NCBI GenBank assembly: GCA_016937995.1
Contig: JAFGVM010000071.1
Location: 1-40,302 of the forward strand
Direction: 5' to 3'
DNA: 40,302 nucleotides
From: Candidatus Delongbacteria bacterium
GTDB lineage: Bacteria; UBA4055
The position numbers and the translations under genes were made by a program. The first letter of the stretch is position 1. Every line of letters begins with the position of its first letter. The notes beneath the pieces are model-generated. The model worked only from the letters and a program-made list of their open reading frames with translations, ran no database searches and was not told where the DNA came from. Positions 1 to 40,302 of the stretch are shown here, one piece after another.

Positions 1-11
1 ATTTATCGCAT

Positions 12-37
12 AAAAAAAGGGAGTGAACACTCCCTTT
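12..37 (-). terminator. Rho-independent terminator of the DUF6754 operon
   Basis: Minus strand AAAGGGAGTG-TT-CACTCCC-TTTTTTT, about 20 nt after the stop of 58..810. Confidence 0.85.
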
Positions 38-57
38 AAAAAATATCAGATCATAAT

Positions 58-810
58 TTATAAAACACCCTCATCATTGAATTCGCGTTCCTTGTGGAAG
101 AATTTGAAATAAACTATCAGGAATACTACAATAACAGCCGATGATACTATAGATTCGTACGGATGATCTACAAGTAGAATAGATCTATCAATGAACAATG
201 ATACTCTTCCCATAACAGTTGAACCGAATGCCGCACCAAAGAAGATCATCATTATCAAAATACCTACCCTTGCTGTTTTTCCAAGTAATCCTCTGTGAGG
301 CTTTGAGAAAAAGAAATACATCAAAGCTGAAAAAGTACCGAATACTAATACGATCCATTTTGAAGTCTCATAAAAAGTTCCCTGATTAACGTTCTCCATA
401 AGACTTGTACTCTGCATAAGTATGTTCTGTACCTGAATAGGTATCTGCATACCTGCCATATATCCGAAAATGAATCCGAAATAGTAATTTGCGACCCAGG
501 CTTTTTTTCTACTGAATCTGAAAAGCATTGTAGAAGCAAGAAGTAACCAGAAAATGATCGTAAGATCAGATAAATGGAACTCTACGAACATATCTGTTAA
601 CGGCATAATGAAAAAAGGTTTTACACTTATATGCCACAGTAATGTCCAGAAATATCCTAACGATATACCAATAAAGATATTTTCACCAATTTTAAATAAT
701 GGATTGTCTCTATACAAAAATGACATTATCATAAGAGTAGCTATAACAGGCACCCAGTTCGTAAAAAAATCATTTAAAAAGATTGCATCCAAAAATGTAT
801 TCAAGTCCAT
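58..810 (-). CDS. Polytopic membrane protein (about 7 TM), 4th gene of DUF6754 operon
   Basis: 250 aa, alternating hydrophobic helices and basic loops (RDNPLFK, RFSRKK, KPHRGLLGKTAR); GGAGG RBS; ATG overlaps the upstream TAA. Confidence 0.85.
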   Translation of the reverse strand: MDLNTFLDAIFLNDFFTNWVPVIATLMIMSFLYRDNPLFKIGENIFIGISLGYFWTLLWHISVKPFFIMPLTDMFVEFHLSDLTIIFWLLLASTMLFRFSRKKAWVANYYFGFIFGYMAGMQIPIQVQNILMQSTSLMENVNQGTFYETSKWIVLVFGTFSALMYFFFSKPHRGLLGKTARVGILIMMIFFGAAFGSTVMGRVSLFIDRSILLVDHPYESIVSSAVIVVFLIVYFKFFHKEREFNDEGVL

Positions 811-1649
811 TACTTACCTCCTTTCTTACGTTCTATGAAATAAACAATATTACCTATCAGAACGAGTCCGAATATGACCAAATGTGAAAATGTTAAGGAC
901 GACAATCCTTTTGTTGCACTTCCGTAATAGTCAACTTTATATTTTTCTGAAACTAACTTCTCATATTCAGCTGCACCTCTAAGTCCGTTACTTAATCCAA
1001 CAAGCTGTCCTGTTTGATAGTAAGGAATAAAGTCAGGACCAAGCACCGCTGTAACAGCAAGAGCAAATTTGTAATGAAACCTGATCTGCATATCAATGAA
1101 AGCCTGATGCCAGCCCGAACCGGTAAGACCCAGCATAAAATCAATATCCTCCAAAGTTTCAACTCCTTCAAATATCTTTCCTTCTTTCTTGAATGTCCCT
1201 TTATAATCTGAGACCATACTGAATATCTGAATATTAGGCATAATAGGGATATAGTCCATATGTATGTAATCTACTCCTTCCTCCAAATTCCTGAATTCTT
1301 CCATGTTCATTATTTTTTTAACTGTCTCTTTTCCAAGTCCCATTCCGTTAACTGACGCACCATAATAAATAAATACTTTTAGTTTCTTGATCAAACAATG
1401 CTTATAAAAAGCTTCAAAAAATGGTAAAAGTTCAGCTTTTTGTGTTGGTGTGAATGCAAAATCTATATGTACGGCATCTCCTTCTTTCAAGGCTTCTATC
1501 TCATCAAAGATGGCTTTTGTTTCTTTCGAAGCTGAGACCGGGAATTTAAGAAAATCAAATCCTGGAATCAGAGGAATAATGATCGACAGAAACACCAAAA
1601 GATATATAATCCTTCTGTCGAGATTTTTAAGTTTTTCTAATATGTTCAT
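810..1649 (-). CDS. Two-TM membrane protein with alpha/beta soluble domain, 3rd gene of DUF6754 operon
   Basis: 279 aa; N-terminal TM after DRR, C-terminal TM before RKKGGK; motif PYYQTGQLVGLSNGLRGAAEYE. Confidence 0.85.
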   Translation of the reverse strand: MNILEKLKNLDRRIIYLLVFLSIIIPLIPGFDFLKFPVSASKETKAIFDEIEALKEGDAVHIDFAFTPTQKAELLPFFEAFYKHCLIKKLKVFIYYGASVNGMGLGKETVKKIMNMEEFRNLEEGVDYIHMDYIPIMPNIQIFSMVSDYKGTFKKEGKIFEGVETLEDIDFMLGLTGSGWHQAFIDMQIRFHYKFALAVTAVLGPDFIPYYQTGQLVGLSNGLRGAAEYEKLVSEKYKVDYYGSATKGLSSLTFSHLVIFGLVLIGNIVYFIERKKGGK

Positions 1650-1677
1650 ATTTCAACCTTTATTATTTTCTTTTATT

Positions 1678-2292
1678 TTATTCAGACAAGTGTGATCTTT
1701 CAAGACCAAAGAATATTCTTATCATCATAGTTATCATACCAAGATAACCTCCAAAGATGATCGCTCTTCTTCCTGCACTTGAAGGAGCATCCATGATCCA
1801 TTCACCTATCACAGGTATCTTATCCCACATTGCTTCACCCAGAGTAATCTTACTTAGCATCACGAACACAGAAGCAATAAGCAACACTGCTGATTCAAGA
1901 GATTTAGCTTTAAATGATCTGTAAGCTGCTGATGCTATGTAAAAAGCAAGTAATGCAAATACTGTTGCCTGGAAAGGAATGTATACATTGAAGAACATTG
2001 AACTGAAAGGTGTTCCGGCCGCTGTTCCTCTTTGAACACCAAGGAATATCATAAGAATTATCATTGATACTCTCAGAATAGAGTAGTACCTTTCATTGTT
2101 GTACTTTATTTTATAGTAATTCTGTCTTACAACAGAATATGCAGCGATCATTATTCCTACTACACCACCGATTTTCAATCCGTTGGAAAAAAATATCTTA
2201 AGATTATCAAAGAACATCCCTGCAAAGAAGAACTCCAGATACCATAAGCTGGCAGCAATAAGTCCTAATAAAATTGGTATTTCTTTTTTCAT
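1678..2292 (-). CDS. Polytopic membrane protein (about 6 TM), 2nd gene of DUF6754 operon
   Basis: Start moved to ATG 2292 (MKKEIP) with AAGGA upstream, which removes the overlap with 2313..4178; 204 aa; motifs FALLAFYIASAAYRSF and GRRAIIFGGYLG. Confidence 0.85.
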   Translation of the reverse strand: MKKEIPILLGLIAASLWYLEFFFAGMFFDNLKIFFSNGLKIGGVVGIMIAAYSVVRQNYYKIKYNNERYYSILRVSMIILMIFLGVQRGTAAGTPFSSMFFNVYIPFQATVFALLAFYIASAAYRSFKAKSLESAVLLIASVFVMLSKITLGEAMWDKIPVIGEWIMDAPSSAGRRAIIFGGYLGMITMMIRIFFGLERSHLSE

Positions 2293-2312
2293 TTTATCAT
2301 TATCCTTTTTTA

Positions 2313-4178
2313 TTAATGTGTTGACAACAAGTCTCTTATAAACGTCCATTCTGGATTTAAAGTCAGTAATATAGTACTGATAACGAACAAACTACCAAAT
2401 ATCAGCTTTCCGTAATCAGAAAGTTTCAGATTTGATAAAATTTGGGCATCTCTTGAAAGATAAGCTGCAGCTGCATAAAGTTCCTCACCTATCAAAGTGT
2501 AATCACATGCAGTAATGAAGAATGGCAGCTGAGCAGCTGAAACAGTACCTGCGACCTGTATAGCTCCTGCTGCAAAACCAGCTTCTGATATCAGTAATGA
2601 CTCAGCGGCATAATAACCAAAGTGAAGTGCTGTAGCCGGTTTCTTTCTGGCAATTATACCTGATAGACCTGCTGCAAAAGCAAACTGGTCCTGTACAAGA
2701 AAAAAACAGTTATCTTTTTTATGATCTTCAGGATAACCTGCATCTAAAAAACCTGATGCTATCATTTCTTCTGCTATCTGAAGAACGATAGGGTCATAGG
2801 CAGGATAAATTATCTCAGCTTTAAATTCAGCGACTTTTTTTGCAACACTTCTCAGAATAAGCATACTTGCAATAGTCTGAGGCTCAGTGAATCCACCTAA
2901 TCCCGAGTCATATATAATGGGTTTACCCATTTCTGTTGCTCTTCCTACTGCTTCATCGATCGCATCCAGGCCGGGGATCCTTCTTATAAAGATCGAATCT
3001 TTCTTTTTTCTAACGGTGAGAAAAACATAAAAGAAAAGAATGAAGAACATAAATGTGAAAATCAAGACGTTAGTTCTGTATGTTCTAAAACCAGAATCGA
3101 CGTCAAATCTAAAATATTTTTTTGATGCAGAACCCAGGTCCTGGGCAAATTTAATTTTAAGTATATTTTTAAAGTATGTTTCAAATTCCGGATCATCATC
3201 AATTAATTTCTTAACCAGTTCATTGCCTACATCGTAAGTACCGTTAAAACTTCTGTACTGGTTAACTACTCCAAGTATTCTTGTAACCTCGGTAGAGTAA
3301 ACATTGTCTATCGTAACTGCTTTCGCATCGAGCCATTTTTCATGAAGTTCTTTTGATTTTAACTCATCATCTTCTTCTTCAGCTTTCTTTTTTGCCTGAT
3401 ATGTGGTCTCAATGTTAGTTGCGATCTCTTCGAGATACTTCTCTTTATTACCTCTAACATAATCTCCAAGTTTCTTTGAGAAAAGTTCAAGTTTTTCCTG
3501 TAAGTCATCATCAATGTAAAGGAAGTAGACCCTTTTATCTGTTACACGTGTAACTTCTGCGTAAATATTGTCAAGCATTTCATCGTAACCAATGGTATAT
3601 CTCATAAGAACCTTGTATGAGCTTTGTAATTTATCACCATAGTCCTTTATACCATTGTTATCAGCTGCTTCAAGTCTGATAAGATCGTCAATTGCAGTAA
3701 GTTGATCCTGCATTGGTTTAGAAAGATGACCTACAAGTGCCGGATTCTCAATTTCTCCGGCCAATTCTTTGTCTATCCATGATAAATTATTTTCGAGTAG
3801 ATTTCTCAGTGTTTCAGAAACACCGTTATCTTTCAATTCCAGAATTGCTACTCTGATCTTCTCAAGTTCTACTGCAGTAATTTTGTTAGGATCTTCTCCT
3901 GATTTGAAAAAATCTTCCATAAATCCTATAATCCGGGGAAGAAGAATATCATAATCTCGGGTTACATCCCATTCATCGCTGATCTTTGTAAATTCTTCGG
4001 CAACTTCTTTACAAAGCTTTTCTTCATCGCTAAGCTCTTTTACAGGCTCAGCAAAAACAGTTGAATCTGTTTCAGTTACTGATAAAGAATCCTGTTTACT
4101 TTCAGGTGCGGTGTCGATTTGTGCATACATATACAAGACGAGCATCAAAAGTATCAGGATTGATAAAGTCCTTTTCAT
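2313..4178 (-). CDS. DUF6754 domain protein with signal peptide and large helical extracytoplasmic region
   Basis: 621 aa; MKRTLSILILLMLVLYMYA signal peptide; TM near aa 370-390; motifs IRRIPGLDAIDEAVGRATEMGKP and LPFFITACDYTLIGEELYAAAAYL recognised as DUF6754. Confidence 0.8.
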   Translation of the reverse strand: MKRTLSILILLMLVLYMYAQIDTAPESKQDSLSVTETDSTVFAEPVKELSDEEKLCKEVAEEFTKISDEWDVTRDYDILLPRIIGFMEDFFKSGEDPNKITAVELEKIRVAILELKDNGVSETLRNLLENNLSWIDKELAGEIENPALVGHLSKPMQDQLTAIDDLIRLEAADNNGIKDYGDKLQSSYKVLMRYTIGYDEMLDNIYAEVTRVTDKRVYFLYIDDDLQEKLELFSKKLGDYVRGNKEKYLEEIATNIETTYQAKKKAEEEDDELKSKELHEKWLDAKAVTIDNVYSTEVTRILGVVNQYRSFNGTYDVGNELVKKLIDDDPEFETYFKNILKIKFAQDLGSASKKYFRFDVDSGFRTYRTNVLIFTFMFFILFFYVFLTVRKKKDSIFIRRIPGLDAIDEAVGRATEMGKPIIYDSGLGGFTEPQTIASMLILRSVAKKVAEFKAEIIYPAYDPIVLQIAEEMIASGFLDAGYPEDHKKDNCFFLVQDQFAFAAGLSGIIARKKPATALHFGYYAAESLLISEAGFAAGAIQVAGTVSAAQLPFFITACDYTLIGEELYAAAAYLSRDAQILSNLKLSDYGKLIFGSLFVISTILLTLNPEWTFIRDLLSTH

Positions 4179-4227
4179 AAAAGTCTTTTCCGTTTTTTAT
4201 TATTAATCATTTATCTTCAAGACAAGG

Positions 4228-4256
4228 ATATTAAGTAAATAAAAAAAAAATGTCAA
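4228..4256 (-). promoter_or_regulatory. Sigma70-type promoter of the DUF6754 operon
   Basis: Minus strand TTGACA (4256-4251), 17 nt spacer containing T10, TAATAT (4233-4228). Confidence 0.7.
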
Positions 4257-4303
4257 ACTAATAATTTAGTTCTTTATATGGGATTTTTTGCATTTCTGAG
4301 GTA

Positions 4304-5443
4304 TCAGTAGCTGTAAACTTTTACGATCATATTTGTATCATCATAAATCAGCAACTTATCATCAACAAATACTTTACTAAATTCATCCTCAGCTCTGTAA
4401 AAATCATTATCTTTATTAAAATTAACTGTGTTCAAAAAAACACCTGATTTAAATATGTCAACTACAAATTGGAACTGATCAGATTTTTCAGTTTTCCGTG
4501 CACTTTCAACCAGTAAATAACCATTTTTATCAATGTACAATTTTTTAATAGAATTTTTAAAGGTCATTTTATCAGTATCTATATTTGCTCTTCTGAATCT
4601 TCTTTCTGTGATCTCTTTCATGTAGGCAATTTCCTCATCACTGTATCTGATACGGGCAAAATTTTTCTTTATTGTTTCAATATGTTTTCCATCTGAATCG
4701 TAAACTTTTATGGAATATTTACTGTTACTCGTTTCGACAACATATACTTTTTCGTTATCAGTCGTGAATTCAATGATATGGTCCATCGGATTATAAGTTT
4801 CCCAGTCAAAATCAAAAGATTCAGAATAGAGTGAATGGAGAACGTTGAACTTCCTGTCAAAGATAGAAAGTTGAATAGTCATTACCCTTGCACCGCTGTT
4901 TCTAGAAACGTTGGATAACATACCTACAAACTTATCGTTATTAAATTTTGTGAACGATCTTGGAGTACCTGTATCTCTGGGCATCAAAATATCACTGATA
5001 TAATTACCGTCCGAATCAAATTTCAGAACTTTCCGTGCTCTCATATCAGAAACGTAGATAGTATCTTCCGAGATGACCATATCAGATGGACGGACCATCT
5101 CCCCTGGACCGTTACCTCTCTTCCCCATTGAAAGAATATATTCTCCTTTCGTATCGAACTTCTTTACAACTGACTTTCTTCTATCAAGGATATACAGATT
5201 CCCTTTACTGTCAGTTTTCACCATTGAAATATCATTCAGAACAACATTTGTGTCAGCGATATCTTCTTCATATTCACCAACTGAAAAAAGTTCTTTTGTG
5301 GTATATTTAAAATTTTTGTCAGATGGATTTGTATTCTTGTAAATTTTAACAGCATCAATACCTTTAGAAGAATTATCTTTTTTTGAGCAGCCGGCAAAAA
5401 CCAAGATCAAGCTTATTATAACAAAATAGAATATCTTTTTCAT
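4304..5443 (-). CDS. 6-bladed beta-propeller (NHL-like) lipoprotein
   Basis: Lipobox VFAGC; NHL-like blades DSKGNLYILD, GKRGNGPGEM, IYVSD; AAGGAG RBS. Confidence 0.8.
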   Translation of the reverse strand: MKKIFYFVIISLILVFAGCSKKDNSSKGIDAVKIYKNTNPSDKNFKYTTKELFSVGEYEEDIADTNVVLNDISMVKTDSKGNLYILDRRKSVVKKFDTKGEYILSMGKRGNGPGEMVRPSDMVISEDTIYVSDMRARKVLKFDSDGNYISDILMPRDTGTPRSFTKFNNDKFVGMLSNVSRNSGARVMTIQLSIFDRKFNVLHSLYSESFDFDWETYNPMDHIIEFTTDNEKVYVVETSNSKYSIKVYDSDGKHIETIKKNFARIRYSDEEIAYMKEITERRFRRANIDTDKMTFKNSIKKLYIDKNGYLLVESARKTEKSDQFQFVVDIFKSGVFLNTVNFNKDNDFYRAEDEFSKVFVDDKLLIYDDTNMIVKVYSY

Positions 5444-5537
5444 CTGAACATCTCCTTATATTACCAAAGTTAACGGAAAGTAATGAAAATTATTTCAAAT
5501 TTCTAATGATTAATATCAAATTATTATAAAAAAGCAC

Positions 5538-5568
5538 TTGCCAAGGTTTTTATTTTATTTTATATTTG
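5538..5568 (+). promoter_or_regulatory. Promoter of tRNA-Met
   Basis: TTGCCA-17 nt-TATATT(TG), 11-13 nt upstream of the tRNA. Confidence 0.65.
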
Positions 5569-5579
5569 CATCGGTTTAT

Positions 5580-5653
5580 GGCGGTATAGCTCAGTTGGTT
5601 AGAGCAGTGGAATCATAATCCACGTGTCCGCGGTTCAAATCCGTGTACCGCTA
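5580..5653 (+). tRNA. tRNA-Met (CAT), elongator type; CCA not encoded
   Basis: Acceptor GGCGGTA/TACCGCT, D arm GCTC/GAGC, anticodon stem GTGGA/TCCAC with loop ATCATAA, T arm CGCGG-TTCAAAT-CCGTG; lacks initiator GGG/CCC pairs. Ile2 not formally excluded. Confidence 0.93.
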
Positions 5654-5654
5654 C

Positions 5655-5684
5655 AAAAAAACTCCGATCTATCGGAGTTTTTTT
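5655..5684. terminator. Bidirectional terminator between tRNA-Met and the methyltransferase
   Basis: AAAAAAACTCCGAT-CT-ATCGGAGTTTTTTT, perfect inverted repeat with A and T tails. Confidence 0.85.
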
Positions 5685-6558
5685 ATTTCGTTAATTTGAG
5701 TACTACAAAAACTCTGTTTTGCATACCGAAAAGATCAGCTAAAAACCATAATAACGGTATTGAAAATCGTACAGCATATTTATTAAAAGTGCTTAAATAA
5801 GAGGTCTTTCCGATAATCTCTCTTATCGGTGAATTTATTTTTTCATTTAATTCTATCTCAAAACCGAGATCTTTCAAAATTTCAAATGTTTTCGAACTGA
5901 ACTTATGAATATGACCGTCTGGATTTACTCCATAGTAATTCAGTCTGTGACCGGTCAATTTATCTCCAAGCCTGGCAAATTTATGAATCAGACTGTTCTG
6001 AGTAGGAGTTTCAATTATCAATGAGCCTTCATTTCTTAGAATTCTCTTACACTCCAAAAGAAATTCTTTAGGATGAGGAAGATGTTCTATAAGATTAAAT
6101 GCAAAAATCATATCGAATGAGTTTTGATCATAAAAATTATCCAATGCTCCAAAACGTGATCTTATTTTTCTTTTGTTACAATATTCTACTGCATTATGGT
6201 TAATATCACAACCTTCAGCCTGTAATCCGAATTCCTCGCAAACGTCAAGAAAAAATCCCAATCCCGATCCCACATCGAGTATTTTCTTAATCTTGATATC
6301 AGGAATTAATTTTAGAATACCTGCAAGCTGCTTTCTAAATCTTTCCTTCTGAAAACTTTCCTCTTTAAGATAAACATCCTCTGCCCAGTATTCTGAATCA
6401 ATTGCTTTATCAAAATTTTGAGTGGTAAGTGGATCTGACCATAAAAGTTCACATTTAGGACACTGCAATATTTTGTATCTTGAACCTTTACCGTAAAAAA
6501 CACCTGTAAAACCTTCTCCACAGATGTCACAGTATTTCTGATTTTGATCATTGATCAT
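5683..6558 (-). CDS. Class I SAM-dependent methyltransferase with N-terminal Zn-ribbon
   Basis: CDIC...CPKC; motif I ILDVGSGLG; FNLIEHLPHP; IIETP. Confidence 0.88.
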   Translation of the reverse strand: MINDQNQKYCDICGEGFTGVFYGKGSRYKILQCPKCELLWSDPLTTQNFDKAIDSEYWAEDVYLKEESFQKERFRKQLAGILKLIPDIKIKKILDVGSGLGFFLDVCEEFGLQAEGCDINHNAVEYCNKRKIRSRFGALDNFYDQNSFDMIFAFNLIEHLPHPKEFLLECKRILRNEGSLIIETPTQNSLIHKFARLGDKLTGHRLNYYGVNPDGHIHKFSSKTFEILKDLGFEIELNEKINSPIREIIGKTSYLSTFNKYAVRFSIPLLWFLADLFGMQNRVFVVLKLTK

Positions 6559-6561
6559 TGA

Positions 6562-7764
6562 TTATTTCTTACCCAGTATCATGTGTCCCATCTTGTCACG
6601 TTTTGTTTTAAGATAGTGTTCATTCTCGACCTTACAGCCTACCTCAATAGGCACTCTTTCAACATTTTTCAAACCATAACCCTGTAAACCTACTAGTTTT
6701 TTAGGATTATTGGTCATAAGCCTTATGTTCTTAATTCCCAGATCAACAAGGATCTGAGCACCTATACCGTAATCCCTAAGATCTGCAGGAAAACCGAGTT
6801 CTTCGTTAGCTTCCACAGTATCAAGTCCATTGTCCTGTAAATGATATGCTTTTATCTTTGCTCTGAGGCCTATTCCTCTGCCTTCCTGACGCATATAAAC
6901 AAGAACTCCACGTCCTTCTTTGGATATCATTTCCAATGCTGCATGAAGCTGGTCACCACAGTCACATCTGCCGCTACCGAAAACATCTCCGGTAAGACAT
7001 TCTGAATGTACCCTGACCAGAACAGGTTCTTCAGTCTTAACATCTCCTTTGACCAAAGCTATATGCTCCTGATCATCTATTTTTGACAAATAGTATTTTA
7101 TCTTGAATTCTCCATACATAGTAGGAAGATCTGCAACAGTTTCACACTCAACGAGTTTTTCCCTTTGCCTGCGGTACTCAATAAGGTCCTGAATTGTCGC
7201 AAGTTTGATACCGTGTTTTTTTGCAAAGACCTTAAGTTCAGGCAATCGTGCCATTGAACCGTCTTCGTTCATTATCTCACAGATTACACCTGCAGGTTTT
7301 AATCCAGCCATTCTGGACAGGTCTACCGCTGCCTCTGTGTGGCCTGATCTTACGAGCACTCCTCCGTTCCTTGCGATCAAAGGGAACATATGACCCGGTT
7401 TTGCAAAATCAGATGGTTTTGAATTATCATCTATTAACGCATTGACTGATTTATACCTGTCGAAAGCAGAAATACCTGTTGTTGTACCGTGTATATAATC
7501 AACTGATATTGTAAAATTAGTATGCTTGGCATCAGTATTGTTATTTGTCATCAGTTCTAATTCTTTTTGCTTAGCGAGATCTTCAGTCACAGGCATACAA
7601 ATAAGACCTCTTGCATATTTGGTCATAAAATTTATAGTTTCAGGTGTAGCTAATTCTGCCGCCATTACCAGATCACCCTCGTTCTCTCTGTTTTCATCAT
7701 CAAGAAGTATGATCATTTTACCATGTTTTATGTCTTCAACTATGTCTTCAATTTTACTAAGCAT
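6562..7764 (-). CDS. ribBA: Bifunctional DHBP synthase / GTP cyclohydrolase II
   Basis: [41 protein letters not shown]. Confidence 0.97.
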
Positions 7765-7833
7765 TATTTATCCCTAATGTTTTTATTTTTTATACTTCAG
7801 ACCCTTTAATAAATTCAGGTGAACAATATTCTA

Positions 7834-7850
7834 CCTGGTCACTGGTCACT
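7834..7850 (-). repeat. Heptamer tandem repeat AGTGACC x2 after the ribE stop
   Basis: Sense strand TGA GAT AGTGACC AGTGACC AGG. Confidence 0.6.
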
Positions 7851-7853
7851 ATC

Positions 7854-8486
7854 TCAATACCCGAGTTCCGTTAAACGATCCATCGTTAATCCAGAGTCTT
7901 TATTTTTTAACATACTTTCTATATACCTTCCGATGATATCAGTTTCAATATTTAATTCAGTCCCGGTCTTCCAGTATTGAGCGGTAGTTCTTTTTAATGT
8001 GTGAGGGATTATAGCAAGTCTAAAATAATTATCATTCACTTCCGCAACCGTCAAACTTATACCGTCAATGCATACTGAACCTTTATGAACAATATATTTC
8101 TTCAGTTCTCCTGGATAATTTATCGTAAATTCTGTTCCAGTAATATTGTTGACTATCTTGGATATTTTTCCCTTCGCATCAACATGTCCCTGAACAATAT
8201 GCCCACCAAGTCTGTCTGAAACTCTCATCGCAGGTTCAAGATTTACTTTTTCCATCAATTTCAATTTATTCAGGGTTGTAAGGTTCAAACTTTCTTTCAC
8301 TGCCTGAACAGTAAAAGATCCTTTATCAACCGCAACAACTGTTAAACATACACCATTGACAGCTATTGAATCATCGATAGCAGCATCCTCGGTTACGATA
8401 GTGCTTCCTACAGTGATTTCTGCACCGTCACCGATGTTTTTGATGTTTTTGATATTCCCTATTTCTTTGATAAGACCAGTAAACAT
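7854..8486 (-). CDS. ribE: Riboflavin synthase (alpha chain)
   Basis: Canonical N-terminus MFTG at ATG 8486; SIAVNGVCLTV, RLGGHIVQGHVD, DGISLTV. Confidence 0.96.
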   Translation of the reverse strand: MFTGLIKEIGNIKNIKNIGDGAEITVGSTIVTEDAAIDDSIAVNGVCLTVVAVDKGSFTVQAVKESLNLTTLNKLKLMEKVNLEPAMRVSDRLGGHIVQGHVDAKGKISKIVNNITGTEFTINYPGELKKYIVHKGSVCIDGISLTVAEVNDNYFRLAIIPHTLKRTTAQYWKTGTELNIETDIIGRYIESMLKNKDSGLTMDRLTELGY

Positions 8487-8487
8487 A

Positions 8488-9252
8488 TTATTCCGTTTCG
8501 TTCTCAATTTCTTTATCTTCAGATTTCATTTTTTCGATAATACTGCCCACTACTCCAGAGAGAACAAAAAATAACATCAGCGGGAATAGCAATGACATTT
8601 TAAACTTTACTACTACGAATATGAGCAGAATAACACTCAGTATCTTAAGGTTTCTTTTTATAAAATTCTCTTTTCTTTTGAACATTATAGGAAAACCCTG
8701 ATATTTTATCCGGGATATCATAAGATATGATACAATGATAGATGTTGCTGTCAACCATTTAAAGTGCTTGAGAGAGCCGTAAGTCTCAAATTCAAAAAGA
8801 ACGAAAGAGATTATTGTCATTGCTGCCGCTGGTGACGGTAACCCTGAGAAGAATTTTTTGGAATGTCCGACCAATTCAGTATTGAATCTTGCAAGTCGTA
8901 TTCCAGTGAACATCAAAGGCAGAAAGGAAAAGAATATTATCAGATGCTTTAGATCTTCCAGTCCTGGATATTTGTCAATATATACATTCTTGTACAGACT
9001 GTACATGAGTATAGAAGGAGCCATTCCGAAAGTAATTATATCAGCAAGTGAATCGAATTCAACTCCAAAATCAGATGTACTTTTTACAAGTCTTGCAACT
9101 TTGCCGTCCAATGCATCGCATACACCTCCGAGAAGAACAAAATAAGCACCCCATATGTAATTCCCTTCTATAGAGGATAATACAGACCAGAAACCGAAGA
9201 ACATATTCCCTATCGTCAGAGAATTTGGAAAGATTGACATCCTTCTACCCAT
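8488..9252 (-). CDS. pssA: CDP-diacylglycerol--serine O-phosphatidyltransferase
   Basis: PNSLT, DALDGKVAR...GVEFDSLAD CDP-alcohol phosphotransferase motif, RLARFN, FSGLPSP; adjacent to psd. Confidence 0.93.
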   Translation of the reverse strand: MGRRMSIFPNSLTIGNMFFGFWSVLSSIEGNYIWGAYFVLLGGVCDALDGKVARLVKSTSDFGVEFDSLADIITFGMAPSILMYSLYKNVYIDKYPGLEDLKHLIIFFSFLPLMFTGIRLARFNTELVGHSKKFFSGLPSPAAAMTIISFVLFEFETYGSLKHFKWLTATSIIVSYLMISRIKYQGFPIMFKRKENFIKRNLKILSVILLIFVVVKFKMSLLFPLMLFFVLSGVVGSIIEKMKSEDKEIENETE

Positions 9253-9260
9253 TTTTACTC

Positions 9261-9944
9261 CTAGTTAAAAAATTCTCCGATCACGGTCTCACCTGCTTTA
9301 ACTTTATCACCGACCTTTACCTTTATATCTGTCTCGTCAGGTAAAATTATATCAACCCTTGAACCGAATTTTATCAGACCCAGCTTTTGAGCCTGTTCAA
9401 CTTCATCGCCTACATCAGCATAACATACTATTCTCTGGGCTATCAGACCGGCTATCTGCTTAACAGTAACGTGATTACCGTTCGCATTTATACCGACAAT
9501 GGCCTGTTCATTATATTCACTCGCCTTATCGTTCCAGGCAGCCATGAATTTACCTTTTTTATAGTTCACATATTCAACTTTACCTTTAACCGGATACCTG
9601 TTTACATGAACATTGAAAACACTCATAAAAATGGATACTATCTGAGATTCCTCCATCCTGTACTCTTCATCCAGGTATTTGTCGACCTTGATCACTTTAC
9701 CGTCAGCCGGAGCGATAATTGCCCTGTCATTTTCATCCTCCATTTCAGGATATCTTTCAGGATCTCTGAAAAACCAGAAAGAAAAGAAAAATACAATTAC
9801 AAAGAAACCCAGAACTACCATCATCAGGTAGGATAGGTATTCATGATAATACATCTGAACGTATAGCACAACTCCTATGATAAGAACTATCCAGAGGATC
9901 TTTCTTATCACCTTACCACTTCCGTTTGCAAGTTTGAAAGCCAT
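9261..9944 (-). CDS. psd: Phosphatidylserine decarboxylase proenzyme (short type)
   Basis: FFRDPER, APADG, IFMSVFNVHVNR, FGSRVD self-cleavage motif. Confidence 0.94.
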   Translation of the reverse strand: MAFKLANGSGKVIRKILWIVLIIGVVLYVQMYYHEYLSYLMMVVLGFFVIVFFFSFWFFRDPERYPEMEDENDRAIIAPADGKVIKVDKYLDEEYRMEESQIVSIFMSVFNVHVNRYPVKGKVEYVNYKKGKFMAAWNDKASEYNEQAIVGINANGNHVTVKQIAGLIAQRIVCYADVGDEVEQAQKLGLIKFGSRVDIILPDETDIKVKVGDKVKAGETVIGEFFN

Positions 9945-9963
9945 ACTGTCTCCCTATATAAAT

Positions 9964-11112
9964 TTATTTTTTGAATGCTTCAAGTATCATTACAAGCTTT
10001 TTATACTTTGAATCTCTCAGAACAATGAACTCGACCCTGTCACCTACTTTGTAATCTTTAGCTTCAAGTAGAGCTTTGCCCATGTCATAGTAGTTATTTA
10101 TCTTAACATTTTCTACTGCTATAATAACGTCACCTATTTCAAAACCAGCTTTTTCAGCAGGACTGTCTGCCTGGATCTTTTCAACAAGTACTCCGTTTGG
10201 TTTTTTATCATCAGTGACCTGATCCGGTAAATCTGCAAGTTTAAATCCGAAATAAATATTTCTGTTGATCTCACCACTCTCTATCAGTGTATTTGCAATA
10301 CTTATGACCTTGTTGATCGGTATAGCAAAACCTATTCCAATGCTGCCTCCACCTTCTTTTGAGTAGATCATTGTGTTCATACCGACAACCTCACCCTCAG
10401 AGTTGACCAGAGGACCCCCGCTGTTACCGGGATTGATCGAAGCATCTGTCTGTATCATATTTTCATAAAAGTGTCTGTCCTTTGCACTGAAACCGAAATT
10501 AATATCAACACCTGATATCACACCAACAGTTATCAATGGATTGTTAACATATTCAAATAGACCATATGGATTCCCGAAAGCGATAACCCACTCACCTCTT
10601 ATCAGTTCTTCATCCGACATTTTTGCAAATTTATGTTCTTCAACGTCTATTTTAAGAACTGCGATATCACTTCTTTCATCAAATCCAACTATTTTAGCCT
10701 GATACTCTTTACCTTCAGTTGTTGTAATTATGATCTGCTTTGCATCTGTAATGACATGATTGTTCGTTATTATGTATCCGTCCGGAGAATAAATAAAACC
10801 ACTTCCTGCACTTGGAATAGCCTTATTTCTGTACTGTGGTGGAAAAAAATTTGAAAAGAAAGGGTCATTGTCAAAAACTGTCTTCACTTTTTGTTTTTTT
10901 ACTTTAACTACATTGATACCGACAACAGACGGACTTACTTCTTTGACAGCTTTAGTAATCGCATTTTCTCTGGAAACATTTATTTCCTGAGATCCATGTG
11001 TAACTACCGGTTGAACTTTTTCCACCCCATCACGGTGAGAATAAAAATAAAAGATCAGTAAGATCAGTGAACCGGTTATTAAACCCGATATGAATGTTCT
11101 TAGATTATCCAT
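9964..11112 (-). CDS. htrA: HtrA/DegP-family serine protease with a single PDZ domain
   Basis: N-terminal anchor; TNNHV, DIAVLK, TDASINPGNSGGPL; C-terminal PDZ (SPAEKAG..GDVI). Confidence 0.92.
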   Translation of the reverse strand: MDNLRTFISGLITGSLILLIFYFYSHRDGVEKVQPVVTHGSQEINVSRENAITKAVKEVSPSVVGINVVKVKKQKVKTVFDNDPFFSNFFPPQYRNKAIPSAGSGFIYSPDGYIITNNHVITDAKQIIITTTEGKEYQAKIVGFDERSDIAVLKIDVEEHKFAKMSDEELIRGEWVIAFGNPYGLFEYVNNPLITVGVISGVDINFGFSAKDRHFYENMIQTDASINPGNSGGPLVNSEGEVVGMNTMIYSKEGGGSIGIGFAIPINKVISIANTLIESGEINRNIYFGFKLADLPDQVTDDKKPNGVLVEKIQADSPAEKAGFEIGDVIIAVENVKINNYYDMGKALLEAKDYKVGDRVEFIVLRDSKYKKLVMILEAFKK

Positions 11113-11208
11113 TTGTTAAACCAAATCTTCCCTGTTCCAAAGTTATAATATTAAATTATGCCTAAATATAATCCTTTATATAGAAGAAAACAATAATAAT
11201 GTTGACTC

Positions 11209-12834
11209 TTAGTTTTTTTGATCTTTGCAGTCAAGGTAATGTTGATATCCACCATCATAGATCTTTATCAGACCATGATCAACTTCAAAAACTCGATTGA
11301 CAAGTTCTTTTAGAAAATATCTGTCATGACTTACAAGTAAAATTGTTCCCTGATATTGCTTCAAGGCATCTAACAGTATTACCCTGGATTTAATATCAAG
11401 ATGATTCGTAGGCTCATCAAGGATCAGACAATTGTGCGGTGTTGAAAGAAGATACGCTAATATTACACGGGCTTTTTCTCCTCCGGAAAGGTACTTTATT
11501 TTTTTATATACTTCATCTCCTCTGAATAAAAAAGATGCTAAAAGATTTCTTACGGACGGTTCTGTCATTTGCTGTAGCTTAGACTGAACTTCTTCAAGTA
11601 CCGTAGCTTCAGAATTCAAATGTTCTAGTGTGGTTTGACCAAAATAACCTATTGAAATACTCGGCCCGATAATGGCTTCACCCTCTGTCATTTTTACCTG
11701 ATGACTGATAACTCTTAAGAAAGTTGACTTTCCGGCTCCGTTCACACCCACTACCGCGATCTTATTTTGCCTTTCAACCATTGCTGTAAGTCCGGAAAAT
11801 ACCTTCTTTTCACTTCCATCTGAATTTTGCCAGCTCTTTCCAAGATCTTTTATAGAAATAACATCATTCCCTCCTCTTGGTATTTCGGCTAATTCAATAT
11901 TGATCTCGTTCTCGTCAGGAACAAGCTCGACCTTCTCTATCTTGTCAATTTTCTTGACCCTGGACTGTACCTGAGCTGCATGACTTGCTCTTGCTTTGAA
12001 CCTTGCGATAAACTCTTCCTCTTTTTTTAACATACTCTGCTGACGTGAGAATTTGGCGGCATTGTTTCGGATCAATATTTCTTTCTCCCTCTCATAAAAA
12101 TTATAATCACCTGAAAAAGTTGTCACCTTTCCATTTGAAACTTCAATTATCTTTTTTACGACCCTGTTCATAAATTCACGGTCATGAGTTGTTAAGAGAA
12201 AAGCTCCTTTGAACTTGACCAACCACTCTTCAAGCCAGATTATAGTTTCCATATCAAGATAATTTGTAGGCTCATCCATCAATATGAGATCAGGGTTCAT
12301 GATAAGAACTTTTGCAAGAGCAATACGCATTTTCCAGCCACTGGAAAAATCTTCTACAGGTTTGCTATGATCTTCAGGAAAAATACCGAGACCCGTAAGT
12401 ATTTCCTGTGCATTGGATTCTATTTCATAACCTCCGATTGCTTCATATTCCACCTGATCATCACCCATTTTTTCTAAAATAGTATCCATTTCACTCTGAT
12501 CCAGTTCAAGATCGGAGAGTCTTGTATGATATTCGTGCAATCTCTCTGAGAGTATGCTGATCCTTTCATTTCCTGAAATAACCTCATCAAGTGCACTTCT
12601 TCCTGACATTTCCTCCACATTTTGAGAAAAATAAGCGATCCTCGTATTATTTTGAATACTTATTGTTCCCTCATCAGGTTTCAATTCACCTACAATAAGT
12701 CTGAAAAAAGTTGTTTTGCCGGTTCCGTTCGGTCCCACCAGACCGATCTTTTCTCCCTGATTTATTTGAAAACTTGCACCGGTATATAATGGAACTCCAC
12801 TCATATTTTTCGTTATATTTGATAAGCTAATCAT
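11209..12834 (-). CDS. ABC-F family ATP-binding protein
   Basis: Two NBDs (GPNGTGKTT, GVNGAGKST), DEPTNYLD and DEPTNHLD, inter-ABC linker FIARFKARASHAAQVQSR, no TM. Confidence 0.93.
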   Translation of the reverse strand: MISLSNITKNMSGVPLYTGASFQINQGEKIGLVGPNGTGKTTFFRLIVGELKPDEGTISIQNNTRIAYFSQNVEEMSGRSALDEVISGNERISILSERLHEYHTRLSDLELDQSEMDTILEKMGDDQVEYEAIGGYEIESNAQEILTGLGIFPEDHSKPVEDFSSGWKMRIALAKVLIMNPDLILMDEPTNYLDMETIIWLEEWLVKFKGAFLLTTHDREFMNRVVKKIIEVSNGKVTTFSGDYNFYEREKEILIRNNAAKFSRQQSMLKKEEEFIARFKARASHAAQVQSRVKKIDKIEKVELVPDENEINIELAEIPRGGNDVISIKDLGKSWQNSDGSEKKVFSGLTAMVERQNKIAVVGVNGAGKSTFLRVISHQVKMTEGEAIIGPSISIGYFGQTTLEHLNSEATVLEEVQSKLQQMTEPSVRNLLASFLFRGDEVYKKIKYLSGGEKARVILAYLLSTPHNCLILDEPTNHLDIKSRVILLDALKQYQGTILLVSHDRYFLKELVNRVFEVDHGLIKIYDGGYQHYLDCKDQKN

Positions 12835-12998
12835 GCTTTCTCCTATGATTTTGTAAAGAGGCGCTAATTTAACGAATAAATTCTCGATTTCATACTATTT
12901 TTAAATTATTATTTGTTTTTTTCATTATAAAAAAAATTGAATTTAACCAATAAATGCAATATCTTCCCTCTTTAAATAATATCAACAGGAGAGAAGAT

Positions 12999-14996
12999 AT
13001 GATCAATGAATTCCAGAAAGAGATCATGGAAGGAATACCGAAAGTACTTCCTGAATTGAAACAATATGATCCTAATATCAACCATGCACCAAAAAGAAAA
13101 GATATTTTATCCTTGGCTGAGAAAAAATTAGCCATAAAAAATGCTTTGAGATATTTTGACAAGGAACATCATTCAGTTCTTGCTAAAGAATTTGCTGAAG
13201 AATTAAAACTATATGGTCGTATTTACATGTACCGTTTCAGACCAAGTTACAAAATAACAGCCAGATCTATAGAAGAATTCCCGCATAAAAGTAAACAGGC
13301 TGCTGCTATAATGCTTATGATATCGAACAATCTTGATCATGCAGTAGCTCAGCATCCTCACGAACTTATTACTTACGGCGGAAATGGAGCTGTTTTTCAA
13401 AACTGGGCTCAGTATAGATTAACTATGAAATATCTTTCTGAAATGACAGATAAGCAGACGCTGGTCATGTATTCTGGTCATCCAATGGGTCTCTTTCCTT
13501 CTCATAAAGATGCACCGAGAGTTGTTGTAACAAATGGAATGGTCATCCCGAATTACTCAAAACCTGATGACTGGGAAAAATTCAATGCACTTGGTGTTTC
13601 TCAGTATGGTCAAATGACAGCTGGTTCATTCATGTATATCGGACCTCAGGGAATAGTTCACGGTACAACAATAACTGTACTTAATGCAGGCAGAAAGATA
13701 GGCAAGGATGGTCTTGGCGGTAAATTATTCGTTACTTCCGGTCTTGGTGGAATGTCTGGTGCTCAGGCCAAAGCAGCTGTCATAGCCGGAGCTATCGGAG
13801 TAATTGCAGAGATAAACCCTAAAGCTGTCCATACGAGACATTCTCAGGGATGGGTCGATGAGGTTTATGAAGATCTTGATGAACTGTTAGAAAGGATCAG
13901 AAAAGCGAAAGCGAACAAAGAAGCGGTTTCTTTAGCATATCAGGGAAATATCGTTGATCTATGGGAAATATTCGTTGAAAAAAATATTTTTGTTGAGATA
14001 GGTTCAGACCAGACTTCGCTTCATAATCCCTGGGCAGGTGGTTATTATCCTGTTGGTCAAAGCTATGAAGATTCAGTTATAATGATGGCTGAAAAACCTG
14101 AGTTGTTCAAAGAAAAAGTTCAGGCATCTCTAAGAAGACACGTTTCAGCTGTAAATGCTTTGACTGCTAAAGGTATGTATTTCTTTGATTATGGCAATGC
14201 TTTCCTTCTTGAATCAAGCAGAGCCGGTGCTGATATAATGAAAGAAGATGGAAATTTTAAATACCCTTCCTATGTGCAGGATATTATGGGGCCAATGTGC
14301 TTTGATTTCGGTTTTGGTCCTTTCAGATGGGTCTGTACTTCATCTGATCCTGAAGATCTGTTGAAAAGTGACAAGATAGCAATAGAAGTTCTCGAAGAAA
14401 TGGCAAAAACATCCCCCGCTGAGATCACTCAGCAGATGCAGGATAATATCAAATGGATAAAAGGTGCTCAGGAGAACAAGCTTGTTGTTGGTTCACAGGC
14501 AAGGATCCTTTATGCTGATGCAGAAGGTAGAATAAAGATCGCCAAGGCTTTTAACAAAGCTATAAAAGAAGGATATATTACTGCTCCTATCGTACTTGGC
14601 AGAGATCACCATGATGTTTCAGGAACTGATTCTCCTTACAGAGAAACTTCCAATATATATGACGGTTCGTCTTTTACAGCAGATATGGCTATTCAGAACG
14701 TTATCGGAGATTCATTCAGGGGTGCTACCTGGGTCTCTATCCACAACGGTGGAGGTGTCGGCTGGGGTGAAGTTATTAATGGAGGTTTTGGAATGCTGCT
14801 TGATGGTACTCCTCAGTCAGACATAAGGCTTAAGTCAATGCTATTCTGGGATGTGAACAACGGTATCAGCAGAAGAAGCTGGGCCAGAAATGAAGGGGCA
14901 GTTTTCGCTATAAAAAGAGCAATGGAAGCTAATCCTGATCTTAAAGTTACCCTCCCGAACATTGCAGATGATGAATTGATCGATGGTTTGTTTTAA
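12999..14996 (+). CDS. hutU: Urocanate hydratase, long form (about 665 aa)
   Basis: Start moved to ATG 12999 after AGGAG; GQMTAGS, YIGPQGIVHGT, SDQTSLHN, GRDHHDVSGTDSP, HNGGGVGWG. Confidence 0.95.
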   Translation: MINEFQKEIMEGIPKVLPELKQYDPNINHAPKRKDILSLAEKKLAIKNALRYFDKEHHSVLAKEFAEELKLYGRIYMYRFRPSYKITARSIEEFPHKSKQAAAIMLMISNNLDHAVAQHPHELITYGGNGAVFQNWAQYRLTMKYLSEMTDKQTLVMYSGHPMGLFPSHKDAPRVVVTNGMVIPNYSKPDDWEKFNALGVSQYGQMTAGSFMYIGPQGIVHGTTITVLNAGRKIGKDGLGGKLFVTSGLGGMSGAQAKAAVIAGAIGVIAEINPKAVHTRHSQGWVDEVYEDLDELLERIRKAKANKEAVSLAYQGNIVDLWEIFVEKNIFVEIGSDQTSLHNPWAGGYYPVGQSYEDSVIMMAEKPELFKEKVQASLRRHVSAVNALTAKGMYFFDYGNAFLLESSRAGADIMKEDGNFKYPSYVQDIMGPMCFDFGFGPFRWVCTSSDPEDLLKSDKIAIEVLEEMAKTSPAEITQQMQDNIKWIKGAQENKLVVGSQARILYADAEGRIKIAKAFNKAIKEGYITAPIVLGRDHHDVSGTDSPYRETSNIYDGSSFTADMAIQNVIGDSFRGATWVSIHNGGGVGWGEVINGGFGMLLDGTPQSDIRLKSMLFWDVNNGISRRSWARNEGAVFAIKRAMEANPDLKVTLPNIADDELIDGLF

Positions 14997-16171
14997 TGAA
15001 AAATAAATGTAATTTTGATAAAGGGATCGACCGTAGAAACACAAATTGTATCAAATGGGATATCAACCATTTGATCTTCGGAGAAAAAGATGTTCTTCCG
15101 ATGTGGGTCGCAGATATGGACTTTGAAGCCCCTCCAAAAGTTATAGAAGCTTTGATCGACAGAGCTAAACATGGTGCCTACGGATATACACTTCATCCCA
15201 GGAGTCTTAAAGAAGCTATCACTGACTGGGAATTCAGACGACACAACTTGAAGATCCAAAGCGACTGGATATCATTTTCTCCCGGGATCGTTCCTGCTGT
15301 TAATTTCTTCGTGGACTGTTTTACAAAAGAAGGTGATGGAATTATAATTCAGACACCTGTCTATTATCCGTTCATATATGCCTGTGACAGGAACAACAGA
15401 AAACTTGTAAATAATCAGCTTATCCAAACTAAAAATGGGTATGAGATCAACTTTGATCAGTTAGAGGATCAATTATCTGATCCGGATACTAAAATGATGA
15501 TAATTTCAAGCCCTCACAATCCTGTTGGAAAAGTTTTCACTGCAGATGAACTTACTAAGATGGCTGAATTCTGTGCTGATAACGGTGTTATCCTTATTTC
15601 AGACGAGATACATCAGGATATTATTTTCAGTGGAAATGAACATATATGTACTTCCTCGCTGTCAGAGAAAATTGCTCAGAATACGATAACCTGTGTAGCT
15701 CCAAGTAAAACATTTAATCTTGCAGGTCTCGGTTTTTCTGCATTGATCATTCCTGATGAGGAAAAAAGGAATAAATTTCAGAAATACATGGATGCAAAAG
15801 GTATTCATGGATCGAACCTTTTTGGCATAATTGCCGGAGAAGCTGCTTACAGACACGGAAATGACTGGCTGAACGAGCTTCTGATCTACCTTGAAGGTAA
15901 TATTGATTATATGGAGAATTTTTTCAAAGAACATCTACCTAAGATAAAAATGCAACGGCCTCAGTCAACTTATCTTGCCTGGCTGAATTTCAGGGAGTAT
16001 GGTTATTCTCAGAAAGAACTTGTCGATAAAATGGTCAAAGAAGCAAAGCTTGGTCTAAACGATGGTTCAGCCTTCGGAGCCGGTGGAGAAGGTTTTATGA
16101 GACTTAACTTTGCCTGCCCACGGTCAACAATAGAAGAAGCTATGAAGAGAATGAAAACTGTGTTTTCATAG
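14996..16171 (+). CDS. patB: MalY/PatB-family PLP-dependent C-S lyase / aminotransferase
   Basis: PMWVADMDF, SPHNPVG, ISDEIHQD, APSKTFNLAG (PLP Lys); TAATG overlap with hutU. Confidence 0.9.
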   Translation: MKNKCNFDKGIDRRNTNCIKWDINHLIFGEKDVLPMWVADMDFEAPPKVIEALIDRAKHGAYGYTLHPRSLKEAITDWEFRRHNLKIQSDWISFSPGIVPAVNFFVDCFTKEGDGIIIQTPVYYPFIYACDRNNRKLVNNQLIQTKNGYEINFDQLEDQLSDPDTKMMIISSPHNPVGKVFTADELTKMAEFCADNGVILISDEIHQDIIFSGNEHICTSSLSEKIAQNTITCVAPSKTFNLAGLGFSALIIPDEEKRNKFQKYMDAKGIHGSNLFGIIAGEAAYRHGNDWLNELLIYLEGNIDYMENFFKEHLPKIKMQRPQSTYLAWLNFREYGYSQKELVDKMVKEAKLGLNDGSAFGAGGEGFMRLNFACPRSTIEEAMKRMKTVFS

Positions 16172-16200
16172 TGGTCAGTGGACAGTGATCAGTGGTCAGT
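16170..16200 (+). repeat. Heptamer tandem repeat AGTG(G/A)(T/A)C x4 after the patB stop
   Basis: AGTGGTC AGTGGAC AGTGATC AGTGGTC AGT, starting within the TAG. Confidence 0.85.
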
Positions 16201-16206
16201 ACTTAA

Positions 16207-16434
16207 CTACTCGTCATCCGGGCGCATTGTGTATCCTTTTTTCGCCATCTTGATAGCTTCCATCAATTCATTTATTATCTTTATACATTTATCATTTTTA
16301 TAGAAACCACAAGTAAAATCACCTATGTACAAAGTACTGTGACCTGGAATATTGGGATGATTTTTATAACTGACAATATCCCCACCTTTCAATAAATAAA
16401 TACTTTCACCTCTACTGTTCATGATCGCAAACAT
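16207..16434 (-). CDS. Small hypothetical protein (75 aa)
   Basis: AAAGGAGG RBS 4 nt before ATG; own consensus promoter; fills the intergenic gap. Confidence 0.75.
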   Translation of the reverse strand: MFAIMNSRGESIYLLKGGDIVSYKNHPNIPGHSTLYIGDFTCGFYKNDKCIKIINELMEAIKMAKKGYTMRPDDE

Positions 16435-16486
16435 AGTACCTCCTTTGTCATATTTATCTAATAGCTATTTTCTAACTTATGTATTT

Positions 16487-16515
16487 ATTTTAATAAAATT
16501 CAGTTAATTTTGCAA
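16487..16515 (-). promoter_or_regulatory. Promoter of the 75-aa ORF
   Basis: Minus strand TTGCAA-17 nt-TAAAAT. Confidence 0.65.
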
Positions 16516-16519
16516 GAAT

Positions 16520-16547
16520 AAAAAAAGGCGTATATCCATACGCCTTT
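16520..16547 (-). terminator. Terminator of the M18 peptidase gene
   Basis: Minus strand AAAGGCGTAT-GGAT-ATACGCC-TTTTTTT. Confidence 0.85.
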
Positions 16548-16550
16548 ACA

Positions 16551-16583
16551 ACTGACCGGTGTTCACTGTCCACTGGTCACTGG
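16551..16583 (-). repeat. Heptamer tandem repeat after the M18 peptidase stop
   Basis: Sense strand CCAGTGA CCAGTGG ACAGTGA ACACCGG TCAGT, between stop and terminator. Confidence 0.8.
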
Positions 16584-16592
16584 AAAGGATTT

Positions 16593-17876
16593 TTAGTACT
16601 CTAAAAATCCTTTCATAGCTTCGATCATGTACATATGATCATCTACTCCGCAAGTCTCTCTGGTGGAATGCATTGCCCACAAAGCATTTCCAACATCAAC
16701 AGTCCTGATGCCGATATTTGTTGCTATCATTGAACCGATCGTTCCTCCGCCTCTTACATCAGACCTGTTCACAAATTTCTGATATGGTATCTTTTTCTTC
16801 TTGCATATCATCTCAAATACTGAAGATGATTCTGCAGTTGTTGCATATCTTGTATTCGCATTGATCTTTATCACCGGACCTTTGTTTATATAAACTGTGT
16901 TCTTATCATCGAACTTTCCACCGTAGTTAGGATGAAAAGCATGTGCTCCGTCAGCGCTCATGTAATATGATACTGAAATCGCTCTGAAATAATCCTCTCT
17001 ACTGCCTGAAAGCCTTTCAAGAATATCTGCTGTCAATGATGAATTCCCGCCGTTTGTGGTCGAAGAACCCACTTCCTCATTGTCATATAATGCAATGATC
17101 TGGGTACTGTCTGATGTTTTAGCATCAAGAATTGCTTTAATAGACGCATGTACCATAGATTTATTATCAATATTCCTGTTACTTATGAACTCATCGTTCA
17201 TACCTGATATCACCCCTTTCTGAACAGGATAGATCTCCATATCATAATTTACGATTTCAGAACCTTTTACTTTTAACTTTTTTGCGATCTGTTCTTTCAT
17301 CCATTCATCGGTCAGTTTTTCTTCACTAAGACCGATAACAGGGACTAAATGATCCTGCGGGTTTATATTGTAAGCTTTATTAACATCACTGTTATAATGG
17401 ATCGCAAGTTGCGGAATATTGAAGATCAAATTGTCCAGTTCAACAAGTTTTATCTCATAACCTGATCCCTTTTTGATAACCACTCTTCCAGCAAGAGAAA
17501 GGTCCTTATCCATCCAGCTGGCAAATATCGGCCCTCCGTAGATCTCTGTTGCAAGTTGAACACAACCTCCTTTTGTGTAAAGAGAGTTGGGTTTAAGTTT
17601 GATCGCCGGTGAATCAGTATGTGATCCGATCATTCTAAAACCTGCAACATTAGGTTTCTTCTTCCCTATTATACCTGCTATCAAAGAAGTATTATGTCTG
17701 ACAATGTAAAATTTATCACCTGCTTTTAGATTCCACTTTTGAGATTCTTCAAGTTTTTTATATCCTGCCTTCTTTAGAATCTTTTCTGATTCAACCACAC
17801 AGTGCGAACTTGTTGGTGAATTATCGATGAAACTATTCAGATCTTTTGCGATCTCCAGCATCTCTTTATTATTCAT
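16593..17876 (-). CDS. M18 family aspartyl aminopeptidase
   Basis: GSHTDSP, QLAIH, IDNK, DNEEVGS, SADGAHAFHPNY, AMHSTRE. Confidence 0.93.
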   Translation of the reverse strand: MNNKEMLEIAKDLNSFIDNSPTSSHCVVESEKILKKAGYKKLEESQKWNLKAGDKFYIVRHNTSLIAGIIGKKKPNVAGFRMIGSHTDSPAIKLKPNSLYTKGGCVQLATEIYGGPIFASWMDKDLSLAGRVVIKKGSGYEIKLVELDNLIFNIPQLAIHYNSDVNKAYNINPQDHLVPVIGLSEEKLTDEWMKEQIAKKLKVKGSEIVNYDMEIYPVQKGVISGMNDEFISNRNIDNKSMVHASIKAILDAKTSDSTQIIALYDNEEVGSSTTNGGNSSLTADILERLSGSREDYFRAISVSYYMSADGAHAFHPNYGGKFDDKNTVYINKGPVIKINANTRYATTAESSSVFEMICKKKKIPYQKFVNRSDVRGGGTIGSMIATNIGIRTVDVGNALWAMHSTRETCGVDDHMYMIEAMKGFLEY

Positions 17877-17890
17877 TACTCTTCCTATTA

Positions 17891-19552
17891 TTATTTAATT
17901 AAGACCATTTTATTTGCCTGAACTATTCCATCGTCCGTTCTAAGCACACCGTAGTAAATTCCACTTGATAATTTATCTCCGTTAAATTCAAATGAGAACT
18001 TTCCGGCTGTGAATTTATTGTCAACAACTTTCTCGACCAGTTTTCCTGCCTGATCATATATATTTATGCTTATATTTTGATGTTTATCATTGATGAAAGA
18101 AATTGTTGTTGTCGGATTGAACGGATTCGGATAATTTTGTTCTAATTGTAAATTGTCCATTGTAAATTGTTCATTGTCTATCCCTGTATTTTTAACAAGC
18201 TGGACATTTACTTCAGTTGCTTCTTTAAAAACCCCTGTATCATCAGTAACTACGATATTATCTATTGTCTGAGGAAAGTACCCCGGACAGGAAACGGTCA
18301 TTGTATATGTTCCCGGTATCAGTATTCTGTAATAATCCCCTTTATCAGGATCTGTGTAATAATCTTTGTCAATACCTGCTATCTGGATAGTTGCTGCAAC
18401 AGGTACACCTGACACAGAATCAGTGACTACCCCGTAGATACCTTTATGAGCAGCTGATAAGTACCAGAACATTGAATTTCTATTCTCTTGCCAATAAACC
18501 GGCATTGAGCTGTAAGAAGGCCATTTTGTACCGGATATTTCCAGTGTCATGTCCATATCATTATGATATCTGTAGTTCCAGTCCTGCATTCCGCCATCTA
18601 TTGAATACCAGTCACATCCATTGGTTACTCCATCCGTAAATGAAGAACTGCCGAACAATCTTGGATTCCTGCTTGCATAACCATAAGCCAGCCAGTAAGC
18701 ATGAGCATCATCAGGAGCTGCAGCATAGGCACCATTTGCTACACCAAAATCCTTATCAAATACAAAATTGGCAACTTCAGCTCCACCGTGAAAGTTTGTC
18801 GATAGAATAAAGTTGTGTGCTTTTGTCCAGCTGATCATTGCCTGGTTCTCAGGAATTGTGCTGACTAATATCGTATCAGGTTCATAATAAGTTCCTTCAG
18901 GGAAATTTCTGTTTAAATCAATATAGTTAGCATTATATCTCTGTCCAAGTTCATTTCCATCTGGATTCATTAATGGCATTATGTATAGCTCAGTGTTGTT
19001 TACTATAAACTGCATTGTATCATTATCTGCGTAATATCCTTGAAGAATATCCTCGATCATATACATTTCCATTTCCATTCCGGTAACTTCATCACCGTGC
19101 ATTGTCGAAACGAACTTTACTTCTGGTTCTGCTTCTTCTATGTCAAGGCTGTCTGTGATCTTAAGTACCCATAATTCTCTTCCCTGTACAGTCGTTCCTA
19201 TCTGTATTCTTTGACATATCTCAGGATATCTATTCTGCCAAGCAAGCATTGAATCTCCAATAGACTGGTTGTCGTAGAATTGAGTTGCATCTTTAGGGAT
19301 TTGCAATGGTGTCCAGCTAACAGTGTAACCTGCTTCAGTCAACATGGAAAATTCTTCTTCTGTTACATATACCTTAATAGATTCAGGTAATCCTTTTGCA
19401 GTGAAACTTGTTCGGTCTATATCAATTTTGTTGTCCTGAAGAAATTTTATATCATCAAGACCTGATATCTTTACTACTGCATATTCGTGAAGTTTTACGA
19501 AAGCTGAAAGCATTGTTAGAGATATTAGTATTATTAGTATCGTTCTCTTCAT
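17891..19552 (-). CDS. Secreted M14 zinc carboxypeptidase (N/E-like) with carboxypeptidase regulatory-like domain and T9SS/FlgD-type C-terminal domain
   Basis: Signal peptide; MHGDE, NPDG, RYNAN..DLNRNF, NFHGG, GGMQDWNY, TLEIS; C-terminal QNYPNPFNP...KMVLIK. Confidence 0.92.
   Translation of the reverse strand: MKRTILIILISLTMLSAFVKLHEYAVVKISGLDDIKFLQDNKIDIDRTSFTAKGLPESIKVYVTEEEFSMLTEAGYTVSWTPLQIPKDATQFYDNQSIGDSMLAWQNRYPEICQRIQIGTTVQGRELWVLKITDSLDIEEAEPEVKFVSTMHGDEVTGMEMEMYMIEDILQGYYADNDTMQFIVNNTELYIMPLMNPDGNELGQRYNANYIDLNRNFPEGTYYEPDTILVSTIPENQAMISWTKAHNFILSTNFHGGAEVANFVFDKDFGVANGAYAAAPDDAHAYWLAYGYASRNPRLFGSSSFTDGVTNGCDWYSIDGGMQDWNYRYHNDMDMTLEISGTKWPSYSSMPVYWQENRNSMFWYLSAAHKGIYGVVTDSVSGVPVAATIQIAGIDKDYYTDPDKGDYYRILIPGTYTMTVSCPGYFPQTIDNIVVTDDTGVFKEATEVNVQLVKNTGIDNEQFTMDNLQLEQNYPNPFNPTTTISFINDKHQNISINIYDQAGKLVEKVVDNKFTAGKFSFEFNGDKLSSGIYYGVLRTDDGIVQANKMVLIK
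18144..18178 (-). repeat. Heptamer repeat nACAAT(G/T) x5 inside the M14 linker
   Basis: Sense strand GACAATG AACAATT TACAATG GACAATT TACAATT, encoding DNEQFTMDNLQL. Confidence 0.8.
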
Positions 19553-19567
19553 AGTTTTTCCTTTTCT

Positions 19568-19587
19568 CCACAGGTTAAAACCTGCGG
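19568..19587 (-). repeat. REP-like palindrome between dapH and the M14 gene
   Basis: Sense strand CCGCAGGTT-TT-AACCTGTGG with one G-U pair and no U tail. Confidence 0.5.
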
Positions 19588-19640
19588 TTAATTAAGTTAT
19601 ATACCGCTGAGATAGGCTAACTAACTGTCCACTCCGAAAG

Positions 19641-20348
19641 TTACAGCTTTCGCAACGAATCCACCAATGCGGTCTTTGAATTCGTTCTTTCATCTCTTTT
19701 TTTAATTACTTTCGCTGGAGTTCCGGCCACTACCATTTCCTCCGGAACATCTTCCGTAACTACTGCTCCTGCTGCCACTACTGCATTCTTTCCTACCCTT
19801 ACTCCTTCAAGGATGACCGCATTTGCACCTATAACTACACCGTCTTCAATCACTACCGGCTGAGCCGAAGGTGGTTCTATAACTCCAGCAATTACCGCTC
19901 CTGCACCAATATGACACCTCTTGCCGATCAGAGCTCTGCCACCAATGACCACATTCAGATCGATCATTGTTTCGTCACCGATAACCGCTCCGACATTTAT
20001 AACTGATCCCATCATAATAATACAGTTATTACCTATTTCAGCCGTTTCTCTGATAAATACACCCGGTTCGATACGTGAGTTAATGTTCTTGAGATCTATC
20101 ATTGGTACAGCAGAATTACGTCTGTCATTCTTAATATGGACATCGAGTATCATATCACAATTGTCAACAAGAATTGACTCAACCTCAAGCCATTCTCCTA
20201 TAATCGTTCCGAAATCATCATTTCCGAAATATTTAACTTTTGAAAAATCTATCTTGCTGAGATCACCTTTGACAAATACTTCCACAGGTGTCTTTTTCTT
20301 TGAGTTACTGATAAAGTCGATCAAACCTTGAGTGTCCATAAAATACAT
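19641..20348 (-). CDS. dapH: 2,3,4,5-tetrahydropyridine-2,6-dicarboxylate N-acetyltransferase
   Basis: DapH N-terminus [24 protein letters not shown]; hexapeptide repeats; GVIEPPSA. Start may be the second ATG at 20339. Confidence 0.92.
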
Positions 20349-20432
20349 CCCCGGTTAAGATTACTCTTAAATATCCGTATTTAAAGGAGAATAATCAATA
20401 ATAAAAATTAGTTCTGGGCTTATAGTTTATAG

Positions 20433-21746
20433 TTATAATTTCAATGCTTCTTTAAATGCTTTAAAAACAAATTCAGGAGATGAATTGTGCAGAAGAAGGA
20501 TCAGATCACCACCATAAGCATCAATGATATGCTTATATTTTTTAATTTCATCGATGATCTCGGTCTTATTCATTTTAATGTGAGAATTAAGTGTTGCATC
20601 CATTACGATCAAGGGATGCTCAATAATATCGTAAGGTTTTCTTTCTTTAAAATTCCATGGTCTGAACGGATAACTGGTACCACATCTGAAACCTGCATAC
20701 CTTGAATAACCGAGAGAATACTCATTCTTAAAACCAGCTTTCTGAAGAAGATCAAATGAAATTTCCACATCGAATCTGAGGAAGTGTGCTCTGACAGAAT
20801 CTACTTTGATATTCAGTTTCTTTTCAAGAAGTTCTTTCTCAGATAAAATATTATCAAGTGATGACATGGAATCATAACCGTAATGCAGGCCGATCTCTCC
20901 CCCGTTTTCCAGAATTAATTCAGCTGTTTTAGAAAAATCTTGATCAGCGAACCAACCTGAGTCATAGATACTCTTTTCAGCTACCGGAATGAAGAACACA
21001 GGTTTTTCTGTAGTGAATTCAGATATTTGTATCAATTCTTCAAAAGTATTGTAGGGATCCTTTGAATTAATGAGGATCTTCATACAGAAGTCTCTGAAGT
21101 TCTGATAGAACATTTTCAGAGAATGTCTCTTTAAAATATCACCTACCAGTTTTTTAAAAATATTAAAATTTGAAAATTTCCTATAATCGTCAATATCTGA
21201 AGTCAGAGTAATCTTATTTTCATGGTCTTTCATTTCAACGTCTGGATCAAGTTCGATGATAAATGACCGGAGCAGAATAGCATATTCATTCACTATCGGT
21301 CTACCTATGAAATTTTCCTTCACAGCCAAACTTATTTTACCGGGAAATCTTCCGTGTTCATCTTTTTCAGGAACAGCAATTTCCTCCCAGCGGGTTATCA
21401 TAAAGAACACTGATGAAATAATATCAATTCCACAATGGATATGATCTTCTGATATGCTTATTCTTTCATCCCCGAACATAATCGGTAATTCTGCGATCTC
21501 TGCACAGTTCAGCATCTTTAATTTTACCGGGATATTTTCAGGTTTAATGTAATCAATTTCAACACGGGCAAAAAAATCATCAGATAAAGTAAGTATCTTG
21601 CCATTGGGAAATTCAAATATATAGTTATTGTATTCTCCGGTAAGGATTAGATACTCAATGCCGAGTATTTCCTTTAAAACAAAATTAATCACATAACTCT
21701 TCTCGGGTACAAATTTATCAGATATTTTAACGATCAGAGGTTTCAT
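20433..21746 (-). CDS. Polysaccharide deacetylase-like protein (DUF7033-type N-terminus)
   Basis: DIISSVFFMITRWEE, DEHGRF, RPIVNEY, TSDID, EIGLH, RAHFLRF, GFRCGT, PLIVMD. Confidence 0.8.
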   Translation of the reverse strand: MKPLIVKISDKFVPEKSYVINFVLKEILGIEYLILTGEYNNYIFEFPNGKILTLSDDFFARVEIDYIKPENIPVKLKMLNCAEIAELPIMFGDERISISEDHIHCGIDIISSVFFMITRWEEIAVPEKDEHGRFPGKISLAVKENFIGRPIVNEYAILLRSFIIELDPDVEMKDHENKITLTSDIDDYRKFSNFNIFKKLVGDILKRHSLKMFYQNFRDFCMKILINSKDPYNTFEELIQISEFTTEKPVFFIPVAEKSIYDSGWFADQDFSKTAELILENGGEIGLHYGYDSMSSLDNILSEKELLEKKLNIKVDSVRAHFLRFDVEISFDLLQKAGFKNEYSLGYSRYAGFRCGTSYPFRPWNFKERKPYDIIEHPLIVMDATLNSHIKMNKTEIIDEIKKYKHIIDAYGGDLILLLHNSSPEFVFKAFKEALKL

Positions 21747-21749
21747 GGA

Positions 21750-22817
21750 TCACTTCGTAAATTTTAACATTATAATTCCGATAGAACCAAAGATTAAATT
21801 CGGGGTCCAGGAAGCAACAATAATATTTAATGTACCTACAGCACCCCAGTTTTTAAACATGATTATCAGAAGATAATACACAAAAGAAATACCGACAGAA
21901 ATACCAAAATTAACTGATGTTGAACTTCTTATTCTTCCTGTACTTAACGGTATCGCTAGTAAGATCAGCACAAGTGTTATAAGACTGTATGAGACCTTTG
22001 ACATTTTCTCAACTTCCCATTTTGTCATATCGACACCAAGCTTCTTTTTGGATTTAATATATTCATCCAGCTCAAACCAGCCCATTTCAACAGGTTTAAG
22101 TTCGATCTCCTTTATGTCTTCAGGTTTGAAATCCAGGAACATGTTCAAGGAATCAAGATGTTCGTATGAAGTGGAATCAGAAAAGAACTCTCTTCTTGTA
22201 ACATTTGCAAGTGACCATTTTGAATTATTATATACCATTGATTCAGCATCCAGTCTGAAAGATATCCTTCCGTTACTGATACCCTGAATTGATACTCCTA
22301 TAGCAACATCCTGATGGTCATCGTAATGTGATATGTAAACAATGCTGTTCTTCTCCTGATAAACATATTCATTTTTCTTTTTTGTAAAATGACTCCTTTT
22401 ATTCAGATAAAATTTCTCAGCTTCATAGTGTTTACGTGAGGCAACAGGAAGAATTATCTCTGAAAAATAGAAATGAAAAGCTGATAAGAATATACCTGTA
22501 ACAATAAATGGCATAGCTATCCTGGCCAGACTGATACCGGAAGACATCATTGCAACAGTTTCCTGGTATTTTGAAAGATTTCCAAGAGTAAATAACAGAG
22601 CCATGAAACTTACAACCGGGAATATTTGAGATATTATTTCAGGGATCTTCAGAGTATAGTAGATTATATAGCCTAGCAAAGGTGTTTTGGCATCAAGGAA
22701 CTTGTTTAAATGATCGAAAAGATCAATTACGACATAGATCATTATCATTGTAGCCATTGCGAACAACAATGTTATGAAGAATTTCTTTAGTATGTATGCG
22801 TCCAGTTTTCTTATCAT
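21750..22817 (-). CDS. lptG: LptF/LptG-family LPS export permease (LptG-like)
   Basis: KLDAYILKKF; 3 TM + periplasmic beta domain + 3 TM; ASWTPN; tandem with 22868..24061. Confidence 0.85.
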   Translation of the reverse strand: MIRKLDAYILKKFFITLLFAMATMIMIYVVIDLFDHLNKFLDAKTPLLGYIIYYTLKIPEIISQIFPVVSFMALLFTLGNLSKYQETVAMMSSGISLARIAMPFIVTGIFLSAFHFYFSEIILPVASRKHYEAEKFYLNKRSHFTKKKNEYVYQEKNSIVYISHYDDHQDVAIGVSIQGISNGRISFRLDAESMVYNNSKWSLANVTRREFFSDSTSYEHLDSLNMFLDFKPEDIKEIELKPVEMGWFELDEYIKSKKKLGVDMTKWEVEKMSKVSYSLITLVLILLAIPLSTGRIRSSTSVNFGISVGISFVYYLLIIMFKNWGAVGTLNIIVASWTPNLIFGSIGIIMLKFTK

Positions 22818-22867
22818 TTGTAGGGTTTAGAGTTTAAAGTTTTAAATCCACAACTTACAACCGATCC

Positions 22868-24061
22868 TTATTCAATACTTTTGCTAGTAAATTTTCTCTT
22901 TATCCATCCTAACGGAGTTGTTATAAATGCAAAATGCAATTTTGTTCCTTTTGATGCAAGACGTATCATAAATAGAGACAATATCCCGATTATAATGTTT
23001 GCATTCCACATAGCCCACATCGGATCAAGCTTACCTCTGTCGGCCAGATCCTCACCGGAGATCAGAAAGAACCAGTAGATAGTGAATATCAAAATACTCA
23101 TTGATGCTGAAGCTCCCATTCCTCCCCTGCCTGACATCAATCCTAATGGTGCTCCGACCAAGAACATTATTATACATGCAAACGACAACGCATATTTTTT
23201 ATAATATTCTACTTCAACCTGGGAAATAGCTATTTTTGAGGCTCTCTTATTCTTTAATCTGGTGATCTTTGCTCTTAGACTGTCTACGCTTTTTTCCCTG
23301 TCACCGTAACTGCCTTTATCTTTGACTTCAAAATCAATACCGCTTACTTCCTTTAAAAGTTCCATTTTTGAAAATTTGGACCTAAAATAACCATCAGGTT
23401 TTTTCGGATCAAGATTTGCGATCTCTCCGTCATAGAGAACGATCTTATACCTTTTTATATCCTGTTCGTAAGTGATATAACCTTTTTCAGCTGTGATGGT
23501 CCTTCTCTCGTTAGTACTTAATGAACTCTCAAGAACAACAACTTTAATCAGTTCATTTTTTTCATTATCAACTTTTTCTGCTTTAATAACAAATCCCGGG
23601 ATATCATTAACAAAAATTCCGGGTTCAATGACAGCAAGTGGTTTTTTCCTGGTAATAGATGATTTTAATATCTTGCTCTGATGATTCATCTCGGGAAGAA
23701 TATTATTATGAAAATACATCATCCCGAAGCTAAGCAGTAACGACCATATCAATCCGGGTAACATCAATTGATAGATTGAAATCCCTCCGGACTGGATAAC
23801 GCTCCATTCGTTATCCTGGGATAATCGACCGTAAGCAACTAATGCTGCCACAAGTACCGACATTGGAACAGCAAGAGCTAAGATCCAGCCCATACTAAGA
23901 TAGAAGAATTCTAAAATAACTACAAAATCCAGTCCTTTTCCAACAAATCTCGTCATCATTTTCATAACTATGTTCAAAATGAAAAGGAACAGTATCACCC
24001 CAAGTGACATAAAGAACGGGAACACGTGCTCTTTAGAAATATATTTAGATATGATTTTCAT
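22868..24061 (-). CDS. lptF: LptF/LptG-family LPS export permease (LptF-like)
   Basis: LAVPMSVLVA..YGRLSQDNE, SGGIS, IEPGIF, EYYKKYA, VGAPLG, AMWNAN. Confidence 0.87.
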   Translation of the reverse strand: MKIISKYISKEHVFPFFMSLGVILFLFILNIVMKMMTRFVGKGLDFVVILEFFYLSMGWILALAVPMSVLVAALVAYGRLSQDNEWSVIQSGGISIYQLMLPGLIWSLLLSFGMMYFHNNILPEMNHQSKILKSSITRKKPLAVIEPGIFVNDIPGFVIKAEKVDNEKNELIKVVVLESSLSTNERRTITAEKGYITYEQDIKRYKIVLYDGEIANLDPKKPDGYFRSKFSKMELLKEVSGIDFEVKDKGSYGDREKSVDSLRAKITRLKNKRASKIAISQVEVEYYKKYALSFACIIMFLVGAPLGLMSGRGGMGASASMSILIFTIYWFFLISGEDLADRGKLDPMWAMWNANIIIGILSLFMIRLASKGTKLHFAFITTPLGWIKRKFTSKSIE

Positions 24062-24067
24062 GTTTGA

Positions 24068-24096
24068 AAATTAGCCTCTACATATTAAAATTGCAA
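24068..24096 (-). promoter_or_regulatory. Promoter of lptF; predicted start site at the ATG (leaderless)
   Basis: Minus strand TTGCAA-17 nt-TAATTT-6 nt-ATG. Confidence 0.55.
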
Positions 24097-24110
24097 TTAA
24101 ATAAAAAACG

Positions 24111-24136
24111 AAAAAAGGGCGTATGAATACGCCCTT
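24111..24136 (-). terminator. Terminator of the tricorn gene
   Basis: Minus strand AAGGGCGTAT-TC-ATACGCCC-TTTTTT. Confidence 0.85.
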
Positions 24137-24160
24137 AAAGAAATTATCATTCATAACCGA

Positions 24161-27100
24161 TCATCTATTATCAATTGCTTTTAACATTTCCTCAACTGCT
24201 CTTTCTAACTGAACATCGTTATCCTCGATCTTATCCTTAAAAGACATATCGATCCTGATATCCGGCTGAGTTCCGTTACCCTCCATATTTTCACCGTTCA
24301 GTCTCCACCACCCTGCAAGAGGCATTCTCATACTGGATCCGTCCATAAGAGTATGTGAACTTGTTCCTATTACCGCACCGCTCGTTGGCGTTCCGATAAC
24401 TTTACCTAAACCAAGGTCTTTGTAAAGGGTAGGAAATATCTCAGCATCTGAAAAAGATCTGTCATTAATGATCACTGTACTCGGTTTGTCCCAGATATCG
24501 AAAGGTGTTTTTCTTTTGACTGCATGATCCCATCTCGCACTACTGTATGCATACTGTTTTTTTGTAAGAACTTCTATCAGCCTGTCATGTGTATACCCGC
24601 CACCGTTAAATCTTACATCAATTATCAAAGCCTCTTTATTGAAGTTATCTGTAAAAAGATCATCCAGGAATTTTTCATAAGAAGATTCATTCATTCCCCT
24701 GATATGAAGATATCCAACTTTACCTTTTGACAATTCGTCCACTTTGAGCTTTCTGTCATTCACCCAGTCATCATATTTAAGCATATAGTCACTGGACAAA
24801 CCTTTAACACTGATCTCTTCCTCAATTTTACCGGATCTTATCTTAAGTTTTATCTTATCATCCACTTTATTTACAAAAAGCTCATCAATGTCAGTATCTC
24901 TTTCAATATTCACATCATCAACAGATAGTAATACATCACCTGCTTTAATATCATGCACTTCAGCAAGTTTTGACTGAAAATAAACTTTTGATATCTTCAA
25001 ACCTTTATCCATCCTGTCCTTAAAGTCGAATTCAGCTCCAATAACAGCTACAGGAAGTGCTGGGACTTCACTTTCCTGATTCGGATAGTAACCTGTATGT
25101 GAACTATTGATATTACCTATCATTTCATCTATAAGAAAACCGAAACTGTCTGCAATATGGTACTGGTCCATATATTTTTTGAATCTATCATACATCTTAT
25201 CAAGGTTTACACCATGCATTTCAGGATCGTAAAAACCTCTTTTGAAAGATGTATATATCTCATCGAACAACTGGGAATAGATCTTCTGCTGATCGTAAGA
25301 ATATTTTATATCAAAAGGAGTATCTTTGATCTTCTTTGATTTCATATCAAAAGCTTTTATTTTATTTCTCTGAAGATAAAATACACCTCCTGTTGAATCA
25401 GCATATGAAACATCAGTTATTTTCCCACCGGTTATTTCAGTGATCAGTTCATCATCCTTTGCCTGAAAATCTGTTTTTCTTAGATATATCTTGTCACTGA
25501 ATTCGTTAATGTAAAATATCTTCTGATCCTCTGTGAGCTTTATAATATAATTAATGCCGGGTTTGTTCAGAAGCGGATTACCTTTTTCTTTAAGTCCGGT
25601 TGTAAAGAACTCAGACGGTTCTTTCTTCTCCTTTTTAGTTTTGTCTTTCTTTTTATCTTTTTGCGGGGTAAAAATTTCTTTCCATTTATCTTTTTCGAAA
25701 TGGTAATCACTGACCTTCTTCAGGTCAGTTCTATAGACTGCATCACCAATATTATAAAATAAGAATTCCTCTTTGGGATCTATTGACATTCTCCATAACC
25801 ATTCATTATATGAAGAGATCATCTTTTCCTTCTTTTCTTCCAGATTGAGTATGTAGAGATTTATACTGTACAATCCTCCCACAAGCTCTGTATATAACAG
25901 CAGATTACCGTCATTGGAAAGATCAATATCAAGAACATATTTATCAGGAACGATCTCTTCGTAAATATCTTTTTTCCGATCTCTTACAGCCAGTCTGAAC
26001 CTGTCATCACCTTCAGAATAAAATACGAACATCTTTCCTTTGATGATCTTCAATTTATCGATTATTTTATCTTTACTCCATTCTATCAGCTCTGAATTTA
26101 TAGGATCTTTAACAGAAGTTTTGAACAGTTTTGTTTCACCTTTTACAAATGCTGTATAATAAATAGTTTCATTATCATCAGATATGACAAAATCTCCTAT
26201 ACCTTTTGCATCCCCGGTTATCCGAATCTCCTCCCCACCCTCAAAAGGTACAGCAAAAAGATCAAATTTATACCTGAAAAGTATCCAATCCCCTTTGGGT
26301 GATACATAGAATTTATCAGTAGTAGAAATATTGTTCAGAATTACTTTTGGACTTTGAATAATATCTTCAGCAATATTTATTTTCAATTCTTTAGCAACTT
26401 TATCTGTCGGGTCCAGAACCCATAATTTGTCAAAATATTCAAAAACCATCCTGTCATTTTTATAGGCAATTGAAATATCTCTTGCTGACCATTTATTGAA
26501 ATTTGTTATCTGCTCCACTTTAGGATCTTTTTTTTCTAATTCAATTTCTGGAATATTACAGATCTGGAATAGATTACTGTCAGATCGTGCAAAATAAATT
26601 CCTTTGCCTGTTTTGGAGAACACAGGATATCTTTCCGTCAGAGGAGAATCATAGACATCAGTGTAATCATTGATATTCAAATCAAAAAGATGAAGACTTC
26701 CGTTCGCACTACCGGTGTATTTTTCTCTGAAAGGATCACCATTGTTACAAAATATAAATTTATCATTATCAGATGAAAGATCACCGTATAAATTTCCGAA
26801 AATATCAAGATCAGTCAAACCGGTTCCGTCTATTTTTACCCTGTACATCTTATTTCCTACGAATCTCTCCCCTTTCATCAGCAATAAATACTGTGAGTCC
26901 TTATACCAGTCAACAACGAAATAATCTCCTGTAATAACTTTGACCGCACTTCCTCCGTTCGATGGAATTACATAAACAGCTCCATAACCTTCCCTGTCTG
27001 AATTAAATGCTATCATTTTTCCATCAGGTGAGTAATCAGGATTATAATCCGCTCCTTTTACTGAAGTTAGCCTTTTGGCTTCCCCGCCTTTATAGGAAAC

Positions 27101-27235
27101 CGTCCAAAGATCATTCATATACCTGAAACATATCATATCCCCTTCAGGAGATATTGCAGGATCTGACATAAAATTCGGTTCAATTGAGAATAATTGAATT
27201 GCAAGAATTAACAGAACTATTAAATAATTTTTCAT
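24161..27235 (-). CDS. Tricorn-like S41 family protease
   Basis: Signal peptide; PD40/TolB blades (PAISPEG, YSPDGK); SSHTG; PDZ; GYLHIRGM, DVRFNGGG, SFSDAE, G..TSGAVIGT. Confidence 0.93.
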   Translation of the reverse strand: MKNYLIVLLILAIQLFSIEPNFMSDPAISPEGDMICFRYMNDLWTVSYKGGEAKRLTSVKGADYNPDYSPDGKMIAFNSDREGYGAVYVIPSNGGSAVKVITGDYFVVDWYKDSQYLLLMKGERFVGNKMYRVKIDGTGLTDLDIFGNLYGDLSSDNDKFIFCNNGDPFREKYTGSANGSLHLFDLNINDYTDVYDSPLTERYPVFSKTGKGIYFARSDSNLFQICNIPEIELEKKDPKVEQITNFNKWSARDISIAYKNDRMVFEYFDKLWVLDPTDKVAKELKINIAEDIIQSPKVILNNISTTDKFYVSPKGDWILFRYKFDLFAVPFEGGEEIRITGDAKGIGDFVISDDNETIYYTAFVKGETKLFKTSVKDPINSELIEWSKDKIIDKLKIIKGKMFVFYSEGDDRFRLAVRDRKKDIYEEIVPDKYVLDIDLSNDGNLLLYTELVGGLYSINLYILNLEEKKEKMISSYNEWLWRMSIDPKEEFLFYNIGDAVYRTDLKKVSDYHFEKDKWKEIFTPQKDKKKDKTKKEKKEPSEFFTTGLKEKGNPLLNKPGINYIIKLTEDQKIFYINEFSDKIYLRKTDFQAKDDELITEITGGKITDVSYADSTGGVFYLQRNKIKAFDMKSKKIKDTPFDIKYSYDQQKIYSQLFDEIYTSFKRGFYDPEMHGVNLDKMYDRFKKYMDQYHIADSFGFLIDEMIGNINSSHTGYYPNQESEVPALPVAVIGAEFDFKDRMDKGLKISKVYFQSKLAEVHDIKAGDVLLSVDDVNIERDTDIDELFVNKVDDKIKLKIRSGKIEEEISVKGLSSDYMLKYDDWVNDRKLKVDELSKGKVGYLHIRGMNESSYEKFLDDLFTDNFNKEALIIDVRFNGGGYTHDRLIEVLTKKQYAYSSARWDHAVKRKTPFDIWDKPSTVIINDRSFSDAEIFPTLYKDLGLGKVIGTPTSGAVIGTSSHTLMDGSSMRMPLAGWWRLNGENMEGNGTQPDIRIDMSFKDKIEDNDVQLERAVEEMLKAIDNR

Positions 27236-27244
27236 TTTTTCCTC

Positions 27245-27814
27245 TTATGTTATGCTTTCAATATTGTCATTATTTTTATTCATTAAACCGGGTATTCTTA
27301 TGAACATAATAACACCGACCACTGCAAATACAAGACCGATTACAGGCTGGATCCAGGTACTTCCGGTAATACCCGGTTCCAGAACAGCTTCAGCAGGCTG
27401 GTCTTTCATATAATAGACCCTGACTTTTTTAGCTACAGGATATCTTCTTACTATACTTGAAGCATGTCCGCGGTCACTTGACCCGTAATCTCCGTAGGAG
27501 ACCCTGTCTCCTGTCAGCAGCATTGTTCCGATAGTATAAGTATATTTTATATCGGCGTGATATGACGAAGTTCTATTTCCTTTTCCTGAACGACTACTTT
27601 TGTGCCGAATTTCGGACAATATTATTTTACCCGTAGTACTCGGCCAATCCAAACTTTCCTTGGCTAAAGAAATTGTTGAATAACCTTTATAACTTAATCC
27701 TAAACCAACAGCAAAAAATATCAATGGAAATATTCTTGAAAAGAAAAACCTGGTAAAAGGTGATCTCATTTTCCTGGTCTTACCCTGATATACATTAATA
27801 TTGATATCACCCAT
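27245..27814 (-). CDS. DUF3592 domain membrane protein
   Basis: Start moved to ATG 27814 after GGAGGAG; TM-WPSTTGKI..S...Y.YT...VRVYY...P..AVL-TM. Confidence 0.8.
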   Translation of the reverse strand: MGDININVYQGKTRKMRSPFTRFFFSRIFPLIFFAVGLGLSYKGYSTISLAKESLDWPSTTGKIILSEIRHKSSRSGKGNRTSSYHADIKYTYTIGTMLLTGDRVSYGDYGSSDRGHASSIVRRYPVAKKVRVYYMKDQPAEAVLEPGITGSTWIQPVIGLVFAVVGVIMFIRIPGLMNKNNDNIESIT

Positions 27815-27947
27815 TATCTCCTCCAAAAGTTAAATTCTCAATACGGTAAACTTATTAAATCAATACACACTTTGGCAAGTCTTTTTAAAATAATTCCTTA
27901 CTAAAATCATTTTTTTCAATAATAATTATATTTTCTGTAATTTTCAA

Positions 27948-27976
27948 TTGCGTAAATGATAACTAGGCATTATATT
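27948..27976 (+). promoter_or_regulatory. Promoter of the large GNAT gene
   Basis: TTGCGT-17 nt-TATATT. Confidence 0.55.
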
Positions 27977-28097
27977 TATGCGAACTATTCAATCTCGCAC
28001 ATTCCACCTCGCACAAAACCCTAATAAAACAATTAGCATTTTATCAGTTAACTTAAATCTTAGATGCTATAGTTACACATAAAAAAAAGGAGGTTAA

Positions 28098-31000
28098 ATG
28101 TCTAAAATTAAAATCGTGGAATATAAAAAAGATTACGCAGCAGGAGTTGCAACAATGTGGAATTGTTCTACAGATGGTTGGAACGGAGCTGATTTTTCTA
28201 CGACTGAAAAAAAAGTATTATTAAAAGAAAGTATGTCACCGCATGTTAATTTATTTTTAGCAGTTGATGAAGCTGTAAAAAGTGATGAACCTAAAGTTGT
28301 TGGGTATTGTAAATTATCAAAGGACTCAAAAGATGAGAACGCTCTATATATTGCGTTGTTAAGTGTTATACCTGAATATTTTAATAAAAAGGTCGGGAAG
28401 GCACTTGTTCTGGAATCGGTCAAAAGAACAATTGAACTAAGTTATCCGCGATTATATTTACATACCTGGAGTGGAAATACAAGAGCTGTTCCTCTGTATA
28501 AAAAAACAGGCTTCTTCTGGGAACAGGGTCAGGAGATCCATCTAATAAATCATATTCCATTTGTACTGAATTGTGATGCTGTAAAAGATTATTTTAAAAA
28601 AGTTGACTGGTATAATGACAGCAAAAGAAAAATCGATATTACTCCAGACGGAAGAAAAGACAATAAATTTGAGTATTATACATATTCCTGGGAAAAGAAC
28701 AAAAAGAAATTAGTGCTTGAGTTCGATAAGTGCGGAAAGGGTCTTAGAAAGATCGATTGTGATGATTATACTATAACAGCTACTGTTTGCAATAGAGATC
28801 TTAGTTTCGGCAAAAAACATAAGATATCCTATGAATTCATCAATAAATGCTCAAAACCATTAAAGATCGAAATGAAAGGTATCAGTAATGAAGGAATTGA
28901 ATTCAAGTATAATTTTAAAACAGAAGTTAAGAAGACTCTTAAGACCGATGCTGAATTCTTTGTTAATCCTATAACTGTTGAACAGGACAGAAGAGGAACT
29001 CATCCAAAGATCTGTACAAACATTAAGATCAATGGTAAATTAGCTGCATTTAAATCAGGGATAGTTCCCAAATTCCCGTTGTACGTAAATCTGTTGAACA
29101 AAGCTGAATTCAACTATTCCGGACAGAAAGAAGAAATGTACTTGAACTGTGAAAGTTTTCTTGATGAAAAAGCAAGATTTGAATTCGATCTTAGTTATGG
29201 AGATGGTATCATATTTGAAAATCCGAAAGTATCGTTCGAACTGAAGGCAAATGAAAAGATCTCAATACCTGTTAAAACGATCATAAACAAAGGATATCTT
29301 TATTCAAAAAAGTTTGATATTACTGCAATACTCCAGAACGGTAAGAAAATAAAGTTCAATGAAACTGTTGTGGCCAGAGCATATACTCATAAAAGTATGG
29401 GATTCAATGAAACTGAACACCGTTATGAGTCAAATATCGGTAAATTCGCTTTGAATATACTAAAGAAAAGGCAAAATTGTTTTACATATTTTCTAGATCA
29501 TGAAGTTAACGGACAGGAAATATTCTTTCCTACTCCAAAACTGGGACTACCTTATACTGATGAATTCGATCATAGAGAAGTGGATAGAGTCGAATACACT
29601 GAAGAAAAAAACTCTTCTGTCATGAAAGGTATCTATACATCTGAGAATATCAAAGATCTTGAATTTGCGATCTGCTACAGACTATTCCCTAATGGCATCA
29701 TAGAAAAATGGATGGAATTCTCTAACACCGGAAAGAAAAAACTTGGTAAAGATATTATCTATTGTGACAGATTTGTTATCAATCGTGAAAATATGGTTTT
29801 ACCTTACAAGAACAAATTCGTGAAGATCCAGACAGGAGTTGATCATAACCTGAATAAATTTGATTCAAAGCATTTTACTGAAAACTGGATCTATTCCGGT
29901 GATAAGAAAAAAAGTGCAGGTATAACCTGGCCAGAAGAGTATGAGTTAAAGCTGGTAGAGTGGTATTTTGCAATAGAATATTCTCTTGAAGGGCTAAAAC
30001 CCGGAAAGAGCATGATAACCAAGCCTATAACTTTTTTCCTGAATACTTTTGATCTTAAGAACTTTAGAAATTTTGTTCAGAAGAACAGTAAGCTAAAAGA
30101 AGTCAGTATTTCGCGATCTGCAGAATTGACGTTGAACGGTCAGAACCCTTTCATCCGTAAAAACATCAAAGTTGAATTGAAAGAAGCAAGGATCATTCCA
30201 CTGAATGCCGAACTTAGTATTTCATCCTCAACAAAAGCTTTTAAAAAACAGCATTTCAGTTTAAAGGAAGGATCTAACCTATCAGGTCTGAGTGCAAAGA
30301 TAGAAATAAGATCTGATAAAGATATTGAGTTGGTCAACTGCAATATCCGTCAAAAAGCACATGAATCTAATGTTGTAAAAGCTTTATTCCCGATGAGAAA
30401 TAGGATCAAATTAACTGAAACTACAGAAGAAAGCAAAAAGGTATATTCTGTTGACAATGGTACTTTATGCTTTAAAACTTCACCTGATTTTGCTCCTAAT
30501 ATCTTTTCTCTTAAGCATAACGGGATCGAATGGGTGGATTCTTCTTTCCCTCAAACGTGTTCAAAATCATGGTGGACACCATGGTATGGCGGATTATTCA
30601 TGAATATTGGCGGATTCAGTGAAAAAGAACTTCTGGAAGAAAAATTATCTGCTGAATTTGTTAAGATCGAGGATAATTTAAATAATAAATGGAAGGGTGT
30701 AAAAATAATCGTAAAAGTCGTTAAAAATGAAGAATACAAAGGTTTAACTATCGAACAATATCATCTTACACTGCCAGGAACTCCAGTTGTATTGAACTTC
30801 AATAAGATCATTAACAGATCAAAAAAATACTTCAACTCAAGCTATTATAAACTTTCCTTTTTCAACAGGGGGGAAAAAAATATCAGGGATCATTACTGGA
30901 GGTATTTCAACAACAATGATGACATATGCAAATTGTATCACGGTTATGAGAACCTTAATATTTCAGTTGATCACGATAAAGTAACTTCACTGAACTGTGA

Positions 31001-31217
31001 TGGTATTGATAATAAAATTTTATTCTTTCACCCGAATAAAATTGAATATATCGCAGCTTGTGCAAATGAAGCTGTGATACCAAAAGTATCTGCGGAAGAA
31101 TTCAATGTAAAAAATGGGTCATCATTTGTAACTTCCTATGAATTTATGATATTCACAGATATGGATATCAATTATAAGGAATTAGAAGACCTTAAAAATA
31201 TCCGGTTCGAAGTATAA
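28098..31217 (+). CDS. Large GNAT-family N-acetyltransferase (N-terminal GNAT plus about 880 aa of unknown C-terminal domains)
   Basis: AAGGAGG RBS; acetyl-CoA motif LLSV.PEYFNKKVGKAL and TWSGNTRAVPLYKKTGF. Confidence 0.85.
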   Translation: MSKIKIVEYKKDYAAGVATMWNCSTDGWNGADFSTTEKKVLLKESMSPHVNLFLAVDEAVKSDEPKVVGYCKLSKDSKDENALYIALLSVIPEYFNKKVGKALVLESVKRTIELSYPRLYLHTWSGNTRAVPLYKKTGFFWEQGQEIHLINHIPFVLNCDAVKDYFKKVDWYNDSKRKIDITPDGRKDNKFEYYTYSWEKNKKKLVLEFDKCGKGLRKIDCDDYTITATVCNRDLSFGKKHKISYEFINKCSKPLKIEMKGISNEGIEFKYNFKTEVKKTLKTDAEFFVNPITVEQDRRGTHPKICTNIKINGKLAAFKSGIVPKFPLYVNLLNKAEFNYSGQKEEMYLNCESFLDEKARFEFDLSYGDGIIFENPKVSFELKANEKISIPVKTIINKGYLYSKKFDITAILQNGKKIKFNETVVARAYTHKSMGFNETEHRYESNIGKFALNILKKRQNCFTYFLDHEVNGQEIFFPTPKLGLPYTDEFDHREVDRVEYTEEKNSSVMKGIYTSENIKDLEFAICYRLFPNGIIEKWMEFSNTGKKKLGKDIIYCDRFVINRENMVLPYKNKFVKIQTGVDHNLNKFDSKHFTENWIYSGDKKKSAGITWPEEYELKLVEWYFAIEYSLEGLKPGKSMITKPITFFLNTFDLKNFRNFVQKNSKLKEVSISRSAELTLNGQNPFIRKNIKVELKEARIIPLNAELSISSSTKAFKKQHFSLKEGSNLSGLSAKIEIRSDKDIELVNCNIRQKAHESNVVKALFPMRNRIKLTETTEESKKVYSVDNGTLCFKTSPDFAPNIFSLKHNGIEWVDSSFPQTCSKSWWTPWYGGLFMNIGGFSEKELLEEKLSAEFVKIEDNLNNKWKGVKIIVKVVKNEEYKGLTIEQYHLTLPGTPVVLNFNKIINRSKKYFNSSYYKLSFFNRGEKNIRDHYWRYFNNNDDICKLYHGYENLNISVDHDKVTSLNCDGIDNKILFFHPNKIEYIAACANEAVIPKVSAEEFNVKNGSSFVTSYEFMIFTDMDINYKELEDLKNIRFEV

Positions 31218-31241
31218 TAAAGGAGCTCATTTACTTAAGCT

Positions 31242-31272
31242 AAAAGCTCTCCCCTTTCGCGGGAGAGTTTTT
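31242..31272 (+). terminator. Terminator of the GNAT gene
   Basis: AAAAGCTCTCCC-CTTTCGC-GGGAGAGTTTTT. Confidence 0.8.
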
Positions 31273-31434
31273 AATTTCAGTTTAAGTTTATAGATTGAAC
31301 TTGATCTTTTATTAGATTATTTTTATTCAATATTTTCTAAAAATAAATCTTGCAGAATGAAAATAATCAAAGTTTATTTCACATGGTAATGAAGTATTAG
31401 TTAATTAATTAAACTTCGATATTTGAGGAGATAA

Positions 31435-31983
31435 ATGAAAAGAATAGGCTTAAGAATAAAGGCTAAAAGGGAAAGCATGGGTCTTCAGATAAAAGATCTA
31501 TCCGGTATTATTGAAGTTTCATCAAGCCTTATCTCACAAATTGAAAAAGCAAAAGCTTATCCTTCTATTTTCACTTTAAAAAAAATAGCAGAAGCATTGA
31601 ATACAACTATCAGTGAATTACTTGGCGAAAATGAGAACAGGGCTGTAAAACCGGTTATGAGATTAAATAATAGAAAATTTGTAAGGCAGAATGATAACGG
31701 AACATCTCTTTTTCTTTTATCTAATCATGATCCTCTAAAACAGATGGAACCTTATCTGGTACATTTTGAGCAAGGTTCTGATTCCTCAGAAATCATGACC
31801 AGTAATTATCCCTGTCAGGAATTCTGCTATATTTTGAAAGGTAATATTGAAGTTAAGAGAGACAAGAAGAAGATCCTTCTGCACGAAGGTGACAGTTTTT
31901 ACTTTAATTCTCACGAAAAGCATATTTTCAAGAATATTGATAAAACAGAAACAGAATTGATATGGGTTGTTAAATTAAATTAA
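31435..31983 (+). CDS. XRE-family HTH transcriptional regulator with cupin sensor domain
   Basis: IGLRIKAKRESMGL..SSSLISQIEK..PSI.TLKKIAEAL; cupin EFCYILKG..GDSFYFNS..H; GAGGAG RBS. Confidence 0.92.
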   Translation: MKRIGLRIKAKRESMGLQIKDLSGIIEVSSSLISQIEKAKAYPSIFTLKKIAEALNTTISELLGENENRAVKPVMRLNNRKFVRQNDNGTSLFLLSNHDPLKQMEPYLVHFEQGSDSSEIMTSNYPCQEFCYILKGNIEVKRDKKKILLHEGDSFYFNSHEKHIFKNIDKTETELIWVVKLN

Positions 31984-32032
31984 AAATTAACATTAAATAT
32001 TGAGAAATACAATCAAATCAAAGGAGAAGAAC

Positions 32033-33259
32033 ATGACTAAAAGAACTATCGTAGCAATGCCGGGTGACGGTATCGGTAGAGTTGTCCTTGACGAAGCTAT
32101 CAGAGTTTTATCTGCAGCCGGTTTCGAGGCTGATTACGTTGAAGGAGACATTGGGTGGGAATTCTGGTGTACAGAAGGTAATCCCCTTCCACAGAGAACT
32201 ATAGACCTTCTTGAAAAGCACAAAGTTGCTCTGTTTGGAGCTATTACTTCAAAACCTAAAGATGATGCATTCAATGAACTGGCACCTGAACTTCAGGCTA
32301 AAGGTCTTGTTTATTCAAGCCCTATTGTAGGTCTAAGACAGCATTTTGGCCTTGATATTTGCTTAAGACCATGTAAATCTTACATCGGTAATCCTCTTAA
32401 CTTTATCAGAAGAGGTCAGGGTAATGCTATAGAAGAACCTGCAGTTGATGCACAGATATTCCGTCAGAACACTGAAGGCCTTTACGGTGGTGTTGAATGG
32501 TCTAATCCTCCTAAGCAGGTACATGACGCTCTAATGACACACCCTAAGTTCGTTAAAAACTTTGGATCGACTCCTGTTGAAGAACTTTCAGTATCTACCA
32601 GAATTTTCACAAAGAAAGCTACTGAAAGAATTCTTAGAGCAGCTTTTGAGCATGCTAAGAAATACGGTTATAAATCAGTTACTGTTTGTGAGAAACCAAA
32701 TGTGATCAGAGAAACTTCCGGAATGATGTATAAAATGGCTCAGCAGATCCAAAAAGCTGATTACCCTAACATAGAACTTTGGAATACTAATATTGACGCA
32801 CAGATGATGTGGTTAACTAAGAATCCTGAGAACTATGGAGTTATCGTGGCAGGAAATATGTTCGGTGATATCGTTTCTGACGGTTTTGCAGGACTTATCG
32901 GTGGACTTGGATTCGCTTGTAGTGCACAGTATAATCCTGAAACAGGTGTTGCTGTATTTGAGCCTACTCACGGATCAGCTCCAAAGTACGCTGATTATGA
33001 AACTTCAATTGTAAATCCAATTGCAATGATCGAATCAGCATGTATGATGCTTGATTATATTGATGAGCAGGAATGTGCTAAGAAGATCAGAAAAGCGGTA
33101 GCTGACGTTATTTCTGAAGGTAAAGTAAGAACTTATGATATGATGAAGATGACCGGCAGAGCGGATGTTTGTGAAAAAGGTGCTGCTTCAACTCAGGAAA
33201 TGGCACAGGCTATTATTGATAAAATGCAGGGTGGAAAATGCTGCTGTGGATGTAAGTAG
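32033..33259 (+). CDS. Isocitrate/isopropylmalate dehydrogenase-family enzyme (homoisocitrate dehydrogenase-like)
   Basis: Start moved to ATG 32033 after AAGGAG; PGDGIG, RQNTEGLY, KPNV, NMFGDIVSD, FEPTHGSAP. Confidence 0.9.
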   Translation: MTKRTIVAMPGDGIGRVVLDEAIRVLSAAGFEADYVEGDIGWEFWCTEGNPLPQRTIDLLEKHKVALFGAITSKPKDDAFNELAPELQAKGLVYSSPIVGLRQHFGLDICLRPCKSYIGNPLNFIRRGQGNAIEEPAVDAQIFRQNTEGLYGGVEWSNPPKQVHDALMTHPKFVKNFGSTPVEELSVSTRIFTKKATERILRAAFEHAKKYGYKSVTVCEKPNVIRETSGMMYKMAQQIQKADYPNIELWNTNIDAQMMWLTKNPENYGVIVAGNMFGDIVSDGFAGLIGGLGFACSAQYNPETGVAVFEPTHGSAPKYADYETSIVNPIAMIESACMMLDYIDEQECAKKIRKAVADVISEGKVRTYDMMKMTGRADVCEKGAASTQEMAQAIIDKMQGGKCCCGCK

Positions 33260-33263
33260 ATGT

Positions 33264-33289
33264 CCGTGGACTGTGGTCAGTGGTCAGTT
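33264..33289 (+). repeat. Heptamer tandem repeat after the dehydrogenase stop
   Basis: CCGTGGA CTGTGGT CAGTGGT CAGTT, between stop and terminator. Confidence 0.8.
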
Positions 33290-33315
33290 AAAAGGGATGC
33301 GGAGCATCCCTTTTT
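33290..33315 (+). terminator. Terminator of the XRE-dehydrogenase unit
   Basis: AAAAGGGATGC-GGA-GCATCCCTTTTT. Confidence 0.87.
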
Positions 33316-33338
33316 CTTTTGTGTATGAGAAATATCTT

Positions 33339-33367
33339 TTTACAATCAGGCTTTTTTTTATTATATT
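33339..33367 (+). promoter_or_regulatory. Promoter of the GLUG protein gene
   Basis: TTTACA-17 nt (contains T8)-TATATT. Confidence 0.55.
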
Positions 33368-33405
33368 AACTTTTTAAGGTGAAAAGTTTAACGAATGGAG
33401 GTAAT

Positions 33406-36102
33406 GTGAAAAAAGTAATCTCGATGTTAATTCTTATTTTAGGAATGAGCCTTCTTGCTCAGACTTCGACGCCACCGTCTGCAGGTGACGGTTCCAGCGG
33501 AAATCCTTATCAGATAGGAACACTTGAAAATCTTTACTGGATAGCTTCAAATTCCGGTGAATGGAACAAATATTATATCCAGACAGCTGATATTGATGCG
33601 TCATCGACATCTACCTGGAACAGCGGAACCGGATGGACCCCGATCGGTAACATGACAACTAAGTTTACCGGTAACTACAACGGTAACAAACACACTATCA
33701 GCGGATTATATATTAACAGACCGTCTAATGAAGATCTTGGTTTTTTTGGAGTTGTACAGGGAGGTACGATCAATTATTTAGGAATAAAAAATATCACCAT
33801 TTCAGGATACCGTTACATTGGTGCACTAGCTGGTAGGATCGTAAGCAGTAGTCCTGTAAATTACTGTTTTACAACGGGAGTTGTCACAGCCTCTTATGAT
33901 TATTCCTATACCGGAGGATTATTCGGTTATTCTTATGAAACTGATACATTCAACTGTTATACCAGAACAAATGTTAACGGAAGACAAAACCTTGGTGGTT
34001 TTATTGGACTTTCTTCATTTTCAGATATAACAAACTGCTATTCTACCGGTCTGGTGACCAGCTACCATCCTAATTATGAAGGTGGTTTTATAGGTGGATG
34101 GACAGGAAATGATCTGTATCCGGGTTTGACTGCAAATTTCTGGGATATTCAGTCTTCAGGTACTTCAATTGGTATTATCGGAAGAGATTTTCCGGGAGTA
34201 ACTGGTAAAACTACTTTGGAAATGCAAACTGATACGACTTTCACAAACGCAGGATGGAATTTTTCTACTGTTTGGGGAATCGACGGCTCCTATAACGGTG
34301 GATATCCCTTCCTTCTCTGGGAAAGAATGTCTCTACCTATACTAACAACTCAGGATGTAAGCGATATTTCTACAACTACAGCAACCGGAAACGGAACAAT
34401 AGTTGACCCCGGATTCCCTTATCCTACCCAGCATGGTTTCTGCTGGAACACTTCCGGTTTACCTTCTCTATCTGATTCAAAAACTGAGGAAGGTATTATC
34501 GACTCAACAGGGACTTTCTCTTCTCAGCTGCTTATGCTGGACAACTATACCACTTACTATGTAAGAGCATATGCTACAAATGATCTAGGTACATCATACA
34601 GTGATGAAGTTATATTCACAACATTAGCCATTCTACCTGCTACTCCTTCCGGTTCTGGAACAGATATAGATCCTTATCTTATATCAAACATGGAAGAATT
34701 GTACTGGATAGCAGAAGATTACCATAATTGGGATAAATTCTATCTACAAACTGCAGATATTGATGCTTCAATAACTGCTTCAATTAACAATGGAGAAGGG
34801 TGGTTATCTATCGGAGATCAGTATGAAAGTTTTACAGGTTCATACGACGGACAGAATTACTCAATTTCAAATTTATTTATTGACCACCTTTACGGATATT
34901 ATACCGGTCTTTTCGGACAGGCACAATACGCATCAATATCAAATGTGAACTTGATCGATGCTGAAATTACATCCGGTGACTACACAGGAACTCTGATAGG
35001 TTATAGCAACAGTTCTGTCGTAGATAACTGTTCTGCTTCCGGCTATGTGAACGGTCAGGGGATGATAGGTGGTCTGATTGGTGCTACTTCAGGTAACAGT
35101 TCTCCACTAATAACAAACTGTTCTTACACAGGAACAGTTTCGGGAGAAAGCAATATTGGGGGGCTTATCGGCCAAATACAAAACTATGCAATCATTCAAA
35201 ATTGCTTTACTGATGCTGTTGTTACAGCTACATCCAATTATTGCGGAGGTTTAATTGGTGAAGTATACAGTTATTCAACAGTTGAGAATTGTTATTCTTC
35301 CGGTTCGGTTCACGGAATGTATACTTTCGGTGGTTTTATAGGCATGTTAAACAATGAATGTACGGTATTAAACTGTTACAGTGAATCTGATGTTTATGGT
35401 GATCAAATAGATTATTACTACTACTATGAATACAGTGAGCAAGTTGGAGGTTTTATCGGTCATAACTATGTTTCTGATATATATAATTCATATTCAACAG
35501 GTTCTGTATACGGACTATATGATGTAGGTGGCTTCATTGGAACTAACAATGGAACCACAGATGTTATTAACTGTTTTAGCTCCGGTAGTGTTACAAGTGA
35601 CGATAATCCCGGTGGTTTCATAGGATATTTAAACAACGGTAGTAGCGCTGTTATTACTAATTGTTTCTGGGATATTGAAACTTCCGGTCAGACCACTTCG
35701 CAAGGTGGATCAGGTGTTGTAGGAAAAACTACTGCTGAGATGACAACTCAAGCAACATTTACTGATGCTACTTGGGATTTTGTAATTGAAACAACAAATG
35801 GTACTGATGACTATTGGAATATTAATGCTGGAGTTAATTCCGGATATCCATTCTTAAGCTGGCAGGATGTTGTTTTACCGCTAGGTATTCCTCAAAATCT
35901 TGTCATCACCCGATCTACCGATCCTGAACTTACCTGGGATGCAGTTTCAGGTGCAACTTCTTATACTGTCTACTATTCTGAGGATCCATATGCTACCTTC
36001 CCTACATCATGGACTGAAGTGACAGGAATCACTGGAACAAGTTGGACAGACACTGATGCAACAGAATCTAAGAAATTCTATATTGTAGTTGCAGTGAATT
36101 AA
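33406..36102 (+). CDS. Secreted GLUG-motif beta-helix surface protein: two GLUG modules, an FN3-like spacer and a C-terminal FN3-like domain
   Basis: GTG start after GGAGG; signal peptide; duplicated G.G...PY.I....LYWIA...Y.QTADIDAS...GW..IG; many GG(L/F)IG..NCYS.G.V repeats; TTYYVRAYATN. Confidence 0.85.
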   Translation: MKKVISMLILILGMSLLAQTSTPPSAGDGSSGNPYQIGTLENLYWIASNSGEWNKYYIQTADIDASSTSTWNSGTGWTPIGNMTTKFTGNYNGNKHTISGLYINRPSNEDLGFFGVVQGGTINYLGIKNITISGYRYIGALAGRIVSSSPVNYCFTTGVVTASYDYSYTGGLFGYSYETDTFNCYTRTNVNGRQNLGGFIGLSSFSDITNCYSTGLVTSYHPNYEGGFIGGWTGNDLYPGLTANFWDIQSSGTSIGIIGRDFPGVTGKTTLEMQTDTTFTNAGWNFSTVWGIDGSYNGGYPFLLWERMSLPILTTQDVSDISTTTATGNGTIVDPGFPYPTQHGFCWNTSGLPSLSDSKTEEGIIDSTGTFSSQLLMLDNYTTYYVRAYATNDLGTSYSDEVIFTTLAILPATPSGSGTDIDPYLISNMEELYWIAEDYHNWDKFYLQTADIDASITASINNGEGWLSIGDQYESFTGSYDGQNYSISNLFIDHLYGYYTGLFGQAQYASISNVNLIDAEITSGDYTGTLIGYSNSSVVDNCSASGYVNGQGMIGGLIGATSGNSSPLITNCSYTGTVSGESNIGGLIGQIQNYAIIQNCFTDAVVTATSNYCGGLIGEVYSYSTVENCYSSGSVHGMYTFGGFIGMLNNECTVLNCYSESDVYGDQIDYYYYYEYSEQVGGFIGHNYVSDIYNSYSTGSVYGLYDVGGFIGTNNGTTDVINCFSSGSVTSDDNPGGFIGYLNNGSSAVITNCFWDIETSGQTTSQGGSGVVGKTTAEMTTQATFTDATWDFVIETTNGTDDYWNINAGVNSGYPFLSWQDVVLPLGIPQNLVITRSTDPELTWDAVSGATSYTVYYSEDPYATFPTSWTEVTGITGTSWTDTDATESKKFYIVVAVN

Positions 36103-36115
36103 TCTAATAACTTGT

Positions 36116-36149
36116 AAAAAAAAGCCCGATAGACTATCGGGCTTTTTTT
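36116..36149 (+). terminator. Terminator of the GLUG gene
   Basis: A8-GCCCGATAG-A-CTATCGGGC-T7. Confidence 0.88.
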
Positions 36150-36197
36150 CTATAGATGTGCAATATCTCAGTATCTTATGATTAGAAACTTTATAAC

Positions 36198-36226
36198 TTG
36201 CTTATATAATTCTTATCATTTATAAT
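36198..36226 (+). promoter_or_regulatory. Promoter of the WD40-caspase gene
   Basis: TTGCTT-17 nt-TATAAT. Confidence 0.65.
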
Positions 36227-36264
36227 TTATTTCATACAAGAACATCTAAATACGGAGTGAATTT

Positions 36265-39200
36265 ATGCGCTATTTGATATCAGTTTTTTTAACTATCTTC
36301 TTTATTTTACTGCAAGCTCAAGGCGTTCCTGAGGAAGAAGTTCTCACCGATTATTACCAAAGCGTAAAATCTATCAATACTAATCCTCAGATAAAAGTAC
36401 AACTCGGTCATTCTGAGCCAATAAATTCAGCAGTTTTCAGTCCTGATGGTAAATATATTGCTTCGGGTGGAAATGATAATTGCGTTAAATTATGGGATGT
36501 AAAGACCAGCAAAGAGATTTATACATTAAAAAATCATTCAAAAAAAGTTACTTCTGTTAAATTCTCTCCTGATGGTAAATACATTGCTTCAGGATCTGAA
36601 GACAAGACAATTGTTTTAGTTGACGTAATTACTCAAAAAGTGATCAGGCGATTCAAGGATCATGACTCAAGGATCCTTTCAATTGATTTTTCTCCGGATG
36701 GTACTCAGATCATTTCAGGATTTAGTGATGGCACTCTGATATTATTCAATGTACAAAATGGGAATACTATAAAAAAATACTTCACTCAGGACACAGATAT
36801 CAATGCAGTCGCTTTTTCTCCTGACGGAGATTCATTCGCTTCACTTTCTAAAGAAAATCTTAAAATATGGGAAAAGAATACCGATATAGCGATCAGAACT
36901 CTTTCTTCTGAAGTAAGCGGAAGAGGACTTGCATATTCACCCGACGGAAAATTTTTAGCTTCAAATGTAAAAGGCAACAAGATCAAGATATGGAAAGTAT
37001 CTTCCGGTAAAGAAATTAATACTTATGAAGATAACACATCTTTTATCAATACAATTTCATATTCCCCAAACGGCAAATATCTTGCATCAGGGTCTTCGAT
37101 TTTCGATAACTCTGTTAAGGTATGGAACCTAGAAACCGGATATTCTGCAAGTACCTACAGATTTTATGAAAGCGGAGTTACATCAGTTGCATTTTCGAAA
37201 GACAGCAAATTTTTATTGTCTGCTTCAGAGGATAAGACCATAGTATACTTTAATACCGATGATATAAGTAAAAGAATGACAATAAAAGGCCAATCAAGAT
37301 CGATCGAATGTCTGGCAATATCTGTTGACAATAAATATGTTATCGCAGGATCTAATGATAATACTTCAAAGATCTGGGATATTGGTCATGGAAAAGAAAT
37401 ATATGTTCTAAAAGGGCACTTATTGCCTGTGAAATGTGCTGATTTTTCTTCTGATGGAAAATATGCTGCAACTGGTTCCTGGGATAATACTATAAGAATA
37501 TACAATATGGCTAACGGAGAACATTTAAAAACACTCAAAGATCATACCGAATGTGTAACATCTATCTGCTTTTCACCTGATGGACAACTTCTTGTATCTG
37601 GTTCTAATGATAAAAAAGTAAAGATTTGGGATATTTCTACCGGAGAAGTAAAGTTCACATTCGATGAAGACTATTATGATATAAATATGGTAACATTTTC
37701 TTCTGACGGGCAATATATAGCTTTTTGTGGTGATGACAGAACTGTAAATGTCATGGATGTATACTCAGGGAGTAGAATTATTACGTATAAAGGACATAAC
37801 AATTCAGTTCATTCGGTCTCATTTACACCTGATAAAAGCAAAATTGTATCAGCAACATGGGGTGAATTAAATATCTGGGATAGTAATAGTGGAGAAACGA
37901 TCAAAACTTTAGACGGAAACTATAAGATCACTTTGTCACCGGATGGGAAATATGCTTTGTTAGGCAATAAAACCACACCTGATCTTGACCTTTTAGATTT
38001 GATCAACGATTCTAAAATAGTAACTTTGAAAAATTGTTCAATTGAAGCTAATTCCATGGCGATCTCATCAGATGGTAAATATGTAGTTTTGGGATCATTG
38101 GATGGGACACTAAACTACTGGGATGTAAAAAGCGGACAACTCATTTATTCAAGTATAATAACTGCCGATGGAGAGTATTTAAGCTGGACTCCGGAAGGTT
38201 TTTTCGCAGGGAATGAAGAACTGGCCAGAGAAACTGTTTACATCGTAAATAACATGAATATAATTGATATTGATCAGTTCTATGAACTATTCTACCGTCC
38301 TGATCTTCTTCAGGCAAAGATCGAAGGAAAAGATATTTCAAAATACAAAGTTAATATTGCAGATCTGTTGAACAACAACGGACTTCCACCTGAAGTGCAA
38401 TTTATAACTGAAGCAGGATATAGTGATAAAAGGGAAATTCAGTTAAGAATGAAAGTGAAAGACATGGGTGGCGGGATTGGAAATGTAACTTTATTTATAG
38501 ATGGAATGCCTGTTGCGATAAACCAGAAAGGACGGGGAATCAAGATCGTACAAAAGAAAAATGGAAATGAGGATTATAATTACGAAGCATTGATTACTCT
38601 TAGGTACGGAAAAAACAACATCGAACTTTCTGCATACAACAAAAGCAACAGTATTGAATCAAGAAAGTCTAAAATTGAAATTGTTTATGAATCGGAAAAG
38701 GTAAACAAGCCTGATCTGCATGTTTTCATGGTTGCAGTTGATAAATATCGAGATAAAGCCCTTTGGTTGAACTATTCTAAAAATGATGCTGATGCGGTAG
38801 GAAAAGCTTTCAGTGATAAATCAAAAAAGATATTTAACAAAATATCATTGTATAAACTGTATGATAATGAAGTAACCAAAGATCTGCTTTCTGCAAAATT
38901 TACAGAGATCGGGAAAAATATCAAACCTGACGATGTATTTATTTTCTACCTAGCAGGTCATGGTGTTACTAATGACAGTGATGGGGATTATTACTATCTT
39001 CCGTCTGATTTTAGATATACAGGCAGTGAAGCAATTGTTTCAGGTGGTATATCAAAGCAGATCATCATGGAAAATCTGTTAAAGATCAAAGCTCAGAAAT
39101 TGATCCTGCTATTTGACACTTGTAACTCAGGATCATTTATTGATAAACCTGCCAGCAGAGGTATATCAGAAAAAACTGCAATTGACAGATTGAAGAAAAC

Positions 39201-39465
39201 AATCGGAAGAGCTATCATCGTTGCCAGTTCTGAAAGCCAGGTAGCATTGGAAGGATTTGAAGACCATGGAGTTTTTACGTATGCATTAATTCAAGGTTTG
39301 CTTGGAAAAGCTGATTTTAACAAAAATGATCAGATAACTGTTGGTGAAATCACAATGTATGTAGAAAATGAAGTTCCTGAACTTACATATAAAAAATGGG
39401 GTTACGAGCAAATTCCTCAGAAAGTATTACCAAAACAGGACTTCCCTATCGGATTGGTAAAGTAA
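36265..39465 (+). CDS. WD40-repeat protein with C-terminal caspase-like (peptidase C14) domain
   Basis: Signal peptide; about 14 GH...FSPDG...SG..D..(V/I)K.WD repeats; catalytic dyad FYLAGHG and LFDTCNSG; HGVFTYAL, QIP. Confidence 0.92.
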   Translation: MRYLISVFLTIFFILLQAQGVPEEEVLTDYYQSVKSINTNPQIKVQLGHSEPINSAVFSPDGKYIASGGNDNCVKLWDVKTSKEIYTLKNHSKKVTSVKFSPDGKYIASGSEDKTIVLVDVITQKVIRRFKDHDSRILSIDFSPDGTQIISGFSDGTLILFNVQNGNTIKKYFTQDTDINAVAFSPDGDSFASLSKENLKIWEKNTDIAIRTLSSEVSGRGLAYSPDGKFLASNVKGNKIKIWKVSSGKEINTYEDNTSFINTISYSPNGKYLASGSSIFDNSVKVWNLETGYSASTYRFYESGVTSVAFSKDSKFLLSASEDKTIVYFNTDDISKRMTIKGQSRSIECLAISVDNKYVIAGSNDNTSKIWDIGHGKEIYVLKGHLLPVKCADFSSDGKYAATGSWDNTIRIYNMANGEHLKTLKDHTECVTSICFSPDGQLLVSGSNDKKVKIWDISTGEVKFTFDEDYYDINMVTFSSDGQYIAFCGDDRTVNVMDVYSGSRIITYKGHNNSVHSVSFTPDKSKIVSATWGELNIWDSNSGETIKTLDGNYKITLSPDGKYALLGNKTTPDLDLLDLINDSKIVTLKNCSIEANSMAISSDGKYVVLGSLDGTLNYWDVKSGQLIYSSIITADGEYLSWTPEGFFAGNEELARETVYIVNNMNIIDIDQFYELFYRPDLLQAKIEGKDISKYKVNIADLLNNNGLPPEVQFITEAGYSDKREIQLRMKVKDMGGGIGNVTLFIDGMPVAINQKGRGIKIVQKKNGNEDYNYEALITLRYGKNNIELSAYNKSNSIESRKSKIEIVYESEKVNKPDLHVFMVAVDKYRDKALWLNYSKNDADAVGKAFSDKSKKIFNKISLYKLYDNEVTKDLLSAKFTEIGKNIKPDDVFIFYLAGHGVTNDSDGDYYYLPSDFRYTGSEAIVSGGISKQIIMENLLKIKAQKLILLFDTCNSGSFIDKPASRGISEKTAIDRLKKTIGRAIIVASSESQVALEGFEDHGVFTYALIQGLLGKADFNKNDQITVGEITMYVENEVPELTYKKWGYEQIPQKVLPKQDFPIGLVK

Positions 39466-39473
39466 GGATGACT

Positions 39474-39506
39474 AAAAAGCCCGATCTAATTATCGGGCTT
39501 TTTTTT
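39474..39506. terminator. Bidirectional terminator between the convergent caspase and LRR genes
   Basis: AAAAA-GCCCGAT-CTAATT-ATCGGGC-T8. Confidence 0.87.
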
Positions 39507-39519
39507 ATTCAGTTTTTTA

Positions 39520-40302
39520 CTACCAAGAGACCATGATGCCCCTTGACTGCAGCTCTGGGATATATATATCTATAGATAGTGAATCCAGCGGATTAAAAGT
39601 TAGTTCAAGGTTTCCCAATCCTGCAAAATCCAAGTTTTGAACAAGCGGATAAATATCACTGACATTATTGTTCTCAAGATAAATGTTCCTGATTTTGGAT
39701 AAATTCCTGAATGCAGTTATATCAGTTACATTATTATTCCGGAGATTTACGTCGTTAAGTTCGCTAATATTACTCATTACAGTTATATCGTCAACCTGAT
39801 TGTCGTTCAGATCTAAATTGGTGATATTTGATAATAAATTCAAAGAAGTTATATCGCTTATATCGTTATTATCAAGCCTTAGAATTTTTATTCCGGTTAA
39901 ATTTTCAAGCGGAGTAATATCGGTGATCTGGTTTTGTGAAAAAATAATACCGGTTAAACCGGTTAAATTACTCAATGCGGTTATTTCTTCGATCTGATTG
40001 AAAGAAAAATCGACGTAATTAAGTGCGGTTAAATTTCGTAATGCTGAAATATCACTTATATTATTATATCCAATATCCAACAATTCTAATTCCGACAGTT
40101 CTTCCAGAGGAGATATATCTGAGATCAAATTTTTATCAAGGTGAAGAATTTTTAAATTTTTAAGATCACTGAGCTGAGTAAGATCGCTGATCTTATTTTC
40201 AAATAGATCAAGAGATTCAAGTGACCTGAAGTATTCCATACCTGAAAGATCAATGATATTCAAAATATAAGCTTCGAATTCAATAATATTCCCTATATCT
40301 GA
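39520..40302 (-). CDS. Internalin-like leucine-rich repeat protein, 5' end outside the window
   Basis: 22-aa LxxLxLxxNxIxDIxxLxxL repeats; frame stays open from TTG 40263 to the window edge (SDIGNIIEFEAYILN...). Confidence 0.88.
   Translation of the reverse strand, partial: SDIGNIIEFEAYILNIIDLSGMEYFRSLESLDLFENKISDLTQLSDLKNLKILHLDKNLISDISPLEELSELELLDIGYNNISDISALRNLTALNYVDFSFNQIEEITALSNLTGLTGIIFSQNQITDITPLENLTGIKILRLDNNDISDITSLNLLSNITNLDLNDNQVDDITVMSNISELNDVNLRNNNVTDITAFRNLSKIRNIYLENNNVSDIYPLVQNLDFAGLGNLELTFNPLDSLSIDIYIPELQSRGIMVSW

Follow-up and report, generated by a model that had tools for sequence, protein, structure and literature searches.

What kind of machine is encoded by a set of four adjacent membrane-protein genes, one of which carries DUF6754, a domain defined without a function? 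The question is raised by one end of a 40,302-nucleotide stretch of DNA from a Candidatus Delongbacteria bacterium (contig JAFGVM010000071.1), referred to here as the window.

Four co-oriented genes at one end of the window

In the ORF listing of the window the four genes, hereafter A, B, C and D, all lie on the minus strand and are co-oriented and tightly packed, as a sequence-only reading of the same DNA had described. The features of the locus are:

2313..4178, minus strand: gene A, 621 aa (ORF 4178..2313)
2346..3089, minus strand: DUF6754 (PF20539) match in A, residues 364-611 (Pfam)
1678..2292, minus strand: gene B, 204 aa from the probable start, the ATG at 2292 (full ORF 2349..1678, 223 aa)
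810..1649, minus strand: gene C, 279 aa (ORF 1649..810)
58..810, minus strand: gene D, 250 aa (ORF 810..58)
4228..4256, minus strand: promoter-like site 5' of A, TTGACA-17 nt-TAATAT, 10/12 consensus matches
16..37, minus strand: intrinsic-terminator-like hairpin (9 pairs, loop of 4) with T-run, ∼20 nt past the D stop

The start of B at position 2292 is favoured because the resulting length equals that of a 204-aa paralogue and the figure given by the earlier reading. A and B are separated by ∼20 nt and B and C by 28 nt, and the stop codon of C overlaps the start codon of D (TAATG). The terminator announced downstream of D is present as the 9-bp hairpin and T-run at 37..16. As for the TTGACA promoter attributed to the operon, the site exists; however, the AT-rich stretch contains 16 promoter-like matches for 16.2 expected from shuffles, and because such matches are no commoner than chance, the promoter of A is a plausible candidate only. 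The same reading had taken nearby peptidases to make peptide or amino-acid uptake one option. This link is without support: the genes flanking the cassette vary from lineage to lineage, and its nearest neighbours in the window are genes for an NHL-type propeller and a methyltransferase, and riboflavin genes.

The four-gene cassette is conserved and widespread

Conservation was assessed in 78 loci from many phyla, an A gene being considered testable when at least 2300 nt of sequence lie downstream. The expectation that the four genes are conserved together was borne out: A is followed by B, C and D, on the same strand and in the same order, in 86 of 87 testable A genes, with median A-B, B-C and C-D gaps of 10.5, 1 and 2 nt. 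Two or three complete cassettes, in tandem arrays, are found in 15 of the 78 loci, and a second A-B-C-D copy is present in the genome of the window. The four genes are inherited as a block of constant order, with coupled translation signals.

The PF20539 match of A (305.3 bits, E 3.7e-91; also confirmed on the genome) is far above the gathering score of 27 bits. Using this family as a marker, the system proves to be common: it occurs in every sampled genome of two phyla (16/16 in the phylum of the window and 151/151 in a second, the latter mostly with 4–6 matches per genome) and in nearly all genomes of a third (13/14), usually in several copies, and in none of 14 control genomes. Among 8000 candidates scored, no fewer than 6876 protein clusters match DUF6754, and the phyla concerned include Ignavibacteria-like lineages, Delongbacteria, Zixibacteria, WOR-3, Poribacteria, Elusimicrobia and others. 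Across phyla, the cytoplasmic domain of A is ∼50% identical, with many invariant polar residues, whereas B, C and D are ∼30–35% identical. Outside PF20539 the cassette is uncharted: B, C and D match no Pfam family, none of the four proteins matches an NCBIfam model, and no mention of DUF6754, PF20539 or PF13941 (the family of the partner protein E described below) was found in a library of full-text papers.

A and C carry similarly built soluble domains, predicted on opposite faces of the membrane

Protein A consists of a signal-peptide-like N-terminus, a lineage-specific N-terminal domain of ∼340 aa, a first transmembrane helix (TM1), the Rossmann-like DUF6754 domain and TM2. The large extracytoplasmic domain proposed earlier is thus recovered behind the signal peptide, and it differs among lineages, with fn3 modules in 5 of 46 A proteins scanned. 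Protein C is composed of TM1, a Rossmann-like domain and TM2, with positive charge at both termini. AlphaFold2 models of the DUF6754 part of A (pLDDT 85.3; six strands between the TM helices) and of C (pLDDT 92.7) agree with the TM-alpha/beta-TM build attributed to both, the order of elements being TM-H-(E-H)x6-TM in each.

On average over the family, K+R residues number 7.9 at the flanks of the DUF6754 domain of A vs 2.9 at its outer flanks, and 7.3 at the termini of C vs 4.5 at the flanks of its domain. Because of these counts, of the signal peptide and fn3 modules of A, and of insertions in a loop of B (see below), the two soluble domains are placed on opposite faces; the assignment of the DUF6754 domain to the cytoplasm, and of the N-terminal domain of A and the soluble domain of C to the periplasm, is well supported by inference from sequence.

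Do these domains reveal a function? Foldseek comparison of the A-domain and C with solved structures gave no match at E ≤0.001, and PDB sequence searches were empty or marginal. The top-50 VIA lists of the two domains have 12 PDB entries in common and the best VIA Z is 10.1, amid many unrelated Rossmann proteins. At the level of the models, the fold matches are generic Rossmann-like and therefore carry no functional information.

In the DUF6754 domain, strand 1 leads into a glycine-rich loop and invariant polar residues sit where the strands end C-terminally, the place at which Rossmann-like folds usually bind their ligands. The structural neighbours of the domain include the regulatory KTN/RCK, Sir2, transhydrogenase dIII and MoCo-carrier/DprA-type domains. 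These features would suit a transmembrane sensor or regulator, in which variable periplasmic domains bind ligands and the signal travels by way of the membrane module to the DUF6754 domain, which binds a nucleotide-like ligand and controls an enzymatic activity of the cytoplasmic partners E and F; the presence of many paralogous cassettes with different periplasmic parts for one E-F pair goes in the same direction. However, a sensor with sixteen TM helices and with another Rossmann-like subunit in the periplasm would be unusual, the fold matches are generic, and no recognised output domain (kinase, cyclase or HTH) was found in A–F with Pfam and NCBIfam. We regard this explanation as quite unlikely.

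B and D are predicted polytopic proteins of similar architecture

By hydropathy, B has six hydrophobic segments and D has these six and one more, in line with the six to seven TM helices predicted initially; the seventh helix of D appears to be lineage-specific, judging from the alignment consensus. For B, mean K+R counts over the family (10.3 inside vs 3.1 outside) make an N-in/C-in topology with six predicted TM helices well supported. Loop 3 of B, between TM3 and TM4, takes inserted domains in other lineages, either FG-GAP repeats (PF13517, 5e-28) or a C-like domain, and its predicted periplasmic location is likewise well supported. For D the counts on the two sides are 5.8 and 5.9, and thus ambiguous.

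The sequence-only reading had grouped the four proteins into two pairs of opposite orientation, the A-domain with C and B with D, and had proposed a self-contained, ATP-independent secondary transporter or channel of four subunits with a pseudo-two-fold axis in the membrane plane. The architectural part of this proposal stands: the A-domain and C are alike and predicted on opposite faces, and B and D are both ∼200–220 aa long with six TM segments each. However, there is no detectable sequence homology within either pair (hhalign probability ≤5%; ≤1.4% for the A-domain vs C and ≤1.7% for B vs D, with halves and soluble parts alone also compared), and 'pairs' therefore refers to architecture only. 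In RnfA/RnfE, EmrE and other established inverted-topology pairs, by contrast, homology between the partners is evident from sequence. Similarly, opposite orientation holds for the A-domain and C but lacks support for B and D, because the charge counts of D are ambiguous. The autonomy of A–D in most loci would favour a four-subunit transporter, E and F being absent from within 36 of 47 loci; the phyletic data given below weigh against it, and overall we find it distinctly improbable.

Two cytoplasmic proteins, E and F, appear to belong to the system

A new finding of this analysis, based on gene order and phyletic distribution, is that two cytoplasmic proteins encoded outside the window, E and F, probably belong to the DUF6754 system. 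E and/or F are encoded upstream of the cassette, on the same strand, in 12 of the 78 loci, and in 11 of the 47 loci with at least 3300 nt before the first cassette; the remaining 36 have neither within the locus, and in the genome of the window the E-F genes are unlinked from both cassettes. F is present in 16/16 Delongbacteria genomes and in 5/5 other DUF6754 genomes. Among 61 genomes of one phylum in which the system is patchy, A, E and F are each found in the same seven and absent from the other 54, and E-F-A are contiguous in six of the seven. As these seven genomes may form one clade, this co-occurrence may reflect few independent events. E and F track A–D phyletically and often lie directly upstream. 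E is ∼60% and F ∼50% identical across phyla, and E-F fusion proteins of ∼980–1040 aa exist. The 'four-subunit' description is weakened by the exact co-occurrence of E and F with A in the patchy phylum and by their position, and its 'ATP-independent' qualifier because the co-occurring pair includes an ASKHA protein.

E is indeed a GlmL/MutL-like ASKHA protein with an intact DxGSTTTK phosphate-binding motif. It matches PF13941 over the whole model (E 1e-118 to 1e-128; 397–427 bits), reaches 204–226 bits against the GlmL model NF040745 (NCBIfam equivalog cut-off, 475 bits) and 204 bits against the ornithine-degradation protein model (cut-off, 600 bits), and gives weak Hydantoinase_A matches. E is likely to bind ATP; hydrolysis is suggested by its fold family and motif alone.

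ASKHA-fold proteins often attach, on the cytoplasmic side, to membrane proteins extending into the periplasm, as in PilM-PilN-PilO, FtsA-FtsN and MreB-RodZ. A–D could by analogy be a trans-envelope scaffold or assembly platform on which E and F dock, positioning periplasmic domains for a structural or biogenesis step of the envelope. The fn3 and FG-GAP add-ons, which are protein or glycan interaction modules, fit this idea, as does the presence of the system in all or nearly all genomes of several phyla, expected of a housekeeping envelope function. However, E belongs to the GlmL/hydantoinase-like branch (PF13941) rather than to that of actin, FtsA and PilM, a scaffold would hardly need a pair of polytopic six-TM subunits in which polar residues are conserved, and no envelope-biogenesis genes recur in the cassette flanks of loci compared across lineages. 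We therefore hold a scaffold to be unlikely.

F appears to have an RnfC_N-like domain, with marginal matches to RnfC_N (PF13375), NqrA_N (PF05896) and TIGR01945 rnfC (E 3.9e-5 to 9e-3) that fall below the cut-offs (best Pfam scores of 24.0 and 23.3 bits, cut-off 25.6; 20 bits against TIGR01945, cut-off 246). In one Atlas cluster of F, PF13375 (RnfC_N) is found on 19% of the members. These matches, together with superficially similar subunit sizes and layout, might suggest a divergent Rnf/Nqr-like ion-translocating complex, in which B and D correspond to RnfA/RnfE, C to RnfG and F to RnfC/NqrA. However, the 25 families with most matches to 67 B and 70 D members at E ≤1 do not include PF02508, and in hhalign 30 sequences of the Rnf/Nqr D/E type from the same phylum give a probability of 0.8% or less. 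In RnfA/E-type membrane subunits, conserved cysteines ligate an intramembrane Fe-S centre, whereas cysteine is missing from the invariant and nearly invariant columns of the B and D family alignments; neither flavin or Fe-S motifs nor an RnfD/NqrB counterpart were found, and the genomes concerned also have ordinary Rnf/Nqr genes. This explanation is scarcely credible.

A tentative model of the DUF6754 system

The reading that we prefer, as a possibility still short of probable, is that A–D are the membrane part of a six-protein E-F-A-B-C-D system, a modular translocase whose cytoplasmic module is shared and nucleotide-driven. A–D would assemble into one inner-membrane complex of ∼16 TM helices. 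The conserved cytoplasmic face of this complex, to which A contributes the DUF6754 domain and B and D their conserved basic loops, would dock the E-F pair. One such pair would serve two to about five or more paralogous A–D cassettes per genome, which may differ chiefly on the periplasmic side. Nucleotide-dependent work of E-F would be relayed via the DUF6754 domain to the membrane module, which would move a periplasmic substrate or cargo chosen by the variable periplasmic domains. Such a modular primary translocase would follow a logic analogous to that of transporters with one ATPase for several membrane modules. GlmL-family proteins are mutase accessory proteins and are not known to act in transport.

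In its strongest form, which we consider rather unlikely, this reading would make E-F-ABCD a primary membrane machine of a new class. Its power would come from nucleotide hydrolysis by an ASKHA-fold protein, instead of an ABC, P-type or rotary ATPase, and would reach the modular inner-membrane translocase by way of an RnfC_N-like adaptor and a cytoplasmic Rossmann domain tethered to the membrane; cargo specificity would lie in the interchangeable periplasmic domains, and the whole would be a core function of entire phyla.

The DUF6754 system is widespread in bacteria and like no characterised machine. Apart from A, its membrane proteins (B, C and D) fall outside all described families, and an ASKHA-fold protein coupled, as proposed, to a membrane complex that bears Rossmann-like domains on its two faces would have no characterised counterpart. 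What was a 'DUF operon' becomes a defined, testable six-component system with predicted topology; knowing its role would supply a missing piece of core physiology for many lineages, mostly uncultured, and could uncover a new way to energise or control inner-membrane transport.

Comparison with known systems

The closest described entity is PF20539 itself, which A residues 364-611 match far over the cut-off; the cassette, the opposite-facing C and the E-F partners lie outside that family definition. E resembles the GlmL/MutL proteins (PF13941, TIGR01319) by its whole-model match to PF13941, but is far under the NCBIfam cut-offs, ∼150 aa longer, and partnered with F and a membrane cassette instead of a B12 mutase.

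With Rnf and Na+-NQR, the system has in common a multi-subunit inner-membrane organisation, two six-TM subunits of ∼200 aa, a periplasmic subunit with a TM anchor and possibly, judging by the marginal matches of F, an RnfC_N/NqrA_N-type barrel-sandwich domain on a peripheral subunit. It differs in that the profile scans and hhalign comparisons of B and D show no similarity to PF02508, in lacking cofactor motifs and counterparts of RnfD/NqrB and RnfB/NqrF, and in having an ASKHA protein in place of the redox modules. Like-built subunits facing opposite ways, here the A-domain and C, recall EmrE/SMR, Fluc and RnfA/RnfE; however, the opposite-facing parts are in this case soluble Rossmann-like domains on two TM helices and not membrane-embedded repeats, and they share no detectable homology, nor do B and D.

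Finally, one ATPase serves several membrane modules in ECF group II transporters, in Mce systems with MceG and in sugar ABC importers with MsiK. The DUF6754 system has no ABC ATPase and no ABC, ECF or Mce homology, and the likeness is one of logic alone: several paralogous cassettes with differing periplasmic parts, and a single, possibly unlinked, cytoplasmic module.

A four-gene operon of membrane proteins

Four genes encoding membrane proteins, here A to D, are packed on the minus strand of the window between the following elements:

4256..4228, minus strand, promoter-like TTGACA-17-TAATAT element (motif scan)
4178..2313, minus strand, gene A, ORF of 621 aa
2349..1678, minus strand, gene B, ORF as listed; the likeliest start, the ATG at 2292, gives 204 aa
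1649..810, minus strand, gene C, ORF of 279 aa
810..58, minus strand, gene D, ORF of 250 aa
37..16, minus strand, terminator-like 9-bp hairpin followed by a T-run (sequence scan)

The start of B was placed at 2292 as it agrees with a 204-aa paralogue in the same genome. The sequence-only reading had described co-oriented, tightly spaced genes with their own promoter and terminator. The arrangement was confirmed by the four ORFs, which are separated by ~20 nt (A-B) and 28 nt (B-C), the stop codon of C and the start codon of D sharing one base (TAATG). The terminator also stood, whereas the TTGACA site is a candidate only: 16 promoter-like matches were found in the stretch for 16.2 expected from shuffled sequences (i.e., no enrichment), and the weight thus lies with the terminator and the gene packing only. 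Residues 364-611 of A match DUF6754 (PF20539) with an E-value of 3.7e-91; B, C and D gave no Pfam match, and none of the four proteins gave an NCBIfam match.

The remainder of the window is of housekeeping character (riboflavin genes, Pss/Psd, LptF/G, several peptidases, urocanase and others), with no tie to the operon. The nearest protein relatives bear names that indicate Candidatus Delongbacteria. A 437-aa DUF7033 protein is encoded immediately upstream of both LptF/LptG permease genes (20433..21746, minus strand). An M14 carboxypeptidase with a type IX secretion C-terminal sorting domain (17891..19552, minus strand) and a 907-aa GLUG/M26_N-like protein (33379..36102, plus strand) are also present, and type IX secretion appears to be used for secreted peptidases in this organism. 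A 1066-aa protein of many WD40 repeats (36265..39465, plus strand) adjoins a leucine-rich-repeat protein (39520..40263, minus strand); such eukaryote-like repeat proteins are unusual in a bacterium.

The four genes form a fixed and widespread cassette

A second A-B-C-D cassette is present in the same genome (locus L003, contig C40, 62..4172, minus strand), encoding proteins of 609, 204, 280 and 252 aa; the DUF6754 domains of this copy and of the window are ~71% identical, the N-terminal domains being very different. Nearby, at 8473..9895 (minus strand) of this locus, reverse-transcriptase-like motifs (YMDD) occur in a 362-aa ORF, which adjoins one of 114 aa, with two small ORFs close by. This region may be a retroelement; we take the 114-aa ORF to resemble four-helix-bundle proteins of the 23S rRNA intervening-sequence type, a label which, like that of reverse transcriptase, comes from reading of the sequence.

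DUF6754 was found in 16/16 genomes of the phylum of the window, in 151/151 genomes of the phylum of G016 (a genome whose contig is labelled Ignavibacteria), mostly with 4–6 matches each, in 13/14 genomes of a third, small phylum (12 above the cut-off), in 7/61 genomes of the phylum of another genome, G019, and in 0/14 control genomes. A protein search with the DUF6754 part returned at least 6876 matches among the 8000 candidates scored. A scan of one genome per species yielded 628 confirmed stretches, the best 80 of which were kept and correspond to 78 loci, which are labelled WOR-3, Zixibacteria, Poribacteria, Ignavibacteria, Elusimicrobia, Cloacimonadota, Eisenbacteria, Latescibacterota, Stahlbacteria, Fermentibacteria, Edwardsbacteria, Planctomycetota and Nitrospirota, among others. 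When homologues of B, C and D were sought in all ORFs of these loci, using the proteins of the window as queries, they followed A in this order for 86 of the 87 A genes that have 2300 nt or more downstream; 14 further A genes, too close to the end of their locus, were left out of the count. The sole exception is an orphan A gene (L096, 5620..6789), located 2.8 kb past a complete cassette, for which a six-frame search of the 3.4 kb downstream revealed no B, C or D. Median intergenic gaps within cassettes are 10.5, 1 and 2 nt, and complete cassettes occur in tandem, two in 12 loci and three in 3 loci. These data show that the four genes constitute a fixed, widely inherited cassette.

Besides the E-F pair described below, a Pfam scan of the 111 immediate flanking genes (first upstream and first downstream) revealed only lineage-specific synteny: DHQ synthase and a TIM-barrel protein in Poribacteria, PurF in WOR-3 and a SurA-like PPIase in Elusimicrobia, the latter encoded downstream, in the opposite orientation, in L042, L054 and L057. 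Peptide or amino-acid uptake, which the peptidases near the operon had suggested, was dropped since the peptidase linkage is not conserved. The Elusimicrobia-labelled L054 has, on the opposite strand, an ORF of 1670 aa that matches nothing in Pfam.

Soluble domains probably lie on opposite faces of the membrane

Topology was assessed by K+R counts over the family alignments. The DUF6754 domain of A has flanks richer in K+R than the outer flanks (7.9 vs 2.9), which places the domain inside, whereas the two termini of C exceed its domain flanks (7.3 vs 4.5), which places the C domain outside. The N-terminus of A is a signal-peptide-like segment; in other phyla a short domain resembling fn3 comes next (5 of the 46 A proteins scanned match Pfam fn3, and one relative carries the NCBI name fn3). 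The earlier prediction of one soluble domain on each face was thus supported by the charge counts and by the fn3 domain. Alternate loops of B (10.3 vs 3.1) indicate six TM helices with both termini inside. Two B homologues bear large insertions (L070, 6785..8563; L039, 1255..2598), one made of four FG-GAP repeats (PF13517, E 5e-28) and the other of a homologue of C's soluble part; both fall exactly within the TM3-TM4 loop, placed outside by the charge count. For D, the totals are nearly equal (5.8 vs 5.9): charge density favours an N-out orientation, but a conserved basic C-terminal stretch does not fit it. In Delongbacteria, D carries at its C-terminus one further hydrophobic segment, which the family consensus lacks. 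The cytoplasmic location of the DUF6754 domain, the periplasmic location of the C domain and of loop 3 of B, and the variation of the periplasmic parts among cassettes are all well supported.

The DUF6754 domain and C share one build

Family alignments yielded confident AlphaFold2 models of A's DUF6754 part (pLDDT 85.3, pTM 0.77) and of C (pLDDT 92.7, pTM 0.89). The elements of both models come in one order: two long hydrophobic helices bracket a helix and six strand-helix units, which form a Rossmann-like sandwich. Foldseek found no match in the PDB at E ≤0.001 for either model. In the full VIA scan, each model reached a best Z of 10.1 among many unrelated proteins of Rossmann-like fold (Sir2, transhydrogenase dIII, KTN/RCK, GT-B halves, SDRs, MT0777), with 12 entries common to the two top-50 lists. 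As these neighbours are generic, the element order and the common entries show, at the level of the models, that fold class and build are shared, and nothing more specific.

The proposed grouping into two pairs (A domain/C and B/D) therefore holds for the build of the A domain and C; sequence homology within either pair was not found, hhalign probabilities for A domain vs C, B vs D, or the soluble parts alone being all ≤5.1%. The N- and C-terminal halves of B and of D were likewise dissimilar (best probability 5.1%). Scanning 67 B and 70 D homologues against Pfam gave scattered weak hydrophobic matches only. Searching PDB sequences returned nothing for A, B, C or the E and F proteins, and marginal hydrophobic matches for D (E ≥0.16). 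Atlas matches, which come without structural models, are unnamed clusters of its own kind for B and, for F, clusters of its own kind with weak RnfC_N, Biotin_lipoyl and KOW labels.

E and F track the cassette

A recurring pair of genes, E and F, upstream of the cassettes and on their strand, emerged when neighbouring genes were scanned with Pfam and clustered (208 ORFs in the wider set). E (~600–640 aa) matches PF13941 ("MutL", the GlmL family of ASKHA-fold proteins; E ~1e-120). F (~375 aa, beginning MAHAYTPGL) gives only marginal matches to RnfC_N, NqrA_N, biotin-lipoyl and KOW. A divergent Rnf/Nqr-like pump is highly improbable, since B and D failed the direct tests of membership: (i) the 25 families matched most often by the scanned homologues do not include PF02508, (ii) hhalign probabilities against 30 Rnf/Nqr sequences from the same phylum were <1%, (iii) no cysteine is invariant in B or D, and (iv) the same genomes also carry ordinary Rnf/Nqr genes.

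E, F or both are present in 12 of the 78 loci, and in 11 of the 47 with at least 3300 nt upstream of the first cassette. In L057 and L069 (Elusimicrobia-labelled), a same-strand ORF of 737–749 aa with no Pfam match lies between F and A. In the genome of the window, E-F lies apart from the cassettes (L111, contig C29, 1805..7827, minus strand); downstream of the pair come the genes of a 249-aa protein with a signal peptide (weak YjbH-like match) and of an M29-like peptidase of 696 aa, an order that recurs in a relative (G013, L150). F was found in 5/5 other DUF6754 genomes tested and in 16/16 Delongbacteria genomes, with one orthologue each (two cut by contig ends). Among the 61 genomes of the G019 phylum, A, F and E occur each in the same 7 and are absent from the other 54, and they are contiguous on one strand in 6 of the 7; these seven genomes may be close kin, so that the co-occurrence may reflect few independent events. 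Delongbacteria also encode E-F fusion proteins of ~980–1040 aa, with PF13941 N-terminal and the F-like part C-terminal, which supports E and F acting together. The fusion gene of the present genome (L112, contig C1, 1544..4489) adjoins genes for a histidine kinase and for a LuxR-type response regulator; similar frames exist in other Delongbacteria genomes, several flagged with one in-frame stop. Between phyla, identity is ~60% for E, ~50% for F and the DUF6754 domain, and ~30–35% for B, C and D. Polar residues conserved in the family alignments include N370 of A, H256 and N267 of C, and N36 and E43 of D. Copy numbers suggest that a single E-F pair serves several cassettes.

These results show that E and F track the cassette, and A to F very probably constitute one six-protein system. 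The observations of the sequence-only reading are thus confirmed and its interpretation was partly right, the main correction being that the unit comprises six proteins rather than four. It is probably not ATP-independent either, as the ASKHA-fold E, with F, tracks the cassette. An ATP-independent transporter built of inverted pairs, which would fit the opposite placement of the A and C domains, is accordingly unlikely.

A putative nucleotide-driven translocase

We tentatively propose that the system is a putative nucleotide-driven modular translocase, a reading we hold as possible rather than probable. A to D would form one complex of ~16 TM helices, E-F would dock on its conserved cytoplasmic face, and the nucleotide cycle of E would drive or gate the movement of periplasmic cargo. 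The same components could instead build a trans-envelope scaffold resembling PilM-PilN or FtsA-FtsN, which we judge somewhat less plausible. That the cassette is a ligand-sensing regulator of E-F seems unlikely. A full-text literature search, with subscription journals outside its scope, returned no paper on DUF6754, PF20539 or PF13941, and, among the papers listed, nothing relevant joining GlmL, RnfC and membrane. The system is very widespread, is now testable, and stands far from any characterised machine.

Follow-up and report, generated by a model that had tools for sequence, protein, structure and literature searches.

Polar heptamer arrays at gene ends in a Candidatus Delongbacteria genome and their association with TIGR02436 genes

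The genome of a Candidatus Delongbacteria bacterium (GCA_016937995.1) carries tandem heptamer arrays whose G-rich, C-poor strand runs 5′ to 3′ away from the adjacent gene, whatever the direction of that gene. We consider it probable that these arrays are fast-turnover polar repeats arising at the DNA level at the edges of spacers, and not a sequence-specific signal of the 3′ untranslated region (3′ UTR). Heptamer arrays at gene ends are known from several phyla and have no accepted function. Those described here were first noticed in a stretch of 40,302 nt (JAFGVM010000071.1:1-40302), hereafter called the window, to which all coordinates refer.

A preliminary description of the window had reported nnCAGTG arrays immediately after the stop codons of five genes, namely ribE, patB, an M18 peptidase gene, dapH, and a dehydrogenase gene. 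The gene names agreed with NCBIfam. Four of the five arrays were recovered, all on the sense strand and near the stop, at distances ranging from an overlap with the stop codon to 9-10 nt past it; the dapH array was not. The features at these sites, with one array that had been overlooked, are the following.

7834..7850, minus strand: ribE array, two exact heptamer units (7850-7835), beginning 3 nt past the stop codon (7856-7854)
16170..16200, plus strand: patB array, G-rich, 4.4 units, overlapping the TAG stop codon (16169-16171)
16551..16583 (about 16582-16551), minus strand: M18 peptidase array, G-rich, beginning 9-10 nt past the TAA stop codon (16595-16593)
16524..16547, minus strand: terminator-like hairpin with a T tail; the M18-side array ends 3 nt before it
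16583..16614, minus strand: perfect 14-bp hairpin with a 4-nt loop, in which the last M18 codons pair with 10 nt past the stop
about 33259..33289, plus strand: dehydrogenase array, about 4 units (two exact, two degenerate), directly past the TAG stop codon (33257-33259)
33290..33314, plus strand: terminator-like hairpin with a T tail, abutting the dehydrogenase array
6544..6566, minus strand: overlooked array of period 7, 3.3 units, beginning at the ribBA stop codon (6564-6562)
19623..19633, minus strand: claimed dapH array, no repeat by any test applied

At dapH (19623-19633), neither Tandem Repeats Finder nor the motif scan (at most one mismatch) reported a repeat. With at most one mismatch, the motif CAGTGNNCAGTG occurred 11 times in the window (0.98 expected), a number reached in 0 of 100 shuffles, and 9 of the 11 lay inside the four confirmed sites. 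The overlooked array at 6544..6566 shows no G/C skew, and the following gene starts within it (start codon 6558-6556). At ribE the array is internal to the rib operon, and a weak hairpin and then ribBA follow it. As previously stated, two arrays are located between a stop codon and a terminator-like hairpin, at M18 (16547-16524) and at the dehydrogenase gene (33290-33314), and because of this position both are probably transcribed. Two gene ends showed further peculiarities. The 14-bp hairpin at 16583..16614 resembles a fold-back copy of the M18 gene end where the array joins it, and it is absent from the orthologue in the same-genus genome G002. The dehydrogenase has about 10 additional C-terminal codons that are missing in three same-genus copies; when this extension was checked for a decayed array, in-phase identity was 1-5 of 7 per unit, which is suggestive only.

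In a genome-wide census, lag 7 yielded 131 arrays, whereas lags 8, 10, and 11 yielded 14, 18, and 18, and going by these other lags about 10-14% of the period-7 arrays may be due to chance. The arrays comprise 54 consensus units, among which nnCAGTG is a minor flavor, and follow the profile A-A-G-T-[G/T/C]-A-[G/T], with 3.8% C on the G-rich strand. They are sharp and homogeneous and hold 3-5 units, most often 4 (arrays under about 2.5 units are poorly detected). No gradual decay was seen at the array edges, as identity falls to background on both sides. Genes were called with an in-house ORF caller (2275 genes; start codons approximate). Only 16 of the 131 arrays lie deep within called genes in a genome called 91.7% coding, and nine touch contig ends.

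Neither the orientation nor the position of the arrays is random genome-wide. The 5′ edge of the array coincided with the end of an ORF of 100 codons or more (ORF end within -25 to +12 nt) in 52 of 126 oriented arrays when the G strand was read and in 4 when the C strand was read; random non-coding positions gave 5.5% in the same test. Where the end of the 5′ neighbor was a stop codon (59 arrays), 49 arrays lay within 12 nt of it, compared with 6 of 39 where the end of the 3′ neighbor was a stop. Sorted by the nearest gene end, the G strand was directed away from a stop in 48 cases and toward it in 15, and away from a start in 23 and toward it in 8, the start-side counts being soft because start codons are approximate in our own ORF calls. 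The arrays that break the rule thus number 15/63 on the stop side and 8/31 on the start side. A single polarity away from the gene places the G-rich strand on the sense strand past stops and, therefore, on the antisense strand before starts. The preliminary description, which spoke of the sense strand after stop codons, was right for stops and too narrow, since the same polarity covers starts. The two published rules, sense past stops and antisense before starts, reduce to one geometric rule. Among stop-adjacent arrays, a putative 5′ boundary motif ATAG gave no signal (TAG at the 5′ edge in 16/48 and at the 3′ edge in 13/48), and the genes bearing arrays showed no significant preference for TAG stops (17/52 vs 475/2184, p = 0.064).

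The arrays were compared with the corresponding loci of two same-genus genomes, G001 and G002. In both, the four window sites (ribE, patB, M18, and the dehydrogenase gene) are empty, the insert between patB and M18 is missing, and the arrays of two more loci on contig C73 are absent as well. In alignments with both genomes, the ribE array is a 12-nt insertion. By this comparison, the arrays are gains specific to a lineage, located at the edges of spacers, and behave as DNA-level elements that turn over fast. One low-depth contig from another study (X4, depth 3.4) has 17 nt fewer in the patB array, which is too weak for a claim of copy-number polymorphism.

These results bear on the proposal that the arrays are a 3′-UTR binding site. 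A multimeric RNA-binding protein or nuclease could bind the G-rich, C-poor tract past the stop, or the tract itself could act as an anti-Rho or spacer sequence; either way, mRNA 3′-end stability or termination would be tuned. The marked sense-strand bias past stops fits such a role, as do the two window arrays that lie between a stop and a terminator-like hairpin, and three G..C array pairs give well-folded RNA (z -3.1 to -5.6). In the available part of Rehm et al. (PMC4692102), most Xanthomonas heptamer repeats are described as transcribed. Against this role stand the 54 different units with no core past a loose profile, the lack of conservation in same-genus genomes, and the reversal near starts, where the mRNA carries the other strand of the array. 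Moreover, a terminator-like hairpin follows 5/52 stop-adjacent arrays vs 300/2175 other genes, and the ribE array sits inside an operon. The binding site suggested in the preliminary description therefore found no support, and we regard a 3′-UTR function as unlikely.

The patB (16170-16200) and M18 arrays form the arms of one inverted repeat, which had also been overlooked. The arms are 84% complementary over 31 nt and enclose a 350-nt insert; on the plus strand the G arm (16170-16200) comes first, followed by the C arm (16551-16581). Between them lie a terminator-like hairpin and an orphan ORF.

16207..16434, minus strand: orphan ORF of 75 aa, the cargo between the arms, with no Pfam or NCBIfam family

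The sole database relative of this ORF is one 95%-identical cluster, and the ORF was not found in 15 other genomes of the phylum. Adjacent array pairs elsewhere followed the same order, with seven G-then-C pairs and no C-then-G pair, and the order was kept even where the arms were not complementary (z -0.2 and -0.6).

The preliminary description had mentioned four-helix-bundle (TIGR02436) genes as known neighbors of 7-bp repeats and had stated, correctly, that the window contains none. All six matches in the genome are on other contigs, and the cargo between the window arms is the family-less 75-aa ORF. Of these six TIGR02436 genes, however, five lie between inverted arrays. In relatives, arrays were found within about 110 nt of 5/8 TIGR02436 loci. 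Across the phylum (16 genomes), 5 genomes had AGT-type arrays and 4 of those 5 had TIGR02436, with neither in the other 11, so that the two have a near-identical distribution; the co-occurrence covers three or four genera only, whose members are kin and not independent. The exception, G001, has 23 array pattern matches yet no TIGR02436 match in a genome that is 88% complete. The association suggested earlier is thus seen at the locus and at the genome level, and we infer that the process producing the arrays is linked to TIGR02436 genes. Literature searches for heptameric repeats together with four-helix-bundle proteins, and for TIGR02436 by name, found no paper.

The same observations weigh on neutral slippage, by which heptamer microsatellites would arise anywhere and persist where selection permits, with no machinery and no link to TIGR02436. 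Sharp, homogeneous arrays of 3-5 units and fast gain and loss among relatives are what slippage would produce, and a slippage rationale for heptamers is cited in PMC4692102, as far as the available text goes. Slippage and selection together give no reason why the strand polarity should be fixed with respect to the neighboring gene. Nor does slippage predict the absence of C..G pairs, the confinement to 5/16 related genomes alike in composition (almost the same set that has TIGR02436), or the location of 5/6 TIGR02436 genes between arrays in a genome of 131 arrays and 2275 genes. We therefore judge slippage alone to be an improbable explanation.

The window arrays belong to a known class of strand-asymmetric heptamer tandem repeats (STRR-like/G-rich heptamer SSRs). 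STRRs are tandem heptanucleotide repeats dispersed in the intergenic DNA of heterocystous cyanobacteria; they resemble the Delongbacteria arrays in being tandem intergenic heptamers and differ in taxon. REP/BIME elements are small non-coding repeats found past stops and between operon genes, where they form hairpins and turn over fast, REPs being single imperfect palindromes of fixed sequence mobilized by RAYT transposases. Unlike REPs, the Delongbacteria arrays consist of tandem heptamers, come in many sequences, and often have no complementary partner.

Placement rules of the kind found here are already published for other units (PMC4692102, PMC4679880), as the available parts of both reports describe. 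Rehm et al. (2015, PMC4692102) reported G-rich heptamer repeats with the unit GGGAATC in Xanthomonas and GGGGA(C/T)T in Nostoc. Up to 50 bp past a stop (stop overlap included) their G-rich strand is the coding strand, or else, up to 50 bp ahead of an ORF, it is the non-coding one; the repeats lie closer to the 5′ neighbor in whichever direction that ORF runs, and inverted pairs occur. The Delongbacteria arrays share with them the 7-nt unit, a modal copy number of about 4, a strong excess in non-coding DNA, length variation between close relatives, and the strand and placement rule at stops and starts. In contrast to the Xanthomonas and Nostoc units, those of Delongbacteria are AT-rich (A-A-G-T-N-A-K; nnCAGTG in the window) and almost never capable of forming G-quadruplexes (3/131), and they come in 54 variants in one genome, whereas the published repeats have one dominant unit and belong to another phylum. 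No link between TIGR02436 and the Xanthomonas or Nostoc heptamers is drawn in the available part of that report.

The G-quadruplex function proposed for the Xanthomonas and Nostoc repeats could be extended to Delongbacteria on the grounds that the placement rule is the same and the modal copy number of 4 agrees (PMC4692102, available part). However, at least four GGG tracts were present in 3/131 arrays and at least four GG tracts in 10/131, and the window unit is without any G tract, which makes G-quadruplex elements an extremely unlikely explanation here. Units without G-quadruplex capacity keep the same placement rule, and this removes the main published rationale for it.

A second comparison is provided by the TAACTGA direct repeats of Beggiatoaceae, Cyanobacteria, and some Bacteroidetes, which are intergenic and present in 2-43 copies (MacGregor 2015, PMC4679880, available part). 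They take one orientation just before starts and the reverse immediately past a stop; the corresponding spacers of relatives are shorter and repeat-free, contigs end in repeats, and a role in rearrangement is suspected. The Delongbacteria arrays have in common with them the intergenic heptamers, the switch in orientation between start and stop, the repeat-free relatives, and the contig ends. The TAACTGA repeats consist of a single unit, are mostly start-proximal, and are read in that report as a binding site for a translational regulator (PMC4679880), unlike the Delongbacteria arrays, which are mostly stop-proximal and diverse in unit. Neither TAACTGA nor its complement was among the 54 consensus units.

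Taken together, the strand rule and the tie to TIGR02436 genes point to a polar process acting on DNA. Local insertion or expansion at gene ends would give rise to the arrays, and such a gain may sometimes rewrite the last codons of a gene and supply its stop. In 3′ UTRs they would be present only incidentally, as a consequence of where the genome tolerates such DNA and of a polar generating process. Where two arrays share a spacer, a G arm is always followed by a C arm, and DNA can lie between them, namely a TIGR02436 gene (five loci) or, between patB and M18, an orphan ORF with a terminator-like hairpin. The mobile micro-element targeting gene ends that the preliminary description had offered as its other option is borne out in part, by the lineage-specific gains, the two arms around cargo, and the co-occurrence with TIGR02436; a transposition mechanism is not. 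Neither an enzyme nor a target-site duplication or donor copy was found, and a gain by insertion is read from presence and absence in only two fragmented relatives.

A more specific and speculative version, which we hold to be quite unlikely as it stands, is that the arrays are scars left where DNA ends were processed in a polar manner, in connection with Avd-like TIGR02436 proteins. Intergenic breaks would be resected back to the flanking genes, G-rich heptamers would be added to each 3′ end, and the two ends would be rejoined, at times trapping cargo. Extension of both 3′ ends would explain why the G strand points away from the gene in any gene orientation. Such a process could also account for G..C pairs without C..G pairs and for arms that are not always complementary, for the replacement of whole spacers from the stop to the ribosome-binding site with rewriting of the last codons, and for the presence of arrays and TIGR02436 genes in the same genomes.

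The arrays break assemblies and can rewrite C-termini, which makes them relevant to the annotation of MAGs. Phase-variable T9SS tails were also considered and rejected, as no out-of-frame sorting domain was found 3′ of intergenic arrays; the 15 arrays with a T9SS sorting motif downstream were all in frame and within genes.

Heptamer arrays lie at or within about 10 nt after the stop codons of ribE, patB, the M18 peptidase gene and the dehydrogenase gene, as seen both in the sequence and in a motif scan. The preliminary description had placed strand-specific nnCAGTG arrays at these four genes; it also listed one at dapH, which was not confirmed because none of the 11 motif matches falls there, and it overlooked an array at ribBA. 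The 11 matches to CAGTGNNCAGTG (at most one mismatch) compare with 0.98 expected in the window, a count reached in none of 100 shuffles, and nine of them lie in the ribE, patB, M18 and dehydrogenase sites. The gene names assigned earlier agree with NCBIfam (riboflavin synthase, PatB C-S lyase, M18 aminopeptidase, DapH-type acetyltransferase and isocitrate/isopropylmalate-type dehydrogenase).

Heptamer arrays in the window
6544-6566: array starting at the ribBA stop and including the start codon of the next gene
3 nt past the TGA stop at 7856-7854, minus strand: ribE array, 2 exact units (sequence read, Tandem Repeats Finder)
16170-16200: patB array, overlapping the TAG stop at 16169-16171 (Tandem Repeats Finder)
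down to 16551, minus strand: M18 array, 4-5 units, 9-10 nt past the TAA stop at 16595-16593 (inverted-repeat scan and motif scan)
up to 33289: dehydrogenase array, about 4 units, the final two exact; TAG stop at 33257-33259 (Tandem Repeats Finder)

A lag-based scan of G000, the genome holding the window (2.75 Mb, 34.6% G+C, 99 contigs, the window being one entire contig), returned 131 period-7 arrays versus 14 at period 8 and 18 at each of periods 10 and 11; the 131 are a lower bound, as nine arrays touch contig ends. They comprise 54 consensus units, and 126 of the 131 arrays fall in one cloud of units linked by single substitutions, with the profile A-A-G-T-[G/T/C]-A-[G/T]. One array strand contains 28.6% G and 3.8% C. 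The nnCAGTG unit is a minor flavour, found at about 10 loci.

Genes were called with a codon-usage ORF caller made for this analysis (2275 genes, 91.7% coding), and an ORF-only test was run alongside for independence from it. A clear G/C skew was present in 126 arrays. In 52 of them an ORF of 100 codons or more ended between -25 and +12 nt of the array's 5' edge on the G-rich strand, and in 4 on the C-rich strand; this was so for 5.5% of random non-coding positions. With the gene calls, 59 arrays had a stop as the gene end on their 5' side, and for 49 of these it was within 12 nt (median 1 nt); 39 had a stop as the gene end on their 3' side, and for 6 of these it was that close. Arrays are therefore not randomly oriented or positioned across the genome. 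The sense-strand placement after stops proposed earlier thus holds as part of a broader rule, in which the G-rich strand points away from the nearest gene end, starts included: it led away from the nearest stop in 48 cases and toward it in 15, and away from the nearest start in 23 and toward it in 8 (p = 0.011). In co-directional gaps, 44 layouts were G-only, 24 C-only, 7 G-then-C and none C-then-G, where G and C denote arms with the G-rich or C-rich strand on the strand being read. Because a G..C pair is G-first when read on either strand, array polarity is a property of DNA and not of transcription. Some of these pairs fold well (z of -5.6, -3.2 and -3.1); the order is still G-first in pairs with unrelated arms and no folding (z of -0.2 and -0.6).

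The preliminary description had offered a 3'-UTR binding site as one reading. The diversity of units, the non-conservation of the arrays and the strand flip at starts speak against such a sequence-specific site, and a 3'-UTR RNA role is unlikely. Terminator-like hairpins with T tails do lie directly 3' of the M18 and dehydrogenase arrays, as had been noticed; genome-wide, such hairpins follow 5 of 52 stop-adjacent arrays versus 300 of 2175 other genes, so the stop-array-terminator order is particular to these sites and does not hold generally.

The patB and M18 arrays form arms of 31 nt with 84% complementarity; the 350 nt separating them contain an orphan 75-aa ORF (without a family, one near-identical database cluster), a promoter-like site and the M18 terminator. 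The complementarity alone is no proof of a single event, since two independent arrays of one unit family would already be about 70% complementary. A single insertion is nevertheless the economical reading, because two of the roughly 10 loci of this flavour adjoin each other and because the entire segment is absent from both same-genus genomes: in G002, patB and M18 are separated by 85 nt that include a terminator shared by both genes, and in G001 a cupin gene abuts M18. A perfect 14-bp hairpin at 16583-16614, in which the last M18 codons pair with the 10 nt past the stop at the array junction, has no equivalent in the G002 M18 orthologue and may be a fold-back (template-switch) scar.

Filled and empty sites were found elsewhere as well. 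At ribE, the alignment shows the array as 12 nt inserted between stop and hairpin. At two loci on another contig, C73, a G-arm and a C-arm occupy the spacer from stop to ribosome-binding site; G001 lacks them: its genes overlap at one locus, and at the second it carries a dispersed hairpin repeat of another kind. The dehydrogenase gene is about 10 codons longer at its C-terminal end than same-genus copies, and the gene downstream of it is not the one found there, so its array marks a synteny break. Its Cys-rich extension (...QGGKCCCGCK, 33228-33259) is missing from three same-genus copies.

Six matches to TIGR02436, a four-helix-bundle family, were found in G000, none of them in the window, as stated before. 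Five lie between inverted arrays, G-arm first; the sixth adjoins the sole reverse transcriptase of the genome and for this reason resembles an Avd from a diversity-generating retroelement. On that contig (C40:8473-9895), the reverse transcriptase (PF00078, 362 aa) immediately follows a weak TIGR02436-like ORF of 114 aa, the order of a diversity-generating retroelement, and a heptamer array (7462-7516) lies about 1 kb away. In relatives, 5 of 8 TIGR02436 loci have arrays no more than about 110 nt away, with direct and not inverted flanks in two cases; at the site corresponding to that of C73, G001 has another cargo gene and no arrays. Among 16 genomes of the phylum, AGT-type array hits numbered 152 in G000, 101 in G002, 23 in G001, 8 in G007 and 2 in G004, with none in the remaining 11. 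TIGR02436 is present in four of the five array genomes (G000, G002, G007 and G004) and absent from all 11 array-free ones; G001 (88% completeness) has arrays but no match. This co-occurrence is descriptive only, because the genomes represent three or four genera.

These real, polar and fast-evolving arrays are members of an already known kind. As described by Rehm et al. 2015 (PMC4692102), GGGAATC and GGGGA(C/T)T repeats show the same placement, with stop-codon overlap, location near the 5' neighbour in either orientation and inverted pairs. TAACTGA arrays, according to MacGregor 2015 (PMC4679880), lie just upstream of starts, are reversed after a stop, are absent from close relatives and break contigs, and heptanucleotide elements appear in a list for Geobacter (Aklujkar et al. 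2009, PMC2700814). Our literature search found no paper naming TIGR02436 and none in which "heptameric repeats" occurs together with "four helix bundle". The preliminary description's statement that heptamer repeats flank TIGR02436 genes may derive from the database entry for the family. Whereas Rehm et al. interpreted their repeats as G-quadruplex elements, only 3 of the 131 arrays here are capable of forming one; the published rationale is therefore not transferable, and this explanation is extremely improbable. We favor a DNA-level process as probably underlying the arrays, because their polarity is fixed in the DNA, they can enclose cargo and they co-occur with TIGR02436. That plain slippage under selection produced them is doubtful. 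A bolder model, in which a polar process tied to TIGR02436 proteins extends DNA ends after breaks, conflicts with none of the observations and would be quite a long shot.

Other repeats were observed. At 18144-18177 (minus strand), period-7 DNA is translated in frame (...IDNEQFTMDNLQLEQNYPNPFNP...) as a linker preceding a T9SS type A sorting domain, an arrangement shared by 14 other G000 genes; 15 of 29 in-gene period-7 arrays lie at this linker, about 250-260 nt before the stop, and their units are of the intergenic-array family but without in-frame stops. The NYPNPF tail occurs in 55 G000 genes. The 38 nt coding NYPNPFNP (18102-18139) have very high summed depth in metagenome contigs, many of which diverge on either side, as expected for a motif common to many genes and organisms. 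Between the stop of dapH and the start codon that follows, a dispersed repeat (19553-19622) spans about 60 nt and includes a 7-bp hairpin. BLAST gives 13 hits to it in G000, and G002 has about 19 matches; a copy in G001 occupies a spacer where G000 has heptamer arms. Another, of about 65 nt (C73:23985-24052), is inserted past a terminator; G001 lacks it at that position, and G002 has several matches at 79-87% identity.
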